DNA of 64,000 nt from Candidatus Collierbacteria bacterium RIFOXYD2_FULL_45_13 (lineage in GTDB: Bacteria > Patescibacteriota > Microgenomatia > UBA1400 > MFAQ01), in NCBI GenBank assembly GCA_001774685.1, contig MFAS01000001.1, positions 897,252 to 961,251 of the forward strand, in the 5' to 3' direction. This document shows, one piece after another, positions 1 to 64,000 of this stretch; the stretch's first letter is position 1; each line of letters opens with the position of its first letter. Made by a program: the position numbers and the translations under genes. The notes beneath the pieces were generated by a model that was not told where the DNA came from, ran no database searches, and saw only the letters and a list, made by a program, of their open reading frames with translations.

Positions 1-162
1 CAGACCATAAGATCCTGCCATCAGACAAAAACCCATGATCGTCAAGAGCAGCATGATTTTGAAAAACTGGTTTTCAAAGCTGCGAACGTTCCACATAATC
101 AAGAGAAACGCAAAGTACAGCAGACCCAGGACAACCACAAACAGACCAAACGATGCTTCCAT
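1..162 (-). CDS. small membrane protein, 3' end outside window; paralog of 591-827, 854-1090 and 1223-1450
   Basis: Manual translation MEASFGLFVVVLGLLYFAFLLIMWNVRSFENQFFKIMLLL...; AAGGAG SD upstream; not in ORF track. Confidence 0.75.
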   Translation of the reverse strand, partial: MEASFGLFVVVLGLLYFAFLLIMWNVRSFENQFFKIMLLLTIMGFCLMAGSYGL

Positions 163-272
163 CTCTATACTCCTTTAAAAATTTCAATTTGCGAACTTCA
201 AGTATTATACACCTCCGAATATATAGGACAGTTATGCTATAATTGTGCACAAATCTACTTCCGGAGGCAACC

Positions 273-506
273 TTGACAAAGCTGAAACCTGTTCTCTTCT
301 TTATGGCAACCATGCTCCTCTATCTGGTCGCTTTCTTCTTTTGGCAAACCCCCATTTTGAGTATCATCATCATGATCCTCGCCATGGGCTGCTCGTTCAC
401 TGGAGATTACTTCGTTGTTGGCACTAAGTGGGAGAAAAGGCTCTATTTCCTGGCCACAACCATGCAAATCATCCCCATTGTACTCTGGGCTTTCCTCATC
501 TTTTAA
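273..506 (+). CDS. small hydrophobic membrane protein
   Basis: TGcTATAAT promoter, GGAGG SD before TTG 273, 2-3 TM segments, terminator at 518-542. Confidence 0.65.
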   Translation: MTKLKPVLFFMATMLLYLVAFFFWQTPILSIIIMILAMGCSFTGDYFVVGTKWEKRLYFLATTMQIIPIVLWAFLIF

Positions 507-590
507 TCAAGCTCCCTCCCCGCCTCCCTGGCGGGATTTTTTGCACAAAAAATCCCGTACACAATGTACGGGATTAATAAGAAAATCGGA

Positions 591-827
591 CTACTCGTCG
601 AGCAGAGTTCCGCCCAGAATCACGAACTGAACTCCCAGGTTGACGATCCACACCAGGACTACGATCGTTGAACCGGACAGAGCCGCGAACAGAATGATCA
701 CGAGCAAAAAGAGGATTTTGAAAATCACGTATTCGACGGTGCGCACCTTCCACATGAGAAGCAACATCATCAAGTACAGCAACCCCAACCAAACAACAAT
801 CAGACCAAAAGGTAACTCCATAAACAT
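591..827 (-). CDS. small 3-TM membrane protein (paralog family A)
   Basis: GGAGG SD; shares LY..M, YVIFKI, IWIVNL.QF..LD motifs with 1223-1450. Confidence 0.75.
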   Translation of the reverse strand: MFMELPFGLIVVWLGLLYLMMLLLMWKVRTVEYVIFKILFLLVIILFAALSGSTIVVLVWIVNLGVQFVILGGTLLDE

Positions 828-853
828 TTAAGCCTCCAATACTCAAATCCAGT

Positions 854-1090
854 TTAGGTACGGGGATTGATGCGTCGGGAGATCAAAACTCCCAGCTGAA
901 CGAATCCAAAAATTCCCCAAAACACGGCTGGTGCATACAGACCACCTGCCAGATCAAAGGCCACAACCAAGATCGTAACGAGAAGCTGAAGCAGTCTGGA
1001 TTCAAAAGACCTGTCCATGGTGAAAATCATGGCCAAATACAACACGGTCATCAAGGTTCCAAGGACAATAAACGTAGCTTCAAGGATCAT
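854..1090 (-). CDS. small 3-TM membrane protein (paralog family A)
   Basis: AGGAG SD; LY..M, RSFE, GGLY motifs shared with neighbours. Confidence 0.75.
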   Translation of the reverse strand: MILEATFIVLGTLMTVLYLAMIFTMDRSFESRLLQLLVTILVVAFDLAGGLYAPAVFWGIFGFVQLGVLISRRINPRT

Positions 1091-1222
1091 TTTTCTCCTC
1101 TTGAGTCATTCAGAATTTCAATTTTGCGAACTTCGCCATAATTATAATACCCTATAGGCTACATGTCAAGCCTGGCGTTAAAAATCCCGCACATAATGTA
1201 CGGGAAATTGTGGAAACCAGGT

Positions 1223-1450
1223 TTAGTCATCAAGGATCATGTAAAGGAGCAAGAATTGGATTGCCAGGTTGACGATCCAGATGATGGCTGAGAAGTACAA
1301 GCCACCCAGCACACAAAAAAGGGTGATCGCGAGAACAAAGAATATCTTGAAGATTACGTAATCAAGAGTCTGCACGTCCCGCAAGATCACGAGCATAATC
1401 ACATAGAGTATGCACAAAATGACTGCCGTAATACCAAAAGTAAGTTCCAT
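1223..1450 (-). CDS. small 3-TM membrane protein (paralog family A)
   Basis: GGAGG SD; clear similarity to 591-827. Confidence 0.75.
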   Translation of the reverse strand: MELTFGITAVILCILYVIMLVILRDVQTLDYVIFKIFFVLAITLFCVLGGLYFSAIIWIVNLAIQFLLLYMILDD

Positions 1451-1462
1451 GTGAACCTCCTA

Positions 1463-1723
1463 CTATCGCTTCTCGCTTACATGAACGAGCTTCGTCTCGA
1501 AAGTCAGAACGTATGCACGGTGACGATCAGGCACGTCTACCGTCCGCTTGCACTTCGGACAATCGCACCAGAGACTTTTATATCCACCCATCTCACCCTG
1601 AGAATAGCCTTCCGAGATTTTGATTTCGTCAGGATGTTCCGGTGTAAAACGCTGGTCACAATGGCCACACTCCATTGCAATCTCACGATCAAATGTGACT
1701 GTTACGGTGCTCAAAAGTTTCAT
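1463..1723 (-). CDS. small zinc-ribbon protein
   Basis: CGHC...CPKC pairs; AAGGA SD; TATAAT promoter near 1768. Confidence 0.65.
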   Translation of the reverse strand: MKLLSTVTVTFDREIAMECGHCDQRFTPEHPDEIKISEGYSQGEMGGYKSLWCDCPKCKRTVDVPDRHRAYVLTFETKLVHVSEKR

Positions 1724-1791
1724 ATCCAGTCCTTTCTACTTGAGAATTTCAAGGTGTTTCAACCTATATTATACCCCAGTTCCATCAGTTC

Positions 1792-3342
1792 TCAACCCAG
1801 ACTTTTGGTCATATACTCCTCCTCAAGATCATACCCCAGCTTCTTGTAATACTCCCTGGTGCCGATAGCCGAAATTACCGCCATTTTCTTGAAACCCCGA
1901 TCTAGAGCAATCCCCTCCGCCTCCACCATCAACCTCTTCCCTAAACCCCTATGCTGACTCTCACTTCCTCCTGACTTGAGTTCTTGAGTTCTTGATTCCT
2001 TGAGTTCTCTTTCTATCTCCTTCACTTGTCCATATGTATGCACTTCACGAATTATGGCCGAGCCCTCCAGCTCTTTAAACAGCATATTCTCTCCGGCATC
2101 AGGCAACCTCAATCTCAGCATTGAAAACAACATATCTCCACTCTCAAACGATAAAAATATTTCTTTTCCACCCAAGGTTTCCCTTTCATCAATCGCGAGT
2201 TGTATTTCAGCATTATAAACACCGGCGCGGACTTCACGACAGCGGATACATCGGCACTTCTTTCCTTCCTTTTTAAGCTCTTCTTGGAGCATCTGCCTCA
2301 GATTCGTTCTCAAAGTCCCGGAACTTACCCACTGTTTACTGATATCCCGAACCAACCGGTCAATCCGGCACCAGCGGGGCGTCATCTTTTTTATCTCTTT
2401 CAAAACTCGTATCAAATCCGTGTCGTTGTAACTTTTATACTCCCCCCGCTTCCACATATTGAACAGCTCCGTCCCTGGGATCACCATAGCAGGATAAACT
2501 TTCAGGTAATCCGGCTGAAAACGAGGATCCGTAAACATAATCTTTGCCATCTCGATATCTTTTTCCGGTGTGCTTCCCGGGAGATTGGGCATAAAGTGGT
2601 AGCAAATCTTGATTCCTGCATTCCGGCACATCCTCGTGGCTTCGGCTACTTCGTCCAAAGAATGTCCCCTGTTTATTTTTTGCAATATTTGCTCATCAAA
2701 TGCCTGCACTCCCAGTTGAACTTTGGTTACCCCCATCTTTCTCCAGAGCACTATTTCTTCTTCGGTCACCCAGTCGGGTCTGGTTTCTACCGAGATACCC
2801 ACGATTCGTCTTTCTCCCGTCTCGTTGTATTTCTGCGCTTCCACTAGACTGCCAGCCTCAAAGCCATTTACCCCATCGTACATGCCCTTGAAAAACTCCA
2901 GTTTGTACTCATCGGGATAAGCCGAAAAGGTTCCTCCAATCACAATCAAATCAATTTTATTGGTAATGTGTCCGGTCTCTTCCAGCTGTTTCAGTCTCAT
3001 TTCTACTTGTAGATATGGATCAAACTTAAGCTTCTTGGCCCTCTGGGCGGCCGGCTCGTCCGATAGATAAGACTTCGGCATACCGGCCTCTAAGGGACAA
3101 TAAACACACTCCCCGGGGCAGTAGTGCGGTTTCATCATCACGGCAAATGGCGCAACCCCTGACTCCGTCCGCACACTTCTGGTCTTATACAACTCTCTGA
3201 TTTCCTCATCCCCCACAAAAGGCCATATTTCCGAGTTCTTAGGCATCCTCCCAAGCACCTTGGCCCATACCCGTCGATAGTCCTCCAAATTCTCAGGAGT
3301 GAGTTTTTCCGCATCCCTTCGCACCATTTCTTCAATTGACAT
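1792..3342 (-). CDS. elp3: Elp3 radical SAM/KAT tRNA U34 carboxymethyl-forming enzyme
   Basis: CPGECVYCP, GGTF, ETRPD, DYLKVYP, IIREVHTYG and QHRGLGKRLM motifs; leaderless start 6 nt after TACAAT. Confidence 0.93.
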   Translation of the reverse strand: MSIEEMVRRDAEKLTPENLEDYRRVWAKVLGRMPKNSEIWPFVGDEEIRELYKTRSVRTESGVAPFAVMMKPHYCPGECVYCPLEAGMPKSYLSDEPAAQRAKKLKFDPYLQVEMRLKQLEETGHITNKIDLIVIGGTFSAYPDEYKLEFFKGMYDGVNGFEAGSLVEAQKYNETGERRIVGISVETRPDWVTEEEIVLWRKMGVTKVQLGVQAFDEQILQKINRGHSLDEVAEATRMCRNAGIKICYHFMPNLPGSTPEKDIEMAKIMFTDPRFQPDYLKVYPAMVIPGTELFNMWKRGEYKSYNDTDLIRVLKEIKKMTPRWCRIDRLVRDISKQWVSSGTLRTNLRQMLQEELKKEGKKCRCIRCREVRAGVYNAEIQLAIDERETLGGKEIFLSFESGDMLFSMLRLRLPDAGENMLFKELEGSAIIREVHTYGQVKEIERELKESRTQELKSGGSESQHRGLGKRLMVEAEGIALDRGFKKMAVISAIGTREYYKKLGYDLEEEYMTKSLG

Positions 3343-3449
3343 CTCTATATTGTACCTCACAGAACTTGACTTTTAGCCACAACTGTGATATTATATAGGC
3401 TGTTCGTACGTACACTTCCAACTTAAAAAACAGCCCAAGGAGGCCAAAA

Positions 3450-3830
3450 ATGGCAACATTTTCTTTCTACTTCCTCAGTTTTGCCTGGCCTCTGGCTCTA
3501 GGCATCTTTTTTGGACTCCTATCCAACAAAGTAAACCGTGGTTCATTCTGGTGGATCGTCCCCCTCCCTACTCTGGGGATATTAGTCTGCTTGTCACTCT
3601 ACACCAGCGTCTGGTACGGCGTTGCCTTTGCGGTCATGTCTTTGAGCGGACTACTGACCGGAGTAATTTTCAAAAACAGGAACTTGGGAAAGTTCCAAGT
3701 TGGTTTTGTTTGGGGTTTTCTTCCCCTAATTGGCCAGCTAATTGCGATTACCCTATTGCTTATCTCTGGCGATCGCACCACCCACAGTTCTGGAGGAAAT
3801 ATCCAGCACGCTCACGGCAGTCATGATTAG
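3450..3830 (+). CDS. hypothetical membrane protein
   Basis: TTGACT/TATTAT promoter, AGGAGG SD, about 4 TM segments, terminator 3838-3863. Confidence 0.75.
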   Translation: MATFSFYFLSFAWPLALGIFFGLLSNKVNRGSFWWIVPLPTLGILVCLSLYTSVWYGVAFAVMSLSGLLTGVIFKNRNLGKFQVGFVWGFLPLIGQLIAITLLLISGDRTTHSSGGNIQHAHGSHD

Positions 3831-3899
3831 GTTTCAAGCGCCCCGCAATTTGCGGGGCGTTTTCTATGACAAAAGGCCCGGTCACCCGGGCCACGAAAA

Positions 3900-4256
3900 C
3901 TAATTCAAGAAGTAGAAAAGGGCTTCGCTCAACTCACGCTGGTTAACTTCGAATTCGAAGGGGAACCCCGCGTCATCTTCGTTCGGTGAGATAACTACCA
4001 GCTTTTCGCCATTTACATCTAACCCCCAAAAATCCAATTTCCCGACGGTCTGTATTGTACTCAGCTGTTTTAGTGCCATTTCCAACTTTTTTCCATCTAT
4101 CCGGAACTCCATCTTTCCCCTACTTCTTGGAAACTTGATCCACATATACAGATTCGACACCTCGATATATCCACCGGGAACATCCACCATCCAGACTCGG
4201 ATTGGTGCATTCTCGGCCTTCAGGGGTGCTCGCTTCCTGGGTGCGGTATTGGCCAT
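3900..4256 (-). CDS. hypothetical protein
   Basis: GGAGG SD before ATG 4256; own terminator near 3872-3892. Confidence 0.7.
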   Translation of the reverse strand: MANTAPRKRAPLKAENAPIRVWMVDVPGGYIEVSNLYMWIKFPRSRGKMEFRIDGKKLEMALKQLSTIQTVGKLDFWGLDVNGEKLVVISPNEDDAGFPFEFEVNQRELSEALFYFLN

Positions 4257-4348
4257 TTCTACCTCCAAATTTCAAACGTACGATTTTGATTATTTTAGTT
4301 CAATCATTGTGTAAACGCAAGCTATAGGATCTAGTGTAAAATATTCCC

Positions 4349-4987
4349 ATGCCCGAAATTCCCGGAAAAATTCAAGATCTGAGAGCTACTTACAACGAAA
4401 TTGGGATCAATTTTAGCGCCTCACGTGGCTATATCTGGCCAGACCTCAAGCCATTTCTTGTAGATGTAACGGAAAACAATTCTGTCCTTGACGTTGGCTG
4501 TGGTAACGGCAGACTACTACTAGGATTACCGGAAAAAGTTAAATACACCGGTATTGATTTTTCGACTGTATTATTGGAAAAAGCAGTCGGCCTGCATCCC
4601 AACGCCCATTTTATCGAAACAGACATCACCAAACCCGATGTCTGGAATCATTTGCCAAAATTCGATTTTATTTTCTGCATCGCTGTCATTCATCATCTAG
4701 CCACCCGCAAAGACCAGCTCTATGTTCTCACTCAAATCAAAAAACATCTCAAGCCTGGCGGTAGGTGTCTTATCACTGCTTGGAACCTATGGCAACCAAA
4801 GCTCCTCAGACACCACCTAGATCTAAAAACCAAAGTCCAGAACCGCCACCATGTCTACATTCCCTTCCAGGGAAAACCACGCTTCCATTTCGCTCACACC
4901 AAACCCTACCTGGAAGGCCTTCTGCGGGAGGCTGGCTTAAATTTGAACGTGACCAAGACGTCCCGAAACTATCTTCTCCATAACTAA
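4349..4987 (+). CDS. class I SAM methyltransferase, Trm9/ALKBH8-like
   Basis: YNEIG..FS.SR..WP, VLDVGCGNGR, FDFIFCIAVIHHL, LKPGGRCLITAW motifs; leaderless. Confidence 0.85.
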   Translation: MPEIPGKIQDLRATYNEIGINFSASRGYIWPDLKPFLVDVTENNSVLDVGCGNGRLLLGLPEKVKYTGIDFSTVLLEKAVGLHPNAHFIETDITKPDVWNHLPKFDFIFCIAVIHHLATRKDQLYVLTQIKKHLKPGGRCLITAWNLWQPKLLRHHLDLKTKVQNRHHVYIPFQGKPRFHFAHTKPYLEGLLREAGLNLNVTKTSRNYLLHN

Positions 4988-5070
4988 ACGCCTTCTAGTT
5001 GACATCATTTGCCTATTATGAGATAATACTTCTGTTTCATAACTTGTTCGTTAAAAAACGAGGTACTTCG

Positions 5071-5196
5071 ATGAGCCATATGAACTGGAAAGTTATGTCT
5101 GAAAAAGGTGTCGTAGCCCTCGTAGCGGCTGCGGACTATCTCGGGTATCGTATTTATCGACCTGGAACCATGTCTCGACAACTTAGGCACCACTAA
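5071..5196 (+). CDS. putative small protein (41 aa)
   Basis: GAGG SD downstream of a TTGACA promoter; very short. Confidence 0.3.
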   Translation: MSHMNWKVMSEKGVVALVAAADYLGYRIYRPGTMSRQLRHH

Positions 5197-5244
5197 TTTG
5201 CCTATATTTTTCTTTTTAAAATCATGTTCCGTTAGGAGGAATAT

Positions 5245-5709
5245 ATGAATACGCCAAATGAAGACTCGAAAGGTGTTCTGGTCAACGTAGAGAATGTCAG
5301 GATTTACCTACAGGGTAAGTTCGCCATCGGAAAATTTGAAATCAAAGGTGAGAGTGTGGATCTAGCTGTGGGTACACCGGATTCAAAAATTGCGATTACA
5401 GACCATCGTCCAAACACGATTTCTCAACTCAATAATATTCTCAGCGGACAGGCAGATCAGAACTCTTTTGCCAACGCCTTTAACCAACCAGGGCTTATCC
5501 GTGTTTACCTCCGGTTACCAGCTAACGAGGTCCACATTGATATCTATATAGAGGATCCAAAGCTCCCAATTCCAGAACATACTCTCTACTTGGGAGTCAT
5601 CTGGGACCACACGTTTCCAGCGGTAAGTGTTGTCTGGGAAAAATTCGAAACCGTTCGCATTGATGGCCAAGAAGCTATCGCTTTCTGTTCCTTTATTAAT
5701 TTAAAATAA
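5245..5709 (+). CDS. hypothetical protein
   Basis: AGGGAG SD, 154-aa ORF, terminator follows. Confidence 0.7.
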   Translation: MNTPNEDSKGVLVNVENVRIYLQGKFAIGKFEIKGESVDLAVGTPDSKIAITDHRPNTISQLNNILSGQADQNSFANAFNQPGLIRVYLRLPANEVHIDIYIEDPKLPIPEHTLYLGVIWDHTFPAVSVVWEKFETVRIDGQEAIAFCSFINLK

Positions 5710-5801
5710 TTACCCCCCCTGCCATCAGGCGGGGTTCTTTTTTTTAACACACTCTTAAGGAAGTTGACACCTTGTTTCATTTTTGACATACTTAAATTAC
5801 C

Positions 5802-6953
5802 ATGCCAAACGACGACCTCGGCCAGTTCCCCACCCCAGCATCCTCAGCTCCTCCACCTGCGGACCAACAACCGCCAACCTCTACCTCAATCATCGAAGAC
5901 ATCAATGCGCCAGTGACAAACCAAATCTCTTCCGAACCGTTCACCACCCCACCCATCATAAATCCAAGCCTGACATCTGAGAACCGAGACCTAAAATCTA
6001 ATATCGCTCCACCCGCCTTTGAAGAAACCCCGGAGGTCATTCCTTCTTTTAATCCTCCCACTCAGGAGTTACAGACGGATGCCTTACCTCAAGAAACCGC
6101 GTCCTCCCCGGTCCAAGAAACTGTGGTCCAATCCCCCGAACTACCCGATCTCCCCCCGGCACCGGTAGAAATGCCTGCCACAATCGTTCCCAAGGGCGGT
6201 TCCTCCTTTGGTGCATTCATCACCATTATTATTCTACTTATCGCCGGAGTGGCCATTGTTGCCGCTGTTTTTCTATTCTCCCAATCCCAACAGCTAAAAC
6301 AACAGATTCTGGAAATTACCCAAACTTTGGAGAAACAAAAAACAACCGTAACCCCTTCTCCCACACCAACGATCATCGAGTTTCTTACCCCAACTCCAGA
6401 ATCCACCTTGAGTGCCACACCTACCATAACGCTTACGCCCACACCCCTCTCCACCATTTCTGCAGAGACAGCTCTTTCTCTGGCCAATGCCACCAAAGCA
6501 CTTAAAATCGCTGTTAATCATCAGCCAAACGCACAACTCATACTTATTAAGACCGAAAACGCGACCGTCCCTCAAACAGCCAGCACCAAATATTTTTTCC
6601 GCCAAGATCTCACCACCAAAAAATATTTTTATGTCCTGATTACCGATAACCAAGAACCCGAGATCGTCGATAAGGCCATTTACGTTACTCCGGACAATAA
6701 TATTCCTTCTTTAAACGATCTCGTCTTAGGGAACACTCTGGGCATCGACCTCAACGAAGCGGTCGGTTTGGCCAACAGTCTCTGTCTAAGTGGTCTCTGC
6801 AAAACCGCCTATGTCAAAGCTCAGTACATCAAATCCGGGGCAAATGTCATCTGGCAGCTCTCCTTCACTCCCGCCGACACCACCAAGGATACCCTTATTG
6901 TTCAACTGAACGCTCAGACCAAAGCAGTCCTCTTCAAATCTGCTGGCTTCTAA
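5802..6953 (+). CDS. single-pass membrane protein with Pro-rich N-terminus and Thr/Pro linker
   Basis: Pro-rich cytoplasmic part, one TM segment, coiled coil, TPTP linker, PepSY-like C-terminus; architecture common in CPR. Confidence 0.8.
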   Translation: MPNDDLGQFPTPASSAPPPADQQPPTSTSIIEDINAPVTNQISSEPFTTPPIINPSLTSENRDLKSNIAPPAFEETPEVIPSFNPPTQELQTDALPQETASSPVQETVVQSPELPDLPPAPVEMPATIVPKGGSSFGAFITIIILLIAGVAIVAAVFLFSQSQQLKQQILEITQTLEKQKTTVTPSPTPTIIEFLTPTPESTLSATPTITLTPTPLSTISAETALSLANATKALKIAVNHQPNAQLILIKTENATVPQTASTKYFFRQDLTTKKYFYVLITDNQEPEIVDKAIYVTPDNNIPSLNDLVLGNTLGIDLNEAVGLANSLCLSGLCKTAYVKAQYIKSGANVIWQLSFTPADTTKDTLIVQLNAQTKAVLFKSAGF

Positions 6954-6959
6954 TCTTCT

Positions 6960-6998
6960 GTCATTGCGAGTTTCGGTATTCCGAACCGTGGCAATCTC
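6960..6998. repeat. REP-like palindromic element GTCATTGCGAG...CGTGGCAATCTC
   Basis: Second copy at 24969-25005 has the same arms and a different internal hairpin. Confidence 0.7.
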
Positions 6999-7275
6999 AC
7001 TCCACGCTGTCCACATACAATGTTGTTCCACTAAACTCTCCTGTCACCGTAACTGTTTTTCCGGCATATTGTTTTAAATCTACCTTACGACTGGTAATTT
7101 CAGTATTCTTTGTTCCGTCAGAGATCGTAATTAGACTACCAGATACGACCACCATGCCTGTAAAAGTTTTCGTTGGCGTTTCGGTCACCACATCTGCAGG
7201 CTGAGCTACCAAACTGCAACCGCCAAAAAAGACACTACTTACTAAAACACCACCCAATATTAGTTTCTTAGACAT
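6997..7275 (-). CDS. putative lipoprotein, small OB-fold-like domain
   Basis: Signal peptide with FGGC lipobox; GKTVTVTG motif. Confidence 0.75.
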   Translation of the reverse strand: MSKKLILGGVLVSSVFFGGCSLVAQPADVVTETPTKTFTGMVVVSGSLITISDGTKNTEITSRKVDLKQYAGKTVTVTGEFSGTTLYVDSVE

Positions 7276-7385
7276 ATCTTCATAAATAATTACTGACTTA
7301 TTACTTAATCATCTCAGTCTTTGTCAATATACAATCATCATATCAAACTCTTGACTTTCGTATTATTTTCGGTAATACTTGAAAC

Positions 7386-7990
7386 ATGAAATGCGTTCCT
7401 TCTGCCCAGGAATTGACTATACTTTACTGCGACAAAAAACTCTCTCTGTCGGAAATGGCATACACCACCAACCTCAAGATTCACAAGATTCTCTATTGGA
7501 TGGACAAATACGGTATAAAAAGAAGACATAAAAGTGAAGCTAATTACCTTAAAGCAAATCCCAACGGGGAACCATTCAAGATCAAGTCAAAGCTAACAAA
7601 ACGTGAAATTAAATTAAAATATCTGGCCTTAGGATTGTATTGGGGTGAAGGGAATAAAGCTACGAACCATAAAAACCGTGTCACAAACTCCGATCCTGGA
7701 GTAATTAAAATTTCCAAAAATATTTACTTAAGTTGTGCCAAGTACAAGATAACAAAATTCATTATTACCTTCAAACATTCAAGGATAACGACATTAGCAA
7801 AGCGAGGGGCTTTTGGTCCAAACAGTTGTCAGTCAACCCCAACAGAATTAATACCGGTAAACCCGTCCATTCGATGGGTCATGGTACCTACAAGAAAATC
7901 AGCACTTTTGGAGTAATGTCCATTGACCTTTCAAACACCCATCTTAAATCATACATAATGAGTCAACTCAGCAAATTGGGCATGAGATAA
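7386..7990 (+). pseudogene. HTH plus LAGLIDADG-like (GLYWGEG) protein, frameshifted or affected by a sequencing indel
   Basis: ORFs 7386-7916 and 7733-7990 join into IKIFQKYLLKLCQ if one T is added near 7712; family typically lies next to tRNAs in CPR. Confidence 0.65.
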
Positions 7991-8015
7991 GGTAAAATAC
8001 AGTGTTGCTAAACAC

Positions 8016-8086
8016 GCCGGGATAGTTCAGTGGCAGAACAGGTCATTGGTAATGACCAAACTCGAGTCCGATTCTCGGTCCCGGCT
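8016..8086 (+). tRNA. tRNA-Thr(GGT)
   Basis: Cloverleaf GCCGGGA...TCCCGGC; anticodon arm GGTCA-TTGGTAA-TGACC; T-loop TCCGATT. Confidence 0.92.
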
Positions 8087-8110
8087 CACTGGTACAATTA
8101 ATCATCTCCT

Positions 8111-8193
8111 GCCGAGATGGTAGAGTGGTCAAATACTCGGGTCTGTAAAACCCGCGGCGCAAGCCTACGCAGGTTCGAACCCTGCTCTCGGCA
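8111..8193 (+). tRNA. tRNA-Tyr(GTA)
   Basis: Cloverleaf with long variable arm; anticodon loop CTGTAAA; GGTTCGAACC. Confidence 0.95.
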
Positions 8194-8194
8194 C

Positions 8195-8346
8195 TAAATA
8201 AACATCCTCCCCTTGCGGAAGGATGTTTTATTTTGACATTAAGCGGGGTTCGAACTGCCGGAGCCGAACACGTAACGTTTCCCGCGAGGCGGGGTGAGGC
8301 GATGTATCCGTCGACCGAACCTCGGAAAACCCTGCTCTCGGCACCA
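8195..8346. mobile_element. 150-bp element at the tRNA-Tyr 3' end with a duplicated att-like core
   Basis: AACCCTGCTCTCGGCAC at 8178-8194 and 8328-8344 (second copy followed by CA to give CCA); inverted T-arm copy at 8241-8255. Confidence 0.55.
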
Positions 8347-8403
8347 AGGCACAGGTGGTAAAATTCACCAATCTTTGTTTGCATCTTAACATCGGAGGTA
8401 TCT

Positions 8404-8664
8404 ATGAACACCTTTCTTCTCGTCACAGACGTGGTTCTTTTAGCTATATTCGGAGCTTCCATGATCAGTGATTTCGTTCTTTTTGTCCACCAAGGCAGAC
8501 ATCTTGTTCCTTCTTATTATCAGACCATTTCCCTGATCTTTCTGCTTATGGGTATCGTTAATTTCGGCCTAATGGTCTTCATCAGTGAGCTGGCCTTCAA
8601 CCTCTTTCTAATCGCACTGGGGTGCCTATTCATCTCTGCTTGTTACGCATGGTGCGCCAGGTAA
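8404..8664 (+). CDS. small membrane protein
   Basis: GGAGG SD; 3 TM segments. Confidence 0.7.
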   Translation: MNTFLLVTDVVLLAIFGASMISDFVLFVHQGRHLVPSYYQTISLIFLLMGIVNFGLMVFISELAFNLFLIALGCLFISACYAWCAR

Positions 8665-8680
8665 CAACAAGGAGCCTCAA

Positions 8681-9041
8681 AATGACTTTTCAAAGCGGTA
8701 GATGCGTGAACTGCGATTCGCCAATATCCACAGGCATTCTTTGTCAGAGTTGTACCCCAAGCGTGCCCAGCGTAGCAAACCGAGAGCCAACCATCGCTGA
8801 TATGACCTCCGGCCAATCAGGTTATGTGGCTGAATATGCTGTTTTTAAAGCCGAAGGCATGATCATGCTAGTCGGGTCAGCCAAAATCACCACAGAGATC
8901 AGCCGTTATCAGACCGTCCGAATTACCAAGCGGAATGATATTTACGAGGTCGATAGCCAGACCATCGCCAGTTGGGATATCTACGAGGGCTGGCCACAAG
9001 CAAAAGAAGACACCGACTATCTCTTGGCCAAGCTGGTCTAG
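8681..9041 (+). CDS. hypothetical protein with N-terminal Zn finger
   Basis: AGGAG SD; CVNC...CQSC. Confidence 0.7.
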
Positions 9042-9063
9042 ACACTCAATAAAGGAGAACTGT

Positions 9064-9564
9064 ATGTTAATTTTCGCCCGTGGTTTTTCGGAACGTCTCA
9101 ATATCATTGCCACAGCCAATCGTCCCCCGGTGACCACCCTTTCCTTTGCCGAAATCACCGAGCTATGTAAGCTAGCCGGTTATCGTTTATCTAAGGTGAA
9201 CGAAACCATGTTCACCATCTTTCATCATGATGGCAAACACGGTCTGGACAATGGCCTCTATATCATCTGGCACGTCCTTCCGGACCACCGCGGTCTGGCC
9301 TACTATCCTACGTTGCAGCCGTTATATTCCCGCGGTAAAAATCATCAACTGCTGGACGAGATGCTAAAGCACCTTGCCTCGTTTTTGCCCAATATTGGGT
9401 TTAAGTCCGAGATTGTCTTCTCCCTCCAGGAAGAGATCGTGGTTCTTCCGGAAGAACTTAAAGCTCGTAACTCAGGCATTGAAGTTATGCTTCTTTCCGA
9501 GTTCCAAGCCAAGTACAAACCTCTTTACCGCTTCCTGCAAGAAAAAATGGTCACCCCTCGCTAA
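9064..9564 (+). CDS. hypothetical protein
   Basis: AAGGAG SD before ATG 9064; terminator near 9608-9632. Confidence 0.7.
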   Translation: MLIFARGFSERLNIIATANRPPVTTLSFAEITELCKLAGYRLSKVNETMFTIFHHDGKHGLDNGLYIIWHVLPDHRGLAYYPTLQPLYSRGKNHQLLDEMLKHLASFLPNIGFKSEIVFSLQEEIVVLPEELKARNSGIEVMLLSEFQAKYKPLYRFLQEKMVTPR

Positions 9565-9673
9565 TCACCAACCTCGCCACTCGTGGGCAGGGACAGCATT
9601 CATTCTAAAGCCGCGTAAACGCGGCTTTTTTTGTATCTAAATTTCCAAAAAATGGTAAAATTAGCTTCGTAAG

Positions 9674-9747
9674 GCCACCTTAGCTCAGTTGGCTAGAGCG
9701 CCAATTTTGTAAATTGGAAGTCCTGAGTTCGAATCTCAGAGGTGGCT
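9674..9747 (+). tRNA. tRNA-Thr(TGT)
   Basis: GCCACCT...AGGTGGC acceptor stem; CCAAT-TTTGTAA-ATTGG arm; GTTCGAATC. Confidence 0.95.
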
Positions 9748-9752
9748 CAATT

Positions 9753-10163
9753 ATGGATATGTGTCTTAATTGCGGACAAAATTTAAACAGACATCAATTT
9801 AAATATTGTTCAAACTTGTGTCAATCCAAAAAAAGACAGTTAGAGTACATCGAAAAATGGCAAAAAGGTAATGCTGATGGCTCAAGTGGTCTAGCCACAA
9901 AAAATATTTCAAGGTATTTAAAGCATTATTTGGAAGAAAAGTCTGGTAATAAATGTAGCTTGTGTGGCTGGAAGGAGAAAAATGTCAAAACCGGTAAGGT
10001 TCCACTTGAAATTGACCACATCAACGGAATAGCAGAGGATAATCGCGAGGAAAACCTCAGAATAATCTGCCCCAATTGCCATTCCCTAAGCCCAAATTTT
10101 AGAAACTTAAACAAAGGTCGAGGCAGGTCCTGGCGAACAAAAAAATATCTTAAAAATAAGTAG
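9753..10163 (+). CDS. HNH endonuclease adjacent to tRNA
   Basis: CSLCG...LEIDHING...N.EENLRIICPNCHS. Confidence 0.88.
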   Translation: MDMCLNCGQNLNRHQFKYCSNLCQSKKRQLEYIEKWQKGNADGSSGLATKNISRYLKHYLEEKSGNKCSLCGWKEKNVKTGKVPLEIDHINGIAEDNREENLRIICPNCHSLSPNFRNLNKGRGRSWRTKKYLKNK

Positions 10164-10336
10164 CGACCAAAACCACCCTCTAACTACTATATATGTCCAA
10201 AGAAATTGATCCTAGACAAGCCATTTATTCTGCTCAAACAATTGTTCAGGAGATGCGGGGCTTTTTCATATAAAATATACCCTGACTTCCCCACTGTATA
10301 ATCCATAACATACACTTTGAAATAAGGAGATTGCCT

Positions 10337-10570
10337 GTGAGTATCACCACCTTACTTCCTGTCGTCTTGTACGTTCTGATCGCCATCGAAATCACCATCA
10401 CTCTATTCACTGACGCACTCAAGAGCAAACCACTCACCTCTATTGTTTTGATCATTGGAATAGCTATCAGTAGCCTACTTTTTGCCTTAAACAGCCCATT
10501 CGTTGCCATCTGTTGGCTGTCTCTCCCCACCATAGCCACATACAACCTACTCAAACTGTACCGTAAGTGA
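10337..10570 (+). CDS. small membrane protein
   Basis: TATAAT promoter, AAGGAG SD, 3 TM segments, terminator. Confidence 0.65.
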   Translation: MSITTLLPVVLYVLIAIEITITLFTDALKSKPLTSIVLIIGIAISSLLFALNSPFVAICWLSLPTIATYNLLKLYRK

Positions 10571-10608
10571 TCCTCCACCCGCCCTAAGGTGGGTTTTTTT
10601 ATTAATAT

Positions 10609-11328
10609 TTACTTAAAATCCGCGCCGACCATAATCATCAAATCCGCCTTCGGATAAGTTTCTGCAGACTGTGTGGCGACTTCACCGCCTACCAGCTGAG
10701 CCATCTCAGCCGCCTGTTTACCCAACTTCCCAGTCAAATCCACAACTAGCGTTTTTTCATAAGCATCGGACTTCGCCGTCGCCTTGGAAACTATCGAGAC
10801 ACCGGGAATGTTCTTCTCTACAATTCTTTTCTCCAACTCATTAGTTATACCCGAGTTTTTTGAACCATTTACCAGTGCTATTTTCAAGGGATTTCTTTCA
10901 TCTACTCCACTTATAGATATCTGTTGATTCCCGATATTCACCGGAACAACATCTACCAAAAGGTTTGTCGACGGCCGATAAATGTAAGCCTTTTGCGCCT
11001 TCGAATATATCAGGATCTTGTCACCATTCTCGGCCCTAGCAAATACGGGTTGGTCTTTCAGCTTTTCTTTGTCCGTCACCGTCGCCACCACCGGCTCTTC
11101 ATCAGCAGGTAAAACTACTAATTTTGCAAGTTTCTCTGTCAGCATCTTTATTTCCTCCCTAGCTACGCTGTTCGGATCTTTCTTCAAAGTTTCAATCTCT
11201 ATACCCAATCTTTTATTCTGCTTTGATAGCCGAAAGGAGTTTAGTGTTAGCCCTCCAATTACTACGACTACTCCAATTGCTAAAAGCTGAGCTTTTGACA
11301 GTTTGATCATTTGTACTAAATTTAACAA
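10609..11328 (-). CDS. membrane-anchored LytR C-terminal domain protein
   Basis: N-terminal TM segment; P..ATVTD..KL..QP.F..A.NGD domain; IALVNGS...ADLMIMVGAD LytR_C signature. Confidence 0.8.
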   Translation of the reverse strand: MLNLVQMIKLSKAQLLAIGVVVVIGGLTLNSFRLSKQNKRLGIEIETLKKDPNSVAREEIKMLTEKLAKLVVLPADEEPVVATVTDKEKLKDQPVFARAENGDKILIYSKAQKAYIYRPSTNLLVDVVPVNIGNQQISISGVDERNPLKIALVNGSKNSGITNELEKRIVEKNIPGVSIVSKATAKSDAYEKTLVVDLTGKLGKQAAEMAQLVGGEVATQSAETYPKADLMIMVGADFK

Positions 11329-11353
11329 ATAATTAATAAATTTACAAGTTTTT

Positions 11354-14300
11354 TCACAATTGAGCGCTTGATGAAGCCATTGGTGTAACCTCCGGCGTTA
11401 TTTCCACAGTCGGTGTCGGTGTAGGCGTCGTCGTGATTATCAATGCTGGGGTAGTAGTCGGGGTGACCTCCGGCGTTATTTCCACAGTTGGTGTAGGAAC
11501 GGGAGTCGCCTGAGAAGACGGCCCTTGAGTGCTCACGGCACCTTGCGACTCTATTGACTTGGCATCTTTAACGGCTATGGCTATCCAGGCGAATCTAAGG
11601 TCCATACCTGCTACTTTGTTCATTCGGATCTTGAATCCTTTAGTGTTCACATCAGCGACTGCATGGGTCGGCAGATTATTCATATCCACGGCTCCGACAA
11701 TCTGTAGAGTCACATTTACCACCGGCTCGTTTGCATATTCTTTCTCAAACTTTACTTCCACTTCATTACTGTCTCCTTTGATGATGGCAAACCCGGCCGT
11801 GTCTTTGTTAAAGGTTGGTCTACCGACAAAGAAAACATCGCCGTGGAAAATTACTTTGTCAAAGAACTCGGCCACATTTCTGAACAGGTTGTTGACAATA
11901 TCGGACATGGATAAAGATTTATTCTCTGCGCTCGGTGTTGCCGTGGCACTTGAAGTCGCAATACCCGCCACCTTGTCAGAAAGCGTCGTAATACTATCCG
12001 CCATTAGTTTGAAGCCCTTGATCTCATTAGCTTCTATCTTGTCGGCCTTGATTGTTCCCATAAAGATAGCGTTTCCGTCGGAGGTGATCTTTACATTCTC
12101 ATTCCCCTCTTTGTCCTGCATCACAAACATGCCGGTAGCCAATATATCTTGTGTGATTACTTTAGGAGTAATCACTTCCAGTCCCGCTACCACTCTATCG
12201 GTCATGATTTCCGAAATATTGGCCGAAGTTGAAGCAATCTGTTCTTTTTCCAGCACCAAGTTGTTTAGCACTTGAGATTTGTAGTCACCGCTAGTTTCAT
12301 CCAGTCCTTTCATGACACTAGCCAATTTACTGCCGCTACTCTCACCGTTTTTGACAAAGGCTAGCACCAAACCCACACCCTGTCCGTTAAAGTCCGACAT
12401 CGCATTACCGATAATCGCTCCCGCTTTGGTCGCTTTCATAGCGATACCAGGTACTGATGAGGTAGTCAGCAAATCCCCCGCCTTGATGGCACCGTTTTCC
12501 GTATTTACCTTCACCGGAACTCTACCCGACAAAGCCACCGGTACAGCTGAGGCACCTTCACCATCTGTTCCACCAATTGTTAATGCTGGTGCGGTTGAAA
12601 CAATTCCCAGTACTGAAGGATCGTATCTTCCCTCAGATTTCTTCACTCCGGCTCTCAGGGATGAATCCAGACTCACCACATCTCCCATTGCGATAGACTT
12701 ATCATTGGTAGAATATATCTCCGCCAAGTCGGCCGTGCTATTTGTCACTTCAATCAAAGTAATGGTCGCGTCTGTCTTTGTTGGGATACTACCCAAAGTA
12801 GAATTGACACTTGAACAAAGCGTGTATCGGACATTGCTGGTCGATGCCGGTGAGTCTAGAAATGCCAAGGTAGCTGTCCCTTCTGCACCCGCACTCGAAA
12901 AGAATTTCCCAAATGAACCATCCACCTGATTTGATGGTGGATTTACACACGTTGGTGTAGCTCCGATACCTCTTCGAATAGTTCCTACGGCATCGGTATC
13001 GCCCGCACCCCCGGCCGCTATTACCACCTCAACCATTACCAATACAGAGTTTGACGCCGAAGTTGGGGTAATATTGGCTCTGGTAGTCGGTGTTGTAAAG
13101 AACTCAGTCACATTATCATCGCTCCATGCCACATCCGCCGGATCATTGAAACTTCTGGTTTGCAGCACATTCTCATTGGCACAGCTAAATAAATTGGTCG
13201 AAGAGTTCCATTGTAGTTTTTGATTGGTTCCGGTACAGCTTGTTAGTCCACTGCCCTGGGTTGTCGTAAAGTTTGCTTGTCCAGCCGCACTTATTGACCA
13301 ATCGTTGCCTCCAGTCATAGCCAGAGTTGTCGCCGCATTACTGTTTCCAATCGAGACTACATCTGCTGCTGTACCATTGGTAGCTATATTGATAGTGTCT
13401 GTTCCTGAATTGGTCACTCCTCCAATGTCTATTGTCTTGGTGTTGGCATTGTCTCCAAAGTTTATCCCTCCGGTACCTGTATCAAAGTTCAAAGCGGTTG
13501 CTCCAGTGGTATTTCCAAAAGTTATGGTCTTTGCGTTTGCCCCTGTCCCAATACTTATTCCCCCGGTTGTACCCGAATCAATAGTTAAAGCGCGAGCAGC
13601 CGTAGAAGTGATGTCTGTCCCGATAGTTCCGTTAAACATTATCCCATTGGTCACTGTTCCGGCTGTTCTCGTGATATTCAAACCACTTGTCATTGTCCCT
13701 GCCCCAGTTTGCTCGATCAATAATCCATTGGTTAATGTCCCGCTCGCGATAGAATTAAATATTCTTTGAGAGGAAACTCCGGCGGTATCTTGATTTTCCA
13801 AAGTAAATGATGTGGGAGTTGTCACCTCTCCTAGCGTGAACTCAATATTCCGAGCATCAGTTGTGGTAAGCGTATTACCGTTATCGTATGCGACCTGCAA
13901 TGTCGCTGTTCCTCCACCGGTTTGATCAGACGCACAAGCCCATCCACCAGCATCAGTCCATTTCAAAAGTTCTCCGTCAGCGCATCCTTTTAATAAAGTC
14001 AGTCCTGATAAGGAAACTTCTAGACCAGAATCTGACGATGCCAATCCGGTTGTGCCGGATGTCGTTAGATTTATACCCAAAGCATTTGAAGAATTTGTTA
14101 ATCCGTTGCCTGTTAAGTCGGTAAACAAATCACTTCTAAGTTTTAGGGTAGATGAGAAAGTTGCATCTCGACTGATCAAACCTTGGAATCCTCCAACTCT
14201 AGTAACTACGTCTGATTGTTGATCTAAAATATCGGTCGAACCGGCCACAGAAAAGGCAGGGAACGCAAGTAAGACATCGGGATCATACCAGCCGGGTACT

Positions 14301-17300
14301 ACCTGCACCGCAATTCTGGTCACACCGGCAGTACTTTTTGCTGCCAATGCTTTTCCAATAGTCGGTCCAGCTTTGGTCTGCTTCATGCCAACTCCAGCTA
14401 CCGAGCTAGGAGCGATCGGATCACCAATGGCGATTTCACCATTTGTTATATCCACTTTTGTATTAACCCTACCAAGCATACCCACAATCTCTTTACCGGC
14501 GTTGCCGTCAGTCCCAAAAGAGTCATTACCCACAAAAGCTGCTGTGTCCGAAACCACTCCCAAGATAAGGTCACCCGTCACCGCTTTTTGATTTCCTGAA
14601 GTTTTTGAAGCAATAATATCTCCGGCCGCATACGATCCTGTTATTACTTCCGTCCACTCGGCCAAATCAGCACCTCCTGAGGTAAACTGAACACCGGCGT
14701 TATTTAGTACAATTCTACCTACCCCTTCACCAATAGTACTTGCTGTTGCAGATCTATAAAACTGCATAAATCTAGTAAGGTTCCCAGTCATCGTCCCGGT
14801 ACTTAGAGTCATCACAGAATTTGCAACAGAACTAGTCTGATTTAAGTTTGTCACACTCGCACTAGCCGTTGCTGCTTGGTTATCGACTACCGTAAATTTA
14901 CGTCCGGGAGTCGTCGTTCCAATTCCCACTTTGTTATTCGTCGCATCTACAAACATCGTATTAGAATCAAAATTAATTCCACCTGTCCCCGCGTTTATAT
15001 TCACAGTTCCTGTCGAGGCGGTCGAGCCAATCGTAAGGGTCTTTGCCCCTGTTCCACCGGTGCCGAAGTTTAGAGCTTGTACCCCTGTTCCGGTACCGAT
15101 ATTGATGGTTCCGGTTGAAGTTCCTCCGGCAATCGAAACATCAAAATTTGAAGAATCGTTTAATGAAACAGTGGCTCCTGTGATGGCCAGACCCGCAGTA
15201 CCCGTTAGTAAACTGGAGAAAGTCTTGGCTCCGGCCAGTGTTTGTGTGCCGGTCGATACTACACCCCCATTTGACCCATCTGCCGGCTGAAGATTCAGTA
15301 CCTGTCCTGTAAGTGTGGCTCCATTGGCGTTCGGTGTAGATCCAATTGCTGCCAAGGTGACATCTCCGGTGTTAGTTCCCGAGCTGGATCCAGTAAAATT
15401 CGATCCGGATAATCCCCCGGCACAACTTAGAGCCCCTGTAGCATTTACAATGGTGCATCCCGTCGAAACCGAACCTCCACCAATTAATATATCTCCCGTA
15501 GAAGTTCCATTGAGGTTTAATACTCCAGATGCTCCTCCGTCAATATTCATGGCGTTAGCTCCCGTAGAGGTTACTGTTCCCGCGCCTGCAAATGTAAGAG
15601 CTGTGGCTGAAACACCGATTGTGTCGATTGAAGAGACTCCGGTTAAGACTCCGGAGTTAATAATCAATCCATTAATCGTATTGGTTGTAGTCGGACCCAC
15701 AAAAGCTCCGGCTGAAGTAATTGTTCCTGTTCCTGATGTAGAAATATTTCCTGAGGTAGTCACAGCATCTCCAGCAGTACTTGGTGACAAAGTAGTTCCC
15801 GTTCTACTCCAGTAGCCAATAGTTCCCGATGTTGGAGCGGTTGAAGTTAGTTGCTTACTGCCGTCTGTATATACTGCCGATGAGGCAGATAAACCGGTGT
15901 CAATAATATCTGTAAGTGTCGCCAATCCTGCAGTAGAAACAGACCAAGTAGCTCCACCCGTTAACGCTAAAGTTGTACCCACCGTACTTGATCCGATTGT
16001 AATTGCTTTCGCGTTCGCATCGTTACCGATTAATATATTACCCGTCCCTGACTGTAAAGTAATTGGCGTGTTAGCCGTCGTATTTCCAAAGGTCAAACCA
16101 CCGGTATTAGTTGTATTTATTATGGTATTGCCTTCAGCTATCACTCTAAAGGGAGCCGCCGTAGAACCTACTTCCGTGGAGGCTTCTAAAATATACTGTA
16201 ACCCGGCTCCGTTTGTTGACGCCGCACTTTCACCAAAACTAAAAGCCGTATTATTTGCAGTCGTTAGTGACCAATTCCAGATTTGCGCATGGTCACCGTT
16301 ACTGATAGTGTTTCCTCCTGTCGCGGCTATGACCGCCGAAAGAGCGGCCCCAGAACCGGCACCGCAGGCAGCATCGGTTTTATTACATAATACTTTCCAC
16401 GCTCCACCTTCATAAATATTAAATTTTCCGGTCGAATCTAGTAGTATTGCCCCATTCGTTCCGGCCGCTAGCGATGTTGTATCTTGATCAATCACTAGTA
16501 TATCGGGAGTTGACGAACCGCCTCCGCCACCACCTATTTGAATAAAGCCTGATGCTGCTCCATTGGTATTAATTGATAGCGTAGAGGCCGTGGAAGTAAT
16601 ATCACCACCATTGATGGCGATATCTCCAGAAAGGGTTAAACCTGTAAATGCACCCGAATTAGGTGTTGTTGAGCCGATTGTTCCTGGTATTGCCCAAGTC
16701 CCACCAAGTAGTGTAGACGAGTTCAAGACTCCGCTTCCGGAGAAAGTTAATGTTGCCCCCGTTCCCACAGTCATGGTTGCCGACGTATTAGTTCCGCTTG
16801 TTAGAGTGTCGAACGAAGACGCTCCACCGGTTCCGGAAGTACCATCTGCCCCAGCAGGGCCCTGCGCTCCCGCTATTCCCTGATCTCCCTTGTCCCCCTT
16901 GTCTCCCTTATCCCCCTTCGGTCCACCTGCTGGCCCAGGAGGACCGGGCGGGCCAGGGACGACAGTTATGCCTGTGGAGGGGAATCCGGGGCCGGACTGA
17001 GTCAAAATCGTGAGCGAGCCATCGCCGACGTCTTGTTTTACCTGAAAGAATGAGGCAACCATTCCCAAATTGAGTGGCACCACCGCCGGTAACGGGGAAA
17101 CATTATCTGTTGTCACGGCTAACACACGACTGTCCGGTTTTCTGTCGATAGACTCCGCCAATTTCAATATCTCTTTCGCTATCATGGCCTGAGTGGCGTC
17201 AGGTTCACGTATGGCGTTCTCCACCCTGACCGAAGTTAGTTTTCCCCGGGTATCAAAATTACCCAGTATCCTTTTATTAGTCGTCAAAGTTTGCAGTTCA

Positions 17301-17806
17301 AAATCCCCCGCCAGTTTTCCTCTTACAATTTTGCCGGTTACCAACTTCACCGGCAATAAAGTATTGTCCGGAAGTGTAATGGTGGTCGCCCCTCTTTCGA
17401 CAAGCTGGGCACTTTCCTTACCACCCTTCTTGGAAATAAAAATGTCTACTTTACTATCAGCTTCCGTAATTAGTCCGGAATCGCCATTTTGATAGGTGAG
17501 TTCCACCTCATTGGGAAATCTTTCATTGGAGACAACCGCGTTTTCAATTCTGGCAAAAGAGAACGAGCCATTCGTCCTCAGTACCGTCATCAAATACGGT
17601 TTGTCAAAAGTGCTCTTCTGTAACACTTCAGGCGTTACATCGTTGATTTCTTCTGTGCCAACCACTTCCTTGGAGACCGGATAAATATAGTTAAACTTGC
17701 TGGCGACCACTGCAAAAGAGACACCGGTGATCACCAAAAAAGTTATCAAAACTCCTTTGATGGTTCGATTGTATTTATTTCCGGTGACTGGTAATACTTG
17801 CTCCAT
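11354..17806 (-). CDS. giant (2150 aa) surface fibre/adhesin-like protein
   Basis: N-terminal TM segment, collagen GXY run, G/T/S-rich beta repeats, two ADLAE...GRV.VKV..NG.I..GD domains, Thr/Pro tail. Confidence 0.85.
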   Translation of the reverse strand: MEQVLPVTGNKYNRTIKGVLITFLVITGVSFAVVASKFNYIYPVSKEVVGTEEINDVTPEVLQKSTFDKPYLMTVLRTNGSFSFARIENAVVSNERFPNEVELTYQNGDSGLITEADSKVDIFISKKGGKESAQLVERGATTITLPDNTLLPVKLVTGKIVRGKLAGDFELQTLTTNKRILGNFDTRGKLTSVRVENAIREPDATQAMIAKEILKLAESIDRKPDSRVLAVTTDNVSPLPAVVPLNLGMVASFFQVKQDVGDGSLTILTQSGPGFPSTGITVVPGPPGPPGPAGGPKGDKGDKGDKGDQGIAGAQGPAGADGTSGTGGASSFDTLTSGTNTSATMTVGTGATLTFSGSGVLNSSTLLGGTWAIPGTIGSTTPNSGAFTGLTLSGDIAINGGDITSTASTLSINTNGAASGFIQIGGGGGGSSTPDILVIDQDTTSLAAGTNGAILLDSTGKFNIYEGGAWKVLCNKTDAACGAGSGAALSAVIAATGGNTISNGDHAQIWNWSLTTANNTAFSFGESAASTNGAGLQYILEASTEVGSTAAPFRVIAEGNTIINTTNTGGLTFGNTTANTPITLQSGTGNILIGNDANAKAITIGSSTVGTTLALTGGATWSVSTAGLATLTDIIDTGLSASSAVYTDGSKQLTSTAPTSGTIGYWSRTGTTLSPSTAGDAVTTSGNISTSGTGTITSAGAFVGPTTTNTINGLIINSGVLTGVSSIDTIGVSATALTFAGAGTVTSTGANAMNIDGGASGVLNLNGTSTGDILIGGGSVSTGCTIVNATGALSCAGGLSGSNFTGSSSGTNTGDVTLAAIGSTPNANGATLTGQVLNLQPADGSNGGVVSTGTQTLAGAKTFSSLLTGTAGLAITGATVSLNDSSNFDVSIAGGTSTGTINIGTGTGVQALNFGTGGTGAKTLTIGSTASTGTVNINAGTGGINFDSNTMFVDATNNKVGIGTTTPGRKFTVVDNQAATASASVTNLNQTSSVANSVMTLSTGTMTGNLTRFMQFYRSATASTIGEGVGRIVLNNAGVQFTSGGADLAEWTEVITGSYAAGDIIASKTSGNQKAVTGDLILGVVSDTAAFVGNDSFGTDGNAGKEIVGMLGRVNTKVDITNGEIAIGDPIAPSSVAGVGMKQTKAGPTIGKALAAKSTAGVTRIAVQVVPGWYDPDVLLAFPAFSVAGSTDILDQQSDVVTRVGGFQGLISRDATFSSTLKLRSDLFTDLTGNGLTNSSNALGINLTTSGTTGLASSDSGLEVSLSGLTLLKGCADGELLKWTDAGGWACASDQTGGGTATLQVAYDNGNTLTTTDARNIEFTLGEVTTPTSFTLENQDTAGVSSQRIFNSIASGTLTNGLLIEQTGAGTMTSGLNITRTAGTVTNGIMFNGTIGTDITSTAARALTIDSGTTGGISIGTGANAKTITFGNTTGATALNFDTGTGGINFGDNANTKTIDIGGVTNSGTDTINIATNGTAADVVSIGNSNAATTLAMTGGNDWSISAAGQANFTTTQGSGLTSCTGTNQKLQWNSSTNLFSCANENVLQTRSFNDPADVAWSDDNVTEFFTTPTTRANITPTSASNSVLVMVEVVIAAGGAGDTDAVGTIRRGIGATPTCVNPPSNQVDGSFGKFFSSAGAEGTATLAFLDSPASTSNVRYTLCSSVNSTLGSIPTKTDATITLIEVTNSTADLAEIYSTNDKSIAMGDVVSLDSSLRAGVKKSEGRYDPSVLGIVSTAPALTIGGTDGEGASAVPVALSGRVPVKVNTENGAIKAGDLLTTSSVPGIAMKATKAGAIIGNAMSDFNGQGVGLVLAFVKNGESSGSKLASVMKGLDETSGDYKSQVLNNLVLEKEQIASTSANISEIMTDRVVAGLEVITPKVITQDILATGMFVMQDKEGNENVKITSDGNAIFMGTIKADKIEANEIKGFKLMADSITTLSDKVAGIATSSATATPSAENKSLSMSDIVNNLFRNVAEFFDKVIFHGDVFFVGRPTFNKDTAGFAIIKGDSNEVEVKFEKEYANEPVVNVTLQIVGAVDMNNLPTHAVADVNTKGFKIRMNKVAGMDLRFAWIAIAVKDAKSIESQGAVSTQGPSSQATPVPTPTVEITPEVTPTTTPALIITTTPTPTPTVEITPEVTPMASSSAQL

Positions 17807-17823
17807 TTAGATTATTGGCTTGA

Positions 17824-19788
17824 TTACTCCATTCTTTTTTTTGAAAATACAAATGAAAAAGACACGGTTAACACTGCCACCGAGAGTAAAAACAAAACAA
17901 TCATCAGACCGGACCGGCTAACATCCAAAATAGAAAAAATCGGTTGAGAAACTACTACTGTCCAGTTCAGATCTTTTGCCTTACCCGAACTAAACAAAGA
18001 ATATTTTCCGGCCGAGTCATACCCGATTTCCGCTCCCGTCGTTCTCGACCATAACAAATTCGTAGTATCGGACTCAGCCACCCTTTCTCCCACTACTCCT
18101 GTTTGGGGTACAAAGAGCCACCGGCCTCCGCCATCAATGAGTGTCACTTTTTGATCCAAAGAGCTCGTGGCGATTTCTTCCAACCGGTCGCCCATGGCGT
18201 TGAGGTTCACTGTAGCCACCATGGCTCCAATCACCAAGCCTTTTTCTGTAATTGGGGTCCCAATAATAATCGCCGTGTTGGAGACTCCTGCCAAGGGCTC
18301 AACCGTCCGGGAAAAATACTTATTTTCCGCACTCACCGATCGGAAAAATATTTCACTCATATAGTATCTGCCAACCACATCGGAGGAAAATGGATATGAA
18401 GAGATTGCCTTTCCGCTATTGTCCAGCACCAAAACTATTCCCAAGTCCGCGTTGCTTTTGAATATTGCCTTGGTAAAACTATCCATCCCGGCCGTGTCGC
18501 CTGCCTTAAAGGCCTTTTGAAAGAGAGGATTCTGAGCTATACCATCCAGGGCCGAAAAACCGGAATTGACCACGTTCTCGGCTGTCAATCTCCCAAAATC
18601 TGCTTTCTCGGCGAGATTCCGATTGGCGTCCTGCAAAAGAATCGACTGAACAATAGCGATTAAGATAATCACGAGCGAGAAAAACATCAAGACTGTACCA
18701 AACATCCTGAATACCATAGGCCGATCGGTCTGAAACTTCAATTTGAACAGTTCCCAAATCGGCTCTATCAGTCCGATCATCCCGGCAATCAAAATAAAAA
18801 ACGCTCTGTCCCAATAGTTGTTATTAGCGAAATACAGAGCCAAAAAGATCAGCAGTATCCCACAAAACGCCGAAAAGGTTTTGAGTACTTTCTTTTCCCA
18901 AAAAAAGCCATAAAGCGTAATCATAATTAAAGAAACTACCACCATCGTCCAGATCCACTTAAAACCGTCCAACATCAACAACAGTCCGCCCGAAATCTGT
19001 GAAAGTGACGGGTCTGCCGGGAAAAGCACAAAGATCAAGGCAGTACTGATGAGCAGACCTTGAATAAAGAGCATGTAGGCGGTCGAAGACTTAACCGCAA
19101 AGGCGGCCTCGATCAAAATCGTCACTGCAAAAAGCCCATAGATCATAAAACCGTCAATATCGCTCCCCTGAAGCAATATCCACGACAAACCAAGGTAAGT
19201 GACAAAGAGAACCACCCTGAAATAATTCGAGAGATTCCGATAACGAACGAACTCCTCTTGAATCATGTCCGCTATGATGAGACCCAGACCGGACAGCATC
19301 AGTGAAATTCTGATGGGTGTAAACCAGATAGAAAACCGACCAACGGTCAACGCATCCACTTGTTTGGTGTGCAGGTACATGGAAGCACCCAAAATAATCG
19401 AGCTCAAACTGATGAACCAATCAAACAATTTGGGAATAGTTACCCGCTCCTCAAACCATAATTTGATTACCGTCAGCGGTTTTTCACCCCCCAGCTCCTC
19501 CAGACTCTTTCCTGGTCGCGGTAAGGGCAAGATGACCGGGCCCGGCTCTGTCGGAGCTACTTCTTCTTTGACCTCCGCCACCATTTTCTCTACCATCTTT
19601 TTATCCTCCAACTTTTCTTTGGAGGCACCTGCGCCTAAAAACTTATCTATTTCCGACTGCGGGATTCTAAACTTTCCCTTGCCGATACGGACGGATTTGA
19701 TATCACCGTCCTTCAAAAATGAATAGATGCTGTTCATTGAATAACCCAGCAGCTTCGAGGCTTCTTTGACCGAGTAAGTTTTTTCCAT
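17824..19788 (-). CDS. excisionase/MerR-type HTH + multi-TM + dCache-like sensor (one-component regulator)
   Basis: YSVKEASKLLG...G.I...RIG..FRIP HTH_17; about 10 TM segments; Cache-like domain ending WTVVVSQP before the last TM segment. Confidence 0.8.
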   Translation of the reverse strand: MEKTYSVKEASKLLGYSMNSIYSFLKDGDIKSVRIGKGKFRIPQSEIDKFLGAGASKEKLEDKKMVEKMVAEVKEEVAPTEPGPVILPLPRPGKSLEELGGEKPLTVIKLWFEERVTIPKLFDWFISLSSIILGASMYLHTKQVDALTVGRFSIWFTPIRISLMLSGLGLIIADMIQEEFVRYRNLSNYFRVVLFVTYLGLSWILLQGSDIDGFMIYGLFAVTILIEAAFAVKSSTAYMLFIQGLLISTALIFVLFPADPSLSQISGGLLLMLDGFKWIWTMVVVSLIMITLYGFFWEKKVLKTFSAFCGILLIFLALYFANNNYWDRAFFILIAGMIGLIEPIWELFKLKFQTDRPMVFRMFGTVLMFFSLVIILIAIVQSILLQDANRNLAEKADFGRLTAENVVNSGFSALDGIAQNPLFQKAFKAGDTAGMDSFTKAIFKSNADLGIVLVLDNSGKAISSYPFSSDVVGRYYMSEIFFRSVSAENKYFSRTVEPLAGVSNTAIIIGTPITEKGLVIGAMVATVNLNAMGDRLEEIATSSLDQKVTLIDGGGRWLFVPQTGVVGERVAESDTTNLLWSRTTGAEIGYDSAGKYSLFSSGKAKDLNWTVVVSQPIFSILDVSRSGLMIVLFLLSVAVLTVSFSFVFSKKRME

Positions 19789-19791
19789 TTT

Positions 19792-19827
19792 TTACAATAT
19801 GTAACAATAATTACAAGTATCTACAAT
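19792..19827. promoter_or_regulatory. four phased ACAA(T/G) direct repeats upstream of the HTH-Cache gene
   Basis: ACAA at 19794, 19804, 19813, 19823 (10, 9, 10 bp spacing). Confidence 0.5.
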
Positions 19828-19989
19828 TCACTGTATAGGAAAAACCAACCTATGTCAAACCTCAATCTGTGCGTAATGTTACATTCGTTTAACCAAAACA
19901 GTTTTTGATCTGACCACACACGCCTGCGTCCTCCTTTCGTGGTAAAATATCCTCTGTTATAGATCGTAACCAAAATAAATCAAAAGATT

Positions 19990-20163
19990 ATGGCAAAAAA
20001 AGGTCCCCGACAACACATGGGTTTGAAGTGCAGTAAATGCGGTCACTTCAACTACATCTCCGAGCGAAACAAAACAAACACTCCCGAGAAACTGACCATC
20101 AGTAAATATTGCCGCACTTGCAGAGATCATACCGACCACAAAGAGGCTAGTAAGCTGAAGTAA
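19990..20163 (+). CDS. rpmG: 50S ribosomal protein L33 (Zn-binding form)
   Basis: MAKKGPRQHMGLKCSKCGHFNYISERNKTNTPEKLTISKYCRTCRDHTDHKE; below ORF track cutoff. Confidence 0.95.
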   Translation: MAKKGPRQHMGLKCSKCGHFNYISERNKTNTPEKLTISKYCRTCRDHTDHKEASKLK

Positions 20164-20247
20164 AACCTTTCCAAACCAAAATGAGGCATCCGATGGTTGG
20201 TCGTGATACAATATAGGTTAACTATACTTTGACTTTTGGAGGCCCAA

Positions 20248-20589
20248 ATGCAAGTCGATCCTATCAGCAGTTTGTATATGGTCAGACATGAGGCTGACCA
20301 CCTCATCAAGCCCGAACAACAAACCCCAGCCGCTGCAGAGAAGTGCCTAGGCTTTCTCCGGGTTTGCACCCACGACGCCGACGCGTCTATCCTCTTTCTC
20401 GGCAACCTCTTTCGCGTACCAGGCCAGTTTGACTTCTTCCGAATGGTCCCCCAACCGGAACACCCTGACAGCGGAGTTGGCTCCACCTTTATTATCGGCG
20501 GAGACGCCGAGTTCATCCGGAACTGTCGTTTTCTGCAAACCGGAGGTCTTACGATCCACATTGAGACCGACAATCATATTTTTGACTAA
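20248..20589 (+). CDS. hypothetical protein (paralog of next gene)
   Basis: GGAGG SD; SI.F...L...PG....F...GS.F..GGDA.FI motif. Confidence 0.75.
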   Translation: MQVDPISSLYMVRHEADHLIKPEQQTPAAAEKCLGFLRVCTHDADASILFLGNLFRVPGQFDFFRMVPQPEHPDSGVGSTFIIGGDAEFIRNCRFLQTGGLTIHIETDNHIFD

Positions 20590-20616
20590 GCCAGAGCCAC
20601 AACTAAGGAGACTGAG

Positions 20617-20922
20617 ATGCAACAAACTCAAGGCCAAGTTCGCACGGTCGTGGCCAACCTTATTGGAGTCACCCGTTCATCGTATGCGGACAAAATGAAT
20701 TGTGAAGACGCCATCCTCCGCATCACCACGGACCGAGCGGACGTCTCTATCGCATTTATCGAACAACTGGCAAAATTACCTGGAAAACTTATCTACTTCC
20801 AGGCCTATGGTACAGACGGGTACGGGAACGAAGGTTCTGTCTTTGTGGCCGGAGGCGACGCCTCCTTCATTGGCTCCATCAGCAACCTCGCCGGCCCGGG
20901 AGTCCACGTCGACCCATACTAG
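20617..20922 (+). CDS. hypothetical protein (paralog of previous gene)
   Basis: AAGGAG SD; shared motif; terminator near 20930-20953. Confidence 0.75.
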   Translation: MQQTQGQVRTVVANLIGVTRSSYADKMNCEDAILRITTDRADVSIAFIEQLAKLPGKLIYFQAYGTDGYGNEGSVFVAGGDASFIGSISNLAGPGVHVDPY

Positions 20923-20952
20923 CTCAATACCCCGTCTATCCAGACGGGGTTT

Positions 20953-21597
20953 TTATATCTCTACCATCCCAAACTTTGCAGGCTTCTGGTCACCTTTTTT
21001 CGCCACAACAAATATTAGTCGTTTCTCCAATACATAAATCTTTTTCCCCCTGGCGTCTTTGCCAATCCGGTCATCCCACCACCGCTCCTCGAACTCCCAC
21101 AAGGCCACAAAACGGTCTTTGCCGGCGTAATGGCCATAAGGATCGGCAAACCTCAAATACCCCTTTTTCTTATTGACCTCCAAAGCCACACAATAATGCC
21201 CCTGTTCCCCTTTAATCTCAGGAACGCCGGTAATCTTGTTCCAAAAATCACTCCATTTATTAACCGCGTCATCTCCATACTCATCCGAGTTAAAGATCCC
21301 CTGCCAATCCACGCCCACAATGTAACCAGCCTCCAACAGCTTATGAATGTCCTCCACGGAGGAGTCTTCTTTTTGCCACACCATCAACTCCGGATAGATC
21401 TTTCTTAACCCTTTTGCCAGATCGACCAAGGGGAGGCCCAGTCTTTGGACTGTATCTCTGGCTTTACACGCGTCCACAATAGCCTCCTGATCCAAGCTCA
21501 ACCCGAGGCTGGAAACCAGCATCTGCATCACCGCGGGACCACAGTAGGACCCCGTCTCTTGCCTAGCACGAGATAATGTAATATTCGACTTCATCAA
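20953..21597 (-). CDS. C39-like cysteine peptidase
   Basis: QETGSYCGPA, GHYCV, FADP catalytic motifs. Confidence 0.8.
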   Translation of the reverse strand: MMKSNITLSRARQETGSYCGPAVMQMLVSSLGLSLDQEAIVDACKARDTVQRLGLPLVDLAKGLRKIYPELMVWQKEDSSVEDIHKLLEAGYIVGVDWQGIFNSDEYGDDAVNKWSDFWNKITGVPEIKGEQGHYCVALEVNKKKGYLRFADPYGHYAGKDRFVALWEFEERWWDDRIGKDARGKKIYVLEKRLIFVVAKKGDQKPAKFGMVEI

Positions 21598-21651
21598 GCT
21601 ATTCTATCATCGAGATCCCAAAACCTGACATCCGAGATCTGAAACCATGTC

Positions 21652-22854
21652 TTACCCCAGTTGTCTAGCGTATTTGCTCAACAGAGCTGCCAGTACTTCG
21701 TCGAAGCTCACTCCATGCATGGCCAAAACCTCAGTCATGGGCAGACCCATATCCGGGCCAAAGGCGGTATTTGGATTTGAGTCGGTAAAGTAGGGAATAT
21801 TTGTGTCATCGTCAACGCGAACATCAAACTTGGCATAGTCCTTGTGCTGCAAACCTGTAAATGCCCGTACAGCTAGCTGTTGAATTTTGGTTGCCAAAGG
21901 CTCCTCCACGTGTTTATAGGTATATGCCCGCTCGTCGTCGTAAGACTCAAAGCTAGTAAAGAAATGTTTACCATCCGGCTTCTTTCGAAACACCTTTTGC
22001 CCCATGTACACTCTCTTTTTGGTACCATCATCAAAGACTACTACTGTAACCTCCGGCCCATCAATAAACTGTTCCACTATTACCGGGATTTTATAGGTAG
22101 AGATCATGTTGTTTACCTTCCTCTGAGCGTCCTTAATGGTCTCCTTCACCGCCTTGTTGTCAATTCCCACACTTCCCCCGCTCTCGTTCAGCTTAACAAT
22201 CAAAGGTAAGCCAAGATCTTCATTGACTGCCGTCCCCGCCCGGCGAATAAACTGGAAGGCCGGTGTCGGAATCCCATAGGCCATCAAAAGTCTCTTGGTC
22301 AGGTTACGGTTGTTGCCAATCACCAAGCCTTCCATGCCCGCTCCTGTATACAAAACATTGGAAAGCTCCAAAGCGGCCGGCACAGACGTCTGCAATTTAT
22401 CTTTACCTCTCAAGGTGTCAACCAAGTTGATCACCACATCCGGCTTGTCTACCAAAAGATTCGTCAAAAAGTACTGGTCTCCGGTCAGGGCTTTGACAGG
22501 AATCCCTAGCGACTTCACTCTTTCCACCACCTCGGCGGCCCTCTCCTCGACTTCGACCTCCGCCTCGTATGAATCTTTTGTCGGGAAGAAATCTCTTTCT
22601 ACGTGAGAATAGGCCACAATTACCAAATTTAAGTTCTTCAAAGCCGCCTTATCGATCCTCACCTTTATGTTTTTTCGAATTTTTGGAACCCGTACGGTGG
22701 GAACAGCAGTCTCCGTTTTTATGTCTTTTCCCGTCACAGAAGCTTCTCCGGCCACGGTTTTAACTTCCATTTGATCTGTCTTAGACTCATCGGTCTTTGT
22801 TTCTTCACCAAAATCCTTCTTCTTTTTTAGTCCAAGCAGTTCTTTTATTCCCAT
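21652..22854 (-). CDS. D-Ala-D-Ala ligase-like ATP-grasp enzyme
   Basis: YTGAG, PLIVKLNESGGSVGI, EQFIDGPE, YAKFDVR, DSNPN; divergent from canonical Ddl. Confidence 0.8.
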   Translation of the reverse strand: MGIKELLGLKKKKDFGEETKTDESKTDQMEVKTVAGEASVTGKDIKTETAVPTVRVPKIRKNIKVRIDKAALKNLNLVIVAYSHVERDFFPTKDSYEAEVEVEERAAEVVERVKSLGIPVKALTGDQYFLTNLLVDKPDVVINLVDTLRGKDKLQTSVPAALELSNVLYTGAGMEGLVIGNNRNLTKRLLMAYGIPTPAFQFIRRAGTAVNEDLGLPLIVKLNESGGSVGIDNKAVKETIKDAQRKVNNMISTYKIPVIVEQFIDGPEVTVVVFDDGTKKRVYMGQKVFRKKPDGKHFFTSFESYDDERAYTYKHVEEPLATKIQQLAVRAFTGLQHKDYAKFDVRVDDDTNIPYFTDSNPNTAFGPDMGLPMTEVLAMHGVSFDEVLAALLSKYARQLG

Positions 22855-23008
22855 ACATTCAGAATAGCACTCTCTTGCCCTCTTGGACAATAGCTAATTT
22901 AAAGGCACCGTGCCCGCGCTACCTTCGTGTATTATTGACACTTTGATTAAGATAAGCTATAATGCCTTGCACGTTGATTTTCTATTCCCCTCTCCCAAAG
23001 GAGTTAAT

Positions 23009-23524
23009 ATGACCGTCACTCTGATTTCCCCACCCGATGAGGACCTGCTCCCTGTCATTTGTACCTGTCAAGGCCACAAATGCAAACAGGGCCATCAAGT
23101 CACTGAGATTTCCGATTTCACAGTCAAGACTCTATACGGTGCCGACCGTGAATCCCCAACCGGTTCAGAAGAGATTGTGATCACTTGCCAAATCTGTGGC
23201 GACTATGCTTTCCCTCCGGAAAAGAAAAGGCAAGCTCTCATCAAGGCTTACAAGGTATGGCAGAAAACCGGTCAAGCTTCTAAATCCACCCAATGGTCTC
23301 TGAGTTTCACTTGTCCCGAATGTAACCGAACCTCTGAGATCACCCGTCGCAATCTGACCCCGGGAACCACCGCGGACAGTGCCAACTACGGTGGAGATCA
23401 TCCAAGTTACGAGGTCAAAATCGTCTGTCCTGTCTGTGAATCCAGAATCAAGGCGCGCGGTAAAATCCCCTCAGGTATTGAGATGCGAGTAATCGCCGAT
23501 TTCCACAATGCCACCGCCGACTGA
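23009..23524 (+). CDS. protein with two zinc-ribbon-like repeats
   Basis: AAGGAG SD; C...C/CQIC and CPEC/CPVC pairs. Confidence 0.7.
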   Translation: MTVTLISPPDEDLLPVICTCQGHKCKQGHQVTEISDFTVKTLYGADRESPTGSEEIVITCQICGDYAFPPEKKRQALIKAYKVWQKTGQASKSTQWSLSFTCPECNRTSEITRRNLTPGTTADSANYGGDHPSYEVKIVCPVCESRIKARGKIPSGIEMRVIADFHNATAD

Positions 23525-23556
23525 TTATTCGATCCCGTCTTTCAGACGGGATTTTT

Positions 23557-24093
23557 TTATATCCTCGCCCAGTCCAAAGTCCAGACACCGTTCCCATACC
23601 TATCAAAGTCACGGGTCTTTACAAATCCGGCTTTTTCGATGGCGACAATCGAAGCGACGTTCCCCCTCTCAATCTCAGCCACGATCGTTACCACCAGCCC
23701 CATTTTTTCGCGAACAATCCTACATGTGTCCTGCAAGGCGGGTGTGATTAGACCGCCCGGAGCCCCCGGTCTTTTTGCATAGCTAACTTCCAATGCCCCA
23801 CGCACCAGCTCCGATGGATAGACATAAATGAATCCATGTACTCGTTGAATCTCGGGTCTTTCTGCGTCGGCACCGGCAATCGCCAGTAAGAAGTTGTTAC
23901 CCTCCCCCTTCTCATTCATCCACTTGCCATAGTGCTTGTGGCTCATATTTCGTACACTAGTCATCCACGACTGCACTCCCGGGCTCTGAACTATTTCCCG
24001 CAAGTCTCTCAAATCAAAAAAAGAGTTCGAGTCAAAAAATCTGACCTCATAAGTCTGTCCATCTTTATCAAACGTTTTTCCCTCTGGAACCAT
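23557..24093 (-). CDS. GNAT (RimJ/RimL-like) acetyltransferase
   Basis: EVSY, AEIERGNVASIVAIEKAGF motif. Confidence 0.7.
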   Translation of the reverse strand: MVPEGKTFDKDGQTYEVRFFDSNSFFDLRDLREIVQSPGVQSWMTSVRNMSHKHYGKWMNEKGEGNNFLLAIAGADAERPEIQRVHGFIYVYPSELVRGALEVSYAKRPGAPGGLITPALQDTCRIVREKMGLVVTIVAEIERGNVASIVAIEKAGFVKTRDFDRYGNGVWTLDWARI

Positions 24094-24273
24094 AATTAAC
24101 TATACCAATTATCAAAGCATTTTGGATACCCACCCCGTCCCCGTTCACGCTCCATTTGAGGCTAACCAGCCTCAACATCAAACTACCACTTGACATTATG
24201 GGGTAGTTATGATAATATATACCAGTCTCAAGACACGTAAACCCTAATTCTGCTCTACATCCAGGAGGATGAC

Positions 24274-24585
24274 ATGTCTGACGGTAAGCACATTACCAGC
24301 ACGACCGATCGCAAGCCCACCACAATCAACAGCGACCTGACCATCTCGGTCCGCCCGTTCAACGCCGGACCCAAGAGCCGCAAGGGAACCAGCATGGCCA
24401 CCTTGCAGATCGTCGGCGGCCGCGGCCACTTCACCCGCCACCTGCGCAACACCGCAGGTAAATGGATGGGCACCTTGCCCGAAGTCAAGCGCTGCAATCC
24501 CGAAATCGCGGGAAAGGTGCTCGAACTCCGGGCCAAGAACCCCCGCACCATCGTCCTCTGCACCTACGTGGTTGCAGAAGACTGA
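24274..24585 (+). CDS. hypothetical basic protein, high GC3
   Basis: TTGACA promoter, AGGAGG SD, strong codon bias, terminator. Confidence 0.7.
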   Translation: MSDGKHITSTTDRKPTTINSDLTISVRPFNAGPKSRKGTSMATLQIVGGRGHFTRHLRNTAGKWMGTLPEVKRCNPEIAGKVLELRAKNPRTIVLCTYVVAED

Positions 24586-24668
24586 CACAACCCCCAAGTA
24601 AAAAGGAAAACCCCTCTTACTGGGGGTTTTTCTTTGTTTACTTTTATGTCTTTTCTGTATCATGAATT

Positions 24669-24962
24669 ATGACTCAGAACGATCTTTCTCAAATCAGAGC
24701 CGTTTTCAAAGAAGAAATCCAACAAGAGGTCAAGAAGGTTGTCGAAGACGTTCTCGAAGAAAAGCTTGAGGACAAGTTAAAACCTATCAAAACCCAGCTC
24801 GAATCGGTAGAAACTCGGGTCAAATCAGTGGAAATTCAGGTCAAGTCGATGGACAAAAAAATCAACAAGCTCCAAAGGGGTCAAAATATAATTCTGAAAT
24901 ATGTCGACGACCAAGATACTCGTATAGAAAAAACGCGTCAGCCGTATCGAAAACCATCTTAA
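24669..24962 (+). CDS. short coiled-coil protein; C-terminus probably affected by a homopolymer indel
   Basis: Heptad repeats; removing one A near 24930 gives ...KRVSRIENHLNLPSLRAL. Confidence 0.7.
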   Translation: MTQNDLSQIRAVFKEEIQQEVKKVVEDVLEEKLEDKLKPIKTQLESVETRVKSVEIQVKSMDKKINKLQRGQNIILKYVDDQDTRIEKTRQPYRKPS

Positions 24963-24968
24963 CCTTCC

Positions 24969-25005
24969 GTCATTGCGAGCCTTGTAGACAAGGCGTGGCA
25001 ACCTC
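24969..25005. repeat. REP-like palindromic element, copy 2
   Basis: GTCATTGCGAG-ccttgtagacaagg-CGTGGCAACCTC. Confidence 0.7.
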
Positions 25006-25064
25006 CCTCCACCAATATTTCTGCTAAAATTACCTTGCTTGGGTCCCTGTCAAAGCGAAGCTAA

Positions 25065-25138
25065 AGGGGTGTAGTTCAACGGTAGAATCCGGGTCTCCAA
25101 AACCTGTGACGAAGGTCCGACACCTTCCACCCCTGCCA
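25065..25138 (+). tRNA. tRNA-Trp(CCA)
   Basis: AGGGGTG...CACCCCT-G-CCA; anticodon loop CTCCAAA; T-loop TCCGACA. Confidence 0.93.
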
Positions 25139-25145
25139 CTTAACT

Positions 25146-25424
25146 CTACCCTCCCCCTCTCCGTTGTGACAATTTCTCATATCCTCTTGGTGCACAGTCG
25201 GAGCAGGTTAAAGCCACAAAGTTCTGACCCATATGATCCCTGGTATGTTGAATATACTTAGCACCCTTCCCGCAGAAATCACACAACAATGAACTTTCTC
25301 CACTACACGTTATTTCGTAAACAATTTCGCTGTGCCCCATCTCGGTCACCGCATCAATGTAGCGCAACTTTTCCTGAGACAGAATCTTACTCGTATCGTA
25401 TGAATTCAATATTTCTCTTGGCAT
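25146..25424 (-). CDS. small Cys-rich (Zn-binding) protein
   Basis: GGGGGTG SD; CDFC...CSDC. Confidence 0.6.
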   Translation of the reverse strand: MPREILNSYDTSKILSQEKLRYIDAVTEMGHSEIVYEITCSGESSLLCDFCGKGAKYIQHTRDHMGQNFVALTCSDCAPRGYEKLSQRRGGG

Positions 25425-25503
25425 ATATCTCACCCCCTTTCGACAACAAAAAAGCCTTTCGCAAAGAAAGGCTTTTTTACTTATCTACGATTGGTTTATT
25501 TGT

Positions 25504-26898
25504 CTACGTTTTTCCTTTCTTTGCTTTTGTCTTTTTCTTCCAGAGAATTGAGCTATAACGAACTGAGGTGGTATGTCCCAAAAACTCTTGACTAAAATCT
25601 AAGGCTTTCATAGCCAGATCGACGTCGAAGTTTTCGTTGGCACCGTGCATATTACAATCCTCATTACAAAGAGGAATCATCAGAGTATCGACTCCCAAAA
25701 TTTTCTTCACCTCTCCCACAAAAGGAATCGCTCCTCCAACATTTTTCCGGTTCACCTTGCTGCCATAAATTTTCTTCAAAAGCTTTTCAACCGCATCAAA
25801 GTATTGGTTTTCTGTATCAATCTTCACCGGGTCATGTAGGCCGCTAAACTTCAACTCGTACTCAACAAACTTGGGCGTTACCTTCTTCACAAACTTTTCA
25901 AAACTTTTGGCTATGGCTTCTGCTTTTTGGGAAGCTACGATTCTAAAATTCAGCCTTACCTCTGCCTCTGCCGGCACGATATTGGCATATCCGTGATCCG
26001 TGTAGCCGACTTTCAAACCCGTAATTTGAATTGTCGGTCTCAAACCGGTTTGGGTATAAAAATCGACTCCTTTTTCACCCAAGAGTATTTTGACACCAGC
26101 CAACTCAGTGAGATCGTTTGCCTCCCTGATCAGTCTCTTATTGTTTAAAAGCTGGGGTTTGGAAATAATATCCGCTCTTCTATAAAACTCGGCGTATTTA
26201 ATAGAGTTGTCTGCATTAAAAACTTTCGCCAGAAACTTGATCATCTCGGCTCCGGCATTTGGTACACCTCCGCCGAAGATACCCGAGTGAAGATTGTTTC
26301 TTCCCGTTTTATAAACCAAGGTACTGTTAAAACCACCTCTCAGCGACACCTCAATGGTTGGTTTGTTGTTGGTCAATTCACCATCGGAAACCACCAATAC
26401 GTTGCAGGCCAACTTAGCTTTATTTTGTTTCATGAGGTCTGCCAAATCATCGTTGCCGGTCTCCTCGTTGCCCTCAATCAGAAACTTCAAATTGTGACCA
26501 AGCTTCCCCTCTTTGATCAGTTCACTAGCCGTGAAAACGTGGGCCAAGATCTGGCCTTTGTTGTCTACCACTCCCCGTCCAAAAAGTTTATTGTTTGCTT
26601 GAATAAGATCAAATGGTTCATTTTTCCAACCGTCCTTCTTGGCCGCCGGCTGAACATCGTAGTGCCCGTAAATCATGACTGTGTCCAGATCGTCTGACAC
26701 ATGGTAACTGGCAAACACCACCGGATTAGTCGTCTTTCCGTTCCAAACTTCCACTTCGAATTCCGCCTTCTCCAGTTTCTTTTTCAACCAAGCCACTGTT
26801 TTCCTGATCTCTGGTTGATATTTCGGATCCGTTGAAACACTTTTCAGCTTTACGAACTCGGCTAATAACTTCTTGTACTCCTCAAATTTGTTGGTCAT
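25504..26898 (-). CDS. M20 family dipeptidase (Cys-Gly/Dug1-like)
   Basis: YGHYDVQP, GRGVVDNKGQ, EGNEE, LHSG.FGG, HGANE. Confidence 0.92.
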   Translation of the reverse strand: MTNKFEEYKKLLAEFVKLKSVSTDPKYQPEIRKTVAWLKKKLEKAEFEVEVWNGKTTNPVVFASYHVSDDLDTVMIYGHYDVQPAAKKDGWKNEPFDLIQANNKLFGRGVVDNKGQILAHVFTASELIKEGKLGHNLKFLIEGNEETGNDDLADLMKQNKAKLACNVLVVSDGELTNNKPTIEVSLRGGFNSTLVYKTGRNNLHSGIFGGGVPNAGAEMIKFLAKVFNADNSIKYAEFYRRADIISKPQLLNNKRLIREANDLTELAGVKILLGEKGVDFYTQTGLRPTIQITGLKVGYTDHGYANIVPAEAEVRLNFRIVASQKAEAIAKSFEKFVKKVTPKFVEYELKFSGLHDPVKIDTENQYFDAVEKLLKKIYGSKVNRKNVGGAIPFVGEVKKILGVDTLMIPLCNEDCNMHGANENFDVDLAMKALDFSQEFLGHTTSVRYSSILWKKKTKAKKGKT

Positions 26899-26911
26899 AT
26901 GTTTAATAAAC

Positions 26912-27043
26912 AAAAAACTCTCCTTTTGAGGTGAGAGTTGTAACTTCTAATTACGATATTATCTCTCACCACATCAATCCATACCCCAAAAGGAGCGGTG
27001 TTTAATGGTAGTAAGACGATACTGGCTCATACTCCAAATTCTA
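26912..27043 (-). promoter_or_regulatory. putative ribosome-mediated transcription attenuator of the M20 gene
   Basis: Leader ORF plus mutually exclusive GGTGAGAG/CTCTCACC antiterminator and AACTCTC/GAGAGTT-U terminator. Confidence 0.65.
26974..27030 (-). CDS. putative leader peptide MSQYRLTTIKHRSFWGMD
   Basis: ATG 7 nt after TGaTAGAAT; stop codon abuts the antiterminator arm. Confidence 0.6.
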   Translation of the reverse strand: MSQYRLTTIKHRSFWGMD

Positions 27044-27069
27044 TCACACTTGATTTACAATATTACTCA

Positions 27070-27867
27070 GTGCCCAAATTAAAATCCAATCACCGCCCGC
27101 TTGAACTGGTTTTTGTCCGACATGGAGAGTCCGAGGGTAATGTGGCTGTCAAAGCCGCCGAGAACGGAGACGACAGCTTCTTCACCGACGATTTCAAAAA
27201 ACGTCACAGCTCCACTTGGGATCTTACTCTTAGAGGCGTCGAACAGGCCATCGCCGCCGGCAAATGGATCCGCGCAAATATCCACGGTGGAGTTTTTGAC
27301 GGCTACTACGCCTCCACCTACCGCCGTGCCAAACGCACCGCCGGTTTCCTCAATCTTCCCGGTGCCAAATGGAACCTTCGTGACTATATCCGCGAACATG
27401 ACTGGGGTAATCTGGACGTGATGACCGATGAAGAAAGACAAACCAAGTATCCGGATGTTATGGACAAGCGCGAAATCAACCCCTTTTACTTTTCTGCTCC
27501 CGGTGGCGAATCTTTGGCAGAGGTACTCATCCGCGCCCGGGTCGGCATTATGGCTACCCTTTATCGAAAGCTTCCCAATAAACGCGGTATTGTGGTCACT
27601 CATGGCAACATGATGTGGCCCATCCGCATTATCATGGAAGGCTTACTGCCCGACGAATACCTGGCCCTCAAAAAGAAAAAGGACCCCCTAGACAAGATCA
27701 ACAACTGTCAGATCTTTCAATACACCAGGATCAATCCCCAAACGCACGAGATCTCCGAAAAATTTACCTGGATGAGGTCCGTTTGCCCCTGGAATCTCAA
27801 TCCCAAAAATGATGCCTGGCGCCCCATACTCCACAAAAAGTACTCCAACGAAGAACTGGTTAACTAA
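27070..27867 (+). CDS. histidine phosphatase (phosphoglycerate mutase family)
   Basis: FVRHGESEGN, IREHDWG, PGGES, VTHG. Confidence 0.9.
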   Translation: MPKLKSNHRPLELVFVRHGESEGNVAVKAAENGDDSFFTDDFKKRHSSTWDLTLRGVEQAIAAGKWIRANIHGGVFDGYYASTYRRAKRTAGFLNLPGAKWNLRDYIREHDWGNLDVMTDEERQTKYPDVMDKREINPFYFSAPGGESLAEVLIRARVGIMATLYRKLPNKRGIVVTHGNMMWPIRIIMEGLLPDEYLALKKKKDPLDKINNCQIFQYTRINPQTHEISEKFTWMRSVCPWNLNPKNDAWRPILHKKYSNEELVN

Positions 27868-27938
27868 CAAGCCTCCTAATATTCCATATTGGTATACAAT
27901 ATAGGTTGTAGCAACTTGAAATTTAAAAGGAGATAACC

Positions 27939-28892
27939 ATGCTCTACGATTCGCACGAAGCAATTAGAGATGCCATTACTTCACTCCGAAATCTCAACGC
28001 CTTGATCCGGGAACGTCACCAGGCAGGATATGTCCGAAAAGAACGGCTCCAAGAGTGGGTCGTCCTGGGACGCTTCTACTTCGATTCCTGTGGCAACTGC
28101 TGGAAATATACCGGCGGCTCGATACCGGCTGAAGTCTTTCCCGACCTCCCCAAAGTTATGAGACAGACTGAGTTTTCAGCGTTTATCAAGAGGTCATCTC
28201 TTCCCAGCAAAACATCTTCGTTTACGTGTTCGATTGGTGATGATATACCTCCTGCCGATTTATTCTGTCCGGAATGCGGCACCCACTGGACGGTTCAAAA
28301 CTGTCACGATACCGTGATAGAACACGAGACGAGAACTGTAGACCTGAACAAAAAAGCCGGCCAGAGATTAGTTGACGTCGTCGGACGCTGGAAAATGAAC
28401 GGCTATGCCGTCTGGAGACTACAACCGGGCAAATCCATTCGCAATGACATTTACATCGATTCCTCAAATAAGTTGGGTTGGATCGAGCCGGAAGGTGAGT
28501 ATTTCATCAATCCCGGTGACGAAGCCCTGGCCAATATCTGGACTTACCGGCACCACAAATGCCATCGCCAGAACCAACTCAAACGAGAACAGGAATACTT
28601 CCAAAAAATCTTCACCGAAGCCGGGTTCCAGGAAATCTGGCTCTCACCGATCGAAAACAAATATTGCCCCTGTAACAGTTGCGCTCCCTGGTTTGAAGTC
28701 GTCGTCAACAGCATTCATTTCACCATCGGCTGGCGCAAAAGAGTCATCAGCATTCAATCAACCGATCCCCGAATAATCTTCGACAAAATGTTTCCCAACG
28801 AAGAGACCACCAAGAGCACTCATGAGATTCACGCTTGGGGACGCGAAAAATGCATCGAGTACCTCTCGGCCATCAGAAAAATCGTTAAATAA
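27939..28892 (+). CDS. hypothetical Cys-rich protein
   Basis: AAGGAG SD, 317-aa ORF, own promoter and terminator. Confidence 0.8.
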   Translation: MLYDSHEAIRDAITSLRNLNALIRERHQAGYVRKERLQEWVVLGRFYFDSCGNCWKYTGGSIPAEVFPDLPKVMRQTEFSAFIKRSSLPSKTSSFTCSIGDDIPPADLFCPECGTHWTVQNCHDTVIEHETRTVDLNKKAGQRLVDVVGRWKMNGYAVWRLQPGKSIRNDIYIDSSNKLGWIEPEGEYFINPGDEALANIWTYRHHKCHRQNQLKREQEYFQKIFTEAGFQEIWLSPIENKYCPCNSCAPWFEVVVNSIHFTIGWRKRVISIQSTDPRIIFDKMFPNEETTKSTHEIHAWGREKCIEYLSAIRKIVK

Positions 28893-29018
28893 ATTTCCGT
28901 TCAACCCCTGCCGTTGGCGGGGGTTTTGTTTTACCACATGGGTATACTCACCGACTTGATATAATTCAAAACTGTAAGCACTCTTAAACCTTATTTTTAT
29001 CTTTTACGGAGGTAAACC

Positions 29019-29513
29019 ATGCCTGAGAATACTTTCAACGTTGTTTTTGAGTACGACGAAACTACCGGAGGGGCTTACGGAGTTCGCACTTGGACTTCCT
29101 ACCGCGACCAAGCCGAAGCCGAGGCTATGACCAAAGTCAGAACCAATGAAAAGATCATCGCTCAAGGTGTTTCCGACGAAGAGGCCTTGGATCTTACCAG
29201 CCTGACTCCGGAGATCTGCCGCCTGATGTGCGCGGTTGAACAAGCCTTTCAGGACGAGATCAGGCCATCGAAAGAGATGATCTCGTTCCATATGTCCAAC
29301 GCTAAATACGCCATCGCCGCGGACAGACAACGGATCTCCGAACGCCACTTGGTTCGCCACAACGGCCACAGATACATCCAGGCGGCTAGAAAACTGTTGG
29401 CAAGTAGACCGACGTTCAAAACCGCCTCCATGCAGGGAGCTATGATTTTTCTCCAAAACCAACAGGGTCAGGTGGTCTTGGATCTCCAGGATTTCACCTT
29501 CCCCCGCGAGTAA
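29019..29513 (+). CDS. hypothetical protein
   Basis: GGAGG SD; terminator at 29530. Confidence 0.75.
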   Translation: MPENTFNVVFEYDETTGGAYGVRTWTSYRDQAEAEAMTKVRTNEKIIAQGVSDEEALDLTSLTPEICRLMCAVEQAFQDEIRPSKEMISFHMSNAKYAIAADRQRISERHLVRHNGHRYIQAARKLLASRPTFKTASMQGAMIFLQNQQGQVVLDLQDFTFPRE

Positions 29514-29631
29514 CTGCCATCTCAATTATTCCCCGCCATCCGGCGGGGGTTTTCATAAAGCCTATAGTTGACATTTCTTTGATACTGCTCTATAATTCAC
29601 CGAAACACACCCTAACAACTAAGGAGCAATC

Positions 29632-30060
29632 ATGAAATCTTCTCTTAAGCTGAGTATGTTCCCGCTTTATACATTCACCCTTGGCGGTATTCTCACGATC
29701 ATCTTCGTCTTTTTCACTCTTCACCAAGCGGGGGAAATCATTGGAGTTGGGCGAGTCATCGCAGGCGTGACTGTGGTGCTTCTATTTGCCTTCATGGGAT
29801 ACGGGGTATCTCTCATGAACAGCACTAATTTTCACCGTAAAGTCGCCAATCCGGTCGTTCTGGAGAAGTTGTCTCCCGAAGTTCGATACTGGCTTAACGG
29901 GGAGACCTGGGCCAGATACTACGGGCACGATGAAGACTCTGGTCAATTCAAGTTCGGGATTTGGGGAAGAAACGATCTTACCGATCCAAATGACTACGAA
30001 CTGATCCCGCCTTGGAAAGTCAAAGCCTATTTCTCCCTCTCACAGGAAGTTTTTAGCTAG
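29632..30060 (+). CDS. 2-TM membrane protein, YWLNGET paralog 1
   Basis: TTGACA/TATAAT promoter, AAGGAG SD, shared motif. Confidence 0.8.
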   Translation: MKSSLKLSMFPLYTFTLGGILTIIFVFFTLHQAGEIIGVGRVIAGVTVVLLFAFMGYGVSLMNSTNFHRKVANPVVLEKLSPEVRYWLNGETWARYYGHDEDSGQFKFGIWGRNDLTDPNDYELIPPWKVKAYFSLSQEVFS

Positions 30061-30141
30061 AGCCATCTCCCCGCCATCCGGCGGGGATTTTAGTGATAAA
30101 ATAAACCCCATAGTACCTTAAACCAACTACGGAGGCTGAAC

Positions 30142-30582
30142 ATGAAGTCCCCTCTCAAATACTCCAAGTGGCCAATTGTTCTTTATGGCCTTGGAAGTCT
30201 TATTCTCTTTGGCTTAACTCTTAATTCGTATTATCTATCCGGAGGAGTTATTACACTTGAGAGAATCTTCTGGCTTATAGTCGGAGTGGGAACCTCTATG
30301 CTTGCCGGCTGGTGGATTGCTATCAAGTTTACCGGCACTATATTCCATCGTCAGGTTGACCGCCCTATAGAACCTTCGGATCTTCAAATCCTGCAAACCT
30401 ATTGGTTAAATGGAGAGACCGCTGCTGTCTTTATTGGCAGGCTTGATCATCCAGGCACATATTTGTTCCACATTCACGGACTCAACAAAAGGCACGATCT
30501 CCTTGACGCCAAGGCGTTAACCTTCGACCAAGTGAGTAAATACATTTCCTCTCATAAGGAGCACAATGAAAAATCCCGTTAA
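30142..30582 (+). CDS. 2-TM membrane protein, YWLNGET paralog 2
   Basis: GGAGG SD; MKSPLKY...FHRQVD..YWLNGET. Confidence 0.8.
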   Translation: MKSPLKYSKWPIVLYGLGSLILFGLTLNSYYLSGGVITLERIFWLIVGVGTSMLAGWWIAIKFTGTIFHRQVDRPIEPSDLQILQTYWLNGETAAVFIGRLDHPGTYLFHIHGLNKRHDLLDAKALTFDQVSKYISSHKEHNEKSR

Positions 30583-30985
30583 GTACGCCTGGAAGTCTTT
30601 TCCTTCACTTATGCTCATTAGTGCCGTTTTCGTCCTGTTTCTAGCCTGGATCAGCAACGGCGCCACACCCATGAGCCTTCTCAAAGGCATCGCGATGTTG
30701 GGGATGTATCTTGTCCTCCTTTTCCTTGATGCAATCCTCATTGTTCGCTGGGGAACTATTCTCAATCGCAAGGTTGACCACTCCGTCATCCCCGAAGAAT
30801 TAGTCGTCGGTCAGAGATACTGGCTGAATGGCGAAACATGGGCTGACTATGCAGGCTTCGAAAGCTATACCGGGCAATATATCTTTGCCATTTACGAAGT
30901 ACACAACCGTAATGATCCACACACCAGGCTCCTCCGTGGACAAGTAAGCCAATACATCTCCAAAGAACAAGAAGTCTTCGAATAA
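30566..30985 (+). CDS. 2-TM membrane protein, YWLNGET paralog 3
   Basis: AAGGAG SD; MKNPVKY...NRKVD...YWLNGETWA. Confidence 0.8.
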   Translation: MKNPVKYAWKSFPSLMLISAVFVLFLAWISNGATPMSLLKGIAMLGMYLVLLFLDAILIVRWGTILNRKVDHSVIPEELVVGQRYWLNGETWADYAGFESYTGQYIFAIYEVHNRNDPHTRLLRGQVSQYISKEQEVFE

Positions 30986-30993
30986 TAACGACT

Positions 30994-31245
30994 CTAGAGG
31001 CACATAAGTGCCTCTTTTTTGTACTGTGTCTGTCCGGCCAATGGTATCAATCTATTAACCAAGACATCACTTTTTAGTAAAGTAGTCATCACCAATTCTC
31101 TGTCAAACCACTCCAAACAATTTCCAAATATCACAATTCTCGACATTTCCTCACTTCTTTCCAAAGCAATCACATCCTCCCTTCCCAAGATGTCATCCCA
31201 AGCGTAGACGAGGAATCTCACATTAATAATACACTCACCCACCAC
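30994..31245 (-). CDS. hypothetical protein
   Basis: ORF only; start uncertain. Confidence 0.35.
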   Translation of the reverse strand: MVGECIINVRFLVYAWDDILGREDVIALERSEEMSRIVIFGNCLEWFDRELVMTTLLKSDVLVNRLIPLAGQTQYKKEALMCL

Positions 31246-31337
31246 TCTTGCATTTTACCCACATTTGTGGTATATTATGGGTTAGATATCAACCGTGATA
31301 GCCACGGTCAAACATTAAAAAAGACAGGAGGTGCGCC

Positions 31338-31664
31338 ATGCGCCTACAAGTTCTGGACGGTGGACGTCTGTCCCTCGTTGAAGAGGGAGAGACCGTTCTT
31401 ATCCTAGAGGGCAAGATGAGCCTCAGAATTTCTCCAACCGAGCTTAGGCCGGAAGTCATGTTCTTACCTGATAGCAAACTTCCCTCCAGTTTCCACATTG
31501 GAGACGAAGTTGTGTCTGACGGAGAAAATGCTCTTCTTTTTCGAAGGTGGCAACCGCTTCGAGCGGATACCACCATCGTGACCCACGACGATGAAGCCCG
31601 TTTGGAGGCAAGAATCGCCATCGAAGCCGATGATCCGGCTGACGATCCTGATATGCCATTCTAA
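31338..31664 (+). CDS. hypothetical protein with acidic DDPDMPF tail
   Basis: AGGAGG SD. Confidence 0.7.
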   Translation: MRLQVLDGGRLSLVEEGETVLILEGKMSLRISPTELRPEVMFLPDSKLPSSFHIGDEVVSDGENALLFRRWQPLRADTTIVTHDDEARLEARIAIEADDPADDPDMPF

Positions 31665-31683
31665 CTACAGGAAGGAGGCCACT

Positions 31684-31743
31684 ATGTTCCTCACTGCAAT
31701 ACTTCTTGGTGCGTTGGTGTTCTTCATCATACGCACGATGTAA
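31684..31743 (+). CDS. putative 19-aa hydrophobic microprotein MFLTAILLGALVFFIIRTM
   Basis: AGGAGG SD at ideal spacing; followed by terminator. Confidence 0.5.
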   Translation: MFLTAILLGALVFFIIRTM

Positions 31744-31874
31744 CTTTCTCCCCGATAAAGCCCCGACATTGTGTGCGAGGCTTTCTTTTTTTATCTCAGC
31801 TATACGATCCGTGCATCGGCCACCACAGCGCAAATCTGCTAAAATTCCTCATTCTTTGACATCAAGGAGACCTC

Positions 31875-32063
31875 ATGATCCTCATTCTTTTCGCGATCGG
31901 TTCATTTGCCGGTGGTCTCTACTTGCTGGCCACCTTTCCCAACCTGTTCATGGCCGCCATTGCTCTTTTCTTCGTGGGGTCCTTCCTGCTCTTCCTTATG
32001 ACCCAGGGTCAATCTCGTTCAACCACCGAGGCTCCCCCTCCCAGCACCCACAAAACAAAGTAG
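31875..32063 (+). CDS. small membrane protein
   Basis: AAGGAG SD; 2 TM segments. Confidence 0.65.
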   Translation: MILILFAIGSFAGGLYLLATFPNLFMAAIALFFVGSFLLFLMTQGQSRSTTEAPPPSTHKTK

Positions 32064-32196
32064 TCACCATAGGCTAAATAATATCCCATAGTTGACAAAA
32101 TGTGGTTTAGGTGATATACTCTAGCACTGTAAGTACATTGAGTGGGCACCCGCCCAACTCTCCACCCTCAGATTCAGATTCCCAAGGAGAACGCAA

Positions 32197-32655
32197 ATGA
32201 CCACAACCGCATTCGTTGCCCCCCAGCCTTCCATGTTCGTCATGGCCAAGGTCGAAGAACTGCAAAAAGCAGCCGCCAAGGCCGAAACGGCCATGGGAGA
32301 TGCCTCCAACCTGCCCTTCCTGACCTGGAACCGCAAGGGCAAGATCGCAACCGCCCGTGCGGCCTACGATGCCGCCATGGCGGAACTGACCGAAGCCCGC
32401 GAAGAACTGGCCGTATCGCGCGACTACGAAGCCAAGATGGCCACCGAGAATGCCGCCGCGTCCAATCAGGGTCGCAAGGATGCCATCGACGCCGCCCTCC
32501 TCTTCGCGCCCGAACTGAAGGGCATCGCCCGCACCGGGCTCAAGGAAGCCGCGAATGAACTCGACGCAGTCGAGAACGCCCGCAAGGCCCTCGCCCTCCG
32601 CGAAGAACTCGCCCTGGAAAAAGCCACCGCGGCGCGTACCCTGCTCCGCAAGTAA
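32197..32655 (+). CDS. Ala-rich coiled-coil protein, high GC3
   Basis: TTGACA/TATACT promoter, AAGGAG SD, terminator. Confidence 0.8.
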   Translation: MTTTAFVAPQPSMFVMAKVEELQKAAAKAETAMGDASNLPFLTWNRKGKIATARAAYDAAMAELTEAREELAVSRDYEAKMATENAAASNQGRKDAIDAALLFAPELKGIARTGLKEAANELDAVENARKALALREELALEKATAARTLLRK

Positions 32656-32736
32656 TCCCGCGCACCCGCGCAAACGTCCCCCCGACAGTGTCGGGGGGAT
32701 ATTTTTTGGCAAAAAACATGCCAAACCCCAAGATGC

Positions 32737-33378
32737 TCAAGTGGCCAGCCTCTTAAGCACTTCTTCCTCCAGCATCCCAGTATCTACCGGTGCCTGCTTG
32801 AGGCGGTCTTCATCCGTTTGCGAGGCTGATAATATTACCTTCCAATTTTTTAAGTGTTTTTGAAGTCTCTCTCGGATCTTGTTCATGACAATAGTTTCGT
32901 TGGGGTAGGCTTGGCGGGACTCCTCCGCGGAAGCTCGAATACCGGTCAATAGATGAGTTCTCGCACGCGCGTTTCGGCTGGTTTGCCTACCTCCACCACC
33001 CGCCTTGACACTAGCCGTCAGCTTCTCCCAGTTGCTCATTTCGCCTTCATTTATTACCAAATCATCTGGATCGTGTATATTTTCCTTCAACCAGCCTAAA
33101 TACTGTGTTGTGCATTTCATTTCTACCGAACCGGCATCCTGGGACTTTATATATTCCAGCACGTCCTGAACCTCTGCTGCCGGTGATTTATCCGAATTTT
33201 CAGCCCGATTGACCGTATTTTCAGCCTGATTTTGTCGCACTTCTTTAGCATGCTCTCGCAAAGTCAGGTCACCCTGTCGTTTTTCACCCTTTTTTCCTCC
33301 CCCACCACCCCCGGCCCTACCTTGCTCAAAATCATCAAAGTCATCAGGATCAACTCGGAGGGAATATTCGATTTCCAT
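32737..33378 (-). CDS. protein with a peptide-release-factor-like domain lacking canonical GGQ
   Basis: AGGGGRQTSRNARARTHLLTGIRASAEESRQAYPN aligns to RF [22 protein letters not shown]...ERSQ..N; leaderless. Confidence 0.6.
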   Translation of the reverse strand: MEIEYSLRVDPDDFDDFEQGRAGGGGGGKKGEKRQGDLTLREHAKEVRQNQAENTVNRAENSDKSPAAEVQDVLEYIKSQDAGSVEMKCTTQYLGWLKENIHDPDDLVINEGEMSNWEKLTASVKAGGGGRQTSRNARARTHLLTGIRASAEESRQAYPNETIVMNKIRERLQKHLKNWKVILSASQTDEDRLKQAPVDTGMLEEEVLKRLAT

Positions 33379-33397
33379 AAGTTCGATTTTACACGTT

Positions 33398-33532
33398 TTA
33401 GTTGCATTTTTGCCAAAGCAAAGCCCCCTTAACGGGGGCTTTTTTGTATTTGATCAGTGCGGCCTCACTCCGCACGAATGAATCGGGGCGTAAAGACGCC
33501 CGGAGGAAAAGCAGTATAACCTCACGGTCCAT
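33398..33532 (-). other. short expression unit: 44-aa ORF or structured small RNA
   Basis: TTGACA-17-TATACT promoter at about 33635-33663, AGGAG SD, several hairpins; ORF runs through the terminator. Confidence 0.35.
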
Positions 33533-33730
33533 TCAGGTTTCTCCTTTTATGGTTTGGGGTTGACGAGGAATTGCCTCAACAACCGGTGATGATCCTGCTT
33601 TTTAAGTGCTCCTCACGCGTGTGAGGATGTGCCTAGTATACCACAGTGTTATAGGTCTGTCAAGAGCTTGCCACTAGGCACAAAAAATCCCCGCTCACTT
33701 GGAGCGGGGATCATCGATCTGGGATCGGGG

Positions 33731-34642
33731 TTATTCCGGCTTGGCGCCGGAGCCCTTCTTCTTTCCACCCTTTTTCTTGCTCTGCTGGCGATCAGGATCG
33801 TCACCCTGCTTGCGGGCTTCTTTCTTCTGATCGCGCGCCTTCTTGGCGGCGCCATCTTGGCGCTGGCCGGGGCGCAGGCTCTGAAGGTCGTCCAACTCGC
33901 GCTGGCGATTCTTTTCAATCTCCGCCTGACGGGCGCGCTTCGCAGCCTTGAGGGCCTCCGGGCTCTGTTGGGGCGCGGCCGGTTTCTGCGGGGCAGATGC
34001 CTTCTTGGAAGAGACCTTCGGCTCGGGCTCGGTCGTGTAGCAGACCTTGCACAGGCTCGGAATGAAGGATTTCTTGCCCTCACCCTTCGGCGTGATCATC
34101 TCAACGGGGGTGCCACAGTGGCACCATCCCGCCTGGACGTAATTGCCAACCGCGAAGGTCAGCTTGTCGAGATCCGCGAGCAAGGGCTGGATGTCGTCCT
34201 TGCCTTCAGGCCACAGGTTGGCCATTCGAGTTTCGATGGAGACGTAGACGCAGAAGGCGGGACGTTCGTCGAGGATCTGGGCGCGGGACATGGCTTCTTG
34301 GCCCTTGTGCCCCTTGGCGTCCTCGGCCCGGACCCAGTTGGTCCATGTGTCGAGAGCCGTCTGCCAGGCGACGCGCACGGGCTCGGTTGCAGCGAGGTAG
34401 CGCTGATAGGCGGCGGCCTCGTCGGCCAAACGGCCGATGTACTGGCCGATACGGCCGTACAGTTTGATAAGACCGATGCGATCGCCCTTGTCCTGGAGGA
34501 CCTGCATGTCTTTCCACATCATGTCCTTTTGGTCGTTGTGACCTTCGATCCCATTGATGCGGACGGTCAGCTTGCCGACCATCTCTTCGACGGTATCCTC
34601 GTGGCGAGGCTTGCGGACGGGCTGTGCGGTGGGCTGGGTCAT
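33731..34642 (-). CDS. hypothetical protein with Zn finger and Lys-rich tail, high GC3
   Basis: AGGAGG SD; CHC...CKVC; own promoter and terminator. Confidence 0.8.
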   Translation of the reverse strand: MTQPTAQPVRKPRHEDTVEEMVGKLTVRINGIEGHNDQKDMMWKDMQVLQDKGDRIGLIKLYGRIGQYIGRLADEAAAYQRYLAATEPVRVAWQTALDTWTNWVRAEDAKGHKGQEAMSRAQILDERPAFCVYVSIETRMANLWPEGKDDIQPLLADLDKLTFAVGNYVQAGWCHCGTPVEMITPKGEGKKSFIPSLCKVCYTTEPEPKVSSKKASAPQKPAAPQQSPEALKAAKRARQAEIEKNRQRELDDLQSLRPGQRQDGAAKKARDQKKEARKQGDDPDRQQSKKKGGKKKGSGAKPE

Positions 34643-34778
34643 GGAAACACCTCCTAGGGTGTGGAGCTTTTAAGGGCTCCGGGTAGAGTTTTGAATGTTC
34701 CCCCTTACGGGTTCGTCCGTAAGTTCGGACGTGATAGGCGGAATTATAGCATAGCTATAGGTCAATGTCAAGCCTATC

Positions 34779-35954
34779 TCAAATATTCTTCACTCTCTCC
34801 ACGAACTTCAGTTTGTACCTGATCCCAGAATACGCCGCCTTCACAAGCAAGTTTACGATAAAAGTCACGAGCATCAAAAGCCCGAAGTAGATCATCCCCT
34901 GGCTAGTTACCTTCGGCAAGCTGTCGCGGGACAGGTAGCCTATGATCCCCCCAACCACTCCATAAGTGGTTATCAGCTGGAGGCTCTGAATACTCTTGTT
35001 TGTCGCTTGGCCCTTGATCTCAGCAATCACCCCAATGGCAGCCGCCAAGTAATTGTTGGTCATTACCCAGATCTCTTTGATATAGCCATGGGTGTTGGTA
35101 AGCACATCAAATTTGTACTGGAATACGTTCGACAAATGATCAGCCAACTTCATCTCCTTGGCAATGTCAGCTCTGGTATGCACGTACGCACCCATCTGGT
35201 TGATTCTGCTACTGATGAGGTTAATGGTTTTTTGGTAAGCATCCAGCTGTAGCCGAACCTTCTCGACTTCCCTGCCTCGGATTAGCTTCCGCTCCTTGAT
35301 CTCGGAAATTTCCTCCCATAGCTTCCGGTGTATGTCCAAGTACTTCTGAAGCTGATCCTTGAACTCCCGGAAAAATATTTGCATCTCCACCAGCCCTTCC
35401 ACAAAGTCCTTGTACTCCGGCTTAGCAATCAAGAATATAAATCCAGGTGTTTTTTTTACTGTTAGCTCAGGTGAGTCTATGGTGCTGTATATTTCCCCAA
35501 ACTGTGCATCCAGAGCAAATTCCTCCGGGTCTTTGTCAATCACCCCCACCGCAATCGGGTGAACAGTTTTTATGTTCGCTAGCTCCTTCGGGGTCGGGGC
35601 ACCAAGCGAGAAAATATACGCGATTGCAGGAGCAAACTTATCGTCATAATAACTTTTTAATTTCTCTTTGGCTTCATCAATATCACTCGAGGATTGTTTC
35701 AGAATATACAACCCATCCTCGTAATACTGAATCTCAATCCCCTCCTTTGTTTCGGCTCTCACATACTCCAGATAGCCAGCCTTACGGCTAACTTTAACCA
35801 ACTCCAAACCAGTGTGGAGTTTCTTCAGCCTCTCCTTGGATAAAGGTAGATCGCTTTTGGCTTCAGTAAAGAAATCCGCTATCTCCGTCAGGTGCAGAGT
35901 GGTTCGCTGATACCATCCGCCGAAGTAAACACTCAGTTTCGTCTTTTCGGGCAT
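34779..35954 (-). CDS. conserved hypothetical membrane protein (long helices plus two C-terminal TM segments, CorA-like topology)
   Basis: 391-aa ORF; leaderless start. Confidence 0.75.
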   Translation of the reverse strand: MPEKTKLSVYFGGWYQRTTLHLTEIADFFTEAKSDLPLSKERLKKLHTGLELVKVSRKAGYLEYVRAETKEGIEIQYYEDGLYILKQSSSDIDEAKEKLKSYYDDKFAPAIAYIFSLGAPTPKELANIKTVHPIAVGVIDKDPEEFALDAQFGEIYSTIDSPELTVKKTPGFIFLIAKPEYKDFVEGLVEMQIFFREFKDQLQKYLDIHRKLWEEISEIKERKLIRGREVEKVRLQLDAYQKTINLISSRINQMGAYVHTRADIAKEMKLADHLSNVFQYKFDVLTNTHGYIKEIWVMTNNYLAAAIGVIAEIKGQATNKSIQSLQLITTYGVVGGIIGYLSRDSLPKVTSQGMIYFGLLMLVTFIVNLLVKAAYSGIRYKLKFVERVKNI

Positions 35955-36032
35955 ACTTTCATATTACACTGTCGTCGTGCTATATTTACGGCAAGTCTTG
36001 AACGTTAAAATCAGCTGAAAAGGAGGGCCCCC

Positions 36033-36650
36033 ATGACCCCCAAACCACGCCGAAAAAAAATAAAAGATCCCCCGTTTGAAGACTGTGTCAGTATTGACAC
36101 GCCCATCGAGCTTTTCCAAATTCAGCAACTCTTACGCACTGCAGGCGCAGTCCTAGTCGATCTGCAGACCGGACTGGTAATTAAGGGTTTTGTTGATTTG
36201 CCGGAGATCGGCCTTGTCGACACCACCAAGAATCATCCAATCAGAAAAGGCCTTGGATTCATCCCCCCTGTCGCACCAGCACCCCCAGACTATAACTTTA
36301 TTGATGTGGATGCAATTCTCCTGGTCAACCAAGATTACCTCGAGAAGGGCCAACCACCCTACTCCATTCTTGTTGTGGAGGATGCCGACATAGATAAGTG
36401 GGCGGAGCTAGCCTATGCCATCTGCCTTCAGTTTGTCACCAAGGTCGATGGCCAACCCAAACCCTCGGTTACAATCAAGGTGGGTTCCTTGGCTGTTTCC
36501 GACGACAATGATCCAAAATCAGCCATCAACGCCGTCCTCCGACGCCGGCAGGGATATGGTTTCGAAGATGCCGACGCCGTTTCCGGCCAATTCATATTTG
36601 ACGAGAGCCAATATTTTGCCGATGAGGAAGACGATGACGAGGGTGAATAG
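36033..36650 (+). CDS. hypothetical protein with acidic tail
   Basis: AGGAGG SD. Confidence 0.75.
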   Translation: MTPKPRRKKIKDPPFEDCVSIDTPIELFQIQQLLRTAGAVLVDLQTGLVIKGFVDLPEIGLVDTTKNHPIRKGLGFIPPVAPAPPDYNFIDVDAILLVNQDYLEKGQPPYSILVVEDADIDKWAELAYAICLQFVTKVDGQPKPSVTIKVGSLAVSDDNDPKSAINAVLRRRQGYGFEDADAVSGQFIFDESQYFADEEDDDEGE

Positions 36651-36736
36651 GCTCAAAGCGCTTGACTTTTGACCCATAATGGTATATAATCACCCACAGT
36701 CAAGAACACGAAAAACCTATTCCCGAGGAGATTCCA

Positions 36737-36919
36737 ATGAATGAATTCAAGAATCGTATGCTGTTATTCCTGGCCAATAATAACGTCACCATCTCCAACC
36801 TCACCGTTATCGCTGGCCTCGTCCTGGCCAATGTGATCACCCTGCCGCAAGCCGCCTTCTGGCTTGCTGTCGGACTCGCCGTGTACGGCATCATGTACCT
36901 GATCACCCGCAACCGCTAG
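36737..36919 (+). CDS. small membrane protein
   Basis: TTGACT/TATAAT promoter, AGGAG SD, terminator. Confidence 0.7.
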   Translation: MNEFKNRMLLFLANNNVTISNLTVIAGLVLANVITLPQAAFWLAVGLAVYGIMYLITRNR

Positions 36920-37054
36920 TTGGTCACCCCCACCCCGCCCCGTCTCAACCGAGACGGGGCATTTTTGTGTCTTGACAACCCATAGAAACCAGTCATGATA
37001 TAATCTCGCCATGAGTTGATGAGGTATGCACATTTATTTGAGAGGAGAGTCTCC

Positions 37055-37414
37055 ATGCTTAAGAAAACGCTATTAATCGTTGCACTGGTACTTATTGCCT
37101 TGATGGGGTATAGCCTCTTCGCTACCTCTTCATTCGGCGCCATCATAATGGTTGTGATATTCGCCTTTATAGCCTTCGTCATCTACAACGAATTTGTTAC
37201 CAGAGAAGCCAGTCAAGAAGAACAAGAGCGCTACTGGGAAATAGTTCAGAGTATGACGGACGTCGGCATAAGCCGCAAAACTGCAATCAACAATCTTAAC
37301 GAACTAGTCAGAAAAGGTTACTCTCTTCCCAAGATACTCGAAGAGGTAGACAAGTCCATCGCCGCCACACAACAGAAATCCAAACGAGAATTCTTCCGCC
37401 GTTCACCTCGCTGA
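37055..37414 (+). CDS. 2-TM membrane protein
   Basis: TTGACA/TATAAT promoter, AGGAG SD. Confidence 0.75.
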   Translation: MLKKTLLIVALVLIALMGYSLFATSSFGAIIMVVIFAFIAFVIYNEFVTREASQEEQERYWEIVQSMTDVGISRKTAINNLNELVRKGYSLPKILEEVDKSIAATQQKSKREFFRRSPR

Positions 37415-37506
37415 AATCAACCCCCGACCAAAAGTCGGGGTTTTGTTTTATCCTAGAGAATGAGATAAAATACCGCAGAACAAAAATCGTACCTTAAGGA
37501 GACACC

Positions 37507-38036
37507 ATGCCCGTATTGACTCTCAAACCATTATCCTGCAAAGTTCAGGATTTTATTAATGCCTGGAAAGCGGCCAACGGTTCGGGTCTATTTCCAATTC
37601 ACCCGCAAACAGGTAAACGTATTTCAGACATTCTGCCGGACATTCCCAATATCGGTTTGTCAGCCAAGAAGACTCCGGAACACCGTGAAATGGGATTCAT
37701 CGGCTCACCTGATGATGAAACCCCCAACGACCAAGAGGCTACGTATGAGATTCAGGCTCTGTTGAATCTGAAAGTCGATCCGGAAAAACTCCCACCGGAA
37801 CTGAAAGAAATAAGTGGACCCTTTTGGCTTTTATAGAGCTGATTGAAAGCAGTCTCTTGTCAGAAATCGAAACCCTTGCCGGCGCACTTTCCAAAGAACT
37901 CGGTGTCGACATCGTCATCCTCCCCGCTCAACTCCGAGACGAGGATACACAACACCTCGAGGCTCGCCCAGTAAACACCCAATTCCCGAGTGTTATGATG
38001 TGTCCTATCATCAAACCGGTTAAGAAAGAAATTTAG
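37507..38036 (+). pseudogene. hypothetical gene split by a probable 1-nt indel near 37820
   Basis: ORFs 37507-37836 and 37824-38036 join if one base is added at CCC-TTTT; the second ORF has no clear SD. Confidence 0.5.
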
Positions 38037-38114
38037 TCCTTCCCCCCGCACTCTAGCGGGGTTTTTTTGGCCTCAATCACCCGAAAATCAGTATGTGTAC
38101 AATAGGAATCAATT

Positions 38115-39122
38115 GTGAAAACCAGAATCGTCACCATAGGCGGAGGCACCGGTGCCCCGGTCATAATCCAAGCCCTGCTCCAGGCGGGTTTCACCGATCT
38201 TTCCTGTATTTGCGCCAGTATGGACTCCGGTGGCAAGACCGGCATTATCCGCTCGGACGAACGTGATCAGGTTATCGCCATTTCCGATCTTCTCCGCAAT
38301 CTTCTTGCACTTATCACCTCAGCCAATCATAAGAAGAACATCTCGGCCTTCACCGATATGGTTTCTTTTGTCGACGGCCGCCAAAGAAATCTGGGTTACA
38401 CCATCTACTACGCCCTGCTCGAAAAATATCAAAATAATTTTCTGCGGGTTCAGGAACACTTGGAAGAACTTTTGGGTATCAGGTTCGGTGGCACCGCCAT
38501 CCCCATTACCACCGACTCCAGCAATCTTTACTTCAAGACTAAAGCCGGCCAAATTTTCCGCGGCGAGCACGAGCTGGATAAACAGTCTATGTCCAAAAAC
38601 ACCATCACCAAACTCTGGCTCGACCCCAAAGTCCAAGCCTCCCCGGAGGCTATTAGGGCTATCAAGACCGCCAAATATATTATCTACTGCCCAGGAAGTC
38701 TCTATGGCTCAATTCTCTCAAACTTTCTCCCCGATGGCATCAAAAAGGCTCTCAAAGCCTCAAAAGCCAAGAAAATCCTCATCACCAATCTGGTGAGCAA
38801 CCGCAATCAAACTCATCACTTCACTCCCAGAAAATATCTCCATATTTTTCAAAAATACACCGGCCTCAAAAAGCCATTTAATATCCTTTTGGCTCCGAAA
38901 CAATCCAAGATGCGTTTCAACCGGCTACACCCCAAGATTGCCGCTTCATACGCCTGTGAACATTCTCATTTTCTCGGCTGGTCATCCAAAAAATTAAGGG
39001 GTCTTAGCCGACACCACATCAAAGTGGTAACTTCCAATACTATCTCCATCACACCACAGCTCAATCGCCTCCGTCACGACCCGACGAAACTCGCCAAAAT
39101 TCTCAAAAAAATCATCAAATAA
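38115..39122 (+). CDS. YvcK/GlmR (CofD-like) family protein
   Basis: IVTIGGGTG, MDSGGKTG, PGSLYGSI, RHDP..LA. Confidence 0.88.
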   Translation: MKTRIVTIGGGTGAPVIIQALLQAGFTDLSCICASMDSGGKTGIIRSDERDQVIAISDLLRNLLALITSANHKKNISAFTDMVSFVDGRQRNLGYTIYYALLEKYQNNFLRVQEHLEELLGIRFGGTAIPITTDSSNLYFKTKAGQIFRGEHELDKQSMSKNTITKLWLDPKVQASPEAIRAIKTAKYIIYCPGSLYGSILSNFLPDGIKKALKASKAKKILITNLVSNRNQTHHFTPRKYLHIFQKYTGLKKPFNILLAPKQSKMRFNRLHPKIAASYACEHSHFLGWSSKKLRGLSRHHIKVVTSNTISITPQLNRLRHDPTKLAKILKKIIK

Positions 39123-39150
39123 AAGCCCCCTATCACTAGAGGGCCGGTTC

Positions 39151-39408
39151 TTACTTGAGCAATCTGCCGGAAACTGAGTCGTATTCCCTTGCCCTCAAAA
39201 TTTCCACCCCTGAGGGGATCTCCTCTTCAGGAACCGAGGTAAACTTGGTGGGATAATCAGACACCAATTTATAAACCCTACCGTCAGGCAAACGAACGTA
39301 ATCACCTTCAGCCAAATGCCTTGAATCAGGCACTACTGCTGGGTCGGTCGTAAAATAATTCGGTATTCCGGCAATTCCAAAAATAACCGTCATTGTAAAG
39401 ACCTCCAT
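39151..39408 (-). CDS. hypothetical protein
   Basis: GGAGG SD; terminator 39121-39145. Confidence 0.6.
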   Translation of the reverse strand: MEVFTMTVIFGIAGIPNYFTTDPAVVPDSRHLAEGDYVRLPDGRVYKLVSDYPTKFTSVPEEEIPSGVEILRAREYDSVSGRLLK

Positions 39409-39489
39409 CGGTTTTGTTAGAGTTCCATCAAGTGATTTTACACCAAAAACAAGACCATTCTTCCGGCTAGATAAAAATACACTAACCGT

Positions 39490-39915
39490 CTAACAGCTTC
39501 CAAAAAAACAAATCCGTTTCACTTCATGCCTTCCAAGAACAAAGCCTGCCAAAATCCACATTTTTGACGAAAGGTCCTTCAAAAGCACTTCGTGCTCAGT
39601 TTCCCCTACTCAAATCTGCCCCTGCTCCACTTTGACATCCTTCGAAAGTGGGCCTTCGTTAGAGATATGGTCCGTTTTGATGAGAAGGTCACGTAGAACG
39701 GACAAATGGTCTATCCCTGACAGCAATCATCGGTACATCAGCCAAGCATAGCTTGGCACTAGGGCTGGCAGGATTGGGGTCTTTCCCCGTTAATACAAAA
39801 TTGGGTGAACTGGTCACGACTCACGACTTTTGATCAGATATCTGACACTACGCTCCCCTTAAGCGGAGCTTGTGGAGGAAAAACCTCCCAAGTCCTGACA
39901 CAGCTTCTAGGGCCA
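39490..39915. ncRNA. candidate structured non-coding RNA of unknown class
   Basis: No credible ORF; at least 8 hairpins and long-range pairings; G-U pairs favour the + strand. Confidence 0.45.
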
Positions 39916-39985
39916 TATTCATTTAATACTTTTTTCACAACCAAGTCAAATTACAAAAAGCCCCGGCGCAAGCCGGGGCAAATCA

Positions 39986-40369
39986 CTACTCCATTCCCAG
40001 CACTCCGGGAGGCGGGATTCGAAAACTTTCCAAGTTTCCCTGTCCAAATCCAATGCAAACACTTCCCTCCGGAAACTTCTCCCAGGCCGGGTCGATACGC
40101 ACAGGGAGCTGGTAATCAGACGCACCAACTACCACCACCCCCGCTCTTTCGATATAAAGATCCCTCAGGTGGAGAATCAACACCTGCCCGTGGGCGTCTG
40201 CGGGTAATTCTGTCCATAACTCTTCGCCGATTACTGTCAGAACATCTCTGACGGTAATGCAAGCATTTAGTGGATCCATGCCCAAACTGTTCCAGATGTG
40301 CACATTGGTCAGCATCAAGGACATGGTCAAATTATCCGACAACATAATACTTCTCGTCAGATGGAACAC
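39986..40369 (-). CDS. hypothetical protein
   Basis: GAGGTG SD; terminator near 39955-39980. Confidence 0.65.
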   Translation of the reverse strand: MFHLTRSIMLSDNLTMSLMLTNVHIWNSLGMDPLNACITVRDVLTVIGEELWTELPADAHGQVLILHLRDLYIERAGVVVVGASDYQLPVRIDPAWEKFPEGSVCIGFGQGNLESFRIPPPGVLGME

Positions 40370-40484
40370 TTTTCACCTCGTCTAACCAAGATTAACGTAC
40401 CCCATAATTGTACCACTGCTCCCAGCCAACTTCCATCCTAGACAATCCATGCACAAAAGATTACAAGCGTGATAAAATAACTCG

Positions 40485-40670
40485 ATGTCTCGACCACTTG
40501 AATTTTTACGCTCGGTCAAGCTGGAGCTTGCCCAAGTAAAATGGCCCTCTCACAAAGAGGCCATGAAGATGACTGTGTTGGTAATTGTCACTACCATCAT
40601 TGTCGCTCTCTATTCCGGTGGACTAGACTATATCTTTACCGCTGCCTTACAAACAGTACTTAAACGTTAA
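40485..40670 (+). CDS. secE: preprotein translocase subunit SecE
   Basis: ELAQVKWPS motif; directly upstream of nusG. Confidence 0.93.
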   Translation: MSRPLEFLRSVKLELAQVKWPSHKEAMKMTVLVIVTTIIVALYSGGLDYIFTAALQTVLKR

Positions 40671-40676
40671 AACAAA

Positions 40677-41297
40677 ATGAAGCTAAAAGAAGCCAAAGTA
40701 CCAGCCATCGATTCTAACGCCGCTCTCAAGGTGGCCGATCCGAATCATATCATCATCACTCCGGAAGTCCCCGACTCCGCTAGGTGGTACGTCGTTCACA
40801 CCCAGTCCGGTCACGAAAATCGCGTTGCTATTACCCTGAAAACCAGAGTCGAATCGATGGGGTTGACCAACAATATCTATGAAATTCTTATCCCCACTCA
40901 GGAGAAAATCAAAATCAATAAAGGCAAAAAGATTACCATCAAAGAGAAACTTTTCCCCGGCTATATCTTGGTCCGCATGATCGTCACCGATGATGCTTGG
41001 CTCGCTGTTCGTACCACCCAAGGAGTTACCGGCTTTGTCGGCACCGCTGATCAGCCCACCCCTCTTCCGGAAAACGAAGTCAAAGCCATCACCGCCTTCG
41101 GCGAACAGGCCGCACCTAAGTTCCAATCTGCCTATACTATTTCCGAAGCAGTCAGAATCATCGAGGGACCATTCACCGACCTTTTGGGGACCATCTCCGC
41201 GATCGACGAGGCCAAAGGCAAGGTCATCGTCCTTGTCTCCATCTTCGGCCGCGAAACTCCAGTGGAATTGGATTTCTTACAGGTATCAAAGATTTAA
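40677..41297 (+). CDS. nusG: transcription elongation factor NusG
   Basis: WYVVHTQSGHE, FPGYILV, KOW domain, IFGRETPVELDF. Confidence 0.97.
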   Translation: MKLKEAKVPAIDSNAALKVADPNHIIITPEVPDSARWYVVHTQSGHENRVAITLKTRVESMGLTNNIYEILIPTQEKIKINKGKKITIKEKLFPGYILVRMIVTDDAWLAVRTTQGVTGFVGTADQPTPLPENEVKAITAFGEQAAPKFQSAYTISEAVRIIEGPFTDLLGTISAIDEAKGKVIVLVSIFGRETPVELDFLQVSKI

Positions 41298-41301
41298 TTC
41301 T

Positions 41302-41325
41302 GTAGGGGCGATTCGTGAATCGCCC
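41302..41325. repeat. GTAG-type REP palindrome
   Basis: GTAG-GGGCGATTC-GT-GAATCGCCC. Confidence 0.65.
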
Positions 41326-41408
41326 GTTCCCCTAGACAAAGTTGCAGTCCCATAGTTATTGATGGTATAATACCCCAGATCGCAACCTTTGACATTCTCG
41401 GAGGAAAA

Positions 41409-41672
41409 ATGGTATCAGAATTAGCATTGTTGATCGCTGTCCTGTATTTCTTAGTTCTTGTTCTTTCCAGCTACATCATCGCGAAATCCAACGATAGCAC
41501 CACCAAATCATTCGGCATGTTCTTGGGTTTTGTTGTCAACATTGCCTACGGCTTCACCATGGGTGTACTGGGTATCATCTTTCTCGCGCCAATCATCAAT
41601 ATTCTCTGGCTCCTCATTCCAGCTATCGCCGGTAACGTAATTGGCTATATGTTGGGACGTCTCGATAGATAA
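41409..41672 (+). CDS. small membrane protein
   Basis: TATAAT promoter, GGAGG SD, 3 TM segments. Confidence 0.7.
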   Translation: MVSELALLIAVLYFLVLVLSSYIIAKSNDSTTKSFGMFLGFVVNIAYGFTMGVLGIIFLAPIINILWLLIPAIAGNVIGYMLGRLDR

Positions 41673-41776
41673 ATACCAGAACAATTAACTTTCACTTCAT
41701 CTCGACAATCCCGCTGCAAAGCGGGATTTTTTGCCACAAAAAAGAGGGGGTACTTCCCCCTCTCAAACATTACCTG

Positions 41777-42010
41777 CTACTTGTGACGTGCATAGGCCAG
41801 GAAACAAATAGCGAAGGCCAGCAAACTAATCGAGGCGGCCAAGAATTGCGCAGTGAAATACAAGTAGGCAATCAGCCAAGCCGCAGCAACCACCAGTGCA
41901 TACGGAGCAAACAACAGGAGCGTTGCAATCCAAACACCGCCAACAAGCCGAGTGATTATGATTGCGTGATGAAGGCGGACCAGTAACCAGTTTATTACAG
42001 GTTTATCCAT
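41777..42010 (-). CDS. small membrane protein
   Basis: AGGAGG SD before ATG 42010. Confidence 0.65.
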   Translation of the reverse strand: MDKPVINWLLVRLHHAIIITRLVGGVWIATLLLFAPYALVVAAAWLIAYLYFTAQFLAASISLLAFAICFLAYARHK

Positions 42011-42021
42011 TGTTCCTCCTT

Positions 42022-42243
42022 CTAGCTTTGGCGCACCAACCACTTCCAGATCAGATTGGTCACGATGATCAAGCCACCGGCGACTACAACGGTGATGATC
42101 CATTCCGTATGTGCGGTGAAAAACAGCACTCCGACCAAGATCGGTACAGCCACAAGCGACACCTTTGCCAGCAGGTTGTAGCCACGAGCGAGCCAGTACA
42201 CAAGGTTCCAGTAGATCCTTGAAGGCAATCGATTATCAGCCAT
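42022..42243 (-). CDS. small membrane protein
   Basis: AGGAG SD. Confidence 0.65.
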   Translation of the reverse strand: MADNRLPSRIYWNLVYWLARGYNLLAKVSLVAVPILVGVLFFTAHTEWIITVVVAGGLIIVTNLIWKWLVRQS

Positions 42244-42388
42244 GGTATCTCCTCTTTTTACAGTTTTTCAGGTACGAACAAAACATTCTAACGCCCTATA
42301 ATACCACAAACACGCTCAAAAGTCAAGCTGCCAGACACGCATCCAGGTACAAAAAAGAGGGGGTACTTCCCCCTCTGAGCGAACGACT

Positions 42389-42550
42389 TTACCGGTGAAA
42401 AACAAAATAGAAGAAAATCGCCACAAACGCCACAAACAAGATAAAGGCGAGCACAAAACTGATCATCCCGGCGAAGTGGAGCCACAAAATAACGGCACTT
42501 ACCATTGCGGGGATGACAAAGAATACAGAGATTGCTTTTAATCCAGCCAT
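42389..42550 (-). CDS. small 2-TM protein
   Basis: GGAG SD before ATG 42550. Confidence 0.55.
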   Translation of the reverse strand: MAGLKAISVFFVIPAMVSAVILWLHFAGMISFVLAFILFVAFVAIFFYFVFHR

Positions 42551-42990
42551 TGTTTCTCCGGAAAGAGCATTTTCATACCAGATTCCGCAATTTCCACATC
42601 CTGATCCTCGGTTCCTCCGGAAAAGCCAACATATACGCAATAGTCTCCTTCCTGGCGAAGCAGGCCACCACGATACGCGGACTCGCCTTTCCTTAGACTG
42701 CCCGGAAGGTGCCCACTCCGATAACCTGTCCCCATCATCACTGCCAGTTTTTCCATAGCGATACCAAAGTGGTTGGTACCCAAGTCACCTTCGCCGCGAG
42801 AATCGCGCTGAAAACGACCCTCGACAATGGCAAATTGCAAATTCCGAATATTGGTTCTGGCCTCCTGGACCGAAATGAAGGCCACTCCGTGTTCGATCCC
42901 CATTCTCTTGGCTATGGAGATCATCGCCGTCAAAGCCCCGATCTGGATATACTCATTCGCAAACAGCTTGTTGTTATCCATTCCAACCAT
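42538..42990 (-). CDS. GlcG/HbpS heme-binding-like protein
   Basis: IA..K, RGG, VGFSGGTEDQDVEIA motif. Confidence 0.6.
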   Translation of the reverse strand: MVGMDNNKLFANEYIQIGALTAMISIAKRMGIEHGVAFISVQEARTNIRNLQFAIVEGRFQRDSRGEGDLGTNHFGIAMEKLAVMMGTGYRSGHLPGSLRKGESAYRGGLLRQEGDYCVYVGFSGGTEDQDVEIAESGMKMLFPEKQWLD

Positions 42991-43080
42991 CCTCCAAAAA
43001 ATTTTTTAAAGATCAGGACGTATTTTACATCAAACTTGACGGCCGTCCCCATTTCTGCCATATTTAAATCACACCTAGTT

Positions 43081-43437
43081 ATGAAAAACCTTAGCGGTCA
43101 AGAATCACTTTGGGTCGCTTTCCCCATCCTTGTTGTCATCCTCATTCTCATTGCCGGGCTAATCTTTCTGCCTCGTGTCCAAACCGAGATCCGTAGCAAA
43201 GCTTCCGAGCCCACTCCCTCAGTAATAATTACCCCAAGGAGACTCACACCCGCACCGGCTCCTGAAATTGTCTGCAGTGCTCTCTATAGCCCAGTTTGCG
43301 GCGCCAACGGCGTTACCTACCCCAACTCCTGTGAGGCCAATCTGGCCGGAATCACGAACTATTTGGAAGGAAAGTGTGTGAAACCAACCACCACCAAAAC
43401 CCCTGCTCTTCAGTACAATCTACCCACCACCAATTAG
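43081..43437 (+). CDS. membrane-anchored Kazal-type domain protein
   Basis: TM segment plus CSALYSPVCGANGVTYPNSC...GKC. Confidence 0.8.
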   Translation: MKNLSGQESLWVAFPILVVILILIAGLIFLPRVQTEIRSKASEPTPSVIITPRRLTPAPAPEIVCSALYSPVCGANGVTYPNSCEANLAGITNYLEGKCVKPTTTKTPALQYNLPTTN

Positions 43438-43745
43438 CTAGACAAATCCCTTAGATTGATACCGTCCGGAAAAATCATTTTCCTAATTTCTTCGTCGTTT
43501 ATATCACCTGGATTAAATACGTAGTAGACATCTCTACCTCCTCGAACATATGTCCTGGCCTCACCGTTTGCCACAAACGAGTCCCCAAGCACCGTAAGTA
43601 AACCAGTATACAAATTGACCAATACTCCACCTTCTTTAACACACAGATAAAAACTGCCCTTCGGAACCATGTCGTAAGTCGAAACCATCACTCGCCCCAA
43701 ACTCCATTTTTTTTCCAACTTCTCGTTTTCCCTACCCATACCCAC
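43434..43745 (-). CDS. hypothetical protein
   Basis: ORF with leaderless-type promoter. Confidence 0.5.
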   Translation of the reverse strand: MGMGRENEKLEKKWSLGRVMVSTYDMVPKGSFYLCVKEGGVLVNLYTGLLTVLGDSFVANGEARTYVRGGRDVYYVFNPGDINDEEIRKMIFPDGINLRDLSS

Positions 43746-43819
43746 AATTTAGCATATTTCATCGAACCGGGTGTAAAATACTATATCGAGTAAAGTAATT
43801 TAACATTAAGGAGGTGGCC

Positions 43820-44272
43820 ATGTCTGACCAGTTCATGTCCTATCAAGGATATTCCGGCCCATGCACTTTCAAAGTTCAAGGACCAAACTCATTATTTTAT
43901 AAGGGTGTGGCGAATAACAATGCGCAAGTATTTACAGTACCGGGCGTAGGAACAGTTTCCATCTACGATTTTCGCCCAAACACCATCCGCGCAGTCTCAA
44001 CGGCCGTGCTGACCGGGGATTTTGGTCCGGTAATCAAGGCCTTCAAACAAACCGCTTCGGTAACTGTCAGCCAGGAAGCCGGACATTTCTACATTGAAGT
44101 TGAACCCATCAACTCCTGGTTCCTTAGATTTCTGGCTTGGTTAGGCAGCAAGAAAACCATCTGGATCTCTACCAACGTCGGTCAGAGCCTACCCATAAAG
44201 AGTTATCTTTTTTGCGAGCACTTCCGAGCTCGTGGCCACCGGTTTTCGGTTTTTAGTCTCTACACCCGATAA
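43820..44272 (+). CDS. hypothetical protein
   Basis: AAGGAGG SD. Confidence 0.7.
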   Translation: MSDQFMSYQGYSGPCTFKVQGPNSLFYKGVANNNAQVFTVPGVGTVSIYDFRPNTIRAVSTAVLTGDFGPVIKAFKQTASVTVSQEAGHFYIEVEPINSWFLRFLAWLGSKKTIWISTNVGQSLPIKSYLFCEHFRARGHRFSVFSLYTR

Positions 44273-44285
44273 AGGATGGGTTCTC

Positions 44286-44627
44286 ATGGAACTACAAAAA
44301 TGTAGGGCTGTAATTGGCGTCTATCGCACCAATCACCCCAATTGGCATCAGGCACAGACTGACTACGCCATTTCAACGCTCGGACTGTCACTAGACGAGT
44401 ATATTGGGTCGGTAATTCTAATGAATTACTATTTTCAGAGTATGGGAATAATTTCCGACTTTGTCGTCAAGGTAGCGGGTAGACTCGAGAAGCCACCCAA
44501 GCTCAATAAAGCCAACTTCTACAAGGCGGTGGAGATAGCTTCGAAAATAGCAGCGCTAGGAATGAACTCAGAGGCGGATTTAACGTCCGCAATTCATAAA
44601 TTCAAAGAAGTCATGCGCCTCGAATAG
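44286..44627 (+). CDS. hypothetical protein
   Basis: AAGGA SD; terminator near 44638. Confidence 0.6.
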   Translation: MELQKCRAVIGVYRTNHPNWHQAQTDYAISTLGLSLDEYIGSVILMNYYFQSMGIISDFVVKVAGRLEKPPKLNKANFYKAVEIASKIAALGMNSEADLTSAIHKFKEVMRLE

Positions 44628-44736
44628 ACCTCAAACTTCTCGCCGTAAGGCGGGAATTTTTGTACGCGTAGTTTGACTTCCACGCACAATTGTAGTACAC
44701 TACAGGACATCTGCTCACTTTCACAAAGGAGACAAC

Positions 44737-45111
44737 ATGCTTCGCAAATTGATTCTTTTTTTCATTCGCTGGCTCGCTCGTTACAATAATGAGATTATCC
44801 TCGAGAACAAACATCGAGGCATTATGATCGTCAAGCTCGACCGCTTAATTTTCGATGTTGACAGCGCATTCAAGGCAGGAAAAATTGGCCGTATTGTGCA
44901 CGAATTGTTGACCGAAAAGGGTCTTACCCCGGCCACCGAAGTCTACTATGCGTCCAGGCGGGCGAGCGATATCGGCCAGCTCAACCAATTTGACTGTGTC
45001 GAAATCATGTTTGCCACGGATCTTGAAGCTGCCCAAAAAGACCCCGAATATCACTTCCTGGTCATGAACGCCCCAGCTGCCTTCATCCAGCCCATCACCA
45101 CTCCAAAATAA
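44737..45111 (+). CDS. hypothetical protein
   Basis: TTGACT/TACACT promoter, AAGGAG SD. Confidence 0.7.
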   Translation: MLRKLILFFIRWLARYNNEIILENKHRGIMIVKLDRLIFDVDSAFKAGKIGRIVHELLTEKGLTPATEVYYASRRASDIGQLNQFDCVEIMFATDLEAAQKDPEYHFLVMNAPAAFIQPITTPK

Positions 45112-45193
45112 CCACCTCTTCCTCCAACTCTCCCCTTGCCGCGTTCCCACGCGGCATTTTTTGTGCTAAAATCTCTCTACCTCGTCATTGATG

Positions 45194-45236
45194 AGGGAGC
45201 TACTCGAAAAGAGTCCGCGAACTAAGTCAAACCACT
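45194..45236 (+). promoter_or_regulatory. putative L1-binding autoregulatory leader of rplK-rplA
   Basis: GGGAG...hairpin...AAACCAC in the rplK leader. Confidence 0.45.
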
Positions 45237-45347
45237 GATTTCTATATCGTCGCCACCCGGCCGACTTATTCAAAACCCCTTTTCGCGTCAGCCACATAAT
45301 ACATGCAAATGTAAAATGTAAAATTATAAATATAAAATATTTTTCTT

Positions 45348-45773
45348 ATGGCCAAAAAAGTCAAAGCCATCCTGAAGCTCAACCTTCCCGGTGGTACCGC
45401 CAATCCCGCTCCTCCTGTAGGTCCAGCACTAGGTCAGCACGGTGTCAATATCATGGAGTTCATCCAGCAATACAACGCCAAGACAGCCGACATGAAAGGT
45501 CAGGTCATCCCCGCCCTCGTCACCATTTACGAAGATCGTTCCTTCAAGTTCGAGCTCAAGACCCCTCCGGTTTCCGCCCTCATCAAACAAGTTTTAAACC
45601 TTAAGCTTGGTTCCGGCGAACCAAACAAAAAGAAAGTTGGCACCATTACCAAGGACCAAATTCGAGCTATTGCCGAGAAAAAAATGGCCGACATGAACAC
45701 GAGCAACGTGGAATCCGCCATCAAAATGATTGAAGGCACATGCAAGTCCATGGGTATAACAATTGCCGAATAA
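45348..45773 (+). CDS. rplK: 50S ribosomal protein L11
   Basis: [18 protein letters not shown]. Confidence 0.98.
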
Positions 45774-45778
45774 CTACT

Positions 45779-46648
45779 ATGACAAAAATAAACTGGAAAG
45801 AACTCTACTCCGATCTCCCCACCCACGTTGCCGAAGCGCTTCGCGAGGCTCGTTTGAAGCCCGAACAGATCATTGCCAAAGAAGACGGTGAACTCATGGC
45901 TATCAATGGCATCACCGAAAAAGATGTCGAGTCTATTCGCCTTCTCTACAATGCGGAGACTGTCAAAGTTGATGCGGTCACCGCTTCACCCACCGTCCCT
46001 GGCGAAGTCGAAGCTACCGAAGAAGTCAAACCCAAGAAGGTCATTGCTCCCAAAAAGCATGGTAAGAAGTACAAGATGATGGCCAAAGAAATCAAAAAAG
46101 ACGAAATGTACTCCATCGAAGATGCTGTAGCCAAACTTCAAAAACTTTCTCAGAACTCCAAACTTAAAACCGTCGAACTCACGATCAACACCCGCGAAAC
46201 AGGACTGCGCGGAGAACTAAAACTCCCCCACAGCACAGGTAAAGAAGTAAAAATCGCCATTTTCTCGGACCAAGTCGCCAAGGATGTAGAAGCAGGAAAA
46301 ATAAACTTCAGCATACTCCTGGCAACTCCGGCCGACATGCCCAAACTGGCTCGACTGGCAAAAATACTTGGACCCAAAGGTCTCATGCCTAATCCCAAAT
46401 CGGGCACCGTCACCGACAATCCTGAGAAAAGAGCCGCCGACCTCGCCGCCGGAGGAACCTTGCCTTACAAGACAGAGGCCAAGTTCCCCATTATTCATCT
46501 GGCTCTGGGTAAATCTACTCAAGACGCCAAAGATCTGGTCGAAAATATTACCGAAGCCCTCAAGGCTATCGGAGCCACCAGAATCAAAAACGCCTACCTC
46601 TCTTGCACTCACACTCCCAGCATGAAGATCCATCTCGGAGCGCTGTAA
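45779..46648 (+). CDS. rplA: 50S ribosomal protein L1 with N-terminal HhH-like extension
   Basis: LPHSTGK, LGPKGLMPNPKSGTVT; follows rplK. Confidence 0.93.
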   Translation: MTKINWKELYSDLPTHVAEALREARLKPEQIIAKEDGELMAINGITEKDVESIRLLYNAETVKVDAVTASPTVPGEVEATEEVKPKKVIAPKKHGKKYKMMAKEIKKDEMYSIEDAVAKLQKLSQNSKLKTVELTINTRETGLRGELKLPHSTGKEVKIAIFSDQVAKDVEAGKINFSILLATPADMPKLARLAKILGPKGLMPNPKSGTVTDNPEKRAADLAAGGTLPYKTEAKFPIIHLALGKSTQDAKDLVENITEALKAIGATRIKNAYLSCTHTPSMKIHLGAL

Positions 46649-46772
46649 CCCCTCGTCACCACACATACACCAACAAAAAATCCTCCGCATGGAGGATTTT
46701 TTGATGCTAGCAATGCTATAATTCCAACTATAAGACAGAAAGCCGTCAAACTTTAATTTTTCAGGAGGTACT

Positions 46773-47000
46773 ATGCACATTCTTACCGCGACTCTGATTT
46801 TCGGGGTTGTGCTTACTACCACGATCCTTTCGATCAATGCCATGGTAAACGGTAATCCTGCCGCGAAGCATCTTCGATGTCGGTTTGGATTCCATCCTTA
46901 TACCGACGGTGTTGACCGATTCCCCGGGCAGCTTTTCTGTCCTCTTTGCGAACAGACTACGCCGGATGAGGAGCCATATTCTGACGATTATTACGACTAA
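46773..47000 (+). CDS. small TM plus Zn-binding protein
   Basis: AGGAGG SD; CRFGFH...CPLC. Confidence 0.7.
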   Translation: MHILTATLIFGVVLTTTILSINAMVNGNPAAKHLRCRFGFHPYTDGVDRFPGQLFCPLCEQTTPDEEPYSDDYYD

Positions 47001-47080
47001 ATCCCGTACCAAGTACGGGATTTTTTGTACTACTCTAACCACAAAAATGGGGTGCCGTAAGGCACCCCAAAAACAGAAAA

Positions 47081-48757
47081 CTAAAAGATCATCGCGATAA
47101 ACCAGATCGCGGTGACAAGCGGGTAAAGTACCATGAGGGCAAACGACATGGCGTCGTACCGGGAGTTTACCTTCCAGCGATTGGTGAAATCGTCTTGAGG
47201 TCCACTCGATCGGCCTTCGTGGTTAGAAGGCTCCTGCTTTCCCACAAACGCGGTTCCGTTGGCTGTTTCGGGGGGCATGATGGCCGTGGAGATAAAATCT
47301 CCACCCACATAGGCAATACCCAAACCGATCAGAGCACCAACAAAAACACGTCCGGTGAACAGCGCGGTGAAAAAGAATTGTTGGATCAGCGGCATCGAGG
47401 CAGACGCCGGAGGCACCAAACCCAGCAGGAAATAGATCAACCAGGTTATACCTCCAAGAATCAAAATCATGATGAGTGCCGTCAGCAGACCGCGGAGGCC
47501 TTGATGAGTTCTGCTCATCTCTTTCGCCTCCAAGAAGATTCCGGCCGCCATGAGGATTGCACCGAGGACAACCAGGTAGGTACTTGGGGTGAACCACCAA
47601 ATAATCACCACACCGGTGATAAACAAGCCGGCTACAGCCAAGGCGGTGTAATCGATACGTCCTGCCGTTGAGGCTTGCCAGTTTGACCACAGGTTTATCA
47701 CGATCCCCATCAAAACAAATGGCCAAGACTCCACCACGTAAGCGTTTCCCACAGCCGCGAGACCCGCGGTAATTACAGTCGCAATCAGCTTCCCGCCCAA
47801 CACACCGACAAACAAGGCTATCAGCCCGCGTTTCGCCGCTTTAACGTCCGTCACTTCTTCGGCCGCTAAACGATCCTGTTTCAATAGCGTCCAAAGCATA
47901 ACGATTGGAATGATCCACAACAGCCATCGCGTCGGAAAGCGCTTGAAGAGATAGTTCGGACTATTCGGGTCGTTAATCACAGGCTTGTCCAAGAAAGCGC
48001 CGCGCTCTTCGCTGCTTTTCGCATTCAGTGACAAGAACTCTTGCCAGCGGCTTTGTTCTGCAGAAGGCTGCTGGGTGGGTACGACACCAGGTTGAGTCGG
48101 AACGACCGATTGGGTGGGTTGGCCACTGGCTGGAGTGTTTCTGGGAATGTAATCACCACCACCTCCACCAGAGATCGAGAAGTAAGCAACTCCACCACCA
48201 ACCAAAAGGAGAATGACGATCGCGATGATCGCGATGGTCAGGCCCTTTTTCTTGGCTCCGGCAGGCTTTTCAGCTGCCACAGCCGCCTCAGAGGGGGTGC
48301 CTTTTTTGGGCCAAATCCCCTTAAGGAAGCCGCCCTTCGGCGTAGACTCCGGATCAGCCTTCTGGCGCCGACCGGTGCTCTTCTTAATCGCAGGTTGCTC
48401 AGCAGAAACGTTTTCTGCAGCTGGTGACGGGGCTCCGCGTTTCATACGCAGGGCTTCGGAACGAGTTAGTTTGCCCACGCCACCAGCCTTTGGAGCAGGA
48501 GGCACGGCAGGAATAGCCGATGCCGGTGGGGGCATCGGAATGGCAGCTCCCGGCTTTTGCACCGGGGTATCGTCCGATCCCTTCAAATACTCGAGCATTT
48601 CCTGACCAGTCCAGCTTCCCTTCAAGGCATCATCAATCACCTTGTCGGCATCGGCACGAACACTTAAAAGTCCATAGATATTCGACAGTGCCTGGCCTCT
48701 AATTTTGGCTTTCTCATTCACCCATTCACGAAATTTGGCGCTATCAGTGACTGCCAT
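47081..48757 (-). CDS. multi-TM membrane protein with long cytoplasmic N-terminus
   Basis: GGAGG SD, TTGACG/TATAAT promoter, about 10 TM segments. Confidence 0.8.
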   Translation of the reverse strand: MAVTDSAKFREWVNEKAKIRGQALSNIYGLLSVRADADKVIDDALKGSWTGQEMLEYLKGSDDTPVQKPGAAIPMPPPASAIPAVPPAPKAGGVGKLTRSEALRMKRGAPSPAAENVSAEQPAIKKSTGRRQKADPESTPKGGFLKGIWPKKGTPSEAAVAAEKPAGAKKKGLTIAIIAIVILLLVGGGVAYFSISGGGGGDYIPRNTPASGQPTQSVVPTQPGVVPTQQPSAEQSRWQEFLSLNAKSSEERGAFLDKPVINDPNSPNYLFKRFPTRWLLWIIPIVMLWTLLKQDRLAAEEVTDVKAAKRGLIALFVGVLGGKLIATVITAGLAAVGNAYVVESWPFVLMGIVINLWSNWQASTAGRIDYTALAVAGLFITGVVIIWWFTPSTYLVVLGAILMAAGIFLEAKEMSRTHQGLRGLLTALIMILILGGITWLIYFLLGLVPPASASMPLIQQFFFTALFTGRVFVGALIGLGIAYVGGDFISTAIMPPETANGTAFVGKQEPSNHEGRSSGPQDDFTNRWKVNSRYDAMSFALMVLYPLVTAIWFIAMIF

Positions 48758-48940
48758 TTTTCACCTCCAATAAATACAGATTTGTTAAAGTCCCATCTCC
48801 TCAAAGGATTTGAGTCGACATTGTCCTGAATTATACTACTTTTTCCACTCGTCAAGCCGATAATAAGCTGTACCAAGCATCACCTGCCCTCCATATAAGA
48901 TACTAAAGAGCCCCGCCGTTAGGCGGGGCACATAATAAAT

Positions 48941-49360
48941 TCATCGCAAAAGGAAGGTCATCAGCCCGTTTCGGGTCGTTACTTCTACAACATCCAAATC
49001 AGTTAAGGACTTGATGATGGTTAGAGGGTTATCAATCCGTTCGATACGTGCCCAGGCCAGGAAATCTTCACGGCACATTCCACAGAAAGACAATGCGATC
49101 AGGGTCTTGATTTGTTGTTCATTCAAGCGGAGCCTTTGATCAAGCAACTCCACCGTGAACTGTGGATATGCTTCAGCCTTGGCGACGATAAGGCCCATAT
49201 CCAGTAGTGTTCTCACATCTCCGGCACGATGGTTGATTTCCCACTGAGGCACGGACACCGGTCCCTGAAGCACCTGTCTCCACAAAGAAGCGGCGTGCTG
49301 GGGTACGCTGATCTTGGTCAATCTTCCTCCTGTAAGGGTGCAAGGTTGTCGAACCTCCAC
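48941..49360 (-). CDS. hypothetical protein (possible tandem winged helix)
   Basis: ORF; terminator near 48910-48929. Confidence 0.55.
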   Translation of the reverse strand: MEVRQPCTLTGGRLTKISVPQHAASLWRQVLQGPVSVPQWEINHRAGDVRTLLDMGLIVAKAEAYPQFTVELLDQRLRLNEQQIKTLIALSFCGMCREDFLAWARIERIDNPLTIIKSLTDLDVVEVTTRNGLMTFLLR

Positions 49361-49430
49361 ATTTTACCATCCCCCGCTACCTCCGGGTGCTCTCTTGCAT
49401 TTTCTACCCCATCACTCTATAATCCCCTTT

Positions 49431-49506
49431 AGTTCCAAGACCAGAGGCAATCATTAAGCCCTCTGCAGAACCTTCATAAGGCTCTCTTGAAATGGAGCTA
49501 TTTTTG
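49431..49506 (+). promoter_or_regulatory. L10 leader
   Basis: CCAAGAC-CAGAGG...TTAA...CCTCTG pattern upstream of rplJ. Confidence 0.65.
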
Positions 49507-49521
49507 TACCAAAAAAACAAC

Positions 49522-50046
49522 ATGCCAAACCAAAGAAAAGTCCACCAGCTCGCCGAAATCGTTAAAAGCCTAAACGACTCTAAAGCCATTATCCTTACCG
49601 AATACGCCGGCCTGACCGTCAAAGAACAAAATATGCTCCGCACCGAGGCTGACAAAATCGGAGGAAAGTTTCTGGTCACCAAGAATAACCTTATGCGTCT
49701 GGCTCTCGAAGAAAAATCAAAAGAGTTGGCAAAAGATCTAGGTTCCTTCCTCGAAGGACCTACTGCCGTTCTTTTTAGTCCCGACGCAGTTTCCGCCGCC
49801 AAAATTGTTTCGAAGTTCACCGATGATCACGAAAAGCTTAAGATAAAAACCGGTGTCATGGACGATAAGATAATCACTTTCGCCGAAATCACGGCGTTGT
49901 CCAAGCTCCCAAGCCGCGAACAGCTTCTGGCGTCCCTCTTGGCCCAGCTCCAAGCCCCCGCTCAGGCCTTGGTCCGACAGCTCCAAGCCCCTATGCAAAG
50001 CTTCGTCTACGGCTTGGAAGCCCTCCGTGCCAAACTCTCTGCTTAA
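49522..50046 (+). CDS. rplJ: 50S ribosomal protein L10
   Basis: EYAGLTV, KNNL, GPTA, LPSREQL. Confidence 0.96.
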   Translation: MPNQRKVHQLAEIVKSLNDSKAIILTEYAGLTVKEQNMLRTEADKIGGKFLVTKNNLMRLALEEKSKELAKDLGSFLEGPTAVLFSPDAVSAAKIVSKFTDDHEKLKIKTGVMDDKIITFAEITALSKLPSREQLLASLLAQLQAPAQALVRQLQAPMQSFVYGLEALRAKLSA

Positions 50047-50081
50047 TCAGTCTCGCAAATTATTAAATTAAATAAACAAAC

Positions 50082-50459
50082 ATGTCCGAGAAAGTCACAA
50101 AACTCGTTGATCAAGTAAGCGAACTCTCCGTTTTGGAAGTTGCTGAGCTTGTCAAAGCTTTAGAGGAAAAGTTTGGTGTCTCTGCCGCTCCAGTCGCCGT
50201 CGCCGGTGGCGTAGCCGCAGCCGCCGCTGCTCCTGCTGAGGAAAAGACCGAATTTGACGTCGTCGTCACTGACGCAGGCGCCAATAAGATCGCCGTTATC
50301 AAAGCTGTCCGCGAGATCAAAACCGATCTAGGTTTGGTCGAAGCCAAAAACTTGGTTGAGAAAGCCCCCGCTACCATCATGGAGGGAGCCAAGAAAGAAG
50401 ACGCCGAAGCCGCTAAGAAGAAACTCGAAGAGGCAGGTGCCAAGGTCGAACTCAAATAA
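50082..50459 (+). CDS. rplL: 50S ribosomal protein L7/L12
   Basis: [26 protein letters not shown]. Confidence 0.98.
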
Positions 50460-50566
50460 TTTATTTATTGAGTAACAGAAAAACCCGCCGTAAGGCGGGT
50501 TTTTAATTGTAATTTAATACGCCCGTAACCATAAAATTCCCCGCCGTAAGGCGGGGGCAATTCACT

Positions 50567-50953
50567 TTATTCCACAACATAAATCTTCTTCTGTCCGTGG
50601 GCTCCACGGTTTCTCCCGTGAGCTCCAACTTTTTCGGAGTTATAAATTACTTCAATCACGGCCTCACCGGTAAAAATCATTTTCAAATTTCCATTGGCAT
50701 CCGGCTCTACCAAAATCGCAGGGGCCTGGCCAACATAGCGGATATTCGTCTTACCGATTCTAGATACCGGCAGTGAACCTTGTACCCCTCGTTTAACGTG
50801 CACAACCTCTAATGGGACTTTGCAAAAAGATGAGGCAATACCGATAAAAGCTTCCATCTCACCGGCCAAACCCGTCTTGGTCGAAAGTGAAAGTTCTCCA
50901 GAGGAGAGTTTGGCTCGTTCCAAGCTATAGCGATCATCTAATTGTTTAATCAC
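50567..50953 (-). CDS. hypothetical protein
   Basis: GGAGG SD; terminator near 50539. Confidence 0.65.
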   Translation of the reverse strand: MIKQLDDRYSLERAKLSSGELSLSTKTGLAGEMEAFIGIASSFCKVPLEVVHVKRGVQGSLPVSRIGKTNIRYVGQAPAILVEPDANGNLKMIFTGEAVIEVIYNSEKVGAHGRNRGAHGQKKIYVVE

Positions 50954-51067
50954 TCAAGGCCTCCAAAATGATTTAATGTACTTCGGTAGTGCTGGCTGAA
51001 ATTCTACCACAATTAGACCGATTATCCATATTGACTAACTATATTCTTTCTGATAACTTGTATATCA

Positions 51068-51316
51068 ATGGACAACAACCAAGACACAACCCAAACTCTA
51101 AAAACCAAAAAGGCTTTAGATTTGAATAACCTTCCCGACCTTTTAACCGTGTCTGAAGTTGCCCAACTCCTACGCGTCTCCACCCTCACCATCAAACGCT
51201 GGGGAAAAAGAGGTAAGCTCCCGGCCATCAGAATCAATTCGCGAGGTGACCGACGCTACAAAAAAGAGTCGGTCCTTTGGATGCTTGGTATCAACCCCGG
51301 CAGTTCGAACTCTTAA
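51068..51316 (+). CDS. stand-alone excisionase/BldC-type HTH (HTH_17) DNA-binding protein
   Basis: LLTVSEVAQLLRVSTLTIKRW..RGKLPAIRINSRGDRRY. Confidence 0.9.
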   Translation: MDNNQDTTQTLKTKKALDLNNLPDLLTVSEVAQLLRVSTLTIKRWGKRGKLPAIRINSRGDRRYKKESVLWMLGINPGSSNS

Positions 51317-52131
51317 GCTTTCCACTTCAGGCTTTCTCTGAACACCAACCATGGAAACACAATCACCGCCCGCATGATCCGTCCCAGCCTCTTAGGTTCG
51401 ACCATCACCCTCCAAAGCCACTTGAGTCCCATTCGTTCCATCCAAACAGGAGACTTCTTAAAATCTCCCAAATATTCATTGAAGGTACCGCCCACTCCCA
51501 TTGCCATTCCAACACTCAGTCGAGGTAAGCGGGAAGCAATCCATTTTTCCTGTTTCACCGGATTGTACTGAACAAACAGAATGTCTGGTTTCCAACTATT
51601 AATCTTTTTTACCACCCGGTCATCCGTAGTCCTGTCGGTGCCAACGCGATTTTCTCCAGCGTCATACATCACTCTCAGTTTTGGAAACCGTTTTAGAAGC
51701 ATTGTGGCAGTTCGTGAGCTCACATCTCCCCATCCACCGAGCAGAAATATCTTCCAACCGCGCTTTTCGGCCAAAGCGTTTAGTTCTTCAAACAGCTTAA
51801 CTCCTGTCACCGTCTCTCCGATTGTGCCGGCCAAAATATCCCTTCCGACTTTTACCCCTTCGATTACCTTGCCAAAAACGTTCTTTCCTTTTGCCTTCTT
51901 CAGATACTTCACTGCCGCCAGTACCGAAACCCCGTCAGGTGTTACCAGGTCGGCTTTTTTGATCACGTCCGCAAAAAAATTGTCGTTTTGGGCTGCAACA
52001 AAGAATTCGCTATAGGCAGTCACCACAAGTCTAGGTTTCTTGCGCGGCTGTTTCAGCCAACGGTTAATGGTGTCTATAGTCTCCTTCCGACTTAGCAAGT
52101 CTACCGGTATACCCAAAACTTCTGATCTCAT
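51313..52131 (-). CDS. WecB/TagA/CpsF family glycosyltransferase
   Basis: PDG.SV, PDILFV...KQEKW, GVGGTF, GLKWLWR...EPKR. Confidence 0.9.
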   Translation of the reverse strand: MRSEVLGIPVDLLSRKETIDTINRWLKQPRKKPRLVVTAYSEFFVAAQNDNFFADVIKKADLVTPDGVSVLAAVKYLKKAKGKNVFGKVIEGVKVGRDILAGTIGETVTGVKLFEELNALAEKRGWKIFLLGGWGDVSSRTATMLLKRFPKLRVMYDAGENRVGTDRTTDDRVVKKINSWKPDILFVQYNPVKQEKWIASRLPRLSVGMAMGVGGTFNEYLGDFKKSPVWMERMGLKWLWRVMVEPKRLGRIMRAVIVFPWLVFRESLKWKA

Positions 52132-53730
52132 GATACTATTTTATCAGTAGGATATCTTGAAGAGCCACCATCTAACTCAATCCCCAGTTCAGGCACGAAT
52201 CTATCACCCGGTCGATTACTCTGCTAAACACCAATTTTCTGTCTTTATCTCAATATATCGATCCTTTTTATATGTTCATTGCCAAGCAAACTATCAAAAA
52301 GAGATTGTTTGACCCTACAGTAAAAGGTCCGAACCTCAAAAATAGTCAAAATTTTCAAAAGAAAACACTTTATATGGGTTTATACAGAACGTCTTATATT
52401 TATTTGTCAAAAAATACGGTTCAAAATTCTTATACGGTCACGGAGACGAAGACGAGGCGGCGTTGCATTTATATGTATTTGAACAATATTTATATACATT
52501 ATTAATAGCTAATTTATAAAATATATTATAATATACTTCATGTTTTCTATAACCTGTAGCAATCTCTCTTACACCCCCTCAAATCAACTCATTAAAGACA
52601 TACTTTTGGGCATATAAAGGAGGTTATTTACCCCATATAGTGGATACAATTGATATAGTATGATCGAAGGCGAAAAGTATTGTGCTACAAGTTTTAAAAA
52701 AACGAAATCTCAATATTAAATCTATCAAACCATATCATAGTTAAGAAATCGTGCTTAATAGTCTCAATGGCGTTAATAAACGACATCTCCCCTTCCCTCT
52801 CTATCCGGAATCATAAACATTACACTCAAGAATCATTTGCTTGTAAAGTCAGCGACTAAAACCGACAAAAAAATAAAATATAAAAATTATCCTATTATGT
52901 ATGCAAACAAATGGACCACTACTCAAGGATATTGATAAAAACTTCCTAGAAAATCGATTTGGGCCGCTAAAACTCACTACAGGACAATAAAATTCAAAAC
53001 AAGGATCACAATAATATATCAAAAACAAGATTGAAAGACAATTTCTAATAAGTAATTTATCATACATAATATAAGTTAATTACGCCCAATAAACATTATA
53101 ATTACGAAACTATACACACTATTACTTAGGTTATAGATGTAAAAATTCAAAAATATCACCAATATATATAAGCCATCAAAAATATTAAGAACTAGTCTAT
53201 GGGGTATCAAAAAAAATTTGCTAAAAAACATTAGACTGGGTGAATATCCACACGATACCCTGTACACCGAAATACTAGTATGATAACTTTACTTGGCATA
53301 CCATACCGCCATGAGGTATGTAAAAGAATAATAAGAGCCGTTGATGATATACCATAACGGGTATGTAGACATTCGTGAAAACAATCAATCGCTAGAACTC
53401 CTACAGACAAATGCCTTACAACTAAAACAGCAATCTCGCGAGGGTGCAGAGTCGACAGGTAGATTATTTCTACCAATAATCTTATCGACCGTCATTTTGG
53501 AACACCGGACTATTTCCAAAATGAAACAAATATCACCCAAAATAATTAGAAAAATTTCCTCAATTATCTCGGTAAATATAGTCTAATCTATTTGTAGAAT
53601 AATCAACAGATTCATAAACTTATAAAAGATATCAGTAAATATACATTTTGAGCCAGTTTATCTAATTATCACTCTCCTCAATCAACTGATTGAGTACTAT
53701 TTTTTGCTTGATGCAAAGGACCCTTATACT

Positions 53731-54738
53731 TTACTTCTTGATACTCCTAGCATAGACATCAAGATTCTCAATTGCTATCCCAATACCTTTTATTACACAC
53801 CTTAGTGGATCCTCTGCGACGAAGGCCGGAACACCGGTTTCCTGAGTGATCAATCTGTCAAAACTTTTTAATTGTGCCGTACCTCCAGTCATCACGATTC
53901 CTTTGTCAATGATATCTGACGATAACTCCGGAGGAACTTCTTCCATTACCGTCTTAAGCATTTGGATGATTTTTCCCAGAGGCTCTCTCATGGCTTCAAA
54001 GACCTCCACTGAGGACAAATGAATTTGTTTTGGCAGACCGGTGATGCTATCCCGACCGGTTACCTCCATTGCCTCTTCTTTAGAAGATGGCATAGCCGAA
54101 CCAATCTTTATCTTTATCGATTCGGCCGTAGTTTCTCCTATTACCAAATTGTGTTTTCTCCTCACATACTTAGAAATCGCCTCATCGATTCGGTTCCCTG
54201 CCACCCTAACGCTTTTAAATGTCACCACCCCTCCTAGGGATATTACAGCGGCTTCCGAAGCTCCGCCACCCATGTCCAAAACCATATTTCCAGATGGTTC
54301 GGAAATGGGTACACCGGCGCCAATGGCTGCTGCCAAAGGCTCTTCAATCAAATATGCGTTTCGCGCGCCAGCTTCCATCGCGGCGCCCAAGACTGCCCGC
54401 CGCTCCACTTGTGTTACTCCGGCTGGGACACATATCATGACCTCCGGCTTCATCAATCCATACGCCCCTACTTTACGGAGAAAATACTTCAGCATGGCTT
54501 CAGTCACCGCGTAATCGGCAATCACCCCGTCACGCATTGGTTTACTGGCCTTGATATTTCCCGGAGTTCGGCCCAACATCTTCTGAGCTTCGTGACCCAC
54601 CGCCAAGACTTTTCCGTCATTGAGTGAAACCGCTACCACTGTCGGCTCCTCAAGCACCACTCCTTCACCCACGACATAAACCAAGCTATTTGCCGTCCCC
54701 AAATCAATTGCAATTTTTTTATAAAATGAAAATGACAT
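53731..54738 (-). CDS. mreB: rod shape-determining protein MreB/Mbl
   Basis: IDLGTANS, EPTVVA, IEEPLAAAIG, TGG. Confidence 0.96.
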   Translation of the reverse strand: MSFSFYKKIAIDLGTANSLVYVVGEGVVLEEPTVVAVSLNDGKVLAVGHEAQKMLGRTPGNIKASKPMRDGVIADYAVTEAMLKYFLRKVGAYGLMKPEVMICVPAGVTQVERRAVLGAAMEAGARNAYLIEEPLAAAIGAGVPISEPSGNMVLDMGGGASEAAVISLGGVVTFKSVRVAGNRIDEAISKYVRRKHNLVIGETTAESIKIKIGSAMPSSKEEAMEVTGRDSITGLPKQIHLSSVEVFEAMREPLGKIIQMLKTVMEEVPPELSSDIIDKGIVMTGGTAQLKSFDRLITQETGVPAFVAEDPLRCVIKGIGIAIENLDVYARSIKK

Positions 54739-54862
54739 CTTTGTGTCCAATTCTATCAGTAATTTTAACCAAACATAATCTATCAAACTATAACATGCAG
54801 TATCATGAGGACGCTCCGGCGCACGAGACCCATTTGTAATCGAGAATTGGTATAATATACCT

Positions 54863-56206
54863 GTGAACCGAACTCCTTCCAGAAATCCGAAAGGACGCCG
54901 CTTAACCGTTAATCTCTTCATCGTCCTCTTCCTCATCGTAGGCACGTTTGTGGCTATTCAGTTTGCCAAAGGCTACCGCCCAAATCTACAGAATCGCTCC
55001 TTGAGTGGCACCGGTCTACTAAGTGTCACCTCATACCCAAAGTCAGCCAGAGTCATCATCAACGACAAGCTGACTACAGTCACAGACGACAAACTCTATC
55101 TCCTACCCGGCAGCTACACCGTCAAGATCGAAAAAGATGGTTTTCATCCATGGGTCAAGACGCTACCCATAAAAAACGAACTGGTGACCTCCAGTGACGC
55201 CCGTCTCTTCCCTATTATCACCGCCACCTCTCCTCTCACTTTTTACCAAGTCAAAAACGCCGCCCTAAACACAGACGGAACCAAAATAGCCTACGTTCTC
55301 AAAGACTCACCTCAAGAAATTACCAATGGTCTCTACATACATTCACTCTCCGGCAATTTACTCGGCTCCTCCAACGTTCAAATTAGCGAAAACTCTCCCA
55401 AAGATTTTTCCCAAGCTCTACTCATCTGGTCGCCAGACAGTTCTCAGATATTGGCCATCTTCATCGACAAGATTCCTGCCACAAAAAATACCAGACAAAC
55501 CGAGCGCGTCTCCGCAGCCTATTTACTTTCCACCAAAGGTATAAACTCAAGAACCATGTCCGATGTTACTCTCAGACTTCCGTTGATTATTAGTGAATGG
55601 CAAGATCAATTTGCCAAGTTGAATCTGCCTACCCTAAACCTCTTCCCCAAGTATATGGTCGAGATCTTGACCAAAAAAGCAGGCAATGTGTACTTCTCTC
55701 CCGACAAAGAAAAAGTCTTCTATACCGCACTATTAGACGTCTCACTCCCAGAAAATGAGATTGCCAAAGCTCTACCAAATGTCAACTCTACCCTAGAATC
55801 AAGAAACCTCACCAAAGATCAAACTTACCTTTTTGATCTCAAAGAAGGCACCAATTACCTTTTACCTTTCGCCACCAAATCGTCTGAACTTACCAAAGAT
55901 CTAATCGTTTCCGTTTCAGCAACCCCATCTGCCAGTCTCTCTCTTATCCGCCAGCTAAAGGCTCAAACCGAAAGCCGGTTAACCACCAACCTAACCTGGT
56001 ACTCCAATAGCCGACAAATCATCGTAACCAACCCAGATGGGGTCAATATGGTCGACTATGACGGAATAAATATGGTCAACGTCACCTACGTGCAACCCCT
56101 AGATGGCTTTGTAGCTACCTCCCCAGACGGAGGCAAACTCGTTCTTCTCACAAACATAAATCAAAAACCAGATATTTTTAATCTCATTACTTTCGACCTG
56201 AAGTAA
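54863..56206 (+). CDS. PEGA domain membrane-anchored protein with beta-propeller-like repeats
   Basis: TGLLSVTSYPKSA...PG.Y.V.IEKDG; SPD repeats. Confidence 0.85.
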   Translation: MNRTPSRNPKGRRLTVNLFIVLFLIVGTFVAIQFAKGYRPNLQNRSLSGTGLLSVTSYPKSARVIINDKLTTVTDDKLYLLPGSYTVKIEKDGFHPWVKTLPIKNELVTSSDARLFPIITATSPLTFYQVKNAALNTDGTKIAYVLKDSPQEITNGLYIHSLSGNLLGSSNVQISENSPKDFSQALLIWSPDSSQILAIFIDKIPATKNTRQTERVSAAYLLSTKGINSRTMSDVTLRLPLIISEWQDQFAKLNLPTLNLFPKYMVEILTKKAGNVYFSPDKEKVFYTALLDVSLPENEIAKALPNVNSTLESRNLTKDQTYLFDLKEGTNYLLPFATKSSELTKDLIVSVSATPSASLSLIRQLKAQTESRLTTNLTWYSNSRQIIVTNPDGVNMVDYDGINMVNVTYVQPLDGFVATSPDGGKLVLLTNINQKPDIFNLITFDLK

Positions 56207-56858
56207 CTACTTCGCGAACTGTCTTCCACGCCTTAGTTGCCGTTTCAAAATCATCAAAGTAAAAAATATCCAGATGTCCTCTTCCCGATTTATCAGCCGG
56301 ATCATGTTGATGATCGATTGTTCTTCTTACCAGTCGATCTCCATCATAATAGCTGGTAGTAATATACTCCTGATCGCTAAATACCTTTCTAATCACTTCA
56401 TTAGTAAGAGTTTTGGCCTCATTATCTGTTAATATTCTCATTATCCCTGACTCGGCAATCGCTTTTGTCAGGTCGTTCAGTTTGATTTTCTCTCTATACG
56501 TCGGCAACATCATCCGTATCTCGTAACGAGCTTCGGCTAAAATAAAATCGAATTCCCACTCATCGTCCACTTTGCCCATCGCTTCGTTACCAAGACAAAC
56601 TTCATCAATGTAAACTGATCGCGCTTCCGTTAGTTTCAACTTTGCGATTTCCGCCTCCAATTGCTTGGCTTTTGCTTCTACCAAATAAAAATCGTCACTA
56701 TCGTATCTAATTTCTCGTACCATTTCCGACAGCTCAGTTCCCTGAGCCACAAGCTCCAAGTCCTTAAGAAACGAGCCCAAAACTACCGCTTCTCCGGCAA
56801 TGGCGTCAATCCAGTTCCCCCTGCCCAGTTCATTCATCAAATCGTACTCTTTTCCCAT
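56187..56858 (-). CDS. hypothetical protein
   Basis: 223-aa ORF; leaderless start. Confidence 0.7.
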   Translation of the reverse strand: MGKEYDLMNELGRGNWIDAIAGEAVVLGSFLKDLELVAQGTELSEMVREIRYDSDDFYLVEAKAKQLEAEIAKLKLTEARSVYIDEVCLGNEAMGKVDDEWEFDFILAEARYEIRMMLPTYREKIKLNDLTKAIAESGIMRILTDNEAKTLTNEVIRKVFSDQEYITTSYYDGDRLVRRTIDHQHDPADKSGRGHLDIFYFDDFETATKAWKTVREVVTSGRK

Positions 56859-56897
56859 GCCCGTATTTTACCCCCAACAATAGTAAAATAAAGCTAT

Positions 56898-56971
56898 GTC
56901 GATGTAGCTCAGACGGATAGAGCATCTCACTCCTAACGAGAAGGTCCCCAGTTCGACTCTGGGCATCGACA
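56898..56971 (+). tRNA. tRNA-Arg(CCT)
   Basis: GTCGATG...CATCGAC; anticodon loop CTCCTAA; GTTCGACTC. Confidence 0.92.
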
Positions 56972-57073
56972 CAACCTACCGACCACATTGACCTATAGCT
57001 TGACTTTTTACCCAAGCCAAGCTACAATTTCCCCAGACTGATCTGATCTTTGATATTTGAGAAGGAGACAAAA

Positions 57074-57514
57074 ATGAACGGATTCATTCGTTGGCTCATT
57101 GCCAGTCTTATTTTCGGCACTTTGTACGTAATTGGCCTCGGAACCATTGTCTACGTTTTTGCCCCGACCTTCTTCACCACCGCGTACGGTGTCGTTTCAA
57201 CCAATTTTCTCTTCTTTCCTTTGTGGATTACCTCTGGCATGGCCGGCATCACCATCGGCACTCCCAGACAACCTACTGAGCTTTTTACCAGAACTGACGA
57301 CCCGTGGTACAACACTATCCTGGTGATGATTGAGAACATTCTTATCTCCGGCCTTATGCTTCTCATCGCCTACTGGATCAGCAAACTGGCTTTTGGCTTC
57401 ATCATTACCAGTTTACCTATTGTATGGTTAGCCCTCTTCTTCGTGGTCATCATCATGCATGCTTGCAGCGCCGGCTACCGAGCCATCCGCTGGAACCAAA
57501 AAGAAGAGATATAA
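57074..57514 (+). CDS. 4-TM membrane protein
   Basis: TTGACT/TACAAT promoter, AAGGAG SD. Confidence 0.75.
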   Translation: MNGFIRWLIASLIFGTLYVIGLGTIVYVFAPTFFTTAYGVVSTNFLFFPLWITSGMAGITIGTPRQPTELFTRTDDPWYNTILVMIENILISGLMLLIAYWISKLAFGFIITSLPIVWLALFFVVIIMHACSAGYRAIRWNQKEEI

Positions 57515-57621
57515 ACAAAACACTTTCATCCCCGCTTTGTAGCGGGGATTTTACGTATGATATACTTCGACTATAGGCGAAGAGCCTTGCACTTTCATTT
57601 TTTTCAAGAAACAGGAGAAAT

Positions 57622-58359
57622 ATGACTGCAAAAGCCCCGAGTATTTCCATCAAAGGCGTCCTTGAAAGTATGGTCTCCGTCCTTCCTACTGCCACGCAGC
57701 AGAACAAGTTACCTCTACTGGAAAGAAGTCTTGAGGATCTGAACACCGGAGAATTTTTCGCCTTCGAAGCAGTCGAGGGAAAAATCGAAGAGCTCGAAGC
57801 CAAACTCAAAGCAGAAAAAGTTCGTCTGCAAATGGCCAGTCTTGGCTACCCCCAGTTGGATTATTCCTTCCTGACCTGGCAAAAAAAAGAATCCAAAATG
57901 CCGGCTTTTATGGTACTCACCCTTGATTCCAACGAGTTCTCCATTATTGTTGAGCCAAATACCAGCCGTGCTATGGATATCGAGAACGACGTCATCTGGT
58001 CCATCGAGCCAGACCTTCCCGAAGCTGTCCAGTGGCAATACGAAAATTCGATTCTGGCTATCGCCCGGCTCTCCAACAGGGATTACGATGACGAAGAAAT
58101 CTCCGTCACGGCCCAGTTTCAAGGAGTCATGCCGTCTGAGGTACGCACCGAGGTCAGACGGGTTCTCGAAGCAGAGATCTTTGACGACATCTTTGTCATC
58201 TGCGAAGCTCCTAAGTGGGTCGTTAACAAGACCGGCCGCACTTCGCTAAGAGACCCCCTGGTCGTCGGCTGGGACGAAGAGACCGATCAGATGTTCCTGA
58301 TTGCCTCTTTCGACCCCACAACTTTGGAAAAATACGTCCAAGACCAATTCGCCTTATGA
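57622..58359 (+). CDS. hypothetical acidic protein (DPLVVG motif, phage-like)
   Basis: AGGAG SD; terminator near 58376. Confidence 0.75.
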   Translation: MTAKAPSISIKGVLESMVSVLPTATQQNKLPLLERSLEDLNTGEFFAFEAVEGKIEELEAKLKAEKVRLQMASLGYPQLDYSFLTWQKKESKMPAFMVLTLDSNEFSIIVEPNTSRAMDIENDVIWSIEPDLPEAVQWQYENSILAIARLSNRDYDDEEISVTAQFQGVMPSEVRTEVRRVLEAEIFDDIFVICEAPKWVVNKTGRTSLRDPLVVGWDEETDQMFLIASFDPTTLEKYVQDQFAL

Positions 58360-58407
58360 AGTAGCAATCTGTACACCCCGCCAACGGCGGGGTTTTTATT
58401 TTTAAAG

Positions 58408-58479
58408 TCGGGGTGCGGAGAATTGAACTCCGTGTCTCTTCGTCCCGAACGAAGCGTGATACCGATTCACTACACCCCG
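58408..58479 (-). tRNA. tRNA-Pro(CGG)
   Basis: CGGGGTG...CACCCCG-A; CTTCG-TTCGGGA-CGAAG arm. Confidence 0.92.
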
Positions 58480-58570
58480 GTAATATATTTTAACTCCTGA
58501 GATGCTGCCAACTTCACATTTTACTACTTTTGGCCACAAAAAAGCTCCCCATTGCTGAGGAGCCAGCGTC

Positions 58571-58888
58571 TCAATTTACTGTGACTACCGAAGGTCGATT
58601 CGAACTTGGTAGAATGGCAATCTTCCCCTCCAAAACCGCTTCTTTTAGACCGGACTCACGCCAGGAACCCTTAATACCATAGATGCCATATTTGGCATCT
58701 TGACCCCGGACAAAAGCCTGTCGCACAAAGGTATATCGTCCACGAGGCAGATCCTCTGTGGGCATAACTACGAATACGTTGACCTCTTCTGCACCATCCG
58801 GCCACGGATTCACAATCCTGGGTGCCGGAACCGGCGGCTCAACCGATTTTCTTCCGGTAAACCATTTCTTCACGTTTGACAGTTTCAT
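58571..58888 (-). CDS. hypothetical protein
   Basis: AAGGAG SD before ATG 58888. Confidence 0.65.
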   Translation of the reverse strand: MKLSNVKKWFTGRKSVEPPVPAPRIVNPWPDGAEEVNVFVVMPTEDLPRGRYTFVRQAFVRGQDAKYGIYGIKGSWRESGLKEAVLEGKIAILPSSNRPSVVTVN

Positions 58889-58899
58889 TTCGTCTCCTT

Positions 58900-59196
58900 C
58901 TAATCGAACACTCGCTCTACTTCCGCCTGACCAGACTCTATCAGATCTTTCCACCATCGTTCTGCCGCCCCCACCACTTTTCCCTCGGTTACCATCCACG
59001 GATCGGTAAAGCCAAAAGGATTGGGAATACGATGCAAAGTATGTGATGTACCCACCCCAACCTCGGCAGGCGGATTTTTTCGTTCCGTATCCATCAAGGT
59101 CACGTCTATTAAAATCTTGACCCTGCAGCTGTCGGTGTTCGGCCAGATGTTGCAAGGACGTGTCACTTTGATTTTGAACCAATTTTTCCAGTCCAT
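58900..59196 (-). CDS. hypothetical protein, possible distant paralog of 58571-58888
   Basis: GGAGGAG SD; K.WF...N.WP motif. Confidence 0.65.
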   Translation of the reverse strand: MDWKNWFKIKVTRPCNIWPNTDSCRVKILIDVTLMDTERKNPPAEVGVGTSHTLHRIPNPFGFTDPWMVTEGKVVGAAERWWKDLIESGQAEVERVFD

Positions 59197-59265
59197 GGGC
59201 ACTCCTCCGACTAAATTTTCAAACTACCCGGCTATTCTAGCAGACCCTATAATGACAAGCAACCT

Positions 59266-59751
59266 CTATCTGAACTCACCACTCAGCTCTTCTTCGCTAT
59301 ACACTAGTTGATCCATCGTGGTTTGGTACTCATGAATCTCTTTTTCAGAAAAAACGATGCCAATTTCCCTCTGCACATTCTCTAGAGAGTCGGATGAGTG
59401 AACCAGATTGTTCCCTCCGCTCATGCCCCAGTCACCGCGTACAGAACCCGCCTCAGCCTCGTATCCTTTACGGGTCCCAATGATTCTCCTGATGAGATCC
59501 ACGGCGTTGTAACCCTCCCAGATCATGGCGACTATCGGTGTCCACTTCATAAACTTGGCTATTTTGGGAAAAAATGGCGCCTCGGCATACTGGTGATACC
59601 ATTTTTTCAGTATCTCATCGTCCATCTGGATCATTTTTAGGGCGACCAACTTGAACCCTTTTTTTTCAAACCGGCTGATAATATCTCCAATCAGACCTCT
59701 TTGTAGAGCATCCGGCTTGATTAAGACGAGCGATCTCTCCATTTTTTTCAT
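59266..59751 (-). CDS. ndk: nucleoside diphosphate kinase
   Basis: ERSLVLIKPDA, GSVRGD, NLVHSSDS. Confidence 0.95.
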   Translation of the reverse strand: MKKMERSLVLIKPDALQRGLIGDIISRFEKKGFKLVALKMIQMDDEILKKWYHQYAEAPFFPKIAKFMKWTPIVAMIWEGYNAVDLIRRIIGTRKGYEAEAGSVRGDWGMSGGNNLVHSSDSLENVQREIGIVFSEKEIHEYQTTMDQLVYSEEELSGEFR

Positions 59752-59765
59752 ATCCCTATTTTAAC

Positions 59766-60158
59766 TTAATATACCGCTTCGTAGTGCTCCAATTTTTCCA
59801 CCTCCCCATTTTCTTTTAACACTACTGCCACCACGTCCACCCGACACCCACCGAACCATTTTTTACCGTTTTGAGTTTTTGAGTTTTCGACTTTTTTGAT
59901 TTCCACATACACCTCTCCGATTCTCTGTACCTGCAACATCTTCCTCTTATTCACCATCTCTTCCGGCTCGCCAAAATCATGCCCTATTTTTGTCTTTACT
60001 TCCACAAATACTAAAGTTTGCTCGTTCCAGCAGACAATATCGATCTCACCAAAACGGGTACGGAAGTTCCTCTCTTCTATCTTGTAACCCTTTTTCTGCA
60101 GATACTCCACGGCCAAGTCCTCTCCCCGATTCCCCGTCTTCTTGTTATCTTGTTTCAT
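59766..60158 (-). CDS. YraN family (UPF0102) nuclease-like protein
   Basis: G..GE..A..YL, GEIDIV, FVEVKT. Confidence 0.92.
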   Translation of the reverse strand: MKQDNKKTGNRGEDLAVEYLQKKGYKIEERNFRTRFGEIDIVCWNEQTLVFVEVKTKIGHDFGEPEEMVNKRKMLQVQRIGEVYVEIKKVENSKTQNGKKWFGGCRVDVVAVVLKENGEVEKLEHYEAVY

Positions 60159-60183
60159 ACATTAGTCGTCATGGTTCCACCCT

Positions 60184-60873
60184 CTACATTCCAAAATACT
60201 TTGGCCCCTTACCGTCTCCGACCACAATAGCTTTGCTTGACTTAGATTTCGGCTTCACCACCGCAGTCTTAGACTCCATCCTTGTATTTTCATCACCCTC
60301 TTTGTGCTTATTATGCATATAATTGAGCTTTCTTCGAAGGTCGCTCATATTGATGAAGTAACTCGAATACTTTTCGATCAGCGAGGAGTAGTTCCATTTA
60401 TTCGGTACGATAATTTTGGCCAACTTTCCCTGCCGCTCTAGATACTCTTCCAGGCAGAAAAAATCCCCATCACCCGAAACGATGATCGCCTTATCATACT
60501 TGGAAAAGTTGATCATGGCGTGCAAGACAAGCTCGGCATCGATGTTGCCTTTCACCTTAATATCCGTGGTTTCCTTGTTCGTCACTTCCAAAATTGGCTT
60601 GTAAACTAGCTCATACCCGTGTTTCGCAAGAGCATCGTAAAGCTCTTGATTGTCCGGCAGAAAGCCGATAAAGATAAAGGCTTTTTCAACATGCAATTCA
60701 TTCTTCAGATACTCAAAAAACTTACCAAAGTCTAAGTTCCACCCTTTGTAGCGAAAATGTTTCCCATCTGCGGTCCGGATATCGTTTCTGACCCCGAGGT
60801 TCAGATTCTGACTATCAATAAAAGCATAAACACGTTGTTTGTCCCTAGCACTGCTAAGTTTCTTATTATCCAT
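60184..60873 (-). CDS. NYN domain (LabA/DUF88) protein
   Basis: FIDSQNL, KGNIDAE, SGDGDF. Confidence 0.9.
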   Translation of the reverse strand: MDNKKLSSARDKQRVYAFIDSQNLNLGVRNDIRTADGKHFRYKGWNLDFGKFFEYLKNELHVEKAFIFIGFLPDNQELYDALAKHGYELVYKPILEVTNKETTDIKVKGNIDAELVLHAMINFSKYDKAIIVSGDGDFFCLEEYLERQGKLAKIIVPNKWNYSSLIEKYSSYFINMSDLRRKLNYMHNKHKEGDENTRMESKTAVVKPKSKSSKAIVVGDGKGPKYFGM

Positions 60874-60949
60874 ATATATAAAGATGATACACCACCTACA
60901 TATAACCACAAAAAAGCCCCCAGTTTCCCGGGGGCAAGTAAAAAGAAAT

Positions 60950-61342
60950 TTACCTGGTGACATCGTGCCTGAAATTACTATTCCGCAAAGTCGCAACGTT
61001 GCCACTCGTATCATACTTAAGCATCAAAGCTTCAAGCCTCTCAAGAAATCCGTCTGATACTTGCCCCGTTTGAAAAGAGCCAGACAAGTAGCCCACGGAT
61101 ACAGGCTGAACCATAGGTCCACCGCGTGTCTGTCGTCGCTCACCACCTGTACAATCAACAGTCATAACATCATCCACAAATGCCGTTGGGGGAAGCCAGT
61201 TGTGATCAGCCACGTAGTGCAAAATCATGTCCGGCATCACCCAAGCTCGCCCATTCGCAAACCGTAAAGTTACGTCACCACTGCTCTGATGACAAAAGAT
61301 CGATTGTTTATCGTGAGGGTAAGTACATTCATGCCATCCCAT
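60950..61342 (-). CDS. hypothetical protein, tandem paralog 2
   Basis: MG.H.C, GD..L.F.NG...MPDM.LHYV.DH.WLPP..F. Confidence 0.75.
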   Translation of the reverse strand: MGWHECTYPHDKQSIFCHQSSGDVTLRFANGRAWVMPDMILHYVADHNWLPPTAFVDDVMTVDCTGGERRQTRGGPMVQPVSVGYLSGSFQTGQVSDGFLERLEALMLKYDTSGNVATLRNSNFRHDVTR

Positions 61343-61754
61343 CTTTTTTCTCCTTATTTCTCGGCGCCACCATCCAGGGATAATCCTTAGCGGCGATTTC
61401 ACACAACCGCACCAGTTTTTCCTTGAACTCAGCTGTCACTTCTCCGATAGAAAAATCTCCTTGCAAATACCCAATCTTCATATCGATCGGTTTGGGATCC
61501 ATAAGCCCCTTCGTTTGAAAGCGTTCTGTCTTTACCGATTCCGCGTCAAAGCTCAGAACGTCAACAATGAACTCTTGCGGTGGCAGCCATTGGTGATCAA
61601 AGACATAGTGAAGTACCATGTCCGGCATCTCAAACCTGTCTCCATTTGGAAAAACCAATATGATGTCACCGGTACTCGATGGATCGTAGATATGCTCCAG
61701 ATGCTCAGTGAAACCGTGATCCTCCAAGCAATATACACACATATGCATTCCCAT
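61329..61754 (-). CDS. hypothetical protein, tandem paralog 1
   Basis: GGAGG SD; same motif as paralog 2. Confidence 0.75.
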   Translation of the reverse strand: MGMHMCVYCLEDHGFTEHLEHIYDPSSTGDIILVFPNGDRFEMPDMVLHYVFDHQWLPPQEFIVDVLSFDAESVKTERFQTKGLMDPKPIDMKIGYLQGDFSIGEVTAEFKEKLVRLCEIAAKDYPWMVAPRNKEKKDGMA

Positions 61755-61838
61755 ATAACCTCCGAAAATGTCAATATACTTTCACCCTATATTATACACC
61801 ACAAAAAAGCCCCAGGTTCCCCGAGGGCTTAGTAAAAA

Positions 61839-62714
61839 CTAACGATACGCGTCAACATCGAGGTGATAGAGCGACACGATTTGGCCGCCAACTTCTCGAA
61901 AATAGATGGCGGGTCCGTTGATCACCCAATCAAGTCTGGTCTCTGACATACCCAAGGTAAAACCGCCTTGCATTTCGGACACGTCACGGCTTCCCTTTTC
62001 GTCCATTTTGAGATGGGCGTAGATATGAGCAAAGTCCAGATGGATACCGGGAGCCTGAATACCAGTCATCCAAGGCAGATCTTCGCGGATTTCTATGTCC
62101 GTCATGGGCACAGTGAGAGATCTAACCGGCACCACTTTGTTGGCTTTCAGCATTCTCTCGGCCGCTTGATACAAAGCCCAACCGGTCAGAAGATGATCAT
62201 GTTGAGCCAGGTAAACATGTCCGCCTTCCACCACTTCGGTCATGAAGGTCGGGGTTTGAAATCCTGCCCCGACGTTGTCAAAACCTACAACGGCCGGCTC
62301 ATCCGTGGAACCCATCTCGCGAGCCATAAGTTTGAAGGCCAAACGACCACCACACGCTCGGTAGGGCTGGTAACGATCATCTGTTTTTCGACCCTTAAGC
62401 TTCCAGCCAGTCTCTATCTTTTGGCGGGCGACCACCCCCAGATCCACAAAATCACGCAGAGTGAGATGTAGGTCACTTGGAACTATAGTCTGCAGGCGTT
62501 TGAGGGTTGTCTCAGCCCAGGCCTCTACAGTCATTCCGGGTGTCTTCGCGAAAGCTTCCAGTCCGGCGATCCACTCGGGAAGCATCCTCACAAAGCCTAC
62601 CTGTTCATCCGAAGGAATTCCTGCCAACCAATGTGCTTCAGGCGTTCCCACAAAGCTAGCCGCCGTGGCAAACATCTTGGCACCAATCATCGTCGGAAAT
62701 ACTTGTGATGACAT
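61839..62714 (-). CDS. hypothetical protein
   Basis: AGGAG SD; own promoter and terminator. Confidence 0.75.
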   Translation of the reverse strand: MSSQVFPTMIGAKMFATAASFVGTPEAHWLAGIPSDEQVGFVRMLPEWIAGLEAFAKTPGMTVEAWAETTLKRLQTIVPSDLHLTLRDFVDLGVVARQKIETGWKLKGRKTDDRYQPYRACGGRLAFKLMAREMGSTDEPAVVGFDNVGAGFQTPTFMTEVVEGGHVYLAQHDHLLTGWALYQAAERMLKANKVVPVRSLTVPMTDIEIREDLPWMTGIQAPGIHLDFAHIYAHLKMDEKGSRDVSEMQGGFTLGMSETRLDWVINGPAIYFREVGGQIVSLYHLDVDAYR

Positions 62715-62833
62715 AATTCTCCTTTTTGAGCACAAAGCCCTGTTTCAGTTTTTCAGAGTTCAAAACACCCCATATTGTAACATAAAACCCCGCTCTCTTT
62801 CGAGAACGGGGCATGGTTCGATCAGGCGCAAGA

Positions 62834-63646
62834 CTAAATAATGATAATTAGCTTTGTGCCAAAGAGATTAGACGGATCTAGCCGGTCCACCAACCCAAAG
62901 ATGGGGTAAGTGCCCGGATAATTTCCGGACGCTGTTTGAACCGACAGGGTAAGCGACTCTCCGGCAGGCACAGTGCCACGCCAAGAGAGAGTGATCCCGG
63001 TGCGGTTTCCCTCAAGCCAATAAACCTCACCACCTGAGAAAGAATAGTTTGTACTACCATCCGTTCCCGCGTGGAACACCGTCATCGCCATGTCAAAGGG
63101 CAGATCCAGGTTGGTCTCGTTGGTTAATGTGAGGTCAACGAAGAAAATCACCCCACCCCTGCTGACCACATCAGGCGCGCTCGAGGTGACCGTTAGGCGC
63201 GGTTCCTGGATCTGGATCATCGCCTGGTGCAAAGTCCAGGTGTTTTCTGCAGACACCAACGTCTGCGATCTGGAGATGTCCGACCGGAGAGTTACCTCAA
63301 AATCAATTTTTGCCACTCCCCCGCCATTCAAGATGACTCCGTTCCAAACAAAAACAAAATCGGTCTCGTTGGACCGGTCGACGATGCGTCCATCGAACTT
63401 GGTTACTTCAACCGCCGCCACAACACTTTTCGAGAAGCTGATTCTCCAACCCTTAACCAGGGCAGGACGACGGTTGTTGTTCCTTGCAACGATGGATACC
63501 TGGACAGTTTCACCCTGGTAAGCAGTGGTCGGGGCCACCACCGACAGGCTCAGGGGCGCCAAAGCCGCCTGAGGCATGGCCAACACGGGAGTGAAGCTCA
63601 CGCCAAGCAAGACTATGGCCAGAAGCAATACTGCAATCTTCTTCAT
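62834..63646 (-). CDS. secreted protein with two Ig-like (DUF11-like) repeats
   Basis: Signal peptide; two AP....G....N...W.G....G repeats. Confidence 0.75.
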   Translation of the reverse strand: MKKIAVLLLAIVLLGVSFTPVLAMPQAALAPLSLSVVAPTTAYQGETVQVSIVARNNNRRPALVKGWRISFSKSVVAAVEVTKFDGRIVDRSNETDFVFVWNGVILNGGGVAKIDFEVTLRSDISRSQTLVSAENTWTLHQAMIQIQEPRLTVTSSAPDVVSRGGVIFFVDLTLTNETNLDLPFDMAMTVFHAGTDGSTNYSFSGGEVYWLEGNRTGITLSWRGTVPAGESLTLSVQTASGNYPGTYPIFGLVDRLDPSNLFGTKLIIII

Positions 63647-63730
63647 AATATTCACCTCTTTTCAATGTTCAGGATTTTTCAAACAGCCGTTATCATAGCA
63701 CGAAAACACCAATATTGCAAGATTATGGGC

Positions 63731-64000
63731 CTAAAACACCCTCTCGCGATACTGCAAGGCCTCTCCCAAATGCCCAGCCAGAATATCTTCACTTCTTTCC
63801 AAGTCAGCTATCGTTCTTGCCACTTTCAAAACTCGGAAATAACTTCGGGCCGATAGGTCGAACTTCTCCATTGCCAAACGCAGAATATGAACACCATCAA
63901 TATCCAATCGGCAAAACTCTTTCACCTGTTTGTTTTTCATCTGAGAATTACAAAAAATCCCAAACTTTAACAATCTTTCACTTTGTTTTTCCCTGGCTTT
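63731..64000 (-). CDS. comM: YifB/ComM Mg-chelatase-like ATPase, C-terminal part (partial)
   Basis: LSARSYFRVLKVARTIADL...EALQYR. Confidence 0.88.
   Translation of the reverse strand, partial: KAREKQSERLLKFGIFCNSQMKNKQVKEFCRLDIDGVHILRLAMEKFDLSARSYFRVLKVARTIADLERSEDILAGHLGEALQYRERVF

Follow-up and report, generated by a model that had tools for sequence, protein, structure and literature searches.

A boxA-like leader motif marks Shine-Dalgarno-led accessory units in a Collierbacteria-type genome

Results

The window, a 64-kb stretch of a 1.09-Mb Collierbacteria-type genome (G000), holds core genes without a Shine-Dalgarno sequence (SD) and, dispersed among them, SD-led accessory units with a boxA in a 25-50-nt leader. 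The core anchors are leaderless secE with coupled, SD-less nusG (40485..41297, +), SD-less rplK-rplA (45348..46648, +), and rplJ-rplL (49522..50459, +), which is leadered and SD-less. Leaderless genes of the contrast class encode a radical-SAM (Elp3-like) protein (1792..3342, -; start 6 nt after the -10), a methyltransferase (4349..4987, +), an ATP-grasp protein (21652-22854) and a product without Pfam match (20953-21594; both in 20953..22854, -), a WecG/TagA protein (51313..52131, -), and a PEGA-domain protein with a GTG start (54863..56206, +). All seven contrast genes named in the initial annotation start 6 nt past a -10 hexamer without an SD; for its "C39 peptidase", the leaderless start stood but the label had no Pfam support at E<=1e-5.

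The window has 41 SD-led first genes, of which our caller supplied 39 and 2 were added by hand; 33 of them had a boxA scoring at least 5 bits and 27 at least 7 bits. rplJ was rejected as a boxA unit, its start having been miscalled (the true one, near 49522, gives 174 aa, the length seen in relatives), which left 32 and 26 units, with a predicted terminator in 28/32. The earlier count of more than 30 units is thus true at the relaxed cut of at least 5 bits. The 16 motifs quoted earlier were all exact in sequence and position, and every one has a -10-like hexamer before it and, after it, a purine-rich SD or a site resembling one. Two of them fit our matrix poorly: the site at 41384 scores 6.6 bits, and 4269-4281, which contains an additional base, 3.6 bits.

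At the left edge, unit 1..209 (-), a reading of the sequence, has its -10 at 204-209, boxA at 182-192, SD at 170-173, and ATG at 160-162, and its ORF continues beyond the window. Two paralogous units follow: 578..1146 (-), with -10 at 1141-1146, boxA at 1116-1126 (5.1 bits), ORFs 854-1090 and 591-827 without Pfam match, and a terminator at 578-625; and 1178..1773 (-), with -10 at 1768-1773, boxA at 1747-1757 (10.3 bits), ORFs 1463-1723 and 1223-1450, and a terminator at 1178-1204. Unit 3389..3866 (+) carries boxA 3418-3428 (6.7 bits), ORF 3450-3830, and terminator 3840-3866, and unit 3868..4297 (-) has its -10 at 4292-4297, the boxA-like 4269-4281, ORF 3900-4256, and terminator 3868-3891. The three-gene unit 8359..9606 (+) has SD-led ORFs at 8404-8664, 8682-9041, and 9064-9564, with a boxA on the first gene only (8381-8391, 8.6 bits). 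Further units are 10297..10601 (+; boxA 10312-10322, 10.4 bits; ORF 10337-10570; terminator 10578-10601), 20207..20956 (+; boxA 20224-20234, 7.9 bits; ORFs 20248-20589 and 20617-20922; terminator 20931-20956), and 22958..23558 (+; boxA 22969-22979, 8.0 bits; ORF 23009-23524; terminator 23534-23558).

A run of plus-strand units comprises 27895..28930 (boxA 27911-27921, 10.4 bits; 317-aa ORF 27939-28892; terminator 28906-28930), 28960..29556 (boxA 28978-28988, 10.1 bits; ORF 29019-29513; terminator 29531-29556), 29591..30094 (boxA 29607-29617, 8.8 bits; ORF 29632-30060; terminator 30069-30094), and 30097..31021 (boxA 30113-30123, 9.4 bits; terminator 30998-31021), whose ORFs 30142-30582 and 30566-30985 are paralogues of ORF 29632. 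No terminator was called for 31271..31664 (+; boxA 31310-31320, 8.0 bits; ORF 31338-31664), 31840..32063 (+; boxA 31851-31861, 8.6 bits; ORF 31875-32063), or 35981..36650 (+; boxA 36000-36010, 10.9 bits; ORF 36033-36650), and no -10 was placed for 33681..34700 (-; boxA 34690-34700, 10.4 bits; ORF 33731-34642; terminator 33681-33709). Weaker sites lead 36685..36968 (+; boxA 36704-36714, 5.9 bits; ORF 36737-36919; terminator 36937-36968) and 36999..37447 (+; boxA 37028-37038, 6.3 bits; ORF 37055-37414; terminator 37423-37447). In unit 37466..38069 (+; ORF 37507-37836), the boxA-like site (37489-37499, 1.1 bits) overlaps the SD, as it also does in the relative G303. Unit 39118..39440 (-) has boxA 39415-39425 (10.7 bits), ORF 39151-39393, and terminator 39118-39143.

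The nusG-rplK slot holds 41366..41733 (+; boxA 41384-41394; ORF 41409-41672; terminator 41710-41733), 41738..42303 (-; boxA 42265-42275, 8.8 bits; ORFs 42022-42243 and 41777-42010), 42350..43027 (-; boxA 43004-43014, 10.3 bits; ORFs 42538-42981 and 42389-42550), 43774..44663 (+; boxA 43795-43805, 10.0 bits; ORFs 43820-44272 and 44286-44627), and 44696..45163 (+; boxA 44715-44725, 8.7 bits; ORF 44737-45111; terminator 45138-45163). The rplA-rplJ slot holds 47080..48793 (-; boxA 48783-48793, 11.2 bits; 558-aa ORF 47081-48757) and 48902..49366 (-; boxA 49331-49341, 10.3 bits; ORF 48941-49321; terminator 48902-48929). Toward the right edge lie 50530..51006 (-; boxA 50971-50981, 9.5 bits; ORF 50567-50953; terminator 50530-50556), 57023..57556 (+; boxA 57045-57055, 8.4 bits; ORF 57074-57514; terminator 57529-57556), 57561..58399 (+; boxA 57589-57599, 7.9 bits; ORF 57622-58359; terminator 58377-58399), 58537..59239 (-; boxA 59217-59227, 6.6 bits; ORFs 58900-59196 and 58571-58888; terminator 58537-58562), 61329..61796 (-; boxA 61769-61779, 7.7 bits; ORF 61329-61754, DUF7919; no terminator called), 61802..62779 (-; boxA 62751-62761, 10.7 bits; ORF 61839-62714; terminator 61802-61826), and 62781..63697 (-; boxA 63660-63670, 11.4 bits; ORF 62834-63646; terminator 62781-62810).

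Across the 1188 genes that our caller placed in G000, de novo search gave the motif G-Y/A-A/T-C-N-T-T-R-A-M-A upstream of SD genes, with sequence specificity at G1, C4, T6, T7, and A9. Sites of at least 7 bits preceded 122 of 246 SD genes; dinucleotide shuffles gave 12.2 and the reverse strand none. The other 942 genes stayed at shuffle level in each class (leaderless, 10/416; coupled, 10/300; unclassified, 8/226). A held-out half of the SD genes had the motif in 51/118, compared with 5.8 by shuffling. The pattern noticed in the window is thereby confirmed as real and genome-wide. Transcripts carry one motif each, on 125/208 first SD genes and 1/38 internal SD genes. In 63/100 units, and in 65/81 of those in the relative G313, no more than 20 nt separate the end of boxA from the start codon. 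The median distance of boxA is 6 nt to the SD and 6 nt to the inferred transcription start (p=0.76), and in 19/100 units it begins within 1 nt of that start. Motif score in G000 did not track SD strength.

Motif-led units differ from core genes in more than their leaders. Most (103/125) have a single gene, and predicted intrinsic terminators follow 110/125 of them vs 52/320 leaderless units (mid-gene control, 30/300), with 81/84 vs 40/191 in G313. Nearly all encode orphan accessory proteins (Pfam matches in 12/94 vs 74/110 in the comparison set), none is nusA, nusB, or rpsJ, and third-position GC is 0.54 vs 0.47. Accessory genes thus form the separate expression class that had been proposed, with boxA, SD, and intrinsic terminator set against SD-less genes with few terminators. 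The core genes are SD-less, as claimed, but not all leaderless: of 723 first genes in G000, 321 are leaderless, 208 SD-led, and 194 have neither signal, including rplC, rpsM, nusA, rho, and rpsA.

The matrix trained on mRNA leaders scored the 16S and 23S leader boxAs of G000 at 10.9 and 11.2 bits, values reached by 79 and 57 of 2,178,848 genome positions, respectively, so the motif agrees with the organism's own rRNA boxAs. With sequences as given in excerpts of PMC13753749 and PMC5725501, E. coli boxA scored 12.0 bits and that of B. subtilis 10.6; the C4T/T6C variant that inactivates the E. coli site scored 5.7. In distant genomes, the free positions 1 and 3 agree with boxA, position 1 being G in 17/20 and 10/26. 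G000 encodes nusB, rpsJ, nusA, nusG, and rho; SuhB was not found there. Judged from these matches, the motif is very probably a genuine boxA, at which the host NusB-S10 (NusE) dimer binds single-stranded RNA.

Congeners carry different motif-led units at the same slots, so accessory units turn over whole, as had been suggested. The suggested mobile cassette type found no backing, as unit flanks showed no shared recombination site or repeat; unrelated units had almost no common sequence (a 16-mer common to 1 leader pair and 5 trailer pairs, as raw counts). The boxA was kept in 9/12 orthologue pairs with proteins mostly 25-52% identical, and in 4/4 congener orthologues of unit 42350..43027 (49-56% identity). 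De novo search recovered the same motif in G313 and G298; in G016 the matrix recovered it and de novo search did not.

The design of boxA, SD, and terminator recurs patchily in Patescibacteria, with 15 other genomes enriched. Rho is present in G000 and 9/10 family members searched but was not found in 14/15 of the other enriched genomes, and searches of other families gave none in f27 (0/6), f61 (0/8), f20 (0/6), f75 (0/2), f59 (0/3), f76 (0/3), f104 (0/3), f72 (0/1), and f90 (0/1). Two genomes where Rho was not found keep the same design, with terminators on 12/12 and 17/18 units. There was no enrichment in E. coli (20 vs 15) or in family f18 (15 genomes; 43 vs 56 in the control; 107 vs 183; G163, 1/17), where the NusB search gave only 2 weak matches. 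Most NusB-positive Patescibacteria also lack enrichment, so a single lineage carries the co-occurrence with NusB. Homologues of the 317-aa protein are patchily distributed over CPR, archaea, Clostridia, and viral contigs; a boxA lies upstream of 11/30 CPR, 1/11 viral, and 1/15 clostridial homologues. Five homologues of gene 27939 lack an SD but have a boxA-like site of 6.9-9.6 bits, so the boxA-SD link is not obligatory.

Discussion

In the literature searched, we found no description of a genome-wide boxA class on accessory genes. The nearest case is boxA in the 5' UTR of E. coli and Salmonella suhB and Citrobacter CKO_00699 (Baniulyte et al. 2017, PMC5725501). Like suhB in that excerpted account, the G000 units place boxA in a short leader of an mRNA, typically 6 nt from the SD, the critical positions C4 and T6 are the same, and NusB-S10, NusG, and NusA are encoded. 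Excerpts of the same paper give gamma-proteobacteria 0-7 strict-consensus sites per genome and, for any one species, "only a few regulatory targets", which are often genes for Nus factors or translation. In G000, the strict gamma consensus does not occur and about 125 transcripts are marked (a matrix count, a measure other than strict-consensus sites); unlike suhB, its targets are nearly all orphan accessory genes, SuhB was not found, and the design extends to genomes where Rho was not found. The rrn leader and spacer boxA is bound by an antitermination complex of NusA, B, E, G, SuhB, and S4 (excerpts of PMC13753749 and PMC10931766). The 11-nt consensus, the position near the transcript 5' end, and the intrinsic terminators at unit ends are rrn-like; the placement on mRNAs that are translated and span one to three genes, the SuhB result, and an A rather than T at most third positions are not. 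A boxA upstream of gammaproteobacterial CRISPR arrays, mentioned in PMC13753749, likewise co-opts host Nus factors at a non-rRNA, horizontally changing locus. In that case, as described, the RNA guarded against Rho is long and not translated, unlike these short translated units. Phage morons are self-contained promoter-gene-terminator units, and in RfaH/ops a cis signal marks acquired genes for a Nus-family factor. The G000 units share both features, but involve no prophage, integrase, or ops-type paralogue, and their signal is the host rRNA boxA on units dispersed among core operons.

Several readings may explain this pattern. In one, which we consider somewhat unlikely, leader-bound NusB-S10 would play a Rho-independent positive role in the making or use of a foreign message, through less pausing, a 5' end shielded from decay, or an SD handed to the 30S subunit where core genes skip the SD. 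A boxA on every new unit, kept in orthologues, is most easily explained if it is needed for expression, and a site often at or near the first transcribed base, Rho-less genomes, and SD-less leaders are all compatible with this. However, internal SD genes manage without boxA, an openable boxA-SD hairpin is not co-adapted (0.169 vs 0.189 with swapped sites), NusB-bound S10 cannot join the ribosome (excerpts of PMC10931766), and the only tested mRNA cases in the excerpts of PMC5725501 are repressive, a precedent for boxA beside an SD that the initial annotation passed over. Less probable still is antitermination of the rrn type, the textbook boxA function (PMC13753749, in excerpt), in which polymerase would become Rho-immune and acquired genes would escape Rho silencing and need intrinsic terminators. 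Rho in G000 and its family fits, and the terminator contrast would follow from Rho ending core units but being unable to end boxA units. Against it stand the mostly single-gene units, the lack of a difference in motif strength between the C-rich and G-rich strands (p=0.13; G313, p=0.55), the SuhB search, and the above families and terminator-bearing genomes where Rho was not found; with Rho not found in 14/15, Rho antitermination is not the general purpose. That part of the initial annotation's interpretation is not supported; its boxA-like motif, separate class, and whole-unit turnover stand.

Two other readings do without a Nus function. S1 binds boxA RNA, and the motif could be an A/U-rich, T7 gene 10 epsilon-like translation enhancer read by S1, given a multi-domain S1 (383 aa) in G000 and sites directly 5' of SDs. 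We regard this as improbable: the motif is sequence-specific, agrees with boxA at free positions, and is absent 5' of internal SD genes, and the epsilon 11-mer scores 0.5 bits compared with 10.6-12.0 for four rRNA boxAs. It is more doubtful yet that the motif has no function in the host and either came along from a donor pool (morons of phages or plasmids) or marks where a cassette system recombines. Slot differences between congeners, relatives of one unit's protein in 34 viral contigs, and the shifted third-position GC would fit, but strict strand specificity, retention in diverged orthologues, the scarcity of boxA on viral and clostridial homologues, and the dissimilar flanks argue against it.

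We tentatively favor, at a probability of roughly 0.4, a model like that of suhB in E. coli, in which Nus loading on the ~125 transcripts controls the access of ribosomes. From the observed sequence, strand, position, conservation, and gene class of the motif, and the presence of NusB, S10, NusA, and NusG, we infer that NusB-S10 would bind boxA as the leader emerges from RNA polymerase, be tethered to polymerase via NusG, and bar the 30S subunit from the adjoining SD. The units would then form one regulon, whose translation would require either a low level of free NusB-S10 or prior release of the complex at the unit's own terminator, and the whole accessory pool would be coupled to ribosome synthesis; core genes would be untouched, with leaderless or coupled SD-less starts. 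Supporting this are the suhB-like 6-nt spacing, the motif in genomes where Rho was not found, and its lack of enrichment in f18 and E. coli; in excerpts of PMC5725501, the suhB translational block did not need Rho. Repression there needed the full Nus complex, and the SuhB result in G000 counts against gating. So do strong promoters and strong SDs, which are odd on a repressed pool, a boxA no nearer the SD than the transcription start and scoring independently of SD strength, the SD-less homologues, the G016 miss, and the single-lineage NusB co-occurrence. Most of the rapidly changing accessory genes of this ultra-small bacterium lie in small self-contained units and carry an rRNA-type signal at the start of their messages, and core genes go without it, a pattern that points to a second, genome-wide control route for acquired genes.

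An rRNA-type boxA motif precedes many SD-led genes

The genome of this Collierbacteria bacterium (G000) is a single contig of 1,089,434 bases, in which the window occupies C1:897252-961251 and the 16S rRNA 3' end retains an intact anti-Shine-Dalgarno (anti-SD) sequence. Genes were called with a purpose-written, approximate caller and their starts were classed by a mixture model, which divided the 1188 genes into 246 that are SD-led, 416 that are leaderless and mostly start 6 nt downstream of a -10 box, 300 that are coupled without an SD, and 226 without a signal. The size of each class is therefore uncertain by a few per cent, given three caller errors among ~85 genes in the window (the rplJ start and the missed ORFs 1463-1723 and 20248-20589). 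GC skew keeps one sign over the whole chromosome (22/22 bins of 50 kb) and in 40/41 pieces of G313, a genome from another genus (L153-L192 and L060); constant-sign skew has been described in Collierbacteria and relatives and read as probable one-way replication (PMC7143001).

The initial annotation had quoted 16 copies of a leader motif, and all 16 proved exact. De novo motif discovery in the regions preceding 235 confidently assigned SD genes yielded a single 11-nt motif, present in ~70% of them, with the matrix G(0.73) Y/A A(0.72)/T C(0.78) N T(0.78) T(0.91) R A(0.90) M A(0.77). At a threshold of at least 7 bits, the motif preceded 122 of the 246 SD genes compared to 12.2 in shuffled sequence and 0 on the reverse strand, while leaderless, coupled and no-signal genes, as well as gene interiors, stayed at background level, so the proposed enrichment held against a controlled background. 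A matrix trained on half of the genes found sites before 51 of the 118 genes held out, compared to 5.8, and widening the search window by one base gave 126 motif-led genes. Within the window, sites scoring 5 bits or more preceded 32 genuine SD-led first genes, which agrees with the "more than 30 units" counted originally.

The resemblance to boxA suggested by the initial annotation was also borne out in the genome's own rRNA leaders. The 16S leader carries a -10 box followed 6 nt on by GCTCGTTAACA, and the mRNA-derived matrix gave 10.9 bits to this site and 11.2 bits to that in the 23S leader. When G000 was scanned blindly with the same matrix, 200 sites reached at least 10 bits, of which 76 were intergenic and 58 of those lay in gene leaders, while the remaining intergenic sites included both rRNA leader sites. 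The boxA sequences of E. coli and B. subtilis (from PMC13753749) scored 12.0 and 10.6 bits, and the inactive C4T/T6C variant (PMC5725501) fell to 5.7 bits. A T7 epsilon word scored 0.5 bits. The motif has the boxA consensus bases at positions C4 and T6, and it behaves like an RNA signal in being strand-specific and lying downstream of the -10 box, as judged from predicted transcription starts. NusB binds the Bacillus boxA (Tran et al., PMC13753749, the available part of which makes no mention of Patescibacteria). By these sequence comparisons, the motif is very probably an rRNA-type boxA, and as such a candidate NusB-S10 site. Strong boxA-like intergenic sites without a called gene downstream were also seen at C1:828405, 755396, 661802, 254882 and 214324, one of them directly 3' of a tRNA-like 3' end; non-coding transcripts or missed genes are possible there.

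Motif-led units form a separate class of transcripts

The motif was found before 125 of 208 first SD genes but before just 1 of 38 internal SD genes, which argues that it marks transcripts rather than start codons; 19 of the 38 internal SD genes follow a motif-led gene. Most motif-led units hold a single gene (103/125). Behind leaderless genes, on the other hand, downstream genes are SD-less, with 96 of 161 coupled and 6 preceded by an SD. Leaders are ~27-49 nt long, and boxA sits at median distances of 6 nt both from the predicted transcription start and from the SD, with the motif starting 22-38 nt upstream of the start codon.

Intrinsic terminators were predicted behind 110 of the 125 motif units and 57 of the 83 other SD units, compared to 52 of the 320 leaderless and 32 of the 193 unclassified units, with a detector that fires at 30 of 300 mid-gene control positions. 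Core units mostly lack a predicted intrinsic terminator, the leaderless count being near this 10% control, and two Rho-less genomes show the same bias more weakly (28/78 and 28/69 core units). Gene content differed as well. Pfam matched 12 of 94 motif-led genes, the complete set from fetched loci outside the window, vs 74 in a random sample of 110 out of 195 leaderless first genes, a contrast that also holds within length bins below 300 aa. Homologues were found in G313 (818 of 905 kb) for 13 of 126 motif-led genes at a median of 35% identity, compared to 238 of 416 leaderless genes at 65%. Among the few annotated motif-led genes are those for NAD-salvage enzymes, a PP2C phosphatase, an ABC transporter and an L,D-transpeptidase, and a membrane helix is predicted in 60 of 126. 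Accessory genes therefore do form the separate expression class proposed earlier, with boxA, SD and intrinsic terminator set against an SD-less, terminator-poor core.

A role of boxA as a co-adapted anti-SD hairpin was rejected, SD strength showed no trade-off with boxA score, and dependence on the C-rich strand was not significant and did not repeat in G313.

Several features of the window were recorded separately. The 2150-aa protein at 11354-17806 has no Pfam match, ends in a Thr/Pro-rich repeat and is probably a surface protein. The interval 52132-53730, between the WecG and mreB genes, is AT-rich (GC 0.34 in 52001-54000) and holds short ORFs only. A 176-aa gene (7386-7916) abuts tRNA-Thr(GGT) on its upstream side, an HNH-domain ORF (9714-10163) overlaps the end of tRNA-Thr(TGT), and a partial copy of a tRNA-Tyr 3' end lies near 8325-8345.

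Units are gained and lost whole

An rplK match was obtained in 25 relatives, and we compared the region around it in 20 of these. The nusG-rplK and rplA-rplJ intervals hold different, mostly non-homologous boxA-SD genes in congeners and G313, with 2-9 genes in the rplA-rplJ interval, while in two genomes of the same order (G326 and G330) the core genes nusG-rplK-rplA-rplJ are contiguous. The rplA product itself (uL1, 45779-46648) is 289 aa long with a Pfam match solely in its C-terminal half (168-280), and relatives range over 245-317 aa. Where motif-led units are shared, protein identity is 23-78% vs 87-97% for rplK, and the leader keeps a boxA despite this drift, often as another variant. 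In G313, the same motif emerged de novo, preceding 88 of 155 SD genes, with terminators in 81 of 84.

The units are thus not fully syntenic and come and go whole, as the suggestion of a mobile cassette type would have it, but no shared recombination site was found. A comparison of exact words showed almost no shared 16-mers in the flanks of 126 units, and Pfam revealed no recombinase among 82 window proteins. Within this scope, neither the shared flanking recombination site nor the cognate recombinase of integron-like cassettes was found, and dedicated cassette machinery is unsupported.

One motif-led gene (27939-28892) has a scattered distribution. It encodes a protein of 317 aa in which Cys/His pairs are invariant and a GWRKR motif is present, and relatives occur in CPR, Nanoarchaeota (archaea), Clostridia and 34 large viral contigs; the viral loci were found with an alignment query, and a viral search with two single unit proteins gave no match. 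Among the 69 of 107 loci with a usable start, a boxA of at least 7 bits preceded 11/30 CPR, 1/11 viral and 1/15 clostridial homologues, and five copies of the gene had boxA without an SD. Close homologues at L225, L228, L234 and L262, labelled Pseudomonadales or Gammaproteobacteria and three of them with boxA-type leaders, may be mis-binned CPR sequence.

The trait is patchy across the phylum

For the wider survey we counted a strict pattern (boxA core, SD and ATG) against a swapped-letter control, adopted because a backward control also reverses the SD and is unfair. Counts were 28 vs 3 in G000, 22-37 vs 2-10 in six congeners and 24 vs 2 in G313, compared to 0-5 vs 1-4 in four further genera from the same family and to 20 vs 15 in E. 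coli. Across 301 genomes of the phylum, which include G150 (0 vs 2, on which no claim rests) and kin that are not independent, totals were 1221 vs 1008. Enrichment reached p<0.05 in 16 genomes and one was depleted, and the 17 genomes from the same class as G000 yielded 49 vs 56. In loci from ten enriched genomes, the first position, which the pattern leaves unconstrained, was G in 17/20 and 10/26 ORF-leading sites. In 200-kb regions partly chosen at pattern hits, the motif preceded 12 of 40 first SD genes of G016 (shuffles 1.9; terminators 12/12) and 18 of 41 of G298 (shuffles 1.7; terminators 17/18), and Pfam matches were obtained for 9 of 32. De novo search did not recover the motif in G016. 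The trait is patchy across the phylum and strongest in this genus.

A phylum-wide promoter-proximal boxA regardless of SD was not seen (296 vs 282 control in 62 genomes outside family f18, E. coli, G000 and G313). The protein bS21 has been described as controlling SD use in Bacteroidia. It was found in 0/10 and 0/6 genomes searched from G000's own family, while most genomes of the same order have it; no link to its loss emerged, as several enriched families do have bS21 and signal-free genera of G000's family lack it too.

Enriched genomes mostly have NusB but rarely a Rho match

Both nusB and rho, whose presence the initial annotation had left to be checked, are encoded in G000, together with rpsJ (S10), nusA, nusG and an S4 recognized by sequence alone. 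SuhB (Inositol_P/SuhB family) was not found in G000 by a search whose control matched 14/14, which leaves the rrn-type antitermination set (NusA, NusB, S10, NusG, SuhB and S4) incomplete. The genes nusA, nusB, rpsJ and nusG fall outside the SD and motif classes, and Nus-factor autoregulation of the suhB type was thus not found. NusB was matched in 277 of 301 phylum genomes and in 14 of the 15 other enriched genomes. In family f18, with 2 weak NusB matches in 15 genomes and no motif enrichment, NusB appears to be missing; a reading of TGA as sense in this family was unsupported in its genome G163 (coding density 0.816 vs 0.818). A search of 80 chosen genomes gave Rho in 24 and none in 56, and just 1 of the 15 other enriched genomes had it, absences that come from genomes 94-100% complete and are consistent within families rather than proven genome by genome.

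Discussion

The terminator contrast between motif-led and leaderless units first suggested that boxA protects these transcripts against Rho, as in rrn operons. With no Rho match in 14 of the 15 other enriched genomes, this finds no support as a general purpose; we rank it third and consider it unlikely as the main role, though it may still add in this family. In E. coli suhB, where such an arrangement has been tested experimentally, boxA lies 6 nt from the SD and translation is repressed by the Nus complex, a step that needs no Rho but does need the polymerase-bound complex (PMC5725501). The units of G000 have the same 6-nt geometry, with boxA beside the SD and within ~50 nt of the start.

In 63 of 100 units, no more than 20 nt separate the end of boxA from the start codon, which places it inside the ribosome footprint. 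Because of this position and the match to suhB in geometry, we place suhB-like translational gating first, at a probability of roughly 40%: NusB-S10 loaded on the leader boxA would gate ribosome access, with repression the presumed direction by analogy. A positive, Rho-independent role of the boxA complex, which we rank second, would also suit the Rho-less genomes and strikes us as somewhat unlikely. The same position beside the SD could serve an S1 translation enhancer, which we regard as very doubtful, and that the motif is a mere passenger is scarcely credible; across genera, boxA was retained in 9 of 12 classified orthologues.

Until now, boxA has been viewed as a signal of rRNA transcripts that each genome also places on a handful of mRNAs. 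Gamma-proteobacterial genomes were reported to hold 0-7 boxA sites each, with few targets per species expected (Baniulyte et al., PMC5725501). The genome-scale use of this known signal in G000 is real, and it is previously undescribed within the literature searched: no description of boxA-led mRNAs in CPR was found there, in a search mostly outside subscription journals, and the Baniulyte site list may hold related cases. In G000, ~125 of the 723 transcription units begin with boxA, which divides the genome into two classes. We tentatively propose, with the odds still against it, that some Patescibacteria use two grammars, in which core genes are leaderless or coupled, SD-less and poor in intrinsic terminators, while acquired genes carry a promoter, an rRNA-type boxA, an SD and a terminator, such that NusB-S10 alone would switch about a tenth of the genome, independently of Rho and SuhB. 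If true, this switch would be an RNA-level analogue of xenogeneic control, coupled to ribosome synthesis, and would explain the retention of NusB in reduced genomes that lost Rho. Leader variants could be used for reporter tests and genetic tools in cultivable CPR strains. Altogether, boxA provides a label by which the rapidly turning-over orphan genes of Patescibacteria can be recognized in sequence, and possibly a testable job for NusB-S10 in bacteria lacking Rho and SuhB.
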